Positions 1-64,000 of a stretch of 64,000 nucleotides of DNA are shown piece by piece (the stretch's first letter is position 1; every line of letters starts with the position of its first letter). The notes under the pieces are model-generated. The model had not been told where the DNA came from. It was given only the letters and a program-made list of their open reading frames with translations, and ran no database searches. Both the position numbers and the translations under genes were made by a program. Source of the stretch: Hypanus sabinus (lineage: Eukaryota); the NCBI RefSeq assembly GCF_030144855.1, contig NC_082712.1:96286001-96350000 (forward strand). Direction: 5' to 3'.

Positions 1-600
1 AACAACACAGACCCAGCACTGATCCCCACGGCACTCCAGTCAGAAGCTTCTCCCACAAAGACAACATCTAATTCAATTTACTGCCTCATCTTGAATGCCG
101 AGCAACTGAACCTTCTTAATCAACCTCCCATGTGGGACTTTGTCAAATGCCTTACTAAAGTCCATGCAGACAACATCCATCACCTTGACTTTATCCACTT
201 TCCTTGTAGATTCCTGAAAAAACTCTATGATTGGTTAGAAATGACCTATGACTCACAAAGCCATGCTGACTATGCATATATTCAAATATCTGATCACTTA
301 GCATACCTTCCAATAACTTTCCCAGTACTGATGTCAGGCTCACCAGCCTACAATTTCCTGGCTAATTTTTAGAGCATTTCTTTAACAGTGGAAGTACATT
401 GGCTATCCATCGATCCTCAAGCTATCCACCTATTGCCAAGGATAATTTAAGTATCTTTGTGAGGGCCCTGGTAATTTCTGCATTTGTAACTCTCAGGGTC
501 CAAAGAGGCACCTTGTCAGACCCTGTGGTTTTATCACCTTAATTTGCATCAGGACAGCAAACCCTCCTCCTCAGCAATCTGCATGGGTTGCATTAAGTCA
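1..600 (-). mobile_element. Degenerate CR1 LINE reverse-transcriptase fragment
   Basis: The reverse strand at 130-180 reads DVVCMDFSKAFDKVPHG. Confidence 0.75.
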
Positions 601-1023
601 ATGCCACTCTACCCGTCACCAGGTTCCATTAACTAAAATCGTCATGTGTTAAATAAAGCCTACATTGCGGCTGAAAGGAATGACTAAATATAAAATGAAT
701 ATTGCAATCTTCAGAATCATTTGACTCGACAGTCCAATTCCTCAGGCAAGGCCAAATTCGAGCGGGCAACAAAGCTTTGCTGTACTGGGTTCAAGTCTCA
801 ACAAGGCCTATGATAGAAAGAATGGAGTTAAGCACTATCACAATTAAATAATAATTAGCTGACTCTGATTTCAAGAGAGGGAAAACTCTGATTTCAAACC
901 TCCGCTGCCTTGCGGCCATACCCACTCATGGGAAAGGCTTCGGGAGTAAACCCTGAGGACAAATCCGGAGCTGGAGTCCCTAAGGCAGTCCGACGTTGCC
1001 TTCAACCTCATTCTGGCAACATC

Positions 1024-4000
1024 TGTGATGACACTGGTGCCAAGCTGTATCGGCCCTTGCCCTTTCCTTGGACAACATCGGTGGCGTGGAGAGGGGAGAC
1101 TTGTTGTATGAGCAACATCCGGTCTTCTATACAACCTTGCCAAGGCCTGCACTCTGGAGAAGACTCTCCAGGTGCAGATCCATGGTCTCGCGAGACTAAT
1201 GGATGCATATTCACGAGTGCAATTGCCGAATCTGCTGTGTTGCTGAATCCATGGTTGTGACAGGGCCCTCCTCTCTAGGTGCAGCTCCTGAGGTGCCACA
1301 GATCTGGGTCCGCTGGAAGTTCCAGATGAGCGACTTGTCCAAGATGTCCTTTGTCAGGAACCATGTACATGCTTCTGGACCATACTCTTTCCAGTCCACA
1401 AGGTACTGGACCTTACCACGTACCCAGTGGGATGCCAGGAAGCACCGCACAGTATAGACAAGGGAACCACCTACTAGGCGGGGAGGATGGAGAGGTGGAG
1501 TGACTGGGACCAGGGGAGAAGCAGCAACCGGCTTGAGCTGGGAAACATGGAACACTGCCTTTATATTCTTGTTGCTGGGATGATAGGCGAGGACGAAATT
1601 GAACCGTGTGAGGAAGAGAGCCCACTGGGCTTGACGAGTTGAGTCTCTTTGTATCCTGAATGTAGGCGAGGCTCTTGTGATCTGCTTGGAGCAAGAATGG
1701 ATGCTCTGCCCCCTCCAGCCAGTGTCACCATTCCTCCAGAGCCTCCTTGACAGCCAGAAATTTCTGGTTCCCAACATCATACTTCCTCTCTGCCAGAGTA
1801 AAGTGACAGGAAAGAATGGCATAATGGTGCAGCTGACTACCCCAAGACGAGCGCTGTGAGAGAACAGCTCCAAAGCCTGCGTCAGATGTATCCGCCTTGA
1901 GAATGAATGGCTGAGATGGGTCTGGGCATTGCAGCGATGGGGTAGTGGTGAAATATCACTTCAGCTCCAAAACTGCTGGTTGTTACCGTCCATCCAATGG
2001 AATCCTGCCGATGTCTCCTTGGTGAGTGCATTTATAGAAACTGTGACGAAGCAGCGATAAAGGTTTGCAAACCACATGAAGTGTCGTACCTGTTTGAATG
2101 TAGATGGTTTGGGCCACTCTGCAACTGCCCGAACTTTACTAGGATCTATTTGAACACTGAATGGGACAAGTATATAGCCCAAAAACAACACCTGGTCTTT
2201 ATGGAATTCACATTTTTCAGGCTTGGCCTATGGGTCATTTTCAAGAAGGTCTGTGTATTCTCCAGACACGTGGGACGTGCTCCTGATGAGAGCGGGAATA
2301 GATAAGGATGTCATCTAAATACACAAACACTAACTGGTTCAACATGTCTCTGAGCACATCGTAAACCAAGGCCTGGAATTTAGCCAGCACATTGACCAGA
2401 CCAAAAGGCATCACTAAGTGCTCAGTGACTGTTAGAGGTGTTGAAAGCTGTTTTCCACTCTTCTCCTTCTCTTATGCGAACCAGATTGCAAACTGCGCAG
2501 ATCAATTTTGGAAAATGTGATAGCTCCCTGGAGATGTTCAAACGCAGACGCCAGCAAGGGAAGAGGGTGGCGGTTCTTCACAGTGATGTTGTTCAGGGAC
2601 CAATAATCGATGCAGGAATGGAGCTTGCCATCTTTCTTGCTCACAAAAAAAGCCCACTGCTGCCAGCGAGGTTGACGGGCAAATAAACCCCATGGCCAAT
2701 GCCTCCTTGACGTATTCCTCCATGGCCACCGTTTGAGGATGAGGGGGAAAAGAGCCCGCCCTGGGGAGGACTAGGGCCAGGTAGGAGGTCTATTGCACAG
2801 TCGTATGGCCGGTGTGCGGGCAGGGTGTGGTCATCCTTTTATTGAAAACCTCAAGGAGATCCGCATATTGTGCTGGAATCCCAGACAGGTCCATATCCTT
2901 AGCTGACAGCAGGGAATTTGTGGAACGGAGCTTGAGCTGAATCCAGACAATAGACAGGAATACCGGTCCCCACTCTTGGAGTATTTTCAGAGACCAATCA
3001 ATCCCTGGGTATCCTGACGTAACCCATGGGAGACCAAATACCAGTGGCAGTTCAGGCGATCCAACCAGATAGAAAGACATCTCTTCATGATGGCATCAAT
3101 TGGAGGGGTTGGGTGGAAAGGTGGATATGGCTGGTTCCCAGAGCTTGACCACCCAGCACCTTGAAATTGATCTTTTCTCTTAATTCCTGAGTTGGAACTT
3201 TGAACGAGAGAGATGTCCACTATATTCCCAGCTGCACTGGAGAAGCCTGAAGTTCATGGGTCTGAGACCTCCATGAGAAAGAAGCTGCAGGCATTACAGA
3301 ATCAGGGGAAGCTGACTGAGGAGAGAACCGACCCGCCAGGATTCCCCTCCCTGCTGGCGGGGATTCTCTTTTACTGGACGCTTGGAACGTGCCGCTCGGA
3401 TGTGTCATGGATCGCAATAGTAGAGGCAGGAACCTGTTCTCCTGCACCGTTCTCATTCCTCCTGAGACAGGTGCATGCATCCTAGGCTCATCCGTGGACT
3501 GGGTGCTGGGTGATGCGGGAGGGAGTGCGGGCGAGGAAAGATGGTAATCAGATAGGAAGCTTGAAGCATTCTTTCCCCGCGCCACACTGTTACCCGGTCA
3601 TCAACTCAAATAGCTGGATTAATCAGGTCATTCACACTATCCTGCTCATCCCAGACAGCGATCTAATGCTGACTTCTGCATTTAGTACACGCTGGAAGGC
3701 AGTAATGTGAGATCTCTCATTCCTACCCATCTCTACTGCAAGCGTGCAGAATTTAACTGCATATGTTCTCACCGTTCCTCTGTCTTGGCACAGGTGCAAG
3801 AGTCGATAGACAGCCTCCTGACCCCGTACTGGAAGATCAAAAACCCTCCTTAACTCTGCCATGAAACGTTAGAACAACTGGGCTGTGAAATACCTTTGCT
3901 CCTGTAAAGCAATGAGCTGGCTGAATGGAGTTTCATCTAGAAGATTGACCATGTACGTCAGTTTTCGCACACTATCACCAAAGCAACCAGTTGGGCTTGA

Positions 4001-4250
4001 AATGTCAGCTCGTTTTGGGTAATACAATTTCTACATCTATCGAGATCAGCAGAATATCTGCCCAGTGGTGGAATTCTCAGTTCCTGTATGGACGTGGGTG
4101 CCTGTGAGGGTCTGAAGGCGGGAGTCAGTTCAGGTCCGGGTGTGGGAGCATTAGTAGCAGAGGTTGTCGGGCCGCAGAGAAGAGGGCCTGTGAGATGCTG
4201 GGAGTGGGACTGAGGTGGCCAGAGGCTGCTGCATTTCATTGTTGAGAATG
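1024..4250 (-). mobile_element. Degenerate Ty3/Gypsy chromovirus (Sushi-like): gag, protease, RT, RNase H, chromodomain, PPT and 3' LTR; integrase deleted
   Basis: Gag (MAELRRVFDLPVRG), protease (SSAAGNIVD), RT ([34 protein letters not shown]), RNase H (DHKSL, WALFL.RFNF) and chromodomain ([15 protein letters not shown]). A purine tract at 1263-1279 is followed by TGTCACA at 1262. Multiple frameshifts. The LTR end at 1024 is approximate. Confidence 0.85.
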
Positions 4251-4594
4251 TTAACAGCCGTCAGCTGATGCTGCCTACTATAAAACAGGAAAAACAATAA
4301 ACTGTGAGGGAGGGGAGAAAAAGCTCTACCTGCAACTTTTTTGCCTTCTCTGACTGAAACCTCAAAGATCAAAAGCCTCAAAATCTCCACTCTATCTTGC
4401 CACTCCAAAATCGGCTGCTCTGACAATGGCCTCTCCACATGCCCTGACTTACTTTAATTTGTTCTTGCTAATCAATTCCAAATGCTTAAAGCTCCAAACT
4501 ACCACGAGTCGCTGCCTTTCTGCTCAATTGGCGAACCTGAGTGAACTACATCTTCTCAGGCTTCTGATCTCCAATCTCCAACTGAGTGCTGCTC

Positions 4595-4670
4595 AAAGCT
4601 GGAGCAGTGCTTAGCCAAACAGTCATAAGTGTAAAGTGAGTGGAGCAGGGGGCTAAGCACACAGCCTTGT
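4595..4670 (-). mobile_element. Rex1/Babar-type RT micro-fragment
   Basis: The reverse strand reads QGCVLSPLLHSLYTYDC. Confidence 0.6.
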
Positions 4671-4939
4671 GATACACCGAGCCGGGACCCCTGCTTGGAA
4701 ACAGGACATAGGGCCGGGTCTCATACACAGAATGCAGAATACGACGAGATGGTTCACAACACAAGGTAGCGACAGACAGCTGGACCTACCTAGTGAATGC
4801 GTGGACACAGACAGTTCCCAACAGTAGGTAGCAGCAAAATGGCTGGACCTACCTAGTGAAGGCGTGGACACAGAGACAGTTCAAAACAACAAAAGACGGT
4901 TCCTTATCTTGCTCCGGTGGTTGAACTTGACTGTAGTGA

Positions 4940-5332
4940 AGGCGAGGCAAAGCGAGGCAAGGCTCCAGGCGAGGCAAAGCGAGGCAAGGCTCCAGGTGAG
5001 GCAAGGCAAAGCCAGGCTCCAGGTGAGGCAAAGCAAGGCTCCAGGTGAGGCGAAGCAAGGCTCCAGGTGAGGCGAAGCAAGGCTCCAGGTGAGGCGAAGC
5101 AAGGCTCCAGGTGAGGCGAAGCAAGGCTCCAGGTGAGGCAAGGTGAAACTCCAGGAGAGGCGAGGCAAGGCTCCAGGAGAGGCGAGGCAAGGCTCCAGTT
5201 GAGGCGAGGCAAGGCTCCAGTTGAGGCGAGGCAAGGCTCCAGTTGAGGCGAGGCAAGGCTCCAGTTGAGGCGAGGCAAGGCTCCAGTTGAGGCGAGGCAA
5301 GGCTCCAGTTGAGGCGAGGCAAGGCTCCAGGA
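4940..5332. repeat. 22-bp minisatellite (GAGGCGAGGCAAGGCTCCAGTT / GAGGCGAAGCAAGGCTCCAGGT), about 17-18 copies
   Basis: Directly visible tandem units with no spacers. Confidence 0.95.
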
Positions 5333-5396
5333 GGAAGGTGAAGGGAAGGGATACAGACAGGAGGTTTGGACAGGTACAATCCAGCTGCCAGAGGCT

Positions 5397-8300
5397 TCTT
5401 TCTCTTCCTTGAGTTTTTACAGCAGTTGGTATCCACATGGTTGCATTACTACCATCTACAGGATTTATTGTCCCTCATTGTCCATTCACTTGACTGCCTA
5501 AAGTCGTCTTTCCAGTCCCGTCGCCCTTGAAAAACTAAATAACCATTTCCTCCCCGATCACTCTCCCCACATTCCAATAAACCTTTAACACTGTTCTCTA
5601 CCAGGCCTATTTTGCGTAATTGTTGTAGCATTTGTTGTCTTTCCTGTGCAAATTTCCTGCATGAAATAAAGATATGCTCTACTGTTTCAGTCTCCTGACA
5701 TAGATCACAAAAACCTGTCGGATGTTTATTTATGATGGCCAGAGTACCATTAAGGTTGTTGTGCCCAATTCTCAATCTACTTATAACTACTTGCTCCTTC
5801 TGCTTTACTCCCCACTCCTTCCCATATCTACTCTGTTCTGAATTGAATGTAAATGTCTTCCTTTTATTGCTCTATCCCAATGTCACTGCCACTGTTGTTT
5901 TATCCTCCTCCACACTATGCTCTTCCCCTCTGATTTTGATAGTTCAATATTGACCTCTACAGATCCTTTTCTGACTGCTGCTTTTGCCAGCTTATCTGCT
6001 GTCTCATTTCCCATAATATCTGAATGTGCTGGAACTAGCCAGTCTTGAATTTGCAAACAGGATTTCATAAAGCAGATCCTGGTATACTTTAGCTGTACCT
6101 GCCTCAATGCTTGCAAGGGCTGATACAGAATCACTACGTATCACAATACTATTACAATCAACCTGCTCACTCCATTCTAGTGCTAATACTATGGTAAACA
6201 TTTCAACTGCATAAAACACTCAAGCAATCCAGTGTTCTCTTGCTAATTTCCACTTGATAACTTGGCACAACAATTGCAGACACTGTTGCACCCATTTCTG
6301 GATCCTTTGATCCATCCGTAAAAATCTGTACGTCTTTATATTTACATTCCCTATACCTATGATAGTCACTGAGTATATCAGCCATGTTATTACTGCGTTT
6401 AATCTTAAGCAATTCCGAATCTACAGAGGGATTTTCTAATACCCAGAAAGGTCTGACAGGCTATTCTATACTTGAACAAAACTCTTTATCATACAACACC
6501 CATATCTTTTGCTGTTTGCTCTCCTGTCCAGCCAAAACTTTCTTTTTGTGTCCTTTCTTCTCCCAACATATCTCCAACACCCTTCTTGTAGGATGGCTAT
6601 CACCATGCCCCCTTAAATTAATTCAGTAATTGGCCTCCAGCTGTTTACGTCACAGCCCCAATGGCATTTTATTTGCTTCAACTTGGAGTGCACACACTGG
6701 GGAAGTTCTAACCGCTCCCAAGCACACCCTTAGAGCCCGAGCTTGCACGATATCCAGTTCTGCTGACACAGATTTTGCTGCTGACTATACTTCCATAGTC
6801 TAACCTTGATCTTATTAACGCTACACAAATATACTTCAGTGATGCAAAATCAGCACCCCATTCCAGACCAGCAAGACACCTCATGACATTTATCACATTT
6901 TTACATTTAGCAACTGCATATCTAACATGTTCTCTCTATGTTAATCTCAAGTCAAAGTGTACTCCCAAAAACTGAAAACTTTTAACTCTCTCCAGGTTAC
7001 TTCCATACAGAGTCAGATTAAGTCCCCTGAGTTTTTCCTTGTAAAGAACATGGTTTTTGTCTTCTCCACTGAAAATTTAACACCCCACTTTGTCCCCCAC
7101 TCTTCAACTTGATTAATTCCATCTTGCATTTTCGTAATTGTGTGTTCAGTATTTCTCCCTCTTTTCCACAAAGCCCCATCATCTGAAAACAATGACTTAC
7201 ACACTTCCGTCGGTATATTTATGAATACATCATTTATCAAAATGGAGGATAAAGTTGGACTCACTACACTCCCCTGATGCGTCCCGTTTTCTACAACATA
7301 CTGGCTTGATAGCTCTGATCCTATCTTCACCTGAATAGTTCTCCCATTTAAAAAGTCTTTAACCTAATTGAGCATTGCCCCACCCAATTCCCATTAAATA
7401 TAACTTGATTAGGAGCCCCTCCTTCCATAACATATCATAAGCTTTTTCAACATCAAAAAAAACTGCAACCACTGTCTCTTTATTGTGTTTCTCTTATTTC
7501 GTCCTCTAGACACACCACTGGATCCATAGTATTCCTTCCTTTCCTGAACCCGCTTTGATATGTAGCCACCATACCTCTACTTTCCAGAAAGTATACTAAC
7601 CTCTCATTTATCATATGTTCCATAAGTTTACATACATGAGACGTCAAGGTAATTGGCCTGTAATTTCCTGGTCTGCTGGCATCTTCTTCAGGTTTCCTTA
7701 TTGGAATAATTATTCTTATATAAACCTGCTGATGGGATGTTAGTTTTCCTACATAAAGCCTCCATACTTTCAGCTTTTGTTCTCTCTCTACCTCTTCTTC
7801 CCTTCTCAGACTAATTATCAGGACTATGTACCATAACAAAAGTACTTGCCAACAACTCTGCCTTTCCCTTATTTGTTACTCCAGTCACATTTCCATCCAC
7901 CAAAATTGGGTACCTCCACTCTCTCCTGTCCCCTCCCATCCTTTTTATCATCCCCCACACCTCTCCTGCTTGGGTTGTGTTTCTGATTGAATCACAATAC
8001 TTTTTCCAGTGCGTCCTTTTAGCATGTCTTACTGTCTTCCTCACTACTGCCTGAGCTTGTTTGTACTGAATCATATGTTGGAAGTTATGAGTTCTTTTAA
8101 CCAATTTAAAAGCCTTATTTCTATTTCTCACTGCTTCCTTACAATAATCATCCCACCATGGCATTACTCTCTTCTTTGTTCCTCCTTTACTTTTAGGAAT
8201 GGATTCTAATGCAGCTGATATTATACCTTGTTTTAATATGCTGTCAAGTGTTTCTATGTCCTTCTCATCACTGACCTGACTTAGATAGCAATCACTTTTT

Positions 8301-10143
8301 TTCCAGAAACTTCTCCCAATTGGCTTTCTCAAGGATCCATTTCCCACCTATATTCTTTGTGACTGATGAGGCAGAAATATTTATCTTGCACCAGACTGGG
8401 TGATGATCACTCCCTACAGTTCCTTCTTGGTACACTAACCACTCACATACTGATGCAATAAAGTTTGATACTAATGTAAGATCAAGCACAGATTCTTTAC
8501 CCGTATTAACATCAATTCTAGTATTACTGCCATCATTAAGGCACACTAAACACTTCTCATTTAGCAACTCCTCTATTACTTGACCATTGGTGTCTGTACT
8601 GTTGCTTCTCCATAATACATTATGTCCATTAAAATCACCACACCAAATAACGTTACTACTAATCTGCCCTTCTATCTCCTCAAGTTTGTTTAACTCTAGT
8701 CTTTTGCATGGATTAAAATAATTCACAATCACCAACTCTTTCCTTTCAGCCCATATTTTTACTACAACATACACTTGTTCACTTCCTATACCTACTATTC
8801 TATAAGGAATACCTTGCTTTGCATAAGATGCACATCCTCCTCCTCCACCCTTTCTCCTGTCTCACCTTACTGCCTCATAACCATATAAAACAAAATCTAA
8901 ATTAGGTTTTAACCAGGTCTCCTGGATACACACAACATCTGGCTTTTCTCTCCTACTAGTTATAAACTGCTTGGAATCTTGTCCATTACCAATCAGGCTT
9001 CTTGCATTCCATTGAAGAAGTAGCATTATTAGTAATATCAACCCACACATACTGTCTCTTGACTTGACTGTAACCTGAATTCATCATTTACCTCTTCCCA
9101 TTTTAATCCTATCACCCTTATCTGCTGCACCTCCACCTCTTTTTTCACCACTTCACATCCCCAGTATGCTACACTATGGTTACCTCCACAATTACAGCAC
9201 TTTGTTCTCATTCCCTCTCCACATTTTCCATATTCATGTTCCCCACCACACCTTGCAGATCTTCTCTTTCCTTTGCACACTTTGGCCACATGCCCAATCT
9301 CCTGGCAATTGAAACATCTCATAGGTTTTGGTATATATTCTCTTACATTGTATCTCAGAAATCCAAAATATAACTCCTTTGGAGGCACCTTATCCTCAAG
9401 TTCTACCAGAACAGTTTCAGTCTCCCTCTTCTCTGCTCCCCTGGTCATTCTTTTCACACTCTTCACTGAACTATTCCTCACCCTTAAGTTCTCCACCAGC
9501 TCCTTCATATTAACACTGAGGGGAACCCAGGAGATCACCTCCTTGCAACCATTGACCCTTTGTGCTCCAACTCTTACAACCCTGGACAATTTGACTAACC
9601 CAACATTAGTCACCTTCATTGCCTTCTCCATCTGCTCTTTAGTTTTACATCCTATCAGCAGGTTTCCATCTCCTAAAATTCTCACATGGCTCACTTCCCT
9701 ACTTGCCCTCTGATGATTTTTTATTAGAATATGCGGAATGATTTTCTTTACTCCACCTTCCCCCTCAAATCTTACCACTACATTTAGTAGTCTTGCCCTC
9801 AGGCCCTTCTCCTCAACTTCTCTTCCCTCATTTTCCAACTCACCTACATTAGACCCACCTCCTTTCTTTCTCTTCTGACCCATCACCTTGCTATTCTTAG
9901 TCCCTCTTCCCACCTCTTCCCACTCAAACTCCATGCTGTTGCTGTCACCATCAGTCTCCCTCCCTGACATCCTATCAGGCTTTGCAAGGAACCATGTATG
10001 AATATCATTCCAGACTTTTACAGGCCATTGGTCAACATTCCGACAGAATGTCCCCCACAACACCCCAGCAGTTCCTCAGCTGTTGCCGCCACAGCCCTCT
10101 TTCTCCCTTTGCATGCTCTCTGCACCAGCCACCAGTCCCACCA
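5397..10143 (-). mobile_element. Full-length degenerate Nimb/I-group non-LTR retrotransposon (ORF1 with three zinc knuckles; ORF2 APE-RT-RNase H-CCHC)
   Basis: ORF1 9038..10063 has CFNCQEIGHVAKVC and CCNCGGNH. ORF2 fragments: QWNARSL, IQETWL, GDFN, SDH, YRPITLTS, QSGFR, QGSVVSP, FTDGSK, GNETADKLAK, CDLC..ETVEHIFISC. GAA-rich 3' tail. TSD ccagaggct at 5388-5396 and 10144-10152. Confidence 0.9.
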
Positions 10144-10806
10144 CCAGAGGCTGAATCCTGAAGCTACTTATGAAGCCAGCCCAAACGAGAATCAGCTGCC
10201 TCAACAGAAACTGGGGGAAACCAGAAAACCTGGAATAAGGAACTTGGACCATACCATGAACCGGAATGCGGATTTCATGGACTGGACCATGACATTATAA
10301 AGGTGCAGCCACTGGGTATGTTCAAGTAAGGGGCTCTGGAGAGTGTGGTTACTCAGAAATTGATAACATTTTTAATATGAAGAGACTTGGGGAATGAGGG
10401 TAAATCAGAGAAATGGCACAGAGCCGTGATGTTAGTTGCCAAGTTGCCTACTCTTCTTCTACTGAATGTACAATAGATGTCATTCAGATTCACCAGGATC
10501 CTCCCTACATGTAATATGCTCACAGAAGTTACACGTATTAATTTTGTTCTAATGCAATTCCCAGAGATCTGCTGTCTGCATCCATATCACCCAACTGTAT
10601 TTAACACCAGGTTGAAATTCCATCATATAACCTGATTCAAAAATCAGTAACACTTCTATGTAGGAGCAGAGTAGAGTTAGAAACTGTTCTTTCATTTACT
10701 GGGCTTCAGGATGGAGGCAGGTTGATCTTCGTATGGTGTGTATCGCAAGAGAATGCCAAGCAGCAGGACAGTCAAAACAACGGCACCAAACTCACAACAT
10801 ACTCAC

Positions 10807-10920
10807 CAACTTCAATTTCATCATCTACACGTTCACAATAGGTCCCTTCATAGGGATCGGGGCAATCACATTCATCGTCATCTTCATCCCAGGTCCCTCC
10901 ATTCTGGCATGGATTTTTTT
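10807..10920 (-). CDS. EGF-like exon of MUC3/MUC12/MUC17-type membrane mucin (EKNPCQNGGTWDEDDDECDCPDPYEGTYCERVDDEIEV)
   Basis: Not in the ORF track. Acceptor tatttatacag| at 10921 and donor G|gtgagt at 10806; 114 nt, phase 1-1. The CQNGGTWD..CxC..YxG..CE motif is the first EGF-like module that follows the PTS region in MUC3/12/17. Confidence 0.85.
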
Positions 10921-11114
10921 CTGTATAAATAGATCATGAGTTTTATATGGGCATTTCTTTTGGATTGAGCTCACATTACAAGTTCCTCCTACAGACTGAA
11001 AACTGTACTGCACCTGAACAGATGCATCAATCTATCTTTAATCTGATGTTATGCACGATTCTTCTTGGCAGGAATATTCAATCATACAGAAGGTCCAAAG
11101 TTCACACACAATGG

Positions 11115-11190
11115 CTGACAGCATGGTAGTGTAGTCGTTAGCACAAAGCTTTACAATACCAGGGACCCAGGTTCAATTCCCACCACAGAC
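11115..11190 (+). mobile_element. tRNA-derived SINE head
   Basis: A-box-like tggtagtgtagtcgttag and B-box ggttcaattccc. Confidence 0.55.
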
Positions 11191-11419
11191 GCCGTTGTGA
11201 ATGGACAACCCCTCAGGTAATAACCTCCTCTGGATTCTCTCCGGTGTCAATATATACATCCACCACCTGCTTCCATGGCTTCACGTGACCCTGGTCAAGT
11301 GGGGGAAGAGGAGAGGGATAAGCAGGTACTACACTGTGTCTGAGTGTGACCTGTAGGCTGGGGGAGGGAAGGAGAACCTTACACATCCTTTGTTAGTGCC
11401 AAATCTACACCCCATCGCC

Positions 11420-14410
11420 CAAGCACAGGGAAGCAGGGACCAGTACAGAAAGGATGAGTTGCACCTAAATTGAAAGGAGAGCAATATCATTGAAAGGAGA
11501 TTTGTTAGAACTTCTAGGCAGTGTTTAAACTGGTGTGGTAGGGTGGAAACCAGAATAATAGGTCCAGCATATGAAGGGTTTCAGGAGAAGTTAGAGATGA
11601 GATCAAGCAAATTTAAAAGAAAAGAGAGAAATAAAAGTTTCATGGATTCATGGACTTCATGGATACAAAAGATTCTGCAGACGCTGGAAATCCAGAGTAA
11701 CACTCACAAAATGCTGGGGAAACTCAACAGGTGAGACAGCATCTATGGAGAGATGTCATTCCATGCTGATGGGCTCAGGTGTATTTATTTCACTACATGG
11801 AGTATTACAGGATTTGGCAGATTAATTTAGGACCTAGATTAGTAGATGTAACTAAGATATTATGGCCATTATAGAAATTTCACTGAGAGGGGCAGAACTA
11901 GCAGTTCAACATTGCAGGACTCAGATGTTTCAGGGGTGTAAATAAGGTGAAGTTGTACCAGTGAGCAGGGAGAACATCACAGTGGTCCTTAGGCTCATCT
12001 AGTGAAGTAATATGGGCGGAGTTCAGGAATACGAAAGATGCAGTCTCTCAGATAGAATTATACTTTAGGCTCCCCAATACCCAGTGGAGATAATGGAAAA
12101 GAGAGGTTGGTAGATGATGGATAGGTGGAACGCAACAGGGTAGTTGTTGTAGGTGACTATAATTTTTTTTCCATATTGACAGACACTTCCCTATTACCAG
12201 AAGATTAGGTGGGACTGAATTTGTTGATGCATTTAATAGTTTTTAATACAGTTTTTTGGGTAATCCAGTCAGAGAAAGAGACATATTGGACAATGTACTA
12301 GTAAATTAGCTTGGCCAGGCAATTGCAGTTTTCATTATAGAGCGTTTGGGAATTGTGATCTAACTCCATAGGTTTTCAGATAATTACGTATAAGGATAGT
12401 TATGGACTTTGTATGGGGGGGAAGGTGGAGGTACAAAACTGAGGAAAATGATTGAGATTGGCTTAGATGTAAGATTCATTTAAAGGCTGACTGGTCACAA
12501 TTCAAGACCAACATGCTCCTGTGAGGGAGAAAGTTAAGGATGAAAAGAAACCTTTCATGATGGGATATGTTGTCAATTTAGTCAAAAAACAAAATGGAAG
12601 TACAGTTCGACTTCCCCTTATCTGAAATGCTTGTGGCTGGAAGCGTTTCGCCTTTTGGATATTTTCAGAATTTGGAATATATGAGATATCTTGGGATCTC
12701 CATCATTTCCATCTGAATTTATGTGTTACCAGTTTGTACCAGAAATGATTGGTCAGTAAGCCATAGATCACTAGACAACAATATTAAGATCAAGGATCAA
12801 CTTTATCCCCCACATACATTTACATGCATTAGGGATTTCCTGTGGTGTGTTGGTGCAACATGCAAAACAAATCAATAACTTTCTAGAATAAGGAATGATT
12901 CAAAAATAAAAATGTTAGTGCTTAAAGTATGAATATGAGGAACTACTCACATCTGGAAAAGCAGACTTACTAGGGACAGTCAACAATGCTTGGTGCAGGG
13001 GAGGTCATGTCTTACAAACTTGATTACATTTTTGAACAGGTGATGAATATGATTGATGAGGGTAGGATATATCTATGAATGTCAGAAAGGCATTCAACAA
13101 GGTCCCTCATGGCATTGATGGCACCTACATGGACTTTAAGTAGGAAGTTCAACAAGGTCTCTCAAAGTAGAGAAGGCACATAAAATTAAGGTACATGGGA
13201 TCCACAGAGAGCTGATGGACTGAATTCAAAATTGGTTTGGCGATGGAAACATAGGATAGTGGCAGAGGGGTATTATTCTAACTCGAGGTCTTTCATCAGT
13301 GTCGTACCAGTGGTCAGTGCTGGGACCTCGTTGTTGTGTATTTAATATTTCAGTAATAGTTCAGCAATCTTGTATAATATATATTCTTTAATCAAGCATT
13401 CTTTGTTATTTATATAATTCATTGTGGTTATGTGTATAAGTACATGAATTGCATATGTCGTAATGCTACCATGTGATGAGTGTATGCCTTGCTTAAAATA
13501 AACTTGAAGTTAGATCCACATTTCAGACTAACGTGTCTTCCTTTGAATTAGTTTAACGTTTTGAAGTTAGAAAACATATCATATGTACATTTAAGATTTA
13601 GACCATATGCAATGGCCAAAAAAATGTTGGGGCTGTGGATAGTGATGAATCCTGTCAAAATATACAGACCATCTGGAAATCTAGGCAAAGAAATGGCCAA
13701 TGCAGTTAATTCAGACAGGTGTGAAGTGTTGTACCTTGAGAGGTCAAATGCACTAAGAAAGTACACAGTAAATGACAGGAGCCTTGAGAACATTGATGGT
13801 TAGATGGATTGCGAATCCATAGCTCCCTGGAAGCAGCAACATAGGTAGATAGAGTGATAAAACACACTGGCTTTCAGTAGTCAGTGTGTTGAAGCTGTGT
13901 AAAATTTGGTTAAGATGCATTTGGATCATTGAGAGTGGTTCTGCTCACCTTATTAAACAAAGAATAAAGAGGCTTCAGAGAGCCTGCAGGTGAGGATGGT
14001 GGCAGGATTTGATAGCATCAGTGATAAGAAGAGTTTGCACAGACAGATTGTTTGCTCTGGAGTGTTGGAGGCTGAGGGGTGGTCTGATTGATGCTCATGA
14101 GATAATGGGAAGCAGAGATAGGGTAGACAGTCAGAGTCTTTGTCGCAGATTGGAAGCGTCAAATACCAGAGAGCAGAGGAGGTGCTCAATATAGAGCATG
14201 AGGAAGATGATTTTTTTCAATGATGGTGGCTGTTACAAAGGGCTAATAAGCTGCATCTCTAGAGATGCCCAGTAAAAAGGGGCTTCAGAAGGATGTTAGG
14301 TTTCTAATCATTAAGGGAATCAAGGATTATGGACAAAGACAGGAAAATGGATTTGAATGTCAGATCAGCCATGGTCCTATTGAATAACTGAATAACTTCG
14401 AGAGGATGAA
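11420..14410 (+). mobile_element. Highly degenerate CR1 LINE with nested insertions
   Basis: Remnants of endonuclease and RT motifs (AFNKVPHG at ~13090; LECWRLRGGLI at ~14060) and a CR1-type 3'UTR (gatcagccatg) at ~14360. Interrupted at ~11660-11750, ~12600-12930 and ~13330-13580. Confidence 0.6.
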
Positions 14411-14939
14411 TTGTTTCTGTTAACAATGTGGAAAGTTCACAGGTGTATCCCATCCACAAAAGGCAGGGTAATTCAAGCTGTTAATTACCACCCATTCATT
14501 CCAATCAGACTACTCTCATTCTTTGGTAAAATGAAAGAGGTCATCTATATTTCTATAAACTGACAGTCACCAGTACCCTGCTCAATGAGGCCGTGTTTGG
14601 CTAAAATTAGATCACTCAGCTCCATACTTCAACATTGCCTTGGACCTAACATTGACCAAAGAACTGAGTTCCAGAATTAGGGGTAGAGTTAAGACCTCAG
14701 CAGTAAGTCAGCATCTGACTGAGGTCACAATTCAGGATTGTGGTGGGTGAATACATATCTGATAATATCCAGGAAGCTGGATACTATCCAGTGAAACAAA
14801 ACAGGTCATTTTATCAGAATCCCATTCAAAGTTCAAGTGTATTTATAATCAGAGCATGTACTCCTCATACAACCTTGCGATTCATCACCTTACAGGTGGC
14901 CACAAAACAAAGAAACCCAACAAAATCAATTAAAATCTC

Positions 14940-15640
14940 ACCTGGCCCCTCAACGCCAGCTCCATAGTAAAGAAAGCCCAGCAACATCGTTACTTTCTGT
15001 GAAGGCTGAGGAAAGTCTATCTCCCCACCCCCCACCCCATCCTCATCACATTCGACAGGGTTGTTTTGAGAGCATCCTGAGCAGCTGCATCACTGCCTGG
15101 TTTGGAAATTGCACCATCTCGGATCGCAAGACCCTGCAGTGGATAGTGAGGTCAGCTGAGAAGATCATCGGGGTCTCTCTTCCCGCCATTATGGACATTT
15201 ACTCTACACACTGCATCTGCAAAGTAAACAGCATTATGAAGGACCCCACACACCCCTCATACAAACTCTTCTCCCTCCTGCCATCTGGGAAAAGGCACCG
15301 AAGCATTCGGGCTCTCACGACCAGACTATGTAACAGTTTCTTCCCCCCAAGCTATCAGACTCCTCAATACCCAGAGTCTGGACTGACACCTTACTGCCCT
15401 ATTGTCCTGTTTATTATTTATTGTAATGCCTGCATTGTTTTGTGCACTTTATGCAGTCCTGGGTAGGTCTGTAGTCCAGTGTAGTTTTTTTTTCTGTGTT
15501 TTTTTTTACGTAGTTCAGTCTAGTTTTTGTACTTTTTCATGTAACACCATGGTCCGGAAAAACATCTTGTTTTTACTGTATACAGTACTGTACCAGCAGT
15601 TATGCTCGAAATGACAATAAAAAAGTGACTTGACTTGACT
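14940..15640 (+). mobile_element. Rex1/Babar LINE 3' fragment
   Basis: ESILSSCITAWFGNC...DPTHP..LFSLLPSGKR...NSFFP, then AATAAA and a (gactt)n tail. Confidence 0.85.
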
Positions 15641-16504
15641 AAAAACAAATGAAGACCGTCAAACTCCCAGTGTGCAGAGAGAGAGGGAAATATACAAATT
15701 GCGTAAACAATAAAAGCAAGCAAACAGAATTCAGAACTGATGTTCACAAGGCCAGACATCACTGAAGCTGATCCAGAAGTCCACTAGTTGCAGAGGACTT
15801 TCTCACTCTAAATATTTGTGCCTATTCCCACCAGTGCACTATGGCAAGATCCATCTTCAAAATGCATTGCAGATAACTGTCTAATGCAATTCAGCACAGT
15901 TTTCAAAACCACAGCCTCTAACTAAAGACAGAGGTAGCAGATGTGAAGGAATATCAGTATCTGCAGATTTCCTGCATATTACACACCATTCTTCATCATC
16001 GTATTGAACTCCTGGAAGTCCCCACTCAACAGTGTTCTGGAAATAGTTTCTACAGTTGGAACACAGCAGTTTGAAATGACCGCTCACTCACACAACCTCA
16101 AGAATGACTGCATACAGACCATAAATGCTTGTCTCAAGGAAACCAGACCATAAATGCTGGTCTCATACTGACATCCCATATCTCCCCAAAAAATATGGCT
16201 AATGGAGTTTAATTGCAGGGATAAGAGTGATTGTTCTTAACAGTAATGCAACATGTAAGCAAGCTTGGCATTAAAACTATAAATTGGTCATCAGGCTGAG
16301 GATGAGAACACTCCACTAGTTTGAGACAATGGGTGACACAGAGACCTGTATTCCAGGTAATCCTGATTCTTCATCTATCTGGATTTCTCAATGAACAATG
16401 TTTTCATGCTTTAAGGTTTTCTATGTCCATGAATACAGAGATAACACACAGTAACTACTTCATTAGGTGTAGGAGATCCTAATAAAGAAGCCACTGAGTA
16501 TATT

Positions 16505-17390
16505 TCAAGTCAAGTCAAGTCACTTTTATTGCCATTTTGAACATAACTGCTGGTACAGTGCATAGTAAAAAAGAGACAACGTTTTTCAGGACCATGGTGT
16601 TACATGACACAGTACAAAAAACTAGACTGAAGTACGTAATAAAAAAAACAACACAGAAAGCTACACTAGACTACAGACCTACAAAAAAAGTGCAGGCATT
16701 TTCAATAAATAATAAACAGGACAGTAGGGCAAGGTGTCAGTCCAGGCTTCGAGTATTGAGGAGTCTGATAGCTTGGGGGAAGAAACTGTTACATAGTCTG
16801 GTAGTGAGAGCCCAAATGCTTCGGAGCCTTTTCCCAGACGGCAGGAGGGAGAAGAGATTGTATGAGGTTTGCATGGGGTCCTTCATAATGCTGTTTCCTT
16901 TGTGGATGCAGCATGTAGTGTAAATGTCCGTGATGGATGGAAGAGAGACCCCGATGGTCTTCTCAGCTGACCTTACTATCCGCTGCAGGGTCTTGCAATC
17001 CGAGATGGTGCAATTTCCAAACCAGGCAGTGATGCAGCTGCTCAGGATGCTCTCAATACAACCCCTGTAGAATGAGATGAGGATGGGGGGGTGGGAGATG
17101 GACTTTCCTCTGCCTTTGCAAAAAGTAGAGATGCTGCTGGGCTTTCTTTGCTATGCAGCTGGTGTTGAGAGACCAGGTGAGATTCTCTGTCTGGTGAACA
17201 CCAAGAAATTTGGTGCCCTTTACGATCTATACTGAGGAGCCGTCGATGTTCAGCGGGGAGTGGTCGCTCCCTGCCCTCCTGAGGTCAACAACCATCTCTT
17301 TTGTTTTGTTCACATTCAGAGACAGGTTGTTGGCTCTGCACCAGTCCGTTAGCCGCTGCACCTCCTCTCTGTAAGCCAACTCGTTGTTCT
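16505..17390 (-). mobile_element. Rex1/Babar LINE 3' fragment, inverted relative to 14940-15640
   Basis: Reverse complement of the same family, with a (caagt)n tail at 16505-16522. Confidence 0.85.
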
Positions 17391-17639
17391 TCATGTATGT
17401 TATTTATTATGTTCATGGTTTTCTGTTACTGTTGACCATCCAAAGTTCAACATGTTGTGTATTCAGAGATACACCACACCACTGTAGTAACTTGTGGTCA
17501 TTTGAGTTACTGTCATTTTCCTGTCAGCTTGAGCCAGTCTAGCCATTCTCGTTTGACCTCTCTCATTAACAAGGTGTTTTCACCCACGGATCTCCTGCTC
17601 ACTGGATGTTTTTTGTTTATCACACCATTCTCTGTAACC

Positions 17640-17740
17640 TCAGGACTGATGAAGGGTCTCGGACTGAAACTTCGACAGTGCTTCTCCCTATAGATGCTGT
17701 CTGACCTGCTGCGTTCCACCAGCATTTTGTGTGTGTTGAC
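17640..17740 (+). mobile_element. Penelope-type terminal-repeat fragment
   Basis: ctgatgaagggtctcgg..gaaac...gatgctgtctgacctgctg, the same motif as the end of the element at 20000-20070. Confidence 0.55.
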
Positions 17741-18242
17741 TGAGTGTAAGTGATGCTTTTCAGGACTTTTGTCACTGTCCTGTGCTTGGACGCCCTCTCC
17801 CATCGATGAAGGCTACATTGTTTTTCTATTTCCTTGCTACCTAAGCGTTCCCGTTGGGTTGCAGTGTATCTCTGCCACATCTCCCAATTTTCTGTTCACT
17901 GAGATAAAATGAAAGGTGGTTTATCTGAACCACTAAATCTGTTTCTCATCTACAATTCTATCCGAGTCACAGATCATTTCTTGTATTCAATGTTTCATGT
18001 CAGATTTCCAAACATCAACATTTGCTTTTCAATACTGGCCAAAAACAAATAATTTAAAAAAGCACTTGAGTCTCCCTATGATTGGAGAGAGGAGCTTTTA
18101 ATCAAGGGGATCAACTCTTACCTCAGTTGGTGTGGTTTTTGGGTCTCCAGTTTCACTCCAGCTGCCTCTGCTGGTTTTGCATGAGAGGAGTCATTCTGAA
18201 TCAATGTCCAACATGACAGACAACTTTCCTTTATGATACCAT

Positions 18243-18745
18243 TAGACTCTAAGTCATAGAAGCAGAATAAGGCCATTTGGCCCATTGAGTCTGCTCTGCC
18301 ATTTCATCATGGCAGATCCATTTCCCTCTCAGCTCCAAATTCCTGCCCTCTCCTGTTATCCCTTCAGCCCTGACTAATCAAGAATCTATCAACCTCTGCC
18401 TTAAATATTTATTAAAAATTATTTTCTGTTTAGTTGTGTATAGTTGATTTTACAGTTCATAATTCACATGGATTCAAAAGAGCATCAGCCTTTAATGGCA
18501 GATTTTAATTGAGTCTCCCTATGATTGGAGAGAGGAGCTTTTAATCAAGGGGATCAACTCTTACCTCAGTTGGTGTGGTTTTTGGGTCTCCAGTTTCACT
18601 TCAACTGCCTCTGCTGGTTTTGCATGAGAGGAGTCATTCTGAATCAATGTCCAACATGACAGACAACTTTCCTTTATGATACCAATGACTTGGCCTCCAC
18701 AGATTCACCACTCTCTGGCTGAAGAAATTCCTCCTCATCTCCATT
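18243..18745 (-). mobile_element. CR1 3' fragment interrupted by a locally templated insertion (18411-18684)
   Basis: The CR1-type 3' end ggccatttggccca..gagtctgctc and ...ctctgccttaaatat resumes as ccaatgacttggcctccac after the insert. Confidence 0.7.
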
Positions 18746-19409
18746 CAAAATCTGAGGCTGATACACAACTGAGGGACTATCATGGTGAGTGTTTCTGAGG
18801 ACTGAAGGGGCAACAAGTTCATGTGAACTGGACAAAACTGCCTGAAGAGGTAAATGTGGCTTTTGGACTATCTATGGTAAATTTTACATCTGTGTTAGAA
18901 GTAGAAGGGATTGGAAATTCAGTAACTGGGTAATGATGAGTATGCAATGGGAAGGGAAGGTCAAGTGAAGAGTGTCAGTAATGTAACAGCCTTTGCTTCA
19001 TGTGTGAGTGAGTAAGTATTTTACAGGCTTGACATTCACCTCACTGTGTCTCGATAGGTTATGAAATTAATTGCTCCATTGTGTTGGGGATTGTAACTAC
19101 TGGAGGAACCAAATGTAACCTACACTTGCTAGTTCTTCCACTGGTGGTGTAAGTGGACATCCTAGCCTTAGTCCAACACAAGGGACCTCTCTCCACATAT
19201 ATTTCATAAACATGAATTCTAAGTTCCTCTCTGGAAATTGGGAAATACTCTGCCATTGTGTAAAATCTGCCATTACAGTCTGATGCTCTTCTGAATCAAT
19301 GTGAATTATGAACTGTAAAATCAACTATACACAACTAAACAGAAAATAAATTTTATAATCAGATCACATTGTACAAGTTAAACAGTGTAACAGAGACCAA
19401 CTTTAATCA

Positions 19410-20125
19410 GGAAAGGCACCCCAAACAATCATTCCAGGTGAGGCAACACTTCACCTGCGACTCTGCTAGGGTCGTCTATTGTGTCCGGTGCTCCCAATGC
19501 AGCCTCCTCTATATTGGTGACACCCATCGTAAATTGGAGGACTGCTTCGACCAGCATCTCCACTCTATCCGCCACAAGTGGGACTTGCCAGTGGCCAAAC
19601 ATTTTAATTCCCATTCCCATCCATGTTCCTATCCATGGGCTCTTTTTGTGCCAAGATGAGCCCACCCTCAGTGTGGAGGAACAACATCTTATATTCCTTC
19701 TGGATAGCTTCCAAAGTGATGGCATGTATATTTGTTTCTCCCTACAGTAAAAAAACAGTCCCCCTCCCCTCCCTTCTTCTTCTATTCCCCACTCTGTCCT
19801 TTTACCTCCTCACCTGCTTGTCATCTCCCCCAGGATCCCCTCCTCCTTCCCTTTCTCCCATGGTCAACTCCCCTCTCCAATCAGATTCCTTCCTCTCCGA
19901 CCCTTGACATTTCTCACCCACCTGGCCTCACCTATCACATTCCAGCTAGCCTCCTACGCTCCCACCTTTTTATTCTGGCTTCTTCCCCCTTCCTTCTCAG
20001 TCTTGAAGAAGGGTCTTGGCCTGAAATATTGAATATTCATTTCTGTAGATGCTGTCTGACCTGCTGAGTTCCTCCTGCATGTTATGTATGCAGGTTGCTT
20101 TGGATTTCCAGCATCGGCAGACTTA
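19410..20125 (+). mobile_element. Penelope-like element 3' fragment (GIY-YIG endonuclease plus terminal repeat)
   Basis: QHFTCDSARVVYCVRCSQCSLLYIGDTHRKL (VVY...YIG), followed by a pyrimidine-rich tract and terminal repeat. Confidence 0.85.
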
Positions 20126-20314
20126 CCCTTGTTGATAACAGACATACTGCTGGGTTTACTTCACTACCTACAGCACTGTCCCCAATATGAGATCAGAATC
20201 GAAGGAAAAGTGAAAGTGATGGAAATATAGTAAAATCTGTTGAAGTTTAATCCAAACATTAGCTAATGCTGTCTAACCTCCCTAATGTTTCTGACATTTA
20301 CAGTTCTACTTTAT

Positions 20315-21060
20315 ATAGAACATAGAACAGTACAACACAGGAACAAACCTTTTGTCTTACAATGTCTCTGTCAAGCATGATGCCAAAGTAAATCTCGTCT
20401 GCCTGCACATGATCCCTATTCCTCTATTCCCTGCATATTCAGTGCCAATCTAAAAGCCTCTTAAATGTCAATATTATCTGGTTCTAGCATTGCTCCAGGT
20501 CAACCCCTCCAGACACCTCCCACTTTTTGTGCAAAAAGACTTGTCCTGGTCCTTTAAATTTTCCCTCTATCGGCTTAAATACATGTACTTGACACCTCTA
20601 ATTGATTCTATAAACCTACTTTGTTTCCCACACTCTCTGATGATCTCAGTTTGTCAAACCTCTGCTTATAACTCACGCCCTCAAGTTCAGGCAACATTCT
20701 GGGAAACCTCTTCTGTGCCATTTTCATCATTTCCATGATAGGATGTCTAGATTTGCATACAAGACTCGAAGGGTGGCTTAACCAAAGTTTTATAGTGTTG
20801 CTACATTTCTCCAGATTCTTATGCTGAGTACACTGATCAATTAGGGCACCCCAACACCCTATCTACTTGCTTGGCCACTTTCACGAAGCTATGGACATGG
20901 ACTCCAGGATCCGATCCAATTATACATCATTAAGTGTCCTGCCATTAATCATCTACTTTGCACAGACATTAGACCTCCCAAAATGCAATACCTCTCACTA
21001 GCCTGGTTTAAACTACATCTTCTAATTCTCAGCCAATATATAAGTAAACAAAATCCTACT
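20315..21060 (-). mobile_element. Degenerate CR1 3' fragment
   Basis: atagaacatagaacagtaca tail and degraded ORF2 C-terminal sequence. Confidence 0.6.
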
Positions 21061-21319
21061 GTAACCCTTCATTATTGGACATCTTTGTAATCTTGATGCT
21101 GCATATTTTGCCACCAATATTTGGTTGTCCATATTCAGATTTTATTAATGATGTAACACAGCAGGATGGTTTGTAACTAACAAATAACACCAGAGATATT
21201 GAAAACATCCAGTGGTCAGTTAACATGTGGAGAAAGTTCTATAATTCAGGACAGGATGATACACAAATCAGACTATTTGCAGCAACATGAACAAACTTCA
21301 TAACAGAATCAACAATTAC

Positions 21320-24300
21320 CTGGTCTTTTAGTTGTGGTGGGACGCACAGTGGTCCGAGGAGTTGTAACGGCTGTCGACAACACCTGTTTATCGGTTGTTG
21401 AGGAGGAGGTCATTGTGGATGTCGTGAGGCTTGTTGAAGTAACTGTGGTTGGCACATTTGATGTACTGCTGGGTTTACCTGGTGGCTTTGCTGAAGTTCC
21501 TGTTGGTGTACTGGTTAGTGTAGGTGATGTGCTGGATGGTGTGCTGGACTCTATGGTCGGTTTACTGGTCACTGTAGTCGATGTGCTGGTCAGTGAGCTG
21601 GATTCTGTGGTCGATGAGCTGGACCCTATGGTTGGTATGCTGGACCCTGTGGTTGACGTACTGGATTCTGTAGTCAGTGTGCTGGAGCCTGTGGTCAGTG
21701 TGCTGGACACTGTGGTTTGCACACTGATCACTGTATTTGATGTGCTGGACTGTGCGGTCGTAGAGCTGGACTCTGTAGTCGGTGTGCTGGACAGCACACT
21801 TGATGTGCTGGATTCTGTAGTCGGTGTGCTGGACCCTGGGTGCGGTGAGCTGGTCTCTGTTGTCGATGTGCTGGACCCTGCAGTCGATGTGCTGGATTCT
21901 GGGTGCAGTGTGCTATACTCTGTGGTTGATGTACTGGATTCTGTGGATGATGTACTGGATTCTGTAGTTGGTATGCTGGACCCTGGGTGCGGTGTGCTGG
22001 ACTCTGTGGTCAGTGTGCTGGACACTGTGGTTTGCACACTGATCACTGTATTGGATGTGCTAGACTGTGCGGTCGGAGAGCTGGACTCTGTAGTCGGTGT
22101 GCTGGAATCTGTGCTGAGTGTGCTGGACACTGAAGTAGATGTGCTGGACTGTGTGGTCAGTGTGCTGGTCTGTGTTGTTGGTGAGCTGGATTCTGTGGTC
22201 GATGAGCTGGACCCTATGGTTGGTATGCTGGACCCTGTGGTTGACGTACTGGATTCTGTAGTCGGTGTGCTGGAGCCTGTGGTCAGTGTGCTGGACACTG
22301 TGGTTTGCACACTGATCACTGTATTTGATGTGCTGGACTGTGCGGTCGTAGAGCTGGACTCTGTAGTCGGTGTGCTGGACAGCACATTTGGTGTGTTGGC
22401 CCCTATGGTCGGTGTGCTGGACTCTGGGTGCAGTGTGCTATACTCTGTGGTTGATGAGCTGGACTCTGTAGTTGGTGTGCTGGACTCTCTGGTCAGTGTG
22501 CTGGACCCTGCAGTCGATGTGCTGGACAGCACATTTGATGTACTGGATTCTGCAGTCGGTGAACTGGACTCTGTGGTCATCGTGTTGGACCCTATGGTCA
22601 GGGTGCTGGACCCTGTGGTCAGGGTGCTGGACCCTGTGGTCAGGGTGCTGGACCCTGTGGTCAGGGTGCTGGACTCTGTTGTCGATGTGTTGAACCCTAT
22701 GGTCGGTGTGCTGGATTCTGGGTGCAGTGTGCTATACTCTGTGGTTGATGAGCTGGACTCTGTAGTTGGTGTGCTGGACTCTCTGGTCAATGTGCTGGAC
22801 CCTGCAGTCGATGTGCTGGACAGCACATTTGATGTACTGGACTCTGTTGTCGATGTGTTGTACCCTATGGTCGGTATGCTGGACCCTGTGGTCAGGGTGC
22901 TGGACTCTGTGGTCGGTATGCTGGACCCTGTTGTCAGGGTGCTGGTCTCTGTTGTCAATGTGTTGGCCCCTGTAGTCCGTGTGCTGGACTCTGGGTGCAG
23001 TGTTCTACACTCTGTGGTTGATGTACTGGACCCTGTGGTTGATGTACTGGATTCTGTAGTTGGTGTGCTGGATCCTGGGTGTGCTGTGCTGGACTCTGTG
23101 GTTTGCACACTGATCACTGTATTGGATGTGCTGGACTGTGCGGTCGGAGAGCTGGACTCTGTAGTCGATGTGCTGGACAGCACATTTGATGTACTGGACT
23201 CTGTTGTCGATGTGTTGTACCCTATGGTCGGTATGCTGGACCCTGTGGTCAGGGTGCTGGACTCTGTGGTCGGTATGCTGGACCCTGTGGTCAGGGTGCT
23301 GGACTCTGTGGTCGGTATGCTGGACCCTGTTGTCAGGGTGCTGGTCTCTGTTGTCAATGTGTTGGCCCCTGTAGTCCGTGTGCTGGACTCTGGGTGCAGT
23401 GTTCTACACTCTGTGGTTGATGTACTGGACCCTGTGGTTGATGTACTGGATTCTGTAGTTGGTGTGCTGGATCCTGGGTGTGCTGTGCTGGACTCTGTGG
23501 TTTGCACACTGATCACTGTATTGGATGTGCTGGACTGTGCGGTCGGAGAGCTGGACTCTGTAGTTGATGTGCTGGACTCTGTGGTGAGTGTGCTGGACAC
23601 TGAAGTAGATGTGCTGGACTGTGGGGTCAGAGAGCTGGACTCTGTGGTTGACGTACTGGATTCTGTAGTTGGTGTGCTGGAGCCTGTGGTCAGTGTGCTG
23701 GACACTGTGTTTTGCACACTGATCACTGTATTTGATGTGCTGGACTGTGCGGTCGTAGAGCTGGACTCTGTAGTCGGTGTGCTGGACCCTGGGTGCGGTA
23801 TACTGGACTCTGTGGTCATTGTGTTGGACCCTATGGTCGGTATGCTGGACACTGTGGTTGATGTGCTGGACTCTGTGGTCTGTGTGCTGGTCTCTGTTGT
23901 CGGTGAACTGAACTCTGTGGTCGTTGTGCTGGACCCTGTGGTTGGTGTGCTGGACTCTGTGGTTGGTGTGCTGGACCCTGTGGTTGGTGTGCTGGACTCT
24001 GTGGTCGGTGTGCTGGACTCTGTGGTCGGTGTGCTGGAGCCTGTGGTCAGTGTGCTGGTCTCTGTGGTCGATGTGTTGGCCCCTGTGGTCGGTGTGCTGG
24101 ACTCTGGGTGCAGTGTGCTATACTCTGTGGTTGATGTGCTGGACCCTGTGGTTGATGTACTGGATTCTGTACTCAGTGTGCTGGACCCTGGGTGCAGTGT
24201 GCTGGAGCCTGTGTTCGATGAGCTGGACACTGTGGTCAGTGTGCTGGACTCTGTGGTTGGCATACTGATTACTGTCGTGTATGTGCTGGACAGAGCAGTC

Positions 24301-27300
24301 AGAGAGCTGGACTCTGTGGTCAGTGTGCTGGTCTCTGTTGTTGGTGAGCTGGACTCTGTGATCGATGTACTGGACTGTATAGTCTGTGTGGTGCCTGTGC
24401 TGGACTGCGCTGTGGCTGTGCTGGACTCTGTGCTTCGCATACTGATTACGGCAGTGTATGTGCTGTACAGAGCGGTCGGAGAGATGGACTCTGTGACCGG
24501 TGCGTTGGACACTATGGTTGCTGAGCTGGACTCTGTGGATGGTGAGCTGGTCTTCGCGGTCGACGTGCCATGCTCACTGGTCACAGTGCTGCATTCTGTG
24601 TGGTCGGTCGGTGTGCTGGATTGTATGGTCTCTGTGCTGGACTGTGTTTTCAGTGCACTGGTCTCTCTGGTCAGTACACTCAAATCGGTGGTCGGTGTGC
24701 TGGACCCTGGGTGCGGTGTGCTGGACTCTGTGGTCAGTGTGCTGGACACTGTGGTTTGCACACTGATCACTGTATTTGATGTGCTGGACTGTGCGGTCGT
24801 AGAGCTGGACTCTGTAGTTGGTGTGCTAGACTCTCTGGTCAATGTGCTGGACCCTGCAGTTGATGTGCTGGACAGCACATTTGGTGTGCTGGATTCTGTA
24901 GTCGGTGTGCTGGACCCTGGGTGCAGTGTGCTGGAGCCTGTGGTCAGTGTGCTGGTCTCTGTGGTTGGTGTGTTGGCCCCTATGGTCAGTGTGCTGGATT
25001 CTGGGTGCAGTGTGCTATACTCTGTAGTCGATGAGCTGGACTCTGTAGTTGGTGTGCTGGACTCTCTGGTCAGTGTGCTGGACCCTGCAGTCGATGTGCT
25101 GGACAGCACATTTGATGTACTGGATTCTGCAGTCGGTGTGCTGGACCCTGGGTGCAGTGTGCTGGACTCTGTGGTCGATGTGTTGGCCCCTATGGTCCGT
25201 GTGCTGGACTCTGGGTGCAGTGTGCTATACTCTATGGTTGATGTACTGGATTCTGTGGATGATGTACTGGATTCTGTAGTCGGTGTGCTGGACCCTGGGT
25301 GCGGTGTGCTGGACTCTGTGGTCAGTGTGCTGGACACTGTGGTTTGCACACTGATCACTGTATTTGATGTGCTGGACTGTGCGGTCGTAGAGCTGGACTC
25401 TGTAGTTGGTGTGCTAGACTCTCTGGTCAATGTGCTGGACCCTGCAGTTGATGTGCTGGACAGCACATTTGGTGTGCTGGATTCTGTAGTCGGTGTGCTG
25501 GACCCTGGGTGCAGTGTGCTGGAGCCTGTGGTCAGTGTGCTGGTCTCTGTGGTTGGTGTGTTGGCCCCTATGGTCAGTGTGCTGGATTCTGGGTGCAGTG
25601 TGCTATACTCTGTAGTCGATGAGCTGGACTCTGTAGTTGGTGTGCTGGACTCTCTGGTCAGTGTGCTGGACCCTGCAGTCGATGTGCTGGACAGCACATT
25701 TGATGTACTGGATTCTGCAGTCGGTGTGCTGGACCCTGGGTGCAGTGTGCTGGACTCTGTGGTCGATGTGTTGGCCCCTATGGTCCGTGTGCTGGACTCT
25801 GGGTGCAGTGTGCTATACTCTATGGTTGATGTACTGGATTCTGTGGATGATGTACTGGATTCTGTAGTCGGTGTGCTGGACCCTGGGTGCGGTGTGCTGG
25901 ACTCTGTGGTCAGTGTGCTGGACACTGTGGTTTGCACACTGATCACTGTATTGGATGTGCTGGACTGTGCGGTCGGAGAGCTGGACTCTGTAGTCGGTGT
26001 GCTGGACTCTGTGCTGAGTGTGCTGGACACTGAAGTAGATGTGCTGGACTGTGGGGTCAGAGAGCTGGACTGTGTGGTCAGTGTGCTGGTCTGTGTTGTT
26101 GGTGAGCTGGATTCTGTGGTCGATGAGCTGGACCCTATGGTTGACGTACTGGATTCTGTAGTCGGTGTGCTGGAGCCTGTGGTCAGTGTGCTGGACACTG
26201 TGGTTTGCACACTGATCACTGTATTTGATGTGCTGGACTGTGCGGTCGTAGAGCTGGTCTCTGTAGTCGGTGTGCTGGACAGCACACTTGATGAGCTGGA
26301 TTCTGTAGTCGGTGTGCTGGACCCTGGGTGCAGTGTGCTGGAGCCTGTGTTCGATGAGCTGGACACTGTGGTCAGTGTGCTGGACTCTGTGGTTGGCATA
26401 CTGATTACTGTCGTGTATGTGCTGGACAGAGCAGTCAGAGAGCTGGACTCTGTGGTCAGTGTGCTGGTCTCTGTTGTTGGTGAGCTGGACTCTGTGATCG
26501 ATGTACTGGACTGTATAGTCTGTGTGGTGCCTGTGCTGGACTGCGCTGTGGCCGTGCTGGACTCTGTGCTTCGCATACTGATTACGGCAGTGTATGTGCT
26601 GTACAGAGCGGTTGGAGAGATGGACTCTGTGACCGGTGCGTTGGACACTATGGTTGCTGAGCTGGACTCTGTGGATGGTGAGCTGGTCTTCGCGGTCGAC
26701 GTGCCGTGCTCAGTGGTCACAGTGCTGGATTCTGTGTTGTCGGTCGGTGTGCTGGATTGTGTTTTCAGTGCACTGGTCTCTCTGGTCAGTACACTCAAAT
26801 CGGTGGTCGGTGTGCTGGACCCTGGGTGCGGTGTGCTGGACTCTGTGGTCAGTGTGCTGGACACTGTGGTTTGCACACTGATCACTGTATTTGATGTGCT
26901 GGACTGTGCGGTCGTAGAGCTGGACTCTGTAGTTGGTGTGCTAGACTCTCTGGTCAGTGTGCTGGACCCTGCAGTCGATGTGCTGGACAGCACATTTGAT
27001 GTACTGGATTCTGCAGTCGGTGAACTGGACTCTGTGGTCATTGTGTTGGACCCTATGGTCAGGGTGCTGGACCCTGTGGTCAGTGTGCTGGTCTCTGTGG
27101 TTGGTGTGTTGGCCCCTATGGTCGGTGTGCTGGACTCTGGGTGCAGTGTGCTATACTCTGTGGTTGATGAGCTGGACTCTGTAGTTGGTGTGCTGGACTC
27201 TCTGGTCAGTGTGCTGGACCCTGCAGTCGATGTGCTGGACAGCACATTTGATGTACTGGATTCTGCAGTCGGTGAACTGGACTCTGTGGTCATTGTGTTG

Positions 27301-30300
27301 GACCCTATGGTCAGGGTGCTGGACCCTGTGGTCAGGGTGCTGGACCCTGTGGTCAGTGTGCTGGACCCTGTGGTCAGGGTGCTGGACCCTGTGGTCAGGG
27401 TGCTGGACCCTGTGGTCAGGGTGCTGGACTCTGTTGTCGATGTGTTGAACCCTATGGTCGGTGTGCTGGATTCTGGGTGCAGTGTGCTATACTCTGTGGT
27501 TGATGAGCTGGACTCTGTAGTTGGTGTGCTGGACTCTCTGGTCAATGTGCTGGACCCTGCAGTCGATGTGCTGGACAGCACATTTGATGTACTGGACTCT
27601 GTTGTCGATGTGTTGTACCCTATGGTCGGTATGCTGGACCCTGTGGTCAGGGTGCTGGACTCTGTGGTCGGTATGCTGGACCCTGTTGTCAGGGTGCTGG
27701 TCTCTGTTGTCAATGTGTTGGCCCCTGTAGTCCGTGTGCTGGACTCTGGGTGCAGTGTTCTACACTCTGTGGTTGATGTACTGGACCCTGTGGTTGATGT
27801 ACTGGATTCTGTAGTTGGTGTGCTGGATCCTGGGTGTGCTGTGCTGGACTCTGTGGTTTGCACACTGATCACTGTATTGGATGTGCTGGACTGTGCGGTC
27901 GGAGAGCTGGACTCTGTAGTTGATGTGCTGGACTCTGTGGTGAGTGTGCTGGACACTGAAGTAGATGTGCTGGACTGTGGGGTCAGAGAGCTGGACTCTG
28001 TGGTTGACGTACTGGATTCTGTAGTTGGTGTGCTGGAGCCTGTGGTCAGTGTGCTGGACACTGTGTTTTGCACACTGATCACTGTATTTGATGTGCTGGA
28101 CTGTGCGGTCGTAGAGCTGGACTCTGTAGTCGGTGTGCTGGACCCTGGGTGCGGTATACTGGACTCTGTGGTCATTGTGTTGGACCCTATGGTCGGTATG
28201 CTGGACACTGTGGTTGATGTGCTGGACTCTGTGGTCTGTGTGCTGGTCTCTGTTGTCGGTGAACTGAACTCTGTGGTCGTTGTGCTGGACTTTGTGGTCG
28301 ATGTACTGGACTGTATAGTCTGTGTGGTAGGTGTGCTGGACTGTGTGGCCGTAGAGCTGGACTCTGTGGTTGATGTACTGGATTCTGTAGTCGGTGTGCT
28401 GGACCCTGGGTGCGGTGTGCTGGACTCTGTTGTCGATGTGTTGGACCCTATGGTCGGTATGCTGGACCCTGTGGTTGGTGTGCTGGACTCTGTGGTCGGT
28501 GTGCTGGACCCTGTGGTTGGTGTGCTGGACTCTGTGGTTGGTGTGCTGGACCCTGTAGTTGGTGTGCTGGACCCTGTGGTTGGTGTGCTGGACTCTGTGG
28601 TCGGTGTGCTGGAGCCTGTGGTCAGTGTGCTGGTCTCTGTGGTCGATGTGTTGGCCCCTGTGGTCGGTGTGCTGGACTCTGGGTGCAGTGTGCTATACTC
28701 TGTGGTTGATGTGCTGGACCCTGTGGTTGATGTACTGGATTCTGTACTCAGTGTGCTGGACCCTGGGTGCAGTGTGCTGGAGCCTGTGTTCGATGAGCTG
28801 GACACTGTGGTCAGTGTGCTGGACTCTGTGGTTGGCATACTGATTACTGTCGTGTATGTGCTGGACAGAGCAGTCAGAGAGCTGGACTCTGTGGTCAGTG
28901 TGCTGGTCTCTGTTGTTGGTGAGCTGGACTCTGTGATCGATGTACTGGACTGTATAGTCTGTGTGGTGCCTGTGCTGGACTGCGCTGTGGCCGTGCTGGA
29001 CTCTGTGCTTCGCATACTGATTACGGCAGTGTATGTGCTGTACAGAGCGGTCGGAGAGATGGACTCTGTGACCGGTGCGTTGGACACTATGGTTGCTGAG
29101 CTGGACTCTGTGGATGGTGAGCTGGTCTTCGCGGTCGACGTGCCGTGCTCAGTGGTCACAGTGCTGGATTCTGTGTGGTCGGTCGGTGTGCTGGATTGTA
29201 TGGTCTCTGTGCTGGACTGTGTTTTCAGTGCACTGGTCTCTCTGGTCAGTACACTCAAATCGGTGGTCGGTGTGCTGGAACCTGGGTGCGGTGTGCTGGA
29301 CTCTGTGGTCAGTGTGCTGGACACTGTGGTTTGCACACTGATCACTGTATTTGATGTGCTGGACTGTGCGGTCGTAGAGATGGACTCTGTAGTTGGTGTG
29401 CTAGACTCTCTGGTCCATGTGCTGGACCCTGCAGTTGATGTGCTGGACAGCACATTTGGTGTGCTGGATTCTGTAGTCGGTGTGCTGGACCCTGGGTGCG
29501 GTGTACTGGAGCCTGTGGTCAGTGTGCTGGACTCTGTTGTCGATGTGTTGGCCCCTATGGTCGGTGTGCTGGACTCTGGGTGCAGTGTGCTATACTCTGT
29601 AGTCAATGAGCTGGACTCTGTAGTTGGTGTGCTGGACTCTCTGGTCAGTGTGCTGGACCCTGCAGTCGATGTGCTGGACAGCACATTTGATGTGCTGGAT
29701 TCTGTAGTCGGTGTACTGGACTCTGTGGTCATTGTGTTGGACCCTATGGTCGGTGTACTGGACTCTGTGGTTGGTGTGCTGGACTCTGTTGTTGATGTGT
29801 TGGACCCTATGGTCGGTATGCTGGACTCTGTGGTTGGTGTGCTGGACTCTGTGGTTGGTGTGCTGGAGCCTGTGGTCAGTGTGCTGGTCTCTGGGTGCAG
29901 TGTGCTATACTCTGTAGTCAATGAGCTGGACTCTGTAGTTGGTGTGCTGGACTCTCTGGTCAGTGTGCTGGACCCTGCAGTCGATGTGCTGGACAGCACA
30001 TTTGATGTACTGGACTCTGTTGTCGATGTGTTGGACCCTATGGTCGGTGTGCTGGACTCTGTGGTTGGTGTACTGGTCTGTGTGGTCGGTGTGCTGGACC
30101 CTGTGGTCAAGGTGCTGGACTCTGTGGTCGATGTGTTGGCCCCTGTGGTCGGTGTGCTGGACTCTGGGTGCAGTGTGCTATACTCTGTGGTTGATGTACT
30201 GGACCCTGTGGTTGATGTACTGGATTCTGTAGTTGGTGTGCTGGACCCTGGGTGTGGTGTGCTGGAGCCTGTGGTCAGTGTGCTGGACACTGTGGTTTGC

Positions 30301-33300
30301 ACACTGATCACTGTATTTGATGTGCTGGACTGTGCGGTCGGAGAGCTGGACTCTGTAGTTGGTGTGCTAGACTCTCTGGTCAATGTGCTGGACCCTGCAG
30401 TCGATGTGCTGGACAGCACATTTGATGTACTGGACTCTGTTGTCGATGTGTTGGACCCTATGGTCGGTATGCTGGATCCTGTGGTCAGGGTGCTGGACTC
30501 TGTGGTCGATGTGTTGGCCCCTGTGGTCCGTGTGCTGGACTCTGGGTGCAGTGTTCTATACTCTGTGGTTGATGTACTGGACCCTGGTGATGATGTACTG
30601 GATTCTGTAGTTGGTGTGCTGGACCCTGGGTGCGGTGTGCTGGACTCTGTGGTTTGCACACTGATCACTGTATTGGATGTGCTGGACTGTGCGGTCGTAG
30701 AGCTGGACTCTGTAGTCGGTGTGCTGGACAGCACACTTGATGTGCTGGATTCTGTAGTCGGTGTGCTGGACCCTGGGTGCGGTGTACTGGACTCTGTGGT
30801 CAGTGTGCTGGTCTCTGTGGTTGGTGTGTTGGACTCTGTGGTCAGTGTGCTGGTCTCTGTTGTCGGTGAACTGGACTCTGTGGTCATTGTGCTGGACTTT
30901 GTGGTCGATGTACTGGACTGTATAGTCTGTGTGGTAGGTGTGCTGGACCCTGTGGTCGATGAGCTGGACTCTGTGGTGAGTGTGCTGGACCCTGCAGTCG
31001 ATGTGCTGGATTCTGGGTGCAGTGTGCTATACTCTGTGGTTGATGAGCTGGACTCTGTAGTTGGTGTGCTGGACTCTCTGGTCAGTGTGCTGGACCCTGC
31101 AGTCAATGTGCTGGACAGCACATTTGATGTACTGGATTCTGCAGTCGGTGTGCTGGACCCTGGGTGCAGTGTGCTGGACTCTGTTGTCGATGTGTTGGCC
31201 CCTATGGTCCGTGTGCTGGACTCTGGGTGCAGTGTGCTATACTCTGTGGTTGATGTACTGGACCCTGTGGTTGATGTACTGGATTCTGTGGATGATGTAC
31301 TGGATTCTGTAGTTGGTGTGCTGGACCCTGGGTGTGGTGTGCTGGAGCCTGTGGTCAGTGTGCTGGACACTGTGGTTTGCACACTGATCACTATATTTGA
31401 TGTGCTGGACTGTGCGGTCGGAGAGCTGGACTCTGTAGTTGGTGTGCTAGACTCTCTGGTCAATGTGCTGGACCCTGCAGTCGATGTGCTGGACAGCACA
31501 TTTGATGTACTGGACTCTGTTGTCGATGTGTTGGACCCTATGGTCGGTATGCTGGATCCTGTGGTCAGGGTGCTGGACTCTGTGGTCGATGTGTTGGCCC
31601 CTGTGGTCCGTGTGCTGGACTCTGGGTGCAGTGTTCTATACTCTGTGGTTGATGTACTGGACCCTGGTGATGATGTACTGGATTCTGTAGTTGGTGTGCT
31701 GGACCCTGGGTGTGGTGTGCTGGACTCTGTGGTTGGTGTACTGGTCTGTGTGGTCGGTGTGCTGGACCCTGTGGTCAAGGTGCTGGACTCTGTGGTCGAT
31801 GTGTTGGCCCCTGTGGTCGGTGTGCTGGACTCTGGGTGCAGTGTGCTATACTCTGTGGTTGATGTACTGGACCCTGTGGTTGATGTACTGGATTCTGTAG
31901 TTGGTGTGCTGGACCCTGGGTGTGGTGTGCTGGAGCCTGTGGTCAGTGTGCTGGACACTGTGGTTTGCACACTGATCACTGTATTTGATGTGCTGGACTG
32001 TGCGGTCGGAGAGCTGGACTCTGTAGTTGGTGTGCTAGACTCTCTGGTCAATGTGCTGGACCCTGCAGTCGATGTGCTGGACAGCACATTTGATGTACTG
32101 GACTCTGTTGTCGATGTGTTGGACCCTATGGTCGGTATGCTGGATCCTGTGGTCAGGGTGCTGGACTCTGTGGTCGATGTGTTGGCCCCTGTGGTCCGTG
32201 TGCTGGACTCTGGGTGCAGTGTTCTATACTCTGTGGTTGATGTACTGGACCCTGGTGATGATGTACTGGATTCTGTAGTTGGTGTGCTGGACCCTGGGTG
32301 CGGTGTGCTGGACTCTGTGGTTTGCACACTGATCACTGTATTGGATGTGCTGGACTGTGCGGTCGTAGAGCTGGACTCTGTAGTCGGTGTGCTGGACAGC
32401 ACACTTGATGTGCTGGATTCTGTAGTCGGTGTGCTGGACCCTGGGTGCGGTGTACTGGACTCTGTGGTCAGTGTGCTGGTCTCTGTGGTTGGTGTGTTGG
32501 ACTCTGTGGTCAGTGTGCTGGTCTCTGTTGTCGGTGAACTGGACTCTGTGGTCATTGTGCTGGACTTTGTGGTCGATGTACTGGACTGTATAGTCTGTGT
32601 GGTAGGTGTGCTGGACCCTGTGGTCGATGAGCTGGACTCTGTGGTGAGTGTGCTGGACCCTGCAGTCGATGTGCTGGATTCTGGGTGCAGTGTGCTATAC
32701 TCTGTGGTTGATGAGCTGGACTCTGTAGTTGGTGTGCTGGACTCTCTGGTCAGTGTGCTGGACCCTGCAGTCAATGTGCTGGACAGCACATTTGATGTAC
32801 TGGATTCTGCAGTCGGTGTGCTGGACCCTGGGTGCAGTGTGCTGGACTCTGTTGTCGATGTGTTGGCCCCTATGGTCCGTGTGCTGGACTCTGGGTGCAG
32901 TGTGCTATACTCTGTGGTTGATGTACTGGACCCTGTGGTTGATGTACTGGATTCTGTGGATGATGTACTGGATTCTGTAGTTGGTGTGCTGGACCCTGGG
33001 TGTGGTGTGCTGGAGCCTGTGGTCAGTGTGCTGGACACTGTGGTTTGCACACTGATCACTATATTTGATGTGCTGGACTGTGCGGTCGGAGAGCTGGACT
33101 CTGTAGTTGGTGTGCTAGACTCTCTGGTCAATGTGCTGGACCCTGCAGTCGATGTGCTGGACAGCACATTTGATGTACTGGACTCTGTTGTCGATGTGTT
33201 GGACCCTATGGTCGGTATGCTGGATCCTGTGGTCAGGGTGCTGGACTCTGTGGTCGATGTGTTGGCCCCTGTGGTCCGTGTGCTGGACTCTGGGTGCAGT

Positions 33301-36300
33301 GTTCTATACTCTGTGGTTGATGTACTGGACCCTGGTGATGATGTACTGGATTCTGTAGTTGGTGTGCTGGACCCTGGGTGTGGTGTGCTGGACTCTGTGG
33401 TTGGTGTACTGGTCTGTGTGGTCGGTGTGCTGGACCCTGTGGTCAAGGTGCTGGACTCTGTGGTCGATGTGTTGGCCCCTGTGGTCGGTGTGCTGGACTC
33501 TGGGTGCAGTGTGCTATACTCTGTGGTTGATGTACTGGACCCTGTGGTTGATGTACTGGATTCTGTAGTTGGTGTGCTGGACCCTGGGTGTGGTGTGCTG
33601 GAGCCTGTGGTCAGTGTGCTGGACACTGTGGTTTGCACACTGATCACTGTATTTGATGTGCTGGACTGTGCGGTCGGAGAGCTGGACTCTGTAGTTGGTG
33701 TGCTAGACTCTCTGGTCAATGTGCTGGACCCTGCAGTCGATGTGCTGGACAGCACATTTGATGTACTGGACTCTGTTGTCGATGTGTTGGACCCTATGGT
33801 CGGTATGCTGGATCCTGTGGTCAGGGTGCTGGACTCTGTGGTCGATGTGTTGGCCCCTGTGGTCCGTGTGCTGGACTCTGGGTGCAGTGTTCTATACTCT
33901 GTGGTTGATGTACTGGACCCTGGTGATGATGTACTGGATTCTGTAGTTGGTGTGCTGGACCCTGGGTGCGGTGTGCTGGACTCTGTGGTTTGCACACTGA
34001 TCACTGTATTGGATGTGCTGGACTGTGCGGTCGTAGAGCTGGACTCTGTAGTCGGTGTGCTGGACCCTGGGTGCGGTGTACTGGACTCTGTGGTCAGTGT
34101 GCTGGTCTCTGTGGTTGGTGTGTTGGACTCTGTGGTCAGTGTGCTGGTCTCTGTTGTCGGTGAACTGGACTCTGTGGTCATTGTGCTGGACTTTGTGGTC
34201 GATGTACTGGACTGTATAGTCTGTGTGGTAGGTGTGCTGGACTGTGTGGTCGTAGAGCTGGACTCTGTGGTTGATGTACTGGATTCTGTAGTCGGTGTGC
34301 TGGACCCTGGGTGTGGTGTGCTGGAGCCTGTGGTCAGTGTGCTGGACTCTGTGGGTGGCACACTGATCACTGTATTCGATGTGCTGGACTGTGGGGTCGG
34401 AGAGCTGGACTCTGTGGATGGTGAGCTGGTCTTCGCGGTTGACGTGCCGTGCTCAGTGGTCACAGTGCTGCATTCTGTGTGGTCGGTCGGTGTGCTGGAT
34501 TGTATGGTCTCTGTGCTGGACTGTGTTTTCAGTGCACTGGTCTCTCTGGTCAGTACACTCAAATCGGTGGTCGGTGTGCTGGACCCTGTGTGTGGTGTGC
34601 TGGAGCCTGCGGTCGCTGTGCTGGACTTTGTTGTTGGTGAGCTGGATTCTGTGGTCGATGAGCTGGACCCTGTGGTCGATGAGCTGGACTCTGTGGTGAG
34701 TGTGCTGGACCCTGCAGTCGATGTGCTGGATTCTGGGTGCAGTGTGCTATACTCTGTGGTTGATGAGCTGGACTCTGTAGTTGGTGTGCTGGACTCTCTG
34801 GTCAGTGTGCTGGACCCTGCAGTCAATGTGCTGGACAGCACATTTGATGTACTGGATTCTGCAGTCGGTGTGCTGGACCCTGGGTGCAGTGTGCTGGACT
34901 CTGTTGTCGATGTGTTGGCCCCTATGGTCCGTGTGCTGGACTCTGGGTGCAGTGCGCTATACTCTGTGGTTGATGTACTGGACCCTGTGGTTGATGTACT
35001 GGATTCTGTGGATGATGTACTGGATTCTGTAGTTGGTGTGCTGGACCCTGGGTGTGGTGTGCTGGAGCCTGTGGTCAGTGTGCTGGACACTGTGGTTTGC
35101 ACACTGATCACTATATTTGATGTGCTGGACTGTGCGGTCGGAGAGCTGGACTCTGTAGTTGGTGTGCTAGACTCTCTGGTCAGTGTGCTGGACCCTGCAG
35201 TCGATGTGCTGGACAGCACATTTGATGTGCTGGATTCTGCAGTTGCTGTGCTGGACCCTGGGTGCGGTGTGCTGGACTCCGTTGTCGATGTGTTGAAATC
35301 TATGGTCGGTATGCTGGACCCTGTGGTCAGTGTGCTGGTCTTTGTTGTTGGTGAGCTGGATTCTGTGGTCGATGAGCTGGACCCTATGGTCGTTATGCTG
35401 GACCCTGTGGTTGACGTACTGGATTCTGTAGTCGGTGTGCTGGACCCTGGGTGCGGTGTTCTGAACTCTGTGGTCATTGTGTTGGACCCTATGGTCGGTA
35501 TGCTGGACTCTGTGGTTGATGTGCTGGACTCTGTGGTCGTTGTGCTGGACTGTATAGTCTGTGTGGTGGGTGTGCTGCACTGTGTGGTCATAGAGCTGGA
35601 TTCTGTAGTTGGTGTGCTGGACCCTGGGTGCGGTGAGCTGGATTCTGTAGTTGGTGTGCTGGACCCTGGGTGCGGTGTGCTGGATTCTGTAGTCGGTGTG
35701 CTGGACCCTGGGTGTGGTGAGCTGGATTCTGTAGTTGGTGTGCTGGATCCTGGGTGTGGTGTGCTGGACTCTGTGGTTTGGACACTGATCACTGTATTCG
35801 ATGTGCTGGACTGTGCGGTCATAGGGCTGGACTCTGTGGTGAGTGTGCTGGACACTGAAGTAGATGTGCTGGACTGTGGGGTCAGAGAGCTGGACTGTGT
35901 GGTCAGTGTGCTGGTCTGTGTTGTTGGTGAGCTGGATTCTGTGGTCGATGAGCTAGACACTGTATTCGGAGTGCTGGAGTCTGTGGTTGGTGTGCTGGAC
36001 CCTGCAGTCGGTGTGCTAAACAGTGCATTTGATGTGCTGGATTCTGTAATCGGTGAGCTGGACCGTGTGATCAGTGAGCTGGATGCTGCAGTCAGTGTGT
36101 TGGACTCTTTTGTCTGTGTGTTGGAGTTTGTGGTTGGTGTGCTGGACTCTGTGGTTGGCATACTGATTACTGTTGTGTATGTGCTGGACAGAGCGGTCGA
36201 TGTGCTGGAGCCTGTGGTCAGTGTGCTGGACTCTCTGGTTGGTGAGCTCAAATCAGTGGTTGGTGCGCTGGACTCTGTGGTGGTCATTGTGCTGGATTCT

Positions 36301-36550
36301 GCAGTTGTTATGCTGTACTGTGCAGTTGATGTGCTAGATTGAGTGATTGGTGTGCTGGATTGTGTGTTTGGTGTGCTGGACCCTGTGGTCACTGAGCTGG
36401 ATTCTGTGGTCACTGAGCTGGATTCTGTGGTCAGAGTGCTGGATTCTGTGGTCACTGGGCTGGATTCTGTGGTCGGAGTGCTGGAGTCTGTGGTTGATGT
36501 TCTGGACTCTGTGGTTGATGTTCTGGACTCTGTGGTCGGTGTGCTGGGCC
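21320..36550 (-). CDS. Mucin PTS exon C (15,231 nt, 5077 codons; 7-aa TTESSTP-type repeats with recurrent N-T-S sequons)
   Basis: Track ORF 21309..36623 is open for 15 kb. Acceptor ...attgaccacag|G at 36551-36553 and donor CCAG|gtaatt at 21319. Phase 1-1. Confidence 0.85.
24680..25950. repeat. 588-bp (196-aa) higher-order tandem repeat within exon C, about 2 copies
   Basis: Identical shadow ORFs at 25049 and 25637. Confidence 0.8.
30050..34050. repeat. 1668-bp (556-aa) higher-order tandem repeat within exon C, about 2.4 copies
   Basis: Identical shadow ORFs recur at 30383/32051/33719, 31061/32729 and 31463/33131 (period 1668). Confidence 0.85.
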
Positions 36551-36556
36551 CTGTGG

Positions 36557-36985
36557 TCAATAGAAACATAGAAAACTTACAGCACAATACAGGCCCTTCA
36601 GCCCACAAAGTTGCACCAAACATGTCCCTACCTTAGAAATTACTGGGCTTATGCATAGCCCTCTAATTTTCTGCACCATGTACCTATCCAAAAGTCTCTT
36701 AAAACACCCTATCATATCCGCCTCCACCATCATTGCCAGCAGCCCATTCCGCACACTCACCACTCTCTGAGTAAAAAACTTGCCCCTGGCATCTCCTCTG
36801 TACCTACTCCCCAGCACCTTAAGTGTGTGTCCTCTTGTGGAAACCATTTCAACCCTGGGAAAAAAGCCTCTGACTATCCACACAATCAATGCCTCTCATC
36901 ATCTTGTACACCTCTATCAGGTCACCTCTCATCCTTCATCACTCCAAGGAGAAAAGGCCGAGTTCACTCAAACATTTTTCATAAG
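36557..36985 (-). mobile_element. CR1 LINE 3' fragment inserted in mucin repeats, copy 1
   Basis: Encodes the CR1 ORF2 C-terminus (FFPRVE..TRGH.LKV...FFTQRVV) plus a 3'UTR gggctgaagggcctgt ending in ttctatgtttcta. Confidence 0.85.
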
Positions 36986-48100: not shown

Positions 48101-51100
48101 GTGTACTGGTCTCTGTGGTGGATGTGCTGGTCGGTGTACTGGTCACAGTGGTGGATGTGCTGGTCGGTGTACTGGTCTCTGTGGTCAATGTGCTGGTCAG
48201 TGTACTGGTCACTGTGGTCGATGTGGTCGGTGTACTGGTCTCTGTGGTGGATGTGCTAGTCAGTGTACTGGTCACTGTGGTCGATGTGGTCGGTGTACTG
48301 ATCTCTGTGGTCGATGTGCCGGTCGGTGTACTGGTCACTGTGGTCGATGTGCTGGTCGGTGTACTGGTCACTGTGGTCGATGTGCTGGTCGGTGTACTGG
48401 TCACTGTGGTCGATGTGGTCGGTGTACTGGTCTCTGTGGTTGATGTGCTGGTCAGTGTACTGGTCACTGTGGTCGATGTGGTCGGTGTACTGGTCTCTGT
48501 GGTTGATGTACTGGTCGGTGTACTGGTCAATGTGGTTGATGTGGTTGGTATACAGGTCTCTGTGGTCGATGTGCTGGTCGGTGTACTGGTCTCTGTGGTC
48601 GATGTGCTGGTCAGTGTACTGGTCACTGTGGTCGGTGTACTGGTCTCTGTGTTGGATGTGCTTGTTGGTGTACTGGTCTCTGTGGTCGATGTGCTGGTCA
48701 GTGTACAGGTCACTGTGGTGGATGTACTGGTCGGTGTACTGGTCACTGTGGTCGGTGTACTGGTCTCTGTGGTCGATGTGCTGATTGGTGTACTGGTCAC
48801 TGTGGTCGATGTACTGGTCGGTGTACTGGTCACTGTGGTCGATGTACTGGTCGGTGTACTGGTCTCTGTGGTCGATGTGCTGGTCGGTGTACTGGTCTCT
48901 GTGGTCGATGTACTGGTCGGTGTACTGGTCATTCTGATCGTTGTGCTGGTTGGTGTACTGGTCTCTGTGGTCAATGTGGACGGTGTACTGGTCACTGTGG
49001 ACGATGTGGTCGGTGTACTGGTCTCTGTGGTCAGTGTACTGGTCTCTGTGCTCAATGTGCTGGTTGGTGTACTTTTCTCTGTGTTCGATGTACTAGTCGG
49101 TGTAATGGTTACTGTGGTAGGTGTTGTTGTCAGTGTACCGGTTACTATGGTCTGTGTGTTAGTGAGTGTACTGGTCACTATGCTAAATGCACTGGTTGGT
49201 GTACTGGTCTCTGTGGTCGATGTGCTGGTCTGTCTACTGGTCTCTGTGGTCGATGTGCTGGTTGGTGTACTGGTCACTGTGGTGGATGTGCTGGTCGGTG
49301 TACTGGTCTCTGTGGTTGGTGTACTGGTCGGTGTACTGGTCTCTGTGGTCGATGTGCTGGTCGGTGTACTGGTCTCTGTGGTCAATGTGCTGGTCAGTGT
49401 ACTGGTCACTGTGGTGGATGTGCTGGTTGGTGTACTGGTCTCTGTGGTCGATGTGCTGGTTGGTGTACTAGTCTCTATGGTCGATGTACTGGTCGGTGTA
49501 CTGGTCACTGTGGTCGATGTGCTGGTCGGTGTACTGGTCACTGTGGTCGATGAGCTGGTCGGTGTACTGGTCACTGTGGTCGATGTGCTGGTTGGTGTAC
49601 TGGTCACTGTGGTCGATGTGGTCGTTGTACTGGTCTCTATGGTCGATGTGGTCGGTGTACTGGTTGGTGTACTGGTCTCTGTGGTGGATGTGCTGGTCAG
49701 TATACTGGTCTCTGTGGTGGATGTGCTGGTCGGTGTACTGGTCACTGTGGTTAATGTGCTGGTCGGTGTACTGGTCTCTGCGGTCGATGTACTGGTCGGT
49801 GTACTGGTCTCTGTGGTGGATGTGCTGGTCGGTGTACTGGTCACTGTGGTCGATGTGGTCGTTGTACTGGTCTCTATGGTCGATGTGGTCGGTGTACTGG
49901 TCTCTGTGGTTGGTGTGCTGGTCGTTGTACTGGTCTCTATGGTCGATGTGGTCGGTGTACTGGTCACTGTGGTTGATGTGCTGGTCGGTGTACTGGTCTC
50001 TGTGGTCGATGTGCTGGTCAGTGTACTGGTCTTTGTGGTCGATGTGCTGGTCAGTGTACTGGTCTTTGTGGTTGATGTGCTGGTCGGTGTACTGGTCACT
50101 GTGGTCGGTGTGGTCGGTGTACTGGTCTCTGTGGTCGATGTGCTGGTCTGTGTACTGGTCACTGTGGTTGATGTGCTGGTCAGTGTACTGGTCTCTATGG
50201 TCGATGTGGTCGGTGTACTGGTCACTGTGGTTGATGTGCTGGTCGGTGTACTGATCTTTGTGGTTGATGTGCTGGTCAGTGTACTGGTCACTGTGGTCGG
50301 TGTGGTCGGTGTACTGGTCTCTGTGGTCGATGTGGTCGGTGTACTGGTCTCTGTTGTTGATGTACTGGTCGGTGTAATGGTCTCTGTGGTCGATGTGCTG
50401 GTTGGTGTACTGGTCACTGTGGTTGATGTGCTGGTCGGTGTACTGGTCACGGTGGAGGATGTGGTCAGTGTACTGGTCTCTGTGGTCGTTCTGCCGGTTG
50501 GTGTACTGGTCTCTGTGGTCGATGTACTGGTCTCTGTGGTTGATGTGCTGGTCAGTGTACTGGTCACTGTGGTCGATGTGCTGGTCGGTGTACTGGTCTC
50601 TGTGGTCGATGTGCTGGTCAGTGTACTGGTCTCTGTGGTCGATGTGCTGGTCGGTGTACTGGTCTCTGTGGTTGACGTGCTGGTCAGTGTACTGGTCACT
50701 GTGGTCGGTGTACTGGTCTCTGTGGTCGATGTGGTCGGTGTACTGGTCTCTGTGGTGGATGTGCTGGTCAGTGTACTGGTCTCTGTGGTCATTGAGCTGG
50801 TCGGTGTACTGGTCACTGTGGTCGATGTGCTGGTCGTTGTACTGGTCTCTGTGGTTGGTGTGCTGGTCGGTGTACTGATCTCTGTGGTCAATGTGCTGGT
50901 CGGTGTACTGGTCTCTGTGGTTGGTGTGCTGGTCGGTGTACTGGTCTCTGTGGTCGATGTGCTGGTCGGTGTACTGGTCTCTGTGGTCGATGTGCTGGTC
51001 GGTGTACTGGTCACTGTGGTTGGTGTGCTGGTCGGTGTACTGGTCTCTGTGGTTGGTGTGCTGGTCAGTGTACTGGTCTCTGTGGTCGATGTGCTGGTCG

Positions 51101-52525
51101 GTGTACTGGTCTCTGTGGTCGATGTGCTGGTCGGTGTACTGGTCACTGTGGTGGATGTGCTGGTCGGTGTACTGATCTCTGTGGTCGGTGTGCTGGTCGG
51201 TGTACTGGTCTCTGTGGTCGATGTGCTGGTCGGTGTACTGGTCACTGTGGTGGATGTGCTGGTTGGTGTACTGGTCTCTGTGGTTGATGTGCTGGTCGGT
51301 GTACTGGTCACTGTGGTCGATGTGGTCGGTGTACTGGTCTCTGTGTTGGATGTGCTGGTCGGTGTACTGGTCTCTGTGGTCGGTGTCCTGGTCAGTGTAC
51401 TGGCTGATGTTATGGTTGGTGTACTTGTTACAGCGGTGAATGTAGTGCTCGTTGTTATCGTCCCTGTAGTCGTTGTGGTTTCTATGCTGGTGTCTGTAGT
51501 TGTGGTGGTTTTGCTGGTTGTCACACAGACCCATACGCACTCCTCTGTAGTTGATTCACTCGTCAGTGTGCTGGTCCCTCTGGTTGAAGTGCTGGACTCT
51601 GTGGTTTGCACACTGATCACTGTATTTGTTGTGCTGGACTGTGTGGTCATAGGGCTGGACTCTGTAGTTGATGTGCTAGACTCAGTGGTGAGTGTGCTGG
51701 ACACTGAAGTAGATGTGCTGGACTGTGGGGTCAGAGAGCTGGACTGTGTGGTCAGTGTCCTGGTCTGTGTTGTTGGTGAGCTGGATTCTGTGGTCGATGA
51801 GCTAGACACTGTATTCGGAGTGCTGGACTCTGTGGTTGGTGTGCTGGACCCTGCAGTCGGTGTGCTAAACAGTGCATCTGATGTGCTGGATTCTGTAATC
51901 GGTGAGCTGGACCGTGTGATCAGTGAGCTGGATGCTGCAGTCAGTGTGCTGGACTCTTTGGTCTGTGTGTTGGAGCTTGTGGTTGGTGTGCTGGAGTCTG
52001 GGTGTGGTGTGCTGGAGCCTGTGGTCAGTGTGCTGGACTCTGTGGTTGGCATACTGATTACTGTCGTGTATGTGCTGGACAGAGCGGTCGATGTGCTGGA
52101 GCCTGTGGTCAGTGTGCTGGACTCTCTGGTCGGTGAGCTCAAATCAGTGGTTGGTGTGCTGGACTCTGTGGTTGGTGCGCTTGACTGTATTGTTGGTGCG
52201 CTGGACTCTGTGGTGGTCATTGTGCTGGATTCTGCAGTTGTTATGCTGTCCTGTGCAGTTGATGTGCTAGATTGAGTGATTGGTGTGCTGGATTGTGTGT
52301 TTGGTGTGCTGGACCCTGTGGTCACTGAGCTGGATTCTGTGGTCAGAGTGCTGGATTCTGTGGTCAGAGTGCTGGATTCTGTGGTCGGAGAGCTGGATTC
52401 TGTGGTTGGAGTGCTGGAGTCTGTGGTCGATGTTCTGGACTCTGTGGTTGATGTTCTGGACTCTGTGGTCGGAGTGCTGGACATCTTGATTGATGTATTT
52501 GATTCTGTGGTCAGTTTGCTGGGCC
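42101..52525 (-). CDS. Mucin PTS exon B (10,425 nt, 3475 codons; TESS-type start, then [12 protein letters not shown] repeats); chimeric exon
   Basis: Track ORF 41985..52598 is open. Acceptor ttttctatgtttctattgaccacag|G at 52526-52528 and donor TCAG|gtaaac at 42100. Length divisible by 3, phase 1-1. Confidence 0.8.
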
Positions 52526-52531
52526 CTGTGG

Positions 52532-52960
52532 TCAATAGAAACATAGAAAACTTACAGCACAATACAGGCCCTTCAGCCCACAAAGTTGCACCAAACATGT
52601 CCCTACCTTAGAAATTACTGGGCTTATGCATAGCCCTCTAATTTTCTGCACCATGTACCTATCCAAAAGTCTCTTAAAAGTCCCTATCATATCCGCCTCC
52701 GCCATCATTGCCAGCAGCCCATTCCGCACACTCACCACTCTCTGAGTAAAAAACTTGCCCCTGGCATCTCCTCTGTACCTACTCCCCAGCACCTTAAGCC
52801 TGTGTCCTCTTGTGGCAACAATTTCAACCCTGGGAAAAAAGCCTCTGACTATCCACACAATCAATGCCTCTCATCATCTTGTACACCTCTATCAGGTCAC
52901 CTCTCATCCTCCATCACTCCAAAGAGAAAAGGCCGAGTTCACTCAAACATTTTTCATAAG
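52532..52960 (-). mobile_element. CR1 LINE 3' fragment inserted in mucin repeats, copy 2
   Basis: Near-identical to 36557-36985, with the same junctions. Confidence 0.85.
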
Positions 52961-55113
52961 ACTGGACCTTGTGCTAAGTGTGCTGGACTCTGTGGTTGGT
53001 GAGCTAGACTCTGTAGTCGATGTGCTGGACCCTGTGTTCGATGTGCTGGACCATGTGGTCGATGAGCTGGACCATGTGGTCGATGAGCTGGACAATGTGG
53101 CCAATGGGATGGACCCTGTGGTTGATGGGATGGACCCTGTGGTCAGTGCGCTGGACCCTGTGGTCAGTGCGCTGGACTCTGTGGTCAGTGAGCTGGACTC
53201 TGTGGTCAATGTGTTGTTCAGTGAACTGGTCTCTGAGGATTGTGTACTGGTCACTGTTGTTGATGTGCCGGTGGAGATGAGTTTGGTTGGTGTACTGATT
53301 ATTGTTGATGGGTTGGTCACCGTGGGAGACACACTGGCAGCTGAACTGGACTCAGAGCCTAGTGTAGTGCACAATGTGCTGAAGAATGTGGTGGGTGCAC
53401 TGGCCGGTGTGGAGGACTGTGTGATTGGAATACAGATCATCGTACAGGTCACTGGACTCATGCTGGTCACTGTACTCGACACTGTGGTTACAGTGCTAAG
53501 TGGTATGGTGGGATATGTGCACAAAGTGGTTGATATAATGGATGCTGTGGTGGGTATGGGGGTCACAGTGGTTGATGTGCTGGTCGGTGTACTGGTCTCT
53601 GTGGTCGATGTGCTGGTCGGTGTACTGGTCTCTGTGGTTGATGTACTGGTCGGTGTACTGGTCAATGTGGTCGGTGTACTGGTCAGTGTACTGGTCTCTG
53701 TGGTCGATGTGCTGGTCGATGTACTGGTCTCTGTGGTCTGTGTACTGGTCTCTGTGGTCGGTGTACTGGTCAGTGTACTGGTCTCTGTGGTCGATGTGCT
53801 GGTCGGTGTACTGGTCAGTGTACTGGTCTCTGTGGTCGGTGTTGTGGTTGTTGTACTGTTCAATGTGGTTAGTGTACTGGTTGGTGTACTGGTCACTGCA
53901 GTCTGTGTACTGGTCACTGTGGTCAGTGTACTGGTTGGTGTACTGGTCACTGTGGTCAGTGTACTGGTTGCTGTACTGGTCACTGCAGTCGGTGTACTGG
54001 TCATTGTGGTCAATGTGCTGGTCGGTGTACTGGTCACTGTGGTCAGTGTACTGGTTGGTGTACTGGTCACTGTAGTTGGTGTACTGGTCATTGTGGTCAA
54101 TGTGCTGGTCTGTGTACTGGTCACTGTGGTCGGTGTACTGGTCAGTGTACTGGTCTCTGTGGTCGATGTGCTGGTCGATGTACTGGTCTCTGTGGTTGGT
54201 GTACTGGTCAGTGTACTGGTCTCTGTGGTCGATGTGCTGGTCGGTGTACTGGTCTCTGTGGTCGGTGTACTGGTCAGTGTACTGGTCTCTGTGGTCGCTG
54301 TGCTGGTCAGTGTACTGGTCACTATGGTCGATGTTGTGGTTGTTGTACTGTTCAATGTGGTTAGTGTACTGGTTGGTTTACTGGTCACTGCAGTCTGTGT
54401 ACTGGTCACTGTGGTCAGTGTACTGGTTGGTGTACTAGTCACTGCAGTCTGTGTACTGGTCATTGTGGTCAATGTGCTGGTCTGTGTACTGGTCACTGTG
54501 GGGTCTGTGTACTGGTCACTGTGGTCAACCTGCTAGTCGGTGTACTGGTCATTGTGTTCAATGTGCTGGTCTGTGTACTGGTCAATGTGCTGGTCTGTGT
54601 ACTGGTCACTGTGGTCAACCTGCTAGTCGGTGTACTGGTCATTGTGGTCAACCTGCTAGTCGGTGTACTGGTCATTGTGGTCAATGTGCTGGTCTGTGTA
54701 CTGGTCTCTGTGGGGTCTGTGTACTGGTCACTGTGGTCAACCTGCTAGTCGGTGTACTGGTCATTGTGGTCAATGTGCTGGTCTGTGTACTGGTCTCTGT
54801 GGGGTCTGTGTACTGGTCACTGTGGTCAACCTGCTAGTTGGTGTACTGGTCATTGGGGTAAATGTACTGGTTAGTAATTTGGGATTATGCAACATTATGA
54901 AACCAGTGAAGAGGAGAGGAGGAACAAAGTGAGGGCACTTCTGAATAGAGAGCTTCAGCTTGGTTATGGGCTGAATTAGTCTGGGTTGGTTAATGGGGAG
55001 ACAGTGGGCTTCATTAGGCAGAGTACTGGGGTCTATGGGTCTGAGAATATCAACAGTGAAAGGATGCAGTTATGAAAAGAGGAGAGTGAGCCCATTGGAT
55101 GGAGGTGGGTATT
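52961..55113 (-). pseudogene. Decayed 5' portion of the ancestral mucin exon (pseudo-exon), copy 2
   Basis: Paralog of 36986-39010 with the same acceptor (55114), the same early TAA and frameshifted units at 54500-54830. ORF 52943..54496 ends in the CR1 insert. Confidence 0.7.
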
Positions 55114-58100
55114 CTGTATAAATACACAAACATTTTAAAGATTAGCTTTATTTGTCAAATGTACATTGAAACATAAGTGAAATGCGTTACTAATGGGAGC
55201 AGCCTGCTTGTGTCGCCACGCTCTGTTGAGAATGTAGTGTTGGTCAGGATGAACTACAGTCTGCAAATCAGTGAAATTGAATAAATAAAGGACAGTGGAT
55301 AGACACACCAATTCTCTTTGCTCTTGCCATGTGTTTGAAAGAGTTTGGAGATGGCCAATTTGTGAGATTTTGTGAACTCTGAACGAATTCTTGCTCTGGG
55401 ATATTTTATTCAGAGTAATTGAATGTGGACACAAGGACTTTCAGCTGATGATCTGCTGAACCTGAGCCCATACTCAGATGCGTAGCTATTTATTATGTAA
55501 AGTGTCAGGCTTGCCAGAGAAGTAATCTGTAATCTCGTTGGATTCAGCGTCTGGGTCACCTGTTGTACCTGGTTTGAACCACTTAGAGTAGAAAGGAACA
55601 AAGGCACGATGCCAGGGAGCAGAGACCATATTACATTGCTGGTTGTCGCCCTGGACCAAAGCCAGTATGAAGGTGACTCAGGTAGTGTCAGGTGACCTTT
55701 AGTCAATTTGAGGGAGATGGATTAGTTGAACTGATAAGCAACATCAGAAGAGTCAGGAGCTTCAAATACGAGGCAGCGATAACTTTCCAGCAAACAGAGA
55801 ACGATCAACACGGATGAGGAGGACCCCACAGACACGTGGATATCGGGACTCTGAGGAATGCCTGGTCAGCGGAGACTGCTTTCCCGAGTAATACATTTTC
55901 TCTTCATTGATTGCTCATGGAGGGTCAGGGAATCCTAATGAGTATGCGCACAGTTAATTAGTTTGTGAACCGGCATGCTTTTTAGTTGAGGCAATAACGG
56001 TTACTTATCAGTAGATACAGATTCTCTCTGTTTTCTCTGATTATTATTACAAAAATATAGATTCTTATGACAATGGCATGCCCACAACGCTGGCTGGTGG
56101 CATACTGGCATCAGCGCTGGATTTCAGGGCGAGACGTCCCAAGTTTGAATCCAGCCGGCTCCCGTTGAGAGCTAATCTCTTAAAAAAAACTCATCCAGCA
56201 GAAGGCAATGGCAAACAACTGCTGTAACTTGCTTAGTATGTGATTTTCCAATATGTCAGAGTGGCATGGGAGGAAATTGCCCACTAGCTGGCAATAATTC
56301 CGGATACAACCTACCTACCTATCCCACAACTCACTAACCTTAACAGCAGAGGAGGTTATAAATCAATAAATAAACAGGGTGGGGGTGGTTGCAGAAAGAG
56401 CATGCAGTAATGAAGGGAGATTTTAATCTTCATGCAGATTGGATTAATCATTTTTCTATGGGTTGCTATCAGATCAAATTCATTGTACATTTAGGACATT
56501 TTCCTAGACCAGCCAGAGAATAAGCTCAAGAGATTCGGCATATCAAAGTTCAAAGATTCAAAGTACAGTACATCTATTATCAGAGCATATTTGCAGTATA
56601 CACCCTGAGATTCACCTTCCCACAGACTAGGAATGTTTAGTTTAGTTCAGTTCAGTTCAATTTAGCACTGTATCATTTGTTGACTGCAGGCCGCAGAGTT
56701 AGTCTGCCCTGATCAAATTTGCACGGAAATAGCAATAAAAAAGGATTAACCAGAACCCAGAAACACATCATAACATAAACGACAGTCCAATACATAAATT
56801 GCATCAATTAAACTTTGCCCAAGATTCAAAATTCTAGCAAGATCAAGCGGGGTGGGGGGGGGGGGTGGAAGAGGAAGAGAGAGAGAGAGAGAGAGACACT
56901 GGTCATTTGCAGTCACCTTCCCCTGGGATCTGAGAGCTACGAGCAAGAGTGAGAGAAACAGAGCAGTCACACGCAGACACCCTTCTCTGACAGTGGAGAG
57001 AGACCAGTCAAATGCAGACAGGCGATGCTGAACACCCGCTCGCCTTCTGCTCTCGTCCTCATCAATTTCAGTTTTGCTTATCACTTTAATCGACAAGAAA
57101 TGGGATCCATCATGGGTTCACACCTTATCTCCAGGCTTCTTGGCCTCCTGGCTGCACACTTCGCTCAAAACTTCACCGAACTCCCTCAGAGATAGCAAAG
57201 TGACAGATCACCCAATCAGGTCAAAGAAACAGCAGCAAAATGTGTCAGTGTCTGATTGAGGGCACAACTCAGGATGGTGATAGAGCATTCTCCATTGCCT
57301 GGATGAATACATATCCGATAACACTGAAGAAGCTGGATATTATCCAGGATAAAACAGGCCATTTCATCAGCAACACATTCACCACACATAATATTTGTGG
57401 CCATCCCCACTGTTGCAAAATGCATTGTAGATACCTTCTGATCATCATCAACAACATTTCTCAAAACCATGGTGACATATGCAGCAAGTGTGGAGTAATA
57501 TCGCTACTTGTAGATTTACTGTGTAACGCACGCCTTTCTCCGTCGTCGTATCGACCTCCTGGAAATCCCCACACAACAATGAGGTGAGAGTTGCTTCAAC
57601 AGATGGATTGTAGAAATTGAAAACAACGGCCCAGTGGTACCACCTCAAGAACAGTTGCAGACAGGAAATGACTGGTGTTCTCACCAATGACACCCGCAAC
57701 CCAGAAAATAAGAATTGAACAATAATTTGGAAAGTGGAGCTAAATTACAAAGTGCACATATTTGTCCTTCTGTTCGAGGGATCAATTAAGCAAATTTGGC
57801 CTAAAGGATCCTTACTGCAATTTGGAATCAATTGGCATAGGATGAAAACACACCACTGGTTGGTGTCAATTTGTAACTGACACTTGGCTGCACTGTCAGG
57901 AACTTCAGGGCAAGAAAAAGCCAAGACAAAAGACTCCATTGTCAGGGAATGATCAAAGACCACATCTCTTTGGAAACACCGATGAGCAGTGAATTCACAT
58001 CTTAAGATATTGTATTACAATGATAAACTGTTTTCTATTACAAGCTTAAATGATGTTCTGCAGACAAACCTTTGGTCCCAGTCTTGAGCCTCAACTACTC

Positions 58101-58210
58101 GCTCCACATTGAATCTCCACGTCTTAGTACCAAATCATTCTAACAACCTGCAGTAGATCTCTGCCAGGCCTCAGTTATCAGGTGAAAGGAATAACATAAA
58201 AGTAGTTTAC

Positions 58211-59071
58211 CTGAACTGGACACTGTAGTTGCTGAACTGACCTCCGTGGTGATCTTCTTGGTTGTACTGATCATTGATGTGCTGGTCGGCTCATTGGACA
58301 GTGTGGGTTTGGTCGATGTAGCAGTCAGCTTGCTTGACAGTGTGGTTGATGTGGTGGCTTGAGATCTGGACTCTGTGGCAATCTTGATTGTACTGGTCCT
58401 TGTTGATGGGTTGGTCACCGTGGGAGACACACTGGCAGCTGAACTGGACTCAGAGCCTAGTGTAGTGCACAATGTGCTGAAGAATGTGGTGGGTGCACTG
58501 GCCGGTGTGGAGGACTGTGTGATTGGAATACAGATCATCGTACAGGTCACTGGACTCATGCTGGTCACTGTGGTAGATGTACTGGTCGGTGGACTGGTCA
58601 CTGTGGTCGATGTGCTGGTCGGTGTACTGGTCACTGTGGTCGGTGTACTGGTCACTGTGGTTGATGTACTGGTCGGTGTACTGGTCACTGTGGTCGATGT
58701 GCTGGTCGGTGTACTGGTCTCTGTGGTCGATGTGGTCGGTGTACTGGTCTCTGTGGTCGATGTGCTGGTCAGTGTACTGGCCGATGTTATGGTTGGTGTA
58801 CTTGTTACAGTGGTGAATGTAGTGCTTGTTGTTATGGTCCCTGTAGTCGTTGTGGTTTCTATGCTGGTGTCTGTAGTTGTGGTGGTTTTGTTGGTTGTCA
58901 CACAGACCCAAACACACTCCTCTGTGGTTGATTCACTCGTCAGTGTGCTGGTCCCTCTGGTTGAAGTGCTGGACTCTACACCTGGTGTTTGTGTTGAAGT
59001 AATGCCAGCAATGTACGTCTTGTACTTTGTTTGGGTTTTGCTCAGTTGAGAGTCAGAAAATCCTCCAAGAA
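58211..59071 (-). CDS. Mucin PTS exon A (287 codons; VLGGFSDSQLSKTQTKYKTY...[10 protein letters not shown]...VTCTMICIP...TTVSSS)
   Basis: Acceptor ctttattcaag| at 59072 and donor TCAG|gtaaac at 58210. 861 nt, phase 1-1, open and Thr/Ser-rich; overlaps track ORF 58140..58901. Confidence 0.8.
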
Positions 59072-61243
59072 CTTGAATAAAGCAAAGGAAAAGAGCAACA
59101 GTTTTTAACGGTTTCCATTTTGAACATTTTCACATGGCACAACTAATCTTGTAGAAAGCTTTATCTGTATATTTTTTCAAGTTTTGTAATAAAACTAACT
59201 GAAAGAATATCACAGATGAACCCAATACATCCAAGTATACATATCAAAAAGAGGGTTGGGGTGGTTCGGCTGGTAAGACTTGATATAGGATTGGAAGGTG
59301 TCGAACTCAGGAGGGTAGAGTTATATTGCAAGGGTTAAAAAAACTTTGATGCAAGTCACATACAGGTGTGTAAATAGTATCCAGGATGTGGGGTGCAAAT
59401 TACAACAGGAGTTAGGAAAGGCATGCAAGAGAAGGCAGGAGAACAAAGTTCAGAAAGAAATAACAAATCAGCCATGATGAAATGGTGGAGCAGACTCGAT
59501 GGTCGGAATGGCCTAAGTCTGTCGCTATGTCTTGTGATATTTATCTGTTATTGCTGACAAGTCATTGGTAATCTTTGCCCCGATAATCCAGCATTTAACA
59601 GAGAGATAGAATTTCTGCAGTCCTCTTTTATTGGAGAGGAATCAATATCTAAGACAAAACTTTTCAATACTCTTTTGTGCCTCAGCTGAGTGTTGTAGCT
59701 AAATTCAGCTGCTAATCATTAAATTAAATTCTGAAATGCCAGAAAGACCTGGGTGTCATTGTGCATAATAAGCAAAAGGTTTGTTTGCAGTTACAGCAAG
59801 TTATTGCAAAAAGTAACAATAAGTTCATGGCTTTGAGAACAGAGTGTAAACGTATGCAAGTTATTCTCTGTTGTGTGTGTCGGTGTTGGTTCCCCTTTAT
59901 CTCAGGAAGAATGTTCAGAGAAGAGTTTCATGACTAATTCCAGAAAAGAGCGAGGAACAGTTGGACAGGTTAGGGATGTGTCTGCTGATATTTCACAGTA
60001 TGCAGGTAATCTGAGAGATCTTGACTGGGTGATTCAGCAATGCTTAATATCATTTCCAGTACATAAGTGTAAAGGAGGATGAAATAATTGTTACTCCTGA
60101 TCTGATGCAGTATATAAAAACAAGATAAATAAAACAAAAATACAAACACAATAGATATAAATGCAGAAGATAGTTTCTATATTTTCATTCTATTTACATA
60201 AAATGATGTTTGGTACAAGAGTGTACATAATGTAACTTTAGGGGAAACGATAAAGTAGTGGTGGTGTGGTGGGTTCGTGGGTGGAGTATTGATTAGCCTT
60301 ACAGTCTAGGGAAAGTAACTATTTTTGAGTCTGGTGTTCATGGTGTGGATGCTACATAGTCTTCTCCCAGAGTTGGGAACCTTTGGAACTCTCTTCCTTG
60401 TTATACAGTGAAAACAGAGTTTTTGAGGAAATTTAAGGCTGAAAATAGATTGGAATGTGGTAATGAGTTTACAGTTAAATCAGGCATGATCTTATTGAAA
60501 ATGAGAGGGACATGAAAAAACAAATAGTTTAACTTCCCCTCCTACCTCATATATTTGTTGAGGACATTTTTAAGGATGGGACAAGGAATGAAGGATTTCA
60601 GATCTGTTAATAGCCTGGAATTATTTGAATTGATCAGGAGTTAGCAGAAGATGTTTGAGATCTTTAAATAGTGTTAGAAACTGTCAAGTGTTTTAACAGT
60701 TTAGGACCTTTTAACTAACAGTGGCTAGAAACTCTGGGAATAATTTTAATCTCCTCCACCCAATGCAACATTAGTAAGGTATTTCAGTCAGACTCTTGTT
60801 ATGAACATGACTTCAGATTTCTATTTAGCTGGAGTTTAAAAGAATTAGCTAACCCCCTTCCTATTTCGATTGGTTTGAATGAGTTGTGTTCAGGAAACCC
60901 AGAACTGAAACGTTACATAATTGACAGGGTTCTTTTTAACAGATGAAAATAAAAATGGTTTCCAGACTGAAATTGTGAAAGTGACAAGCAGATTGATTTA
61001 TCAGCTCCATCCTGTATTTATTATTCAGTCAGTTGGGTTCTTTGTATTGTTTGCTTGACCGGGGTGAAGTGAACTTTTTGCTCCAGCTTTCTGTATATCC
61101 AAGGTTTATCTATCCTCTTCACACTGCGCCTGAAACTTGTGCATCCCATTCATATTGGCAACAATGTCTATCACAGGCTTCAGATAAATACAAATGCAAA
61201 TCTCACAAAATATTTTGAGAATATAGATTATATTGAAACTTAC

Positions 61244-61310
61244 CTAAGATTGTAGAAAAATAGAGACAGCAGTAATATATAGTGTTTATCCTGCATATTC
61301 CTCTTTTCAT
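61244..61310 (-). CDS. Mucin gene, first coding exon (signal peptide MKRGICRINTIYYCCLYFSTIL)
   Basis: ATG at 61310 in an AAA-ATG context. The exon has a ttccttcag acceptor at 61336-61338 and a G|gtaagt donor at 61243. 67 nt gives phase 1. Basic N-terminus plus hydrophobic core, continuing in frame as VLGG-FSDSQ in the next exon. Confidence 0.8.
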
Positions 61311-62056
61311 TTTAAATTCCGAAGCAAACCCAAACCTGAAGGAAACAAAAATGACTAAAATTGGAGCTCGAGCTTTTCTCTTTCATAGGTGTCTTCAACA
61401 AGATGAGACACAGTTCAAAACGCAGGTTATTAATTGTCTGCTGCAGTGATAATTGTGAAAGAGGAACTAAATTGTGCCAAAGTCTATAGTCTATAATTGC
61501 TCACAACCGTCTCCTCTTTATCTCTGAAATATGTAATTCCTACCCCAAGCTCCATAATTCAATGAGGAGGTTATTGCCCCTTAAAATAATGCAGAAAAGA
61601 AATAGAACTAACTTCAAAAACAAGGGAATTTTTCAGATCCTTCGCTGCTGCTTCCTGCGTCCAGTGGGAAGGCTGCACAATAAGAATACCTTTCACTGGA
61701 CATTTTTTTTTTCTTTTCAAAGAGCACCATTCAGAGTTTCAGAGTTATTTTATAATTGAGTGCAACTCTTCCCATCCTTTAACACATGACAGTTGTCAAA
61801 GCATCTTGTAGTCTTGAAATACCAGGTCATGTCAGAAAATGAAATGGGTTTGTAATTTTCATAACTGCTGTTGACTGAGAATTTTATCCCTTCCCAGCTG
61901 TGTTTTCCCATGATCACTCCCTCATCTGATTTCACTTATCAAAGTTCAAAGTAAATTAATTATCAGATTGTACATCATACATGTTACCTTGATATTGATT
62001 TTATTGTATGTATTTACAAGGAAAATAAAATACAATAAACTTTTATGAAAAATAGT

Positions 62057-62760
62057 ACACAGTGGACTCTGGACAATTGGGACAAATCATGACCAACAAA
62101 GTTTGTACCAATTAAACGGATTTCATAGTTTCATGGAAATAGCTAAAAATGTTTAAAAAAGACAATCTACCATTTCACTGAGTAACAAATTATGTATTTA
62201 AATGAAATACAGAACAAATGAGAACTCTACCAATACTACTAAAGTACTATAAAACTGTGTATTAGTTTCTAATTGCTATCAACAGAGGAATTCATCTAGT
62301 GTACACTGCCGTGTTCTGTTGATTGTCTACAAATGAACAAAATCAGTGCAGATAATGAACAGCCTTCTAACAGTTCCTTTAGATGATTGCATCCTCAATA
62401 TCTTTAAAATGTTTTTCAATATCATCAAATTCTTCATGCTTCCTGTCTTTTGAAGAAGTGGTTTCATTTTAACTCATGGCCGTATCTGGCATCTCCAAGC
62501 CTGAATGCTTGAAACCCATGAGCAAAACAGTTCTGAATTGTCTTACTGCTTATTCCTCACCAACTATCAGTGATAAACATCACTGCTTTTTGAACACAAA
62601 CACACACAACTGACACTATTTAGAAACTGTAAACATAGTATAATCTGTAACAGCCACACAAATTTATTTGTTAGAGTTGTGTGGCATAGTGTCCTAAATA
62701 AACAAAGGGAATCCTGGCTCATTTCTGAATTTGTTTCTGGAGTTTTCTTTGGGACAGCAG
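62057..62760. mobile_element. Possible Tigger/pogo-type DNA transposon remnant
   Basis: Starts cagtggactc..aattgggaca and is AT-rich internally. Recognised from family resemblance only. Confidence 0.35.
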
Positions 62761-62929
62761 AACATTAGCTCACTCGATCAGACTACAGACTACAAGTCCC
62801 AGACTCCAACAGTTTCCAAAAAGTTAAGATAAAAAGAATATGCAGAAGATGTAGAAAAGCTGAAAGGATCAACTATCTGGAATATGTTGCCTGAGGAATT
62901 GTTGTTCACTGGCATCATCTTGACCAGAA

Positions 62930-63530
62930 TATTGATAACAAAGGATAATAGTTTCAGTACTGATCCCGGTGGCATAGCAGTAGCCGCAGGCTCCAGTCTG
63001 AGAAACAACCTTCCACCATCATGCTCTGCTTCCTACCATCAAGCCAGCTGTGTATCATTTTAGCCAACTCCCCCTTGCAATATAACCTTCTAGAGCAGCC
63101 TACCATATAGAACCTCACTAAAAGCCTCACTGATGTCCATATAGACCACATCTACTACCCTACAATGATCAACCTTCATCATCATTTCCCATAAAACTAA
63201 AATCAAGTCAATAAGACATGGTCTCACACACACAAAGCCTTTCTGACTGTCCATAATCAACGTATGCCTTTCCACAATGATGTATATCTTGTCCCCCAGA
63301 ATCTTCTACAGTAGCCTACCCACCACAGATGTTAAACTTGCTGGACCCTAGCTTCTCAGTTTTCTATTGTAGCCCTTTTTAAAATAAAAGCACAACATTC
63401 TCATTCCTCCTATCATCAAGCACTTCACTTGTGGACAATGATGAAATAAATATCTCTGCCAATGCTCCAAAAATTTGTTGCGTAGTCTCTCAGAATGTTC
63501 TTGTATAAATGTGATCAGGACCTGCTCTGA
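62930..63530 (-). mobile_element. Degenerate CR1 RT fragment
   Basis: SQKGFV..RPCLIDLI...VDVVYMDISEAF, WLDGRKQ. Confidence 0.8.
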
Positions 63531-63689
63531 ATTGGTGAACTGGACTAAATTCAGGAATTCGTCTGAATGAAGTTGCCATAGTCATCATCAAATCCATTAA
63601 GATCTGCATAGATGAGTGGTGTGTTTTTGAGAATGTGCAGATACTGGAAGCCAGGGATGAATCAGGAGATGTTCAGTGAGGACTAGGTC

Positions 63690-64000
63690 TGTGGCATTCA
63701 ACACTGACAATTCAGAACTGCACAATAAGTTCAGGTATGACCTACAGAAGCCATCATGAGAGTGAAATGGAAATTCCACGTGCAGTTAGAGACATAAACG
63801 GTTTCATAACAACTGTGGCATGGTTTGGATGCCATGACTTCCAATAAGGTGAAACCTGACAGCATAACTGCCAGTGACCCTTCACTCCATGATGACTCTG
63901 TGCTGATAGTAAAGACCTTTCTTGATCAACTGGCTGGAGTGTTCACTGATGTCTTTAGCCTCTCCTCCCATCACTGAACTGTTCCTGCAACCTATGGACC
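63690..64000 (+). mobile_element. Rex1/Babar RT fragment
   Basis: DQLAGVFTDVFSLS at ~63925-63965. Confidence 0.55.

Follow-up and report, generated by a model that had tools for sequence, protein, structure and literature searches.

Here we report a gene in the stingray Hypanus sabinus. We judge, with a probability of about 0.7, that it is real, apparently intact and codes for a giant glycoprotein of the mucin type, and that an extra exon encoding Pro-, Thr- and Ser-rich (PTS) sequence arose in it by one tandem duplication. The gene lies on the minus strand of the stretch of 64,000 nucleotides analyzed here, hereafter called the window. The product encoded within the window would consist of a signal-peptide-like start, Ser/Thr/Pro-rich tandem repeats and an EGF-like module with four Cys.

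As it stands, and on present evidence, the gene belongs among the ordinary giant mucin genes, a general kind already known. Giant mucins are routinely mis-assembled and mis-annotated, and a gap-free locus of ~50 kb with an open coding frame of 26.7 kb is for this reason of value as a reference for the mucosal biology of elasmobranchs. The duplication inside the gene offers a clean natural example of a mucin gaining an in-frame, skippable exon.

Gene structure, reading frame and PTS repeats

Within the window the gene comprises five exons, all with GT-AG ends and all joined in phase 1. The features referred to in the text are as follows.

61244..61335, minus strand: ATG exon, with a probable acceptor before 61335, a 25-nt leader, the ATG at 61310, 67 coding nt (61310-61244) and the donor TAG/GTAAGT after 61244
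58211..59071, minus strand: exon 2, 861 nt, phase 1-1
52526..58210, minus strand: intron 2, 5,685 nt
42101..52525, minus strand: exon 3, 10,425 nt, phase 1-1, apparent chimera
51589..51600, minus strand: duplication junction in exon 3, 12 nt common to exon-4-type and exon-2-type sequence, in frame
36551..42100, minus strand: intron 3, 5,550 nt, paralogue of intron 2
21320..36550, minus strand: exon 4, 15,231 nt, phase 1-1
10807..10920, minus strand: EGF-like exon, 114 nt, phase 1-1
5452..10075, minus strand: near-complete LINE with zinc-knuckle ORF1, endonuclease, reverse transcriptase and zf-RVT, in the intron downstream of the EGF-like exon

Concatenation of the minus-strand exons yields 26,698 nt, corresponding to 8,899 codons plus 1 nt, with zero stops. 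The exon coordinates, lengths, GT-AG ends, phase and single open frame given in the preliminary description were all correct when the exons were concatenated, and the PTS region is indeed spread over three symmetric exons, as exons 2, 3 and 4 all begin and end in phase 1. Five exons is a minimum; the reading frame runs on into exons left of the window. Two giant ORFs, 41985..52598 and 21309..36623, appear in the program-made ORF list.

Splice sites were scored with approximate consensus matrices of our own, which are crude. Each proposed site was the top local candidate, with donor scores of 7.6-11.0 (95th and 99th percentiles of the window: 4.9 and 8.2) and acceptor scores of 3.6-5.7 (99th percentile: 3.9). 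A further donor candidate (score 7.5), 31 nt upstream of 58211/42101, was discarded, as its use breaks the frame. Over 26.5 kb the PTS frame contains 0 stops, against 44-251 stops per giant exon in the other two minus-strand frames, and its openness exceeds chance.

A long open frame of 5,002 aa is also present on the plus strand, and its presence makes openness alone weak evidence in repeats of this sort. The amino-acid makeup of the PTS frame would, in our view, account for the plus-strand frame.

The ATG exon has the highest-scoring donor (11.0) and encodes a positively charged start with a hydrophobic core, in which MKRGICR is followed by a mostly hydrophobic stretch of 18 residues (best 10-aa Kyte-Doolittle mean, 2.26). 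The frame had been described as running from a signal peptide through PTS to an EGF-like module; the PTS and the EGF-type module are borne out, while the start, assessed by charge and hydropathy alone, is better called signal-peptide-like. This is the sole ATG exon in the window to combine a strong phase-1 donor with a hydrophobic core. Alternative first exons at 63.0-63.25 kb were set aside, since they lie inside a reverse-transcriptase fragment and have weaker donors. A very strong acceptor at 61335 (score 9.0), 25 nt upstream of the ATG, makes it probable that a non-coding exon precedes the ATG exon.

The PTS begins ~30 residues past the signal-peptide-like segment. Across the 8,899 aa, Ser, Thr and Pro together account for 72.9%, in keeping with the general PTS definition of a mucin. 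Exon 2 leads from a unique N-terminal piece of 32 aa through a CxxxC island, an array of ~9 copies of a 33-nt (11-aa) PTS repeat and a second Cys island to a unique Ser/Thr-rich tail. The 33-nt array of exon 3 has ~262 copies, and in exon 4 a 21-nt (7-aa, STPTTES-type) repeat is present in ~709 copies, with higher-order structure, before a final unique Ser/Thr/Pro-rich stretch of ~90 aa. The repeat region of ~8,800-8,840 residues is 38.7% Thr and 27.4% Ser, with ~5,900 potential O-glycosylation sites. The N-terminal VWD assemblies that precede the PTS in gel-forming mucins (MUC2/5/6/19) were not found here, and exon 2 has no Pfam match. The product is expected to be a stiff, densely O-glycosylated rod on an epithelial surface, which at ~0.25 nm per glycosylated residue would be ~2 micrometres long.

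Probable origin of exon 3 by internal duplication

Judging from the alignments, exon 3 is a chimera of the head of exon 4 and most of exon 2, apparently produced by one tandem duplication across an ancestral intron. From 52525 to ~51,589 it consists of 21-nt repeats paralogous to the exon 4 head, and from 51,600 to 42,101 it is a paralogue of exon 2 from 'ESSTSTRG...' through the donor, with an identity of 96.7%. Introns 2 and 3 share identical donor and acceptor contexts, and the exon tails of the two copies agree at 349/350. In global alignments the unique intron parts of the two copies are 98.0-99.4% identical, and the retrotransposon-tail fragment together with the acceptor is 97.9% identical between the two introns. 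Overall, the unique parts of the copies are 98-99.7% identical and the ends of the unit just 95-96%, and the 33-nt arrays differ in length, at 0.3 kb versus 9 kb. A first BLAST identity of 93.7-94% between the introns was rejected as an estimate of divergence, since the repeat fossils described below had inflated it. As the window is free of N, the duplication does not rest on a gap in the assembly.

The copied segment would have taken in most of exon 2 and run across the intron into the head of the giant exon; the gene would previously have carried two PTS exons, a small one and a giant one. The division of the PTS among three exons would thus reflect a young tandem duplication and not an ancient modular design. 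Exon 3 would have drawn its acceptor phase and its donor phase from different parent exons, which would make it symmetric by construction. Because every internal exon is symmetric, the structure would allow exon skipping to produce isoforms of different length, and skipping of exon 3 would restore the pre-duplication mRNA.

The introns preserve a record of the same type of repeat in decay. In intron 2, a unique part of 3.1 kb is followed by a decayed PTS 'fossil' at ~54,900-52,946, which contains an open stretch of 529 aa (54532-52946), and then by a retrotransposon-tail-like fragment at 52,945-52,526 that reaches the acceptor. Intron 3 carries the same retrotransposon-tail fragment at 36,970-36,551 and a PTS fossil at ~38,800-36,971 that is more broken than that of intron 2. 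Whatever the frame, the fossils are interrupted by stops, of which ~1.9 kb contains 7 to 15 or more, and their repeat periods are 23, 56, 89, 112, 122, 212 and 222; the tandem-repeat periods of the exons are all multiples of 3 (21, 33, 42, 63, 72, 87, 93, 114 and 135). The presence of stop-free, period-3n exons alongside decayed fossils of homologous repeats indicates that the exons are probably under selection, with the intron fossils acting as a built-in neutral control.

The EGF-like exon, downstream sequence and database searches

A PDB match and the atlas neighbours support the last exon as a genuine EGF-type module: it matches Notch1 EGF12 with an E of 3e-5 in a PDB search, and its atlas neighbours, in generic EGF clusters, all carry EGF-type Pfam families. 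Its four Cys align to C2, C4, C5 and C6 of EGF, with C1 absent and a Trp at the C3 position, and they are followed by an acidic tail (…CERVDDEIEV). Against Pfam EGF the exon scores 16.3 bits, under the cut-off of 21.5. The predicted fold of its 37 aa has a pLDDT of 72, and Foldseek against Swiss-Prot models returned generic EGF matches with E of at least 1.8. The best sequence matches are Notch and coagulation-factor EGFs; no mucin was among the matches in the PDB or the Swiss-Prot models, and a literature string search for the 'NGG-x-W' motif found no relevant paper.

The 10.8 kb downstream of the EGF-like exon consists of the LINE and an LTR element, and bases 1-10,806 contain transposon ORFs only; the product of the gene does not include the LINE. 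Within the 64-kb window we found neither a SEA exon nor a second EGF exon or a TM exon, the SEA and TM exons being absent because this downstream sequence is made up of transposons. There are likewise no flanking genes within the window.

Among the sequencing runs searched, no RNA run contained exon 2 or, for exon 4, its 3' end. Four runs that matched the 5' part of the gene (X1-X4) are DNA of relatives, in short contigs 95-99% alike that cover introns and exons equally. For the same reason the word share of ~0.25 in runs X1-X5 was ruled out as exon-only RNA coverage. No joint at 61244>59071 was found in X1-X4, which, as DNA runs, give no evidence against expression.

Among proteins, an exhaustive, profile-free comparison of the last 300 unique aa of exon 4 with 1.84 billion representatives gave three weak low-complexity matches only. 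Word-index searches anchored in exon 4, with the unique C-terminus scored, returned none at lengths of 275-875 and 2,792-8,885 aa, and one spurious Ser/Thr-rich kinase linker at candidate lengths of 877-2,791 aa. An annotated full-length product of more than ~8,900 aa, longer than the range of lengths searched, may exist.

Relationship to known mucins

With an EGF-like module after the PTS, a cell-surface architecture, with a juxtamembrane module and an anchor, would be the likeliest continuation of the gene. One reading, which we consider less likely than not, is that the gene is a true SEA-type member of the MUC3/12/17 family, that is, an enterocyte-glycocalyx mucin, with exons for a SEA, a second EGF, a TM and a PDZ-binding tail immediately left of the window. 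Genes of this family have their locus between ACHE and TRIM56/SERPINE1. The order of signal-peptide-like start, PTS and EGF-like module agrees with this family (PMC13643018), and human MUC3A, MUC3B, MUC12 and MUC17 of the 7q22 cluster lead from a signal peptide through a giant tandem-repeat PTS to an EGF-like module, with PTS exons of comparable size (15.9, 39.3 and 32.4 kb in the complete assembly; PMC9578598). The genes of this family encode their PTS in a single large exon, however, whereas the stingray gene has three PTS exons, or two before the duplication, and the EGFs of transmembrane mucins have six Cys, of which the last five are conserved, against four here (PMC13643018). The repeat units also differ (17 aa in MUC3A/B, 7 and 11 aa in the stingray gene), and the human proteins have a juxtamembrane SEA that carries an autocatalytic cleavage site, a second EGF, a TM and a PDZ tail, none of which is seen in the window. 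In human MUC3 and MUC12, the pre-SEA module has a Trp after 'NGG', four Cys and then an acidic stretch, a resemblance to the stingray exon that would favor membership; the Notch and coagulation-factor EGFs as best matches, with no mucin in the PDB or Swiss-Prot-model results, speak against it. The MUC3 cluster has moreover been placed in amphibians by origin (PMC9578598) and reported missing in fishes (PMC1552070).

It seems rather unlikely to us that the MUC3/12/17 lineage has in this gene a genuine representative from a cartilaginous fish, with the four-Cys, Trp-containing EGF variant of the mammalian proteins as its juxta-SEA module. Were it a true member, the origin of the family would shift from amphibians back to the jawed-vertebrate ancestor, and the gene would exemplify how a single duplication across an intron can give a mucin an entire additional PTS exon of 10 kb. 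The published view of an amphibian emergence would need revision if the missing C-terminal exons are SEA-EGF-TM of the MUC3/12/17 type. Equally doubtful is some other EGF-bearing, mucin-like surface or secreted protein, whether MUC13-like, HEG1-like or a mucin specific to the elasmobranch lineage. Fish are reported to have MUC13, a transmembrane mucin with the layout PTS, EGF, SEA, two EGF and TM and a locus beside HEG1, and a multi-exon PTS is known for chicken Muc13 (PMC1552070). The EGF-like exon was also generic in every search, as such a protein would have it. On the other side, no homologue was retrieved and no specific link to MUC13 or HEG1 emerged in these searches, and we know of no Trp-for-Cys3 EGF variant in MUC13 or HEG1 proteins. 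There is, finally, a small chance that the gene model is partly an artefact, with the 16-kb duplication misassembled, the locus silent or recently inactivated, or each giant ORF used on its own. The near-identity of the unique parts of the two copies would fit such an account, as would the lack of RNA evidence in the run searches and of an annotated product in the protein lengths searched, and each giant ORF has an ATG of its own (52598 and 36623), inside the retrotransposon tail. These ATGs, however, have no n-region with charge, and the best local acceptors are found 73 nt downstream of them. The copies, moreover, are structurally different, both in array length and in the in-frame chimeric junction with its 12-nt overlap, and the lower identity at the ends of the unit and the gap-free window also count against misassembly. 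The 26.5 kb of repeats, free of stops and with periods that are all multiples of 3, next to the decayed fossils, argue for ongoing selection.

For the reading that we favor, an apparently intact giant mucin-type gene with a PTS exon gained by duplication, two further comparisons can be made. HEG (PTS, EGF and TM) adjoins MUC13 in chicken and mammals, and HEG1 (heart of glass), like the stingray gene, has Ser/Thr-rich, mucin-like sequence ahead of its EGF-like part, plus a TM segment (PMC1552070). HEG1 is without SEA, and we found no sequence link between it and the stingray gene. The PTS of HEG is far shorter and non-tandem. Chicken Muc13 resembles the stingray gene in spreading its PTS over several in-frame exons, and control of length by alternative splicing has been proposed for it (PMC1552070). 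Each small exon of chicken Muc13 encodes one repeat unit, whereas the stingray gene has two giant arrays (of 10.4 and 15.2 kb) among its three PTS exons, and its additional exon appears to derive from one segmental duplication across an intron.

Exon structure and coding status

The ORF list contains two giant frames, both within regions of strong strand-asymmetric composition. They correspond to the two largest exons of the five-exon gene model put forward in the preliminary description, which we spliced here and in which exons 2, 3 and 4 carry a Ser/Thr/Pro-rich repeat domain (PTS).

41985..52598, minus strand: giant ORF, 3,537 aa
21309..36623, minus strand: giant ORF, 5,104 aa
61310-61244, minus strand: ATG exon
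59071-58211, minus strand: exon 2
52525-42101, minus strand: exon 3
36550-21320, minus strand: exon 4
10920-10807, minus strand: EGF exon

Joined, the five exons comprise 26,698 nt (8,899 codons plus one base) with no stops; all introns of the model start with GT and end with AG, and the window contains no N. Splice sites were scored with crude consensus matrices of our own, not with a published scorer. On this scale the donors reached 7.6-11.0 (window 95th and 99th percentiles, 4.9 and 8.2) and the acceptors 3.6-5.7 (99th percentile, 3.9), each site being the top local candidate, so the proposal of five GT-AG exons in a single open frame is upheld. The sole comparable alternative, a donor 31 nt upstream of 58211 and 42101, would break the frame and was rejected. 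Each giant ORF also has an in-frame ATG of its own (52,598 and 36,623, minus strand), which lies within an inserted element, 73 nt before the acceptor. These ATGs are probably without meaning, though they permit a rival reading of the giant ORFs as separate.

An open frame is by itself weak evidence of coding in repeats such as these, because the plus strand is also open, over 5,002 aa, in the longest of three shadow ORFs opposite the mucin exons.

21334-36342, plus strand: shadow ORF, 5,002 aa
42265-47220, plus strand: shadow ORF, 1,651 aa
47221-52275, plus strand: shadow ORF, 1,684 aa

These frames encode nonsense rich in Trp, Cys, Gly, Val and Leu and could easily mislead ORF-based annotation; the residue make-up of the PTS frame probably accounts for the longest. 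A control for the coding status of the exons is built into the locus: introns 2 and 3 contain fossils, decayed arrays of the same repeat types as the exons.

~54,900-52,946: fossil array, intron 2
~38,800-36,971: fossil array, intron 3

The tandem-repeat periods reported for the exons are all multiples of three (21, 33, 42, 63, 72, 87, 93, 114 and 135), and the PTS frame has no stop across 26.5 kb. In the fossils, by contrast, periods include 23, 56, 89, 112, 122, 212 and 222, the PTS-like reading jumps frames, and every ~1.9 kb of any single frame is interrupted by 7 to 15 or more stops. Purifying selection on the exons would be expected to leave such a contrast. In our view the structure is real and, very probably, a giant mucin gene that functions. 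The intron 2 fossil retains an open PTS stretch of 529 aa at 54,532-52,946 (minus strand), and its intron 3 copy, at 37,882-36,971 (minus strand), fragments of 50-304 aa. Moderate acceptors (3.5-3.6) upstream of the fossils, at 55113/55040 and 39010/38937, could be remnants of ancestral exon starts or poison-exon sites.

Neither a representative library nor three word-index searches, which covered lengths of 275-8,885 aa, yielded a homologue or the protein itself, products above ~8,900 aa lying beyond their range. RNA runs were searched for exon 2 and for the 3' terminus of exon 4, and none contained either. Four runs aligned to 55,900-61,800 consist of DNA contigs from related animals (95-99% alike); they cover introns as well as exons with no joint at intron 1 and are uninformative on expression.

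At the 5' end, the ATG exon of the model is the only one in the window to pair a strong phase-1 donor (11.0) with a charged start and hydrophobic core; rival first exons at 63.0-63.25 kb lie inside a reverse-transcriptase fragment and were discarded. Because a very strong acceptor (TTTTTGTTTCCTTCAG/G at 61335, score 9.0) stands 25 nt upstream of the ATG, a non-coding first exon is expected further upstream, and the ATG exon is probably internal. Within 61311-61440, an upstream ORF of 25 codons runs from an ATG near 61,385 (minus strand) to a TAA one base before the main ATG. For some transcription starts, it could be a regulatory uORF.

Origin of the three PTS exons

Introns 2 and 3 are paralogous, the donor context is identical in exons 2 and 3, and the acceptor context is identical in exons 3 and 4. 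In global alignments restricted to unique parts, the exon tails of the two copies agree at 349/350 positions, the unique intron sequence is 98.0-99.4% identical, and the retrotransposon-tail-like fragment ending at the acceptor is 97.9% identical; these values replace a BLAST figure of 94%, which was distorted by the repeat fossils. The two ends of the duplicated unit are less alike, at 95-96% identity. Over its first ~310 residues exon 3 corresponds to the head of exon 4, and the remainder matches exon 2 through the donor. At the nucleotide level, the exon 4-type sequence of exon 3 extends to 51,589, and its match to exon 2 (96.7%) starts at 51,600, so that 12 in-frame nt are common to both stretches.

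The paralogous introns, common splice contexts, near-identical copies and switch from exon 4 to exon 2 indicate that exon 3 arose by a single tandem duplication of most of exon 2, the intron and the head of the giant exon. Exon 4 supplied its acceptor phase and exon 2 its donor phase, and it is symmetric by construction because those exons were spliced together before the duplication; skipping exon 3 would restore the ancestral message, and exon-skipping isoforms are possible. The spread of the PTS over three exons thus results from a young duplication and does not reflect an ancient modular design. That the 16-kb duplication is an artefact of assembly is less likely, since the copies differ structurally and the window has no gaps. 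In exon 2 the 33-nt array spans ~0.3 kb, in exon 3 ~9 kb, and its units are ~19% diverged, above the divergence of the flanks. An old long array may have been mostly lost from exon 2; alternatively, the flanks have been held similar by gene conversion.

Between fossil and acceptor in both introns sits a ~420-nt fragment in sense orientation (peptide …RGHRLKV…GDARGKFFTQRVV…), so that exons 3 and 4 both use an acceptor located where an inserted element ends. The fragment matches no Pfam family and is a putative retrotransposon tail.

52,526-52,945, minus strand: ~420-nt fragment, intron 2
36,551-36,970, minus strand: ~420-nt fragment, intron 3

The EGF exon and the family of the gene

The EGF exon (37 complete codons) scores 16.3 bits, below the Pfam EGF threshold of 21.5. 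Against solved EGF modules its matches are significant, the best being Notch1 EGF12 (27.5 bits, E 3e-5), and its atlas neighbours all belong to EGF-type Pfam families; the earlier assignment of an EGF-like module to the last exon is thus borne out. Its AlphaFold model (pLDDT 72) gave only generic EGF matches (E at least 1.8), with no mucin among them. In the alignment to solved EGFs, 'NPCQNGGTW' stands opposite 'NPCQNGGTC', with Trp at the third-cysteine position and no first cysteine before it. The C1-C3 disulphide is therefore absent as a pair, and C2, C4, C5 and C6 are retained. The same pattern ('NGG-x-W', four Cys and an acidic tail) may characterize the pre-SEA module of human MUC3 and MUC12, a lead that is not independent of the preliminary description.

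In MUC3/12/17 mucins the EGF-like domains contain six Cys, of which the last five are conserved; the family also has a SEA domain, one PTS exon as opposed to the three in stingray, and a locus between ACHE and TRIM56 (PMC13643018). First emergence of the MUC3 cluster has been placed in amphibians (PMC9578598), and MUC3/12/17 homologues seem absent from chicken and fishes (PMC1552070). Muc13 does occur in fish, and its neighbour HEG has PTS, EGF and TM domains without SEA (PMC1552070). The multi-exon PTS is common to the stingray gene and chicken Muc13, for which splicing-controlled length has already been proposed (PMC1552070). The size of the stingray PTS exons is unexceptional, since human PTS exons reach 39.3 kb (PMC9578598). 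We consider the MUC3/12/17 membrane-mucin label a reasonable guess, with about one chance in three of being correct; the odds are similar for an EGF mucin that is MUC13/HEG-like or lineage-specific.

Downstream of the EGF exon, no SEA or TM exon was found within the window. The LINE and LTR element located there are oriented as the mucin gene.

5452-10075, minus strand: near-complete LINE (ORF1 zinc knuckle, endonuclease, RT, zf-RVT)
4952-5331: tandem repeat, 22 nt x 17, between LINE and LTR element
1214-4000, minus strand: LTR retrotransposon pol with chromodomain

Features of the predicted product

Thr accounts for 38.7% of the residues of the predicted product, Ser for 27.4%, Pro for 6.8% and Glu for 5.9%. 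Exon 3 consists mainly of an 11-aa unit (~262 copies), and exon 4 contains ~709 copies of a STPTTES-type 7-aa unit with higher-order structure. A 37-aa non-consensus island in exon 4 (ESSSATIVSNAPVTESISPTALYSTYTAVISMRSTES) recurs in identical copies at residues 6266, 7079 and 7791; the spacings of 813 and 712 residues point to higher-order repeats of ~2.1-2.4 kb within the 21-nt array. At 47,080-47,300 (minus strand), the 11-aa array of exon 3 is interrupted by a non-PTS island of ~45 residues in which the coding frame stays open and the other two frames have stops. Part of it resembles the repeat's alternative frame (DQ.TD/HIDH), and it coincides with the break between two plus-strand shadow ORFs at 47220/47221. 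The 11-aa arrays are bordered by CxxxC pairs (CVWVC, CTMIC) and a lone Cys, all of which were copied along with the duplicated unit. Because each unit thus carries an odd number of Cys, intermolecular disulphides could form.

Residues 75/79 and 199/203/224: Cys of exon 2
Residues 639/643 and 3674/3678/3699: Cys of exon 3

What the first reader, a model, noticed from the sequence alone, without database searches (positions are those of the whole stretch)
51580..51610. Chimeric exon born at an in-frame 12-bp microhomology junction of an intragenic duplication
Seen: exon B starts like exon C (52525-51601 matches 36550-35773). It then switches at gtgctggactct (51589-51600) to exon A sequence ([26 protein letters not shown], matching 58977 downward). 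The same 12-mer is at 35761-35772 and 58966-58977. Inference: unequal crossover between two ESST codon motifs duplicated exon A 3' part, intron and exon C 5' part without breaking the frame. The near-identical introns imply a recent event.
Basis: partly seen in the sequence, partly recalled or inferred. Interest (0 to 1): 0.75.

Follow-up and report, generated by a model that had tools for sequence, protein, structure and literature searches.

The report
Tandem internal duplication in stingray mucin gene
A giant membrane-mucin gene of a stingray carries a real head-to-tail internal duplication whose join lies in frame inside a 12-base repeat motif and creates a hybrid 10-kb exon, which is a clean example of the usual way mucin genes grow and not a new kind of event.

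Summary
On the minus strand, exon B (52534-42101) follows exon C up to 51601. It follows exon A from 51588 onward. The switch lies inside the 12-mer at 51589-51600, which also sits at both parental sites (58966-58977 and 35761-35772).

The two units are 58977-51601 and 51600-35773. Their unique intron parts are 98.7% identical. Both carry the same decayed exon piece, the same LINE fragment and identical splice sites. Exon B is open for 3,477 in-frame codons, and every exon of the gene is phase 1.

- The 12-mer is not unique. It is the core of the 21-bp ESST repeat and occurs 102 times in the window, but only once in exon A.
- Homology at the parental sites is 12 bp and no more. This is a microhomology-mediated duplication, not recombination between long homologous tracts.
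- The copies differ by one 8.75-kb block of the 33-bp array. Exon A probably lost this block after the duplication.
- "Recent" means about 1.3% divergence, and gene conversion may hide a greater age.

Nothing shows that exon B is spliced into mRNA, and no read data could be examined. The gene resembles mucin-3A-like and mucin-17-like genes of the red stingray. This is an ordinary class of event, well resolved here.

The parts
61244..61310 (-). Exon 1: ATG, a hydrophobic signal-like peptide, and a donor TTAG|GTAAGT in phase 1
   Evidence: Sequence read. The signal-peptide role is inferred.
58211..59071 (-). Exon A: unique 5' part, one ESST motif, first cysteine island (EECVWVCV), a short 33-bp array (58780-58561), second cysteine island, unique 3' part, and a donor CAG|GTAAAC in phase 1
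58966..58977 (-). Parental breakpoint site 1: the only copy of the 12-mer in exon A
51601..58977 (-). Duplication unit 1 (7,377 bp): 3' part of exon A, intron, decayed exon piece, LINE fragment, and the ESST 5' part of exon B
54872..58210 (-). Unique intron sequence, copy 1. It is 98.7% identical to 38770-42100.
52946..54871 (-). Decayed older exon piece, copy 1: a 33-bp-type array, a cysteine island (53288-53462) and 21-bp repeats. A 529-codon frame is still open until the LINE fragment.
52535..52945 (-). LINE-tail fragment, copy 1. It is 97.8% identical to 36560-36970, and its pyrimidine-rich end plus CAG forms the acceptor of exon B.
42101..52534 (-). Exon B, the hybrid exon: 3,477 full in-frame codons plus split phase-1 codons at both ends, with no stop
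51589..51600 (-). Novel junction: the 12-mer inside which exon B switches from C-like to A-like sequence. Glu337 of the open frame is the E of ESST.
42451..51403 (-). 33-bp (11-residue) array of exon B, about 262 units. Exon A holds only its first ~35 bp and last ~208 bp.
35773..51600 (-). Duplication unit 2 (15,828 bp): the A-like part of exon B, intron, decayed exon piece, LINE fragment, and the ESST 5' part of exon C
38770..42100 (-). Unique intron sequence, copy 2
36971..38769 (-). Decayed older exon piece, copy 2. It carries more frame breaks than copy 1.
36560..36970 (-). LINE-tail fragment, copy 2, with the same acceptor sequence for exon C
21320..36559 (-). Exon C: a 21-bp (ESSTPTT-type) array of about 700 units with a donor CCAG|GTAATT in phase 1
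35761..35772 (-). Parental breakpoint site 2: the copy of the 12-mer in exon C at which homology with exon B ends
10807..10920 (-). EGF-like exon, phase 1 at both ends. It is 80-91% identical to the EGF exons of Hemitrygon akajei mucin-17-like and related proteins.

Best explanation
This is a real germline tandem duplication inside a MUC3/12/17-like membrane-mucin gene.

The ancestral gene had exon A, an intron that already held a decayed exon piece and a LINE fragment, and exon C. A break or stalled replication fork in the ESST array of exon C, at the equivalent of 35772, was joined to the single ESST motif of exon A, at the equivalent of 58977. The join used 12 bp of identity.

The segment between the two sites was thereby copied head to tail. 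Both motifs encode E-S-S-T in the same codon phase, so the new join is in frame.

The copied acceptor (the LINE tail) and the copied donor are unchanged. The result is therefore a third giant phase-1/phase-1 exon: the first ~310 residues of C fused to the cysteine island, 33-bp array and 3' end of A.

Afterwards, or in the same complex event, one 8.75-kb block of the 33-bp array went missing from exon A. Repeat units were also gained or lost in the ESST part.

Shown: the structure, the junction, the open frame and the splice-site identity. Inferred: the enzymatic mechanism, the order of events and the use of exon B in mRNA.
For: - The three-way alignment places the switch inside the 12-mer.
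- The two units are collinear over intron, decayed exon piece, LINE fragment and exon parts. Identities are 98.7%, 90%, 97.8% and 96-99.7% respectively.
- The unique 5' part of exon A and the remainder of exon C are single-copy. This is what a tandem duplication predicts.
- Donors (CAG|GTAAAC) and acceptors are identical in both copies, and all exons are phase 1.
- Exon B has no stop in 3,477 codons, while its other two frames have 251 and 44 stops.
- The parental sites share exactly 12 bp, with unrelated sequence upstream.
- The window has no assembly gap.
- The four cysteine-island copies group as (A,B) and (piece 1, piece 2), as expected if the large duplication is the latest step.
Against: - No reads, read depth, second individual or second species could be examined.
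- No public protein or transcript-derived peptide contains the junction.
- The two units are unequal in length (7.4 against 15.8 kb), so a second event or a complex event is required.
- Divergence is uneven: 0.3% at the exon 3' end, 1.3% in the intron, and about 4% next to the junction. A single simple event followed by clock-like decay does not explain this.
- The absence of stops in exon B is expected by chance with probability 0.46 at this age, so it is no evidence of function.
Confidence: 0.8

Rival explanations
1. Assembly artefact. The two units are one locus, or two haplotypes of one locus, wrongly laid in tandem by the assembler inside a highly repetitive mucin gene.
For: The region is made of long arrays in which assemblers do fail. 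The copies differ by about 1.3% and by array length, as diverged haplotypes might. There is no independent sequence with the junction.
Against: The window has no gap or N. The junction joins non-repetitive A-type sequence (the cysteine island) to C-type repeats through only 12 shared bases, far too few for a false overlap. The join is in frame, and the unique ends of A and C are single-copy, exactly as a true tandem duplication predicts. Haplotypes would share their upstream context, but A and B do not.
Confidence: 0.08
2. Classical non-allelic homologous recombination, that is, unequal crossover between long homologous tracts, produced the duplication.
For: Mucin repeat arrays are known to change by unequal crossing over and slippage (PMC13345508, introduction). 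The breakpoints lie in a shared motif.
Against: Homology between the parental sites is 12 bp only. Identity is 23-31% upstream and 47-60% downstream. From general knowledge, homologous recombination in vertebrates needs on the order of hundreds of bases. Longer shared tracts do exist in the gene, namely the 175-bp cysteine island and the 33-bp arrays, but they were not the sites used.
Confidence: 0.15
3. The duplication is much older than 1.3% divergence suggests, and gene conversion keeps the copies alike.
For: A 175-bp cysteine-island segment is 95-99% identical in four places with sharp borders and unrelated flanks. Divergence along the units is patchy, from 0 to 3.8% per 300 bp. One copy carries a 5-base cluster also seen in a paralogue of another stingray record.
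Against: Identity is high over the whole 3.5 kb of unique intron with only 2-3 small indels. No paralogue or outgroup DNA was available for a formal conversion test.
Confidence: 0.2
4. Exon B is not a working exon. Transcripts end in the decayed exon piece or the LINE fragment, or they skip B, so the duplication is neutral baggage in an intron or in a dying gene.
For: The older acceptor and a 529-codon open frame lie upstream of the LINE fragment, which ends in a stop (earlier notes s1-236310 and s1-236342). The named model XP_072903794.1 joins an A-type exon end directly to the EGF exon. There is no transcript evidence. The open frame is uninformative at this age.
Against: The acceptor and donor are intact and identical to those of exons C and A. 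All indels in the coding repeats are whole units. Automatic gene models regularly drop giant repeat exons.
Confidence: 0.4

Closest known systems
MUC3A / MUC12 / MUC17-type transmembrane mucins. Nearest named records: mucin-3A-like XP_072903794.1 and mucin-17-like of Hemitrygon akajei.
   Same: Giant Ser/Thr-rich tandem-repeat coding exons are followed by an EGF-like exon. The 3' end of exon A/B is 87% identical in protein to the first exon of XP_072903794.1. The cysteine island is 92-96% identical to the start of the mucin-17-like record. Both records carry a SEA domain.
   Different: The repeat domain here is split over three giant phase-1 exons (0.86, 10.4 and 15.2 kb), not carried on one central exon. 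The SEA and membrane-anchor exons lie outside the window and were not seen.
Length and structural variation of mucin repeat exons by slippage, unequal exchange, partial gene duplication and gene conversion (human mucin pangenome, PMC13345508)
   Same: The process is the same: repeat-rich mucin genes that gain and lose kilobases, with partial duplications and conversion between copies.
   Different: Here the duplicated unit spans an intron. It therefore adds a whole new exon, not merely more units to an existing one, and its breakpoint can be read to the base.
Intragenic tandem duplications with exon-level consequences, such as the haptoglobin Hp2 allele or disease-causing partial tandem duplications (from general knowledge, not checked in a paper here)
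   Same: The segment is copied head to tail within one gene, the frame is preserved and the protein is lengthened. Junctions often show short microhomology.
   Different: In the classic cases the breakpoints usually lie in introns, so whole exons are repeated. Here both breakpoints lie in coding repeats, so the middle exon is a hybrid of two different exons.

Membership tests
MUC3/12/17-type transmembrane mucin | Very large Pro/Thr/Ser tandem-repeat domain encoded by giant exon(s) | tested here: met
   A 21-bp array of about 709 copies and a 33-bp array of about 262 copies, open for 5,107 and 3,540 codons
MUC3/12/17-type transmembrane mucin | EGF-like domain following the repeat domain | tested here: inconclusive
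   Exon 10920-10807 gives Pfam EGF_2 and EGF at E about 0.01, below the curated cut-offs. It is 80-91% identical to the EGF exons of H. akajei mucin-17-like and related proteins.
MUC3/12/17-type transmembrane mucin | SEA domain, second EGF, membrane anchor and cytoplasmic tail | not testable with these tools
   These exons would lie beyond the low-coordinate end of the window, where 1-10100 is occupied by retroelements. The nearest named relatives carry PF01390 SEA.
Tandem intragenic duplication | Two collinear direct copies lying head to tail, with single-copy sequence on both outer sides | tested here: met
   Units 58977-51601 and 51600-35773. The 5' part of exon A and the rest of exon C are single-copy.
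Tandem intragenic duplication | One novel junction joining the end of the unit to its start | tested here: met
   The switch from C-like to A-like sequence lies inside 51589-51600.
Tandem intragenic duplication | Support from single molecules and normal read depth | not testable with these tools
   No read data are available. No public peptide contains the junction.
Microhomology-mediated rearrangement (end joining or replication template switch) | Short perfect identity at both parental sites with no extended homology around it | tested here: met
   Exactly 12 bp are shared. Identity is 23-31% upstream and 60% then 47% downstream.
Non-allelic homologous recombination | Extended high-identity tracts (hundreds of bases) at the two parental sites | tested here: not met
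   Longer shared tracts exist elsewhere in the gene but are not at the breakpoints.

The most novel reading that the evidence does not exclude
The duplication copied a retrotransposon-derived splice acceptor along with its exon start. It thereby created a third giant, frame-symmetric mucin exon that is really used. If so, this ray can build mucins of different lengths and repeat types by including or skipping 10-15-kb cassette exons, and the number of units may vary between individuals.
Probability: 0.2. Interest if true: 0.45.

Novelty: new member of a known kind. Interest (0 to 1): 0.25.

Why it matters
This is a base-resolved example of how a mucin gene gains a whole extra exon and not just more repeat units. 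The breakpoint, the reading frame, the splice sites and the later reshaping of the arrays are all readable.

It is useful for annotating cartilaginous-fish mucins, because the nearest public gene models skip these exons. It also illustrates microhomology-mediated exon birth. It does not change what is known about mucin evolution.

Tried and rejected
- **Junction peptides:** protein searches with the junction peptide (152 residues) and with a 510-residue piece scored over the junction found nothing. No independent sequence supports or contradicts the junction.
- **Exon A search:** an exhaustive representative search with exon A found only the H. akajei mucin-3A-like record and an unrelated Pro/Thr-rich protein.
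- **Orthologue DNA:** DNA of the H. akajei locus could not be fetched because the file is too large. The event could therefore not be dated by comparison.
- **Pfam:** a scan of candidate exon peptides gave only a sub-threshold EGF match, and nothing for the LINE-fragment frame.
- **Selection test:** a simulation asked whether the absence of stops in exon B shows selection. It does not (P = 0.46 under neutrality).
- **The 94% figure:** the first whole-unit BLAST figure of 94% is misleading, because it is pulled down by the repetitive decayed exon piece. Unique intron sequence is 98.7% identical.
- **Array growth in B:** the idea that exon B's long 33-bp array grew after the duplication is less likely. 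Windows of 198 bp inside the array have a best partner at a median of only 93% identity. It is not excluded.
- **Earlier notes:** a word search of the scan's earlier notes for related mucin findings was blank.

Full report
**What the window holds**

From about 61.3 kb down to 10.8 kb, the minus strand carries one very large gene built mainly of Ser/Thr-rich tandem repeats. Tandem Repeats Finder reports a 21-bp array at 21587-36558 (about 709 copies) and a 33-bp array at 42869-51403 (about 262 copies), plus smaller related arrays. Two stop-free frames of 5,107 and 3,540 codons cover these arrays. The window has no N.

Reading the boundaries directly gives this model, with every exon in phase 1:

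| Exon | Coordinates (minus strand) | Content |
|---|---|---|
| 1 | 61310-61244 | ATG and a hydrophobic leader |
| A | 59071-58211 | see below |
| B | 52534-42101 | the hybrid exon |
| C | 36559-21320 | 21-bp ESST array |
| EGF-like | 10920-10807 | EGF-like domain |

**Gene identity**

An exhaustive protein search with exon A found mucin-3A-like XP_072903794.1 of the red stingray Hemitrygon akajei. Its first exon is 87% identical to the 3' ends of exons A and B. In that model this exon is spliced straight to an EGF exon, followed by SEA, EGF and a membrane anchor.

Related records are all short automatic models that begin just after the repeats. They include mucin-17-like and further mucin-3A-like proteins from the same chromosome of that species, and from a manta ray, a skate and sharks.

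The EGF exon of the window is 80-91% identical to theirs. In Pfam it reaches only E about 0.01. The SEA and anchor exons are outside the window. I therefore call the gene MUC3/12/17-like, with the SEA feature untested. This agrees with earlier notes s1-236341 and s1-236310.

**Checking the observation**

The 12-mer is at the three stated positions. In the three-way alignment, exon B is identical to exon C and unrelated to exon A up to the 12-mer. After the 12-mer, B is identical to A and unlike C. With the register fixed by the motif:

| Segment | B-C identity | A-B identity | A-C identity |
|---|---|---|---|
| 30 bp upstream | 0.90 | 0.23 | 0.23 |
| 30 bp downstream | 0.60 | 1.00 | 0.60 |

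The crossover point therefore lies inside 51589-51600.

The ESST motif is read as Glu-Ser-Ser-Thr in all three exons, and the frame across the junction stays open. The 12-mer is the core of the 21-bp repeat and occurs 102 times in the window: 93 times in exon C and once in exon A.

**Extent of the duplication**

Self-comparison and segment-by-segment global alignment show two collinear units, 58977-51601 (7,377 bp) and 51600-35773 (15,828 bp). Each unit contains the same parts in the same order:

| Part of the unit | Identity between copies | Notes |
|---|---|---|
| First cysteine island | 95.9% | 8 mismatches in 197 bp |
| 33-bp array | not comparable | lengths differ by 8.75 kb |
| Second cysteine island and unique exon 3' end | 99.7% | over 350 bp |
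| Unique intron sequence | 98.7% | 47 mismatches in 3,515 bp, 2-3 small indels |
| Decayed repeat region with its own cysteine island | 90% | many indels |
| LINE-tail fragment (411 bp) | 97.8% | |
| First 0.8-0.9 kb of the ESST array | 96.1% | indels of 21, 42, 42 and 42 bp |

The unique 5' part of exon A has no second copy. This is the signature of a single tandem duplication whose novel joint is the C-to-A switch in exon B.

The LINE fragment and the decayed piece are in both units, so they predate the duplication. The acceptor sequences of B and C and the donor sequences of A and B are identical.

**Mechanism**

The parental sites share exactly 12 bp. Upstream of the motif they are unrelated (23-31% identity). 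Downstream they show only the loose resemblance of Ser/Thr codons.

From general knowledge, that is far below what homologous recombination needs. It is typical of microhomology-mediated joining or replication template switching. Longer shared tracts exist in the gene but were not the sites used. The in-frame outcome follows automatically from pairing two identically phased codon motifs.

**The length difference between the units**

Exon A's short 33-bp array equals the first ~35 bp plus the last ~208 bp of exon B's array, at about 99% identity. A stretch of about 35 bp fits both ends. The units therefore differ by one 8.75-kb block whose edges lie in repeat units.

Inside exon B's array, 198-bp windows have a best partner at a median of only 93% identity, and only 12% reach 97%. 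That is far more diverged than the 1.3% separating the two units.

It follows that the long array most probably existed before the duplication. Exon A then lost the block afterwards, or in the same complex event through a second template switch. If so, the net gain to the protein is about 570 residues, not 3,478. Growth in B is not excluded, because arrays may mutate faster than unique sequence.

**Age**

Unique intron divergence is 1.3%, and it is patchy, from 0 to 3.8% per 300 bp. The coding parts beside the junction are about three times more diverged than the intron (Fisher P = 0.008 and 9e-6). The exon 3' end is almost identical between copies.

A 175-bp cysteine-island segment is present four times at 95-99% identity, with sharp borders. 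One copy carries a 5-base cluster that matches the variant seen in XP_072903794.1. These patterns point to gene conversion within the gene family, so 1.3% is a lower bound on the age.

With a slow cartilaginous-fish substitution rate (my own knowledge, not tested), 1.3% would mean millions of years. This is recent in evolutionary terms, but not a fresh mutation.

**Function**

Nothing here shows that exon B is expressed. The absence of stops has probability 0.46 under neutral decay at this age.

An older acceptor and an open frame ending in the LINE fragment lie upstream of both B and C (notes s1-236342 and s1-236310). Because all exons are phase 1, skipping B or C, or both, keeps the frame. 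The H. akajei model that joins an A-type exon end directly to EGF shows such a join is at least predicted there.

**Artefact?**

I consider an assembly artefact unlikely, for three reasons:
- There is no gap in the window.
- The join links non-repetitive sequence to repeats through only 12 bases and is in frame.
- The outer flanks are single-copy.

Only reads can settle it. Two peptide searches for the junction in public data were blank.

**Verdict**

It belongs to a well-known class: mucin genes are known to change by slippage, unequal exchange, partial duplication and conversion (PMC13345508). It is a new instance of a known kind and of modest interest.

Noticed in passing
window 21600-36559 (for example 30795-31068 against 32463-32736): The 21-bp array of exon C contains very young higher-order repeats. 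60% of its 198-bp windows have a partner at 98.7% identity or more, most often 1,668 bp away, and also 588, 4,356 and 4,575 bp away. This array is still expanding in large blocks, unlike the 33-bp array of exon B (median best partner 93%).
   Followed up: partly
window 58386-58560, 53288-53462, 42276-42450, 37366-37540: A 175-bp segment encoding a cysteine-bearing island ([14 protein letters not shown]...) occurs four times at 95-99% identity, with sharp borders and unrelated flanks. The copy at 37366-37540 has a 5-base cluster that matches the variant in H. akajei XP_072903794.1. This suggests gene conversion among modules or paralogues.
   Followed up: partly
window 58561-58780 against 42451-51403: The short 33-bp array of exon A equals the first ~35 bp plus the last ~208 bp of exon B's array (about 99% identity). 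The two copies therefore differ by a single 8.75-kb block with breakpoints inside repeat units.
   Followed up: yes
window 61244, 58211, 42101, 21320, 10807 (donors) and 59071, 52534, 36559, 10920 (acceptors): Every exon boundary of the gene is phase 1. The giant exons are therefore frame-symmetric cassettes, and skipping any of them keeps the frame. The H. akajei model joins an A-type exon end directly to the EGF exon.
   Followed up: partly
window 51404-52534 against 35773-36559 and 58781-58977: The coding sequence next to the junction is about 4% diverged between copies. That is three times the intron value of 1.3% (P = 0.008 and 9e-6), whereas the exon 3' end differs at 1 base in 350.
   Followed up: partly
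window 52946-54532: The decayed exon piece upstream of exon B still has a 529-codon open frame. It reads its cysteine island in the correct frame and runs into a stop only inside the LINE fragment. The matching piece upstream of exon C is more broken (304 codons). H. akajei mucin-17-like has the same layout without an interruption.
   Followed up: partly
window 1-10100: Retroelements fill the low-coordinate end of the window: LTR-retrotransposon-like polyprotein frames at about 1200-3900, a LINE-like frame with reverse-transcriptase-like sequence at about 5450-10075 (both on the minus strand), and a 22-bp tandem repeat at 4952-5331.
   Followed up: no
window 18066-18248, 18509-18690, 18409-18507, 19261-19358: Short dispersed repeats lie in the intron downstream of exon C. 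One direct pair is 97.8% identical and one inverted pair is 94% identical. Nearby frames resemble the same LINE-tail family as the fragment that precedes exons B and C.
   Followed up: no
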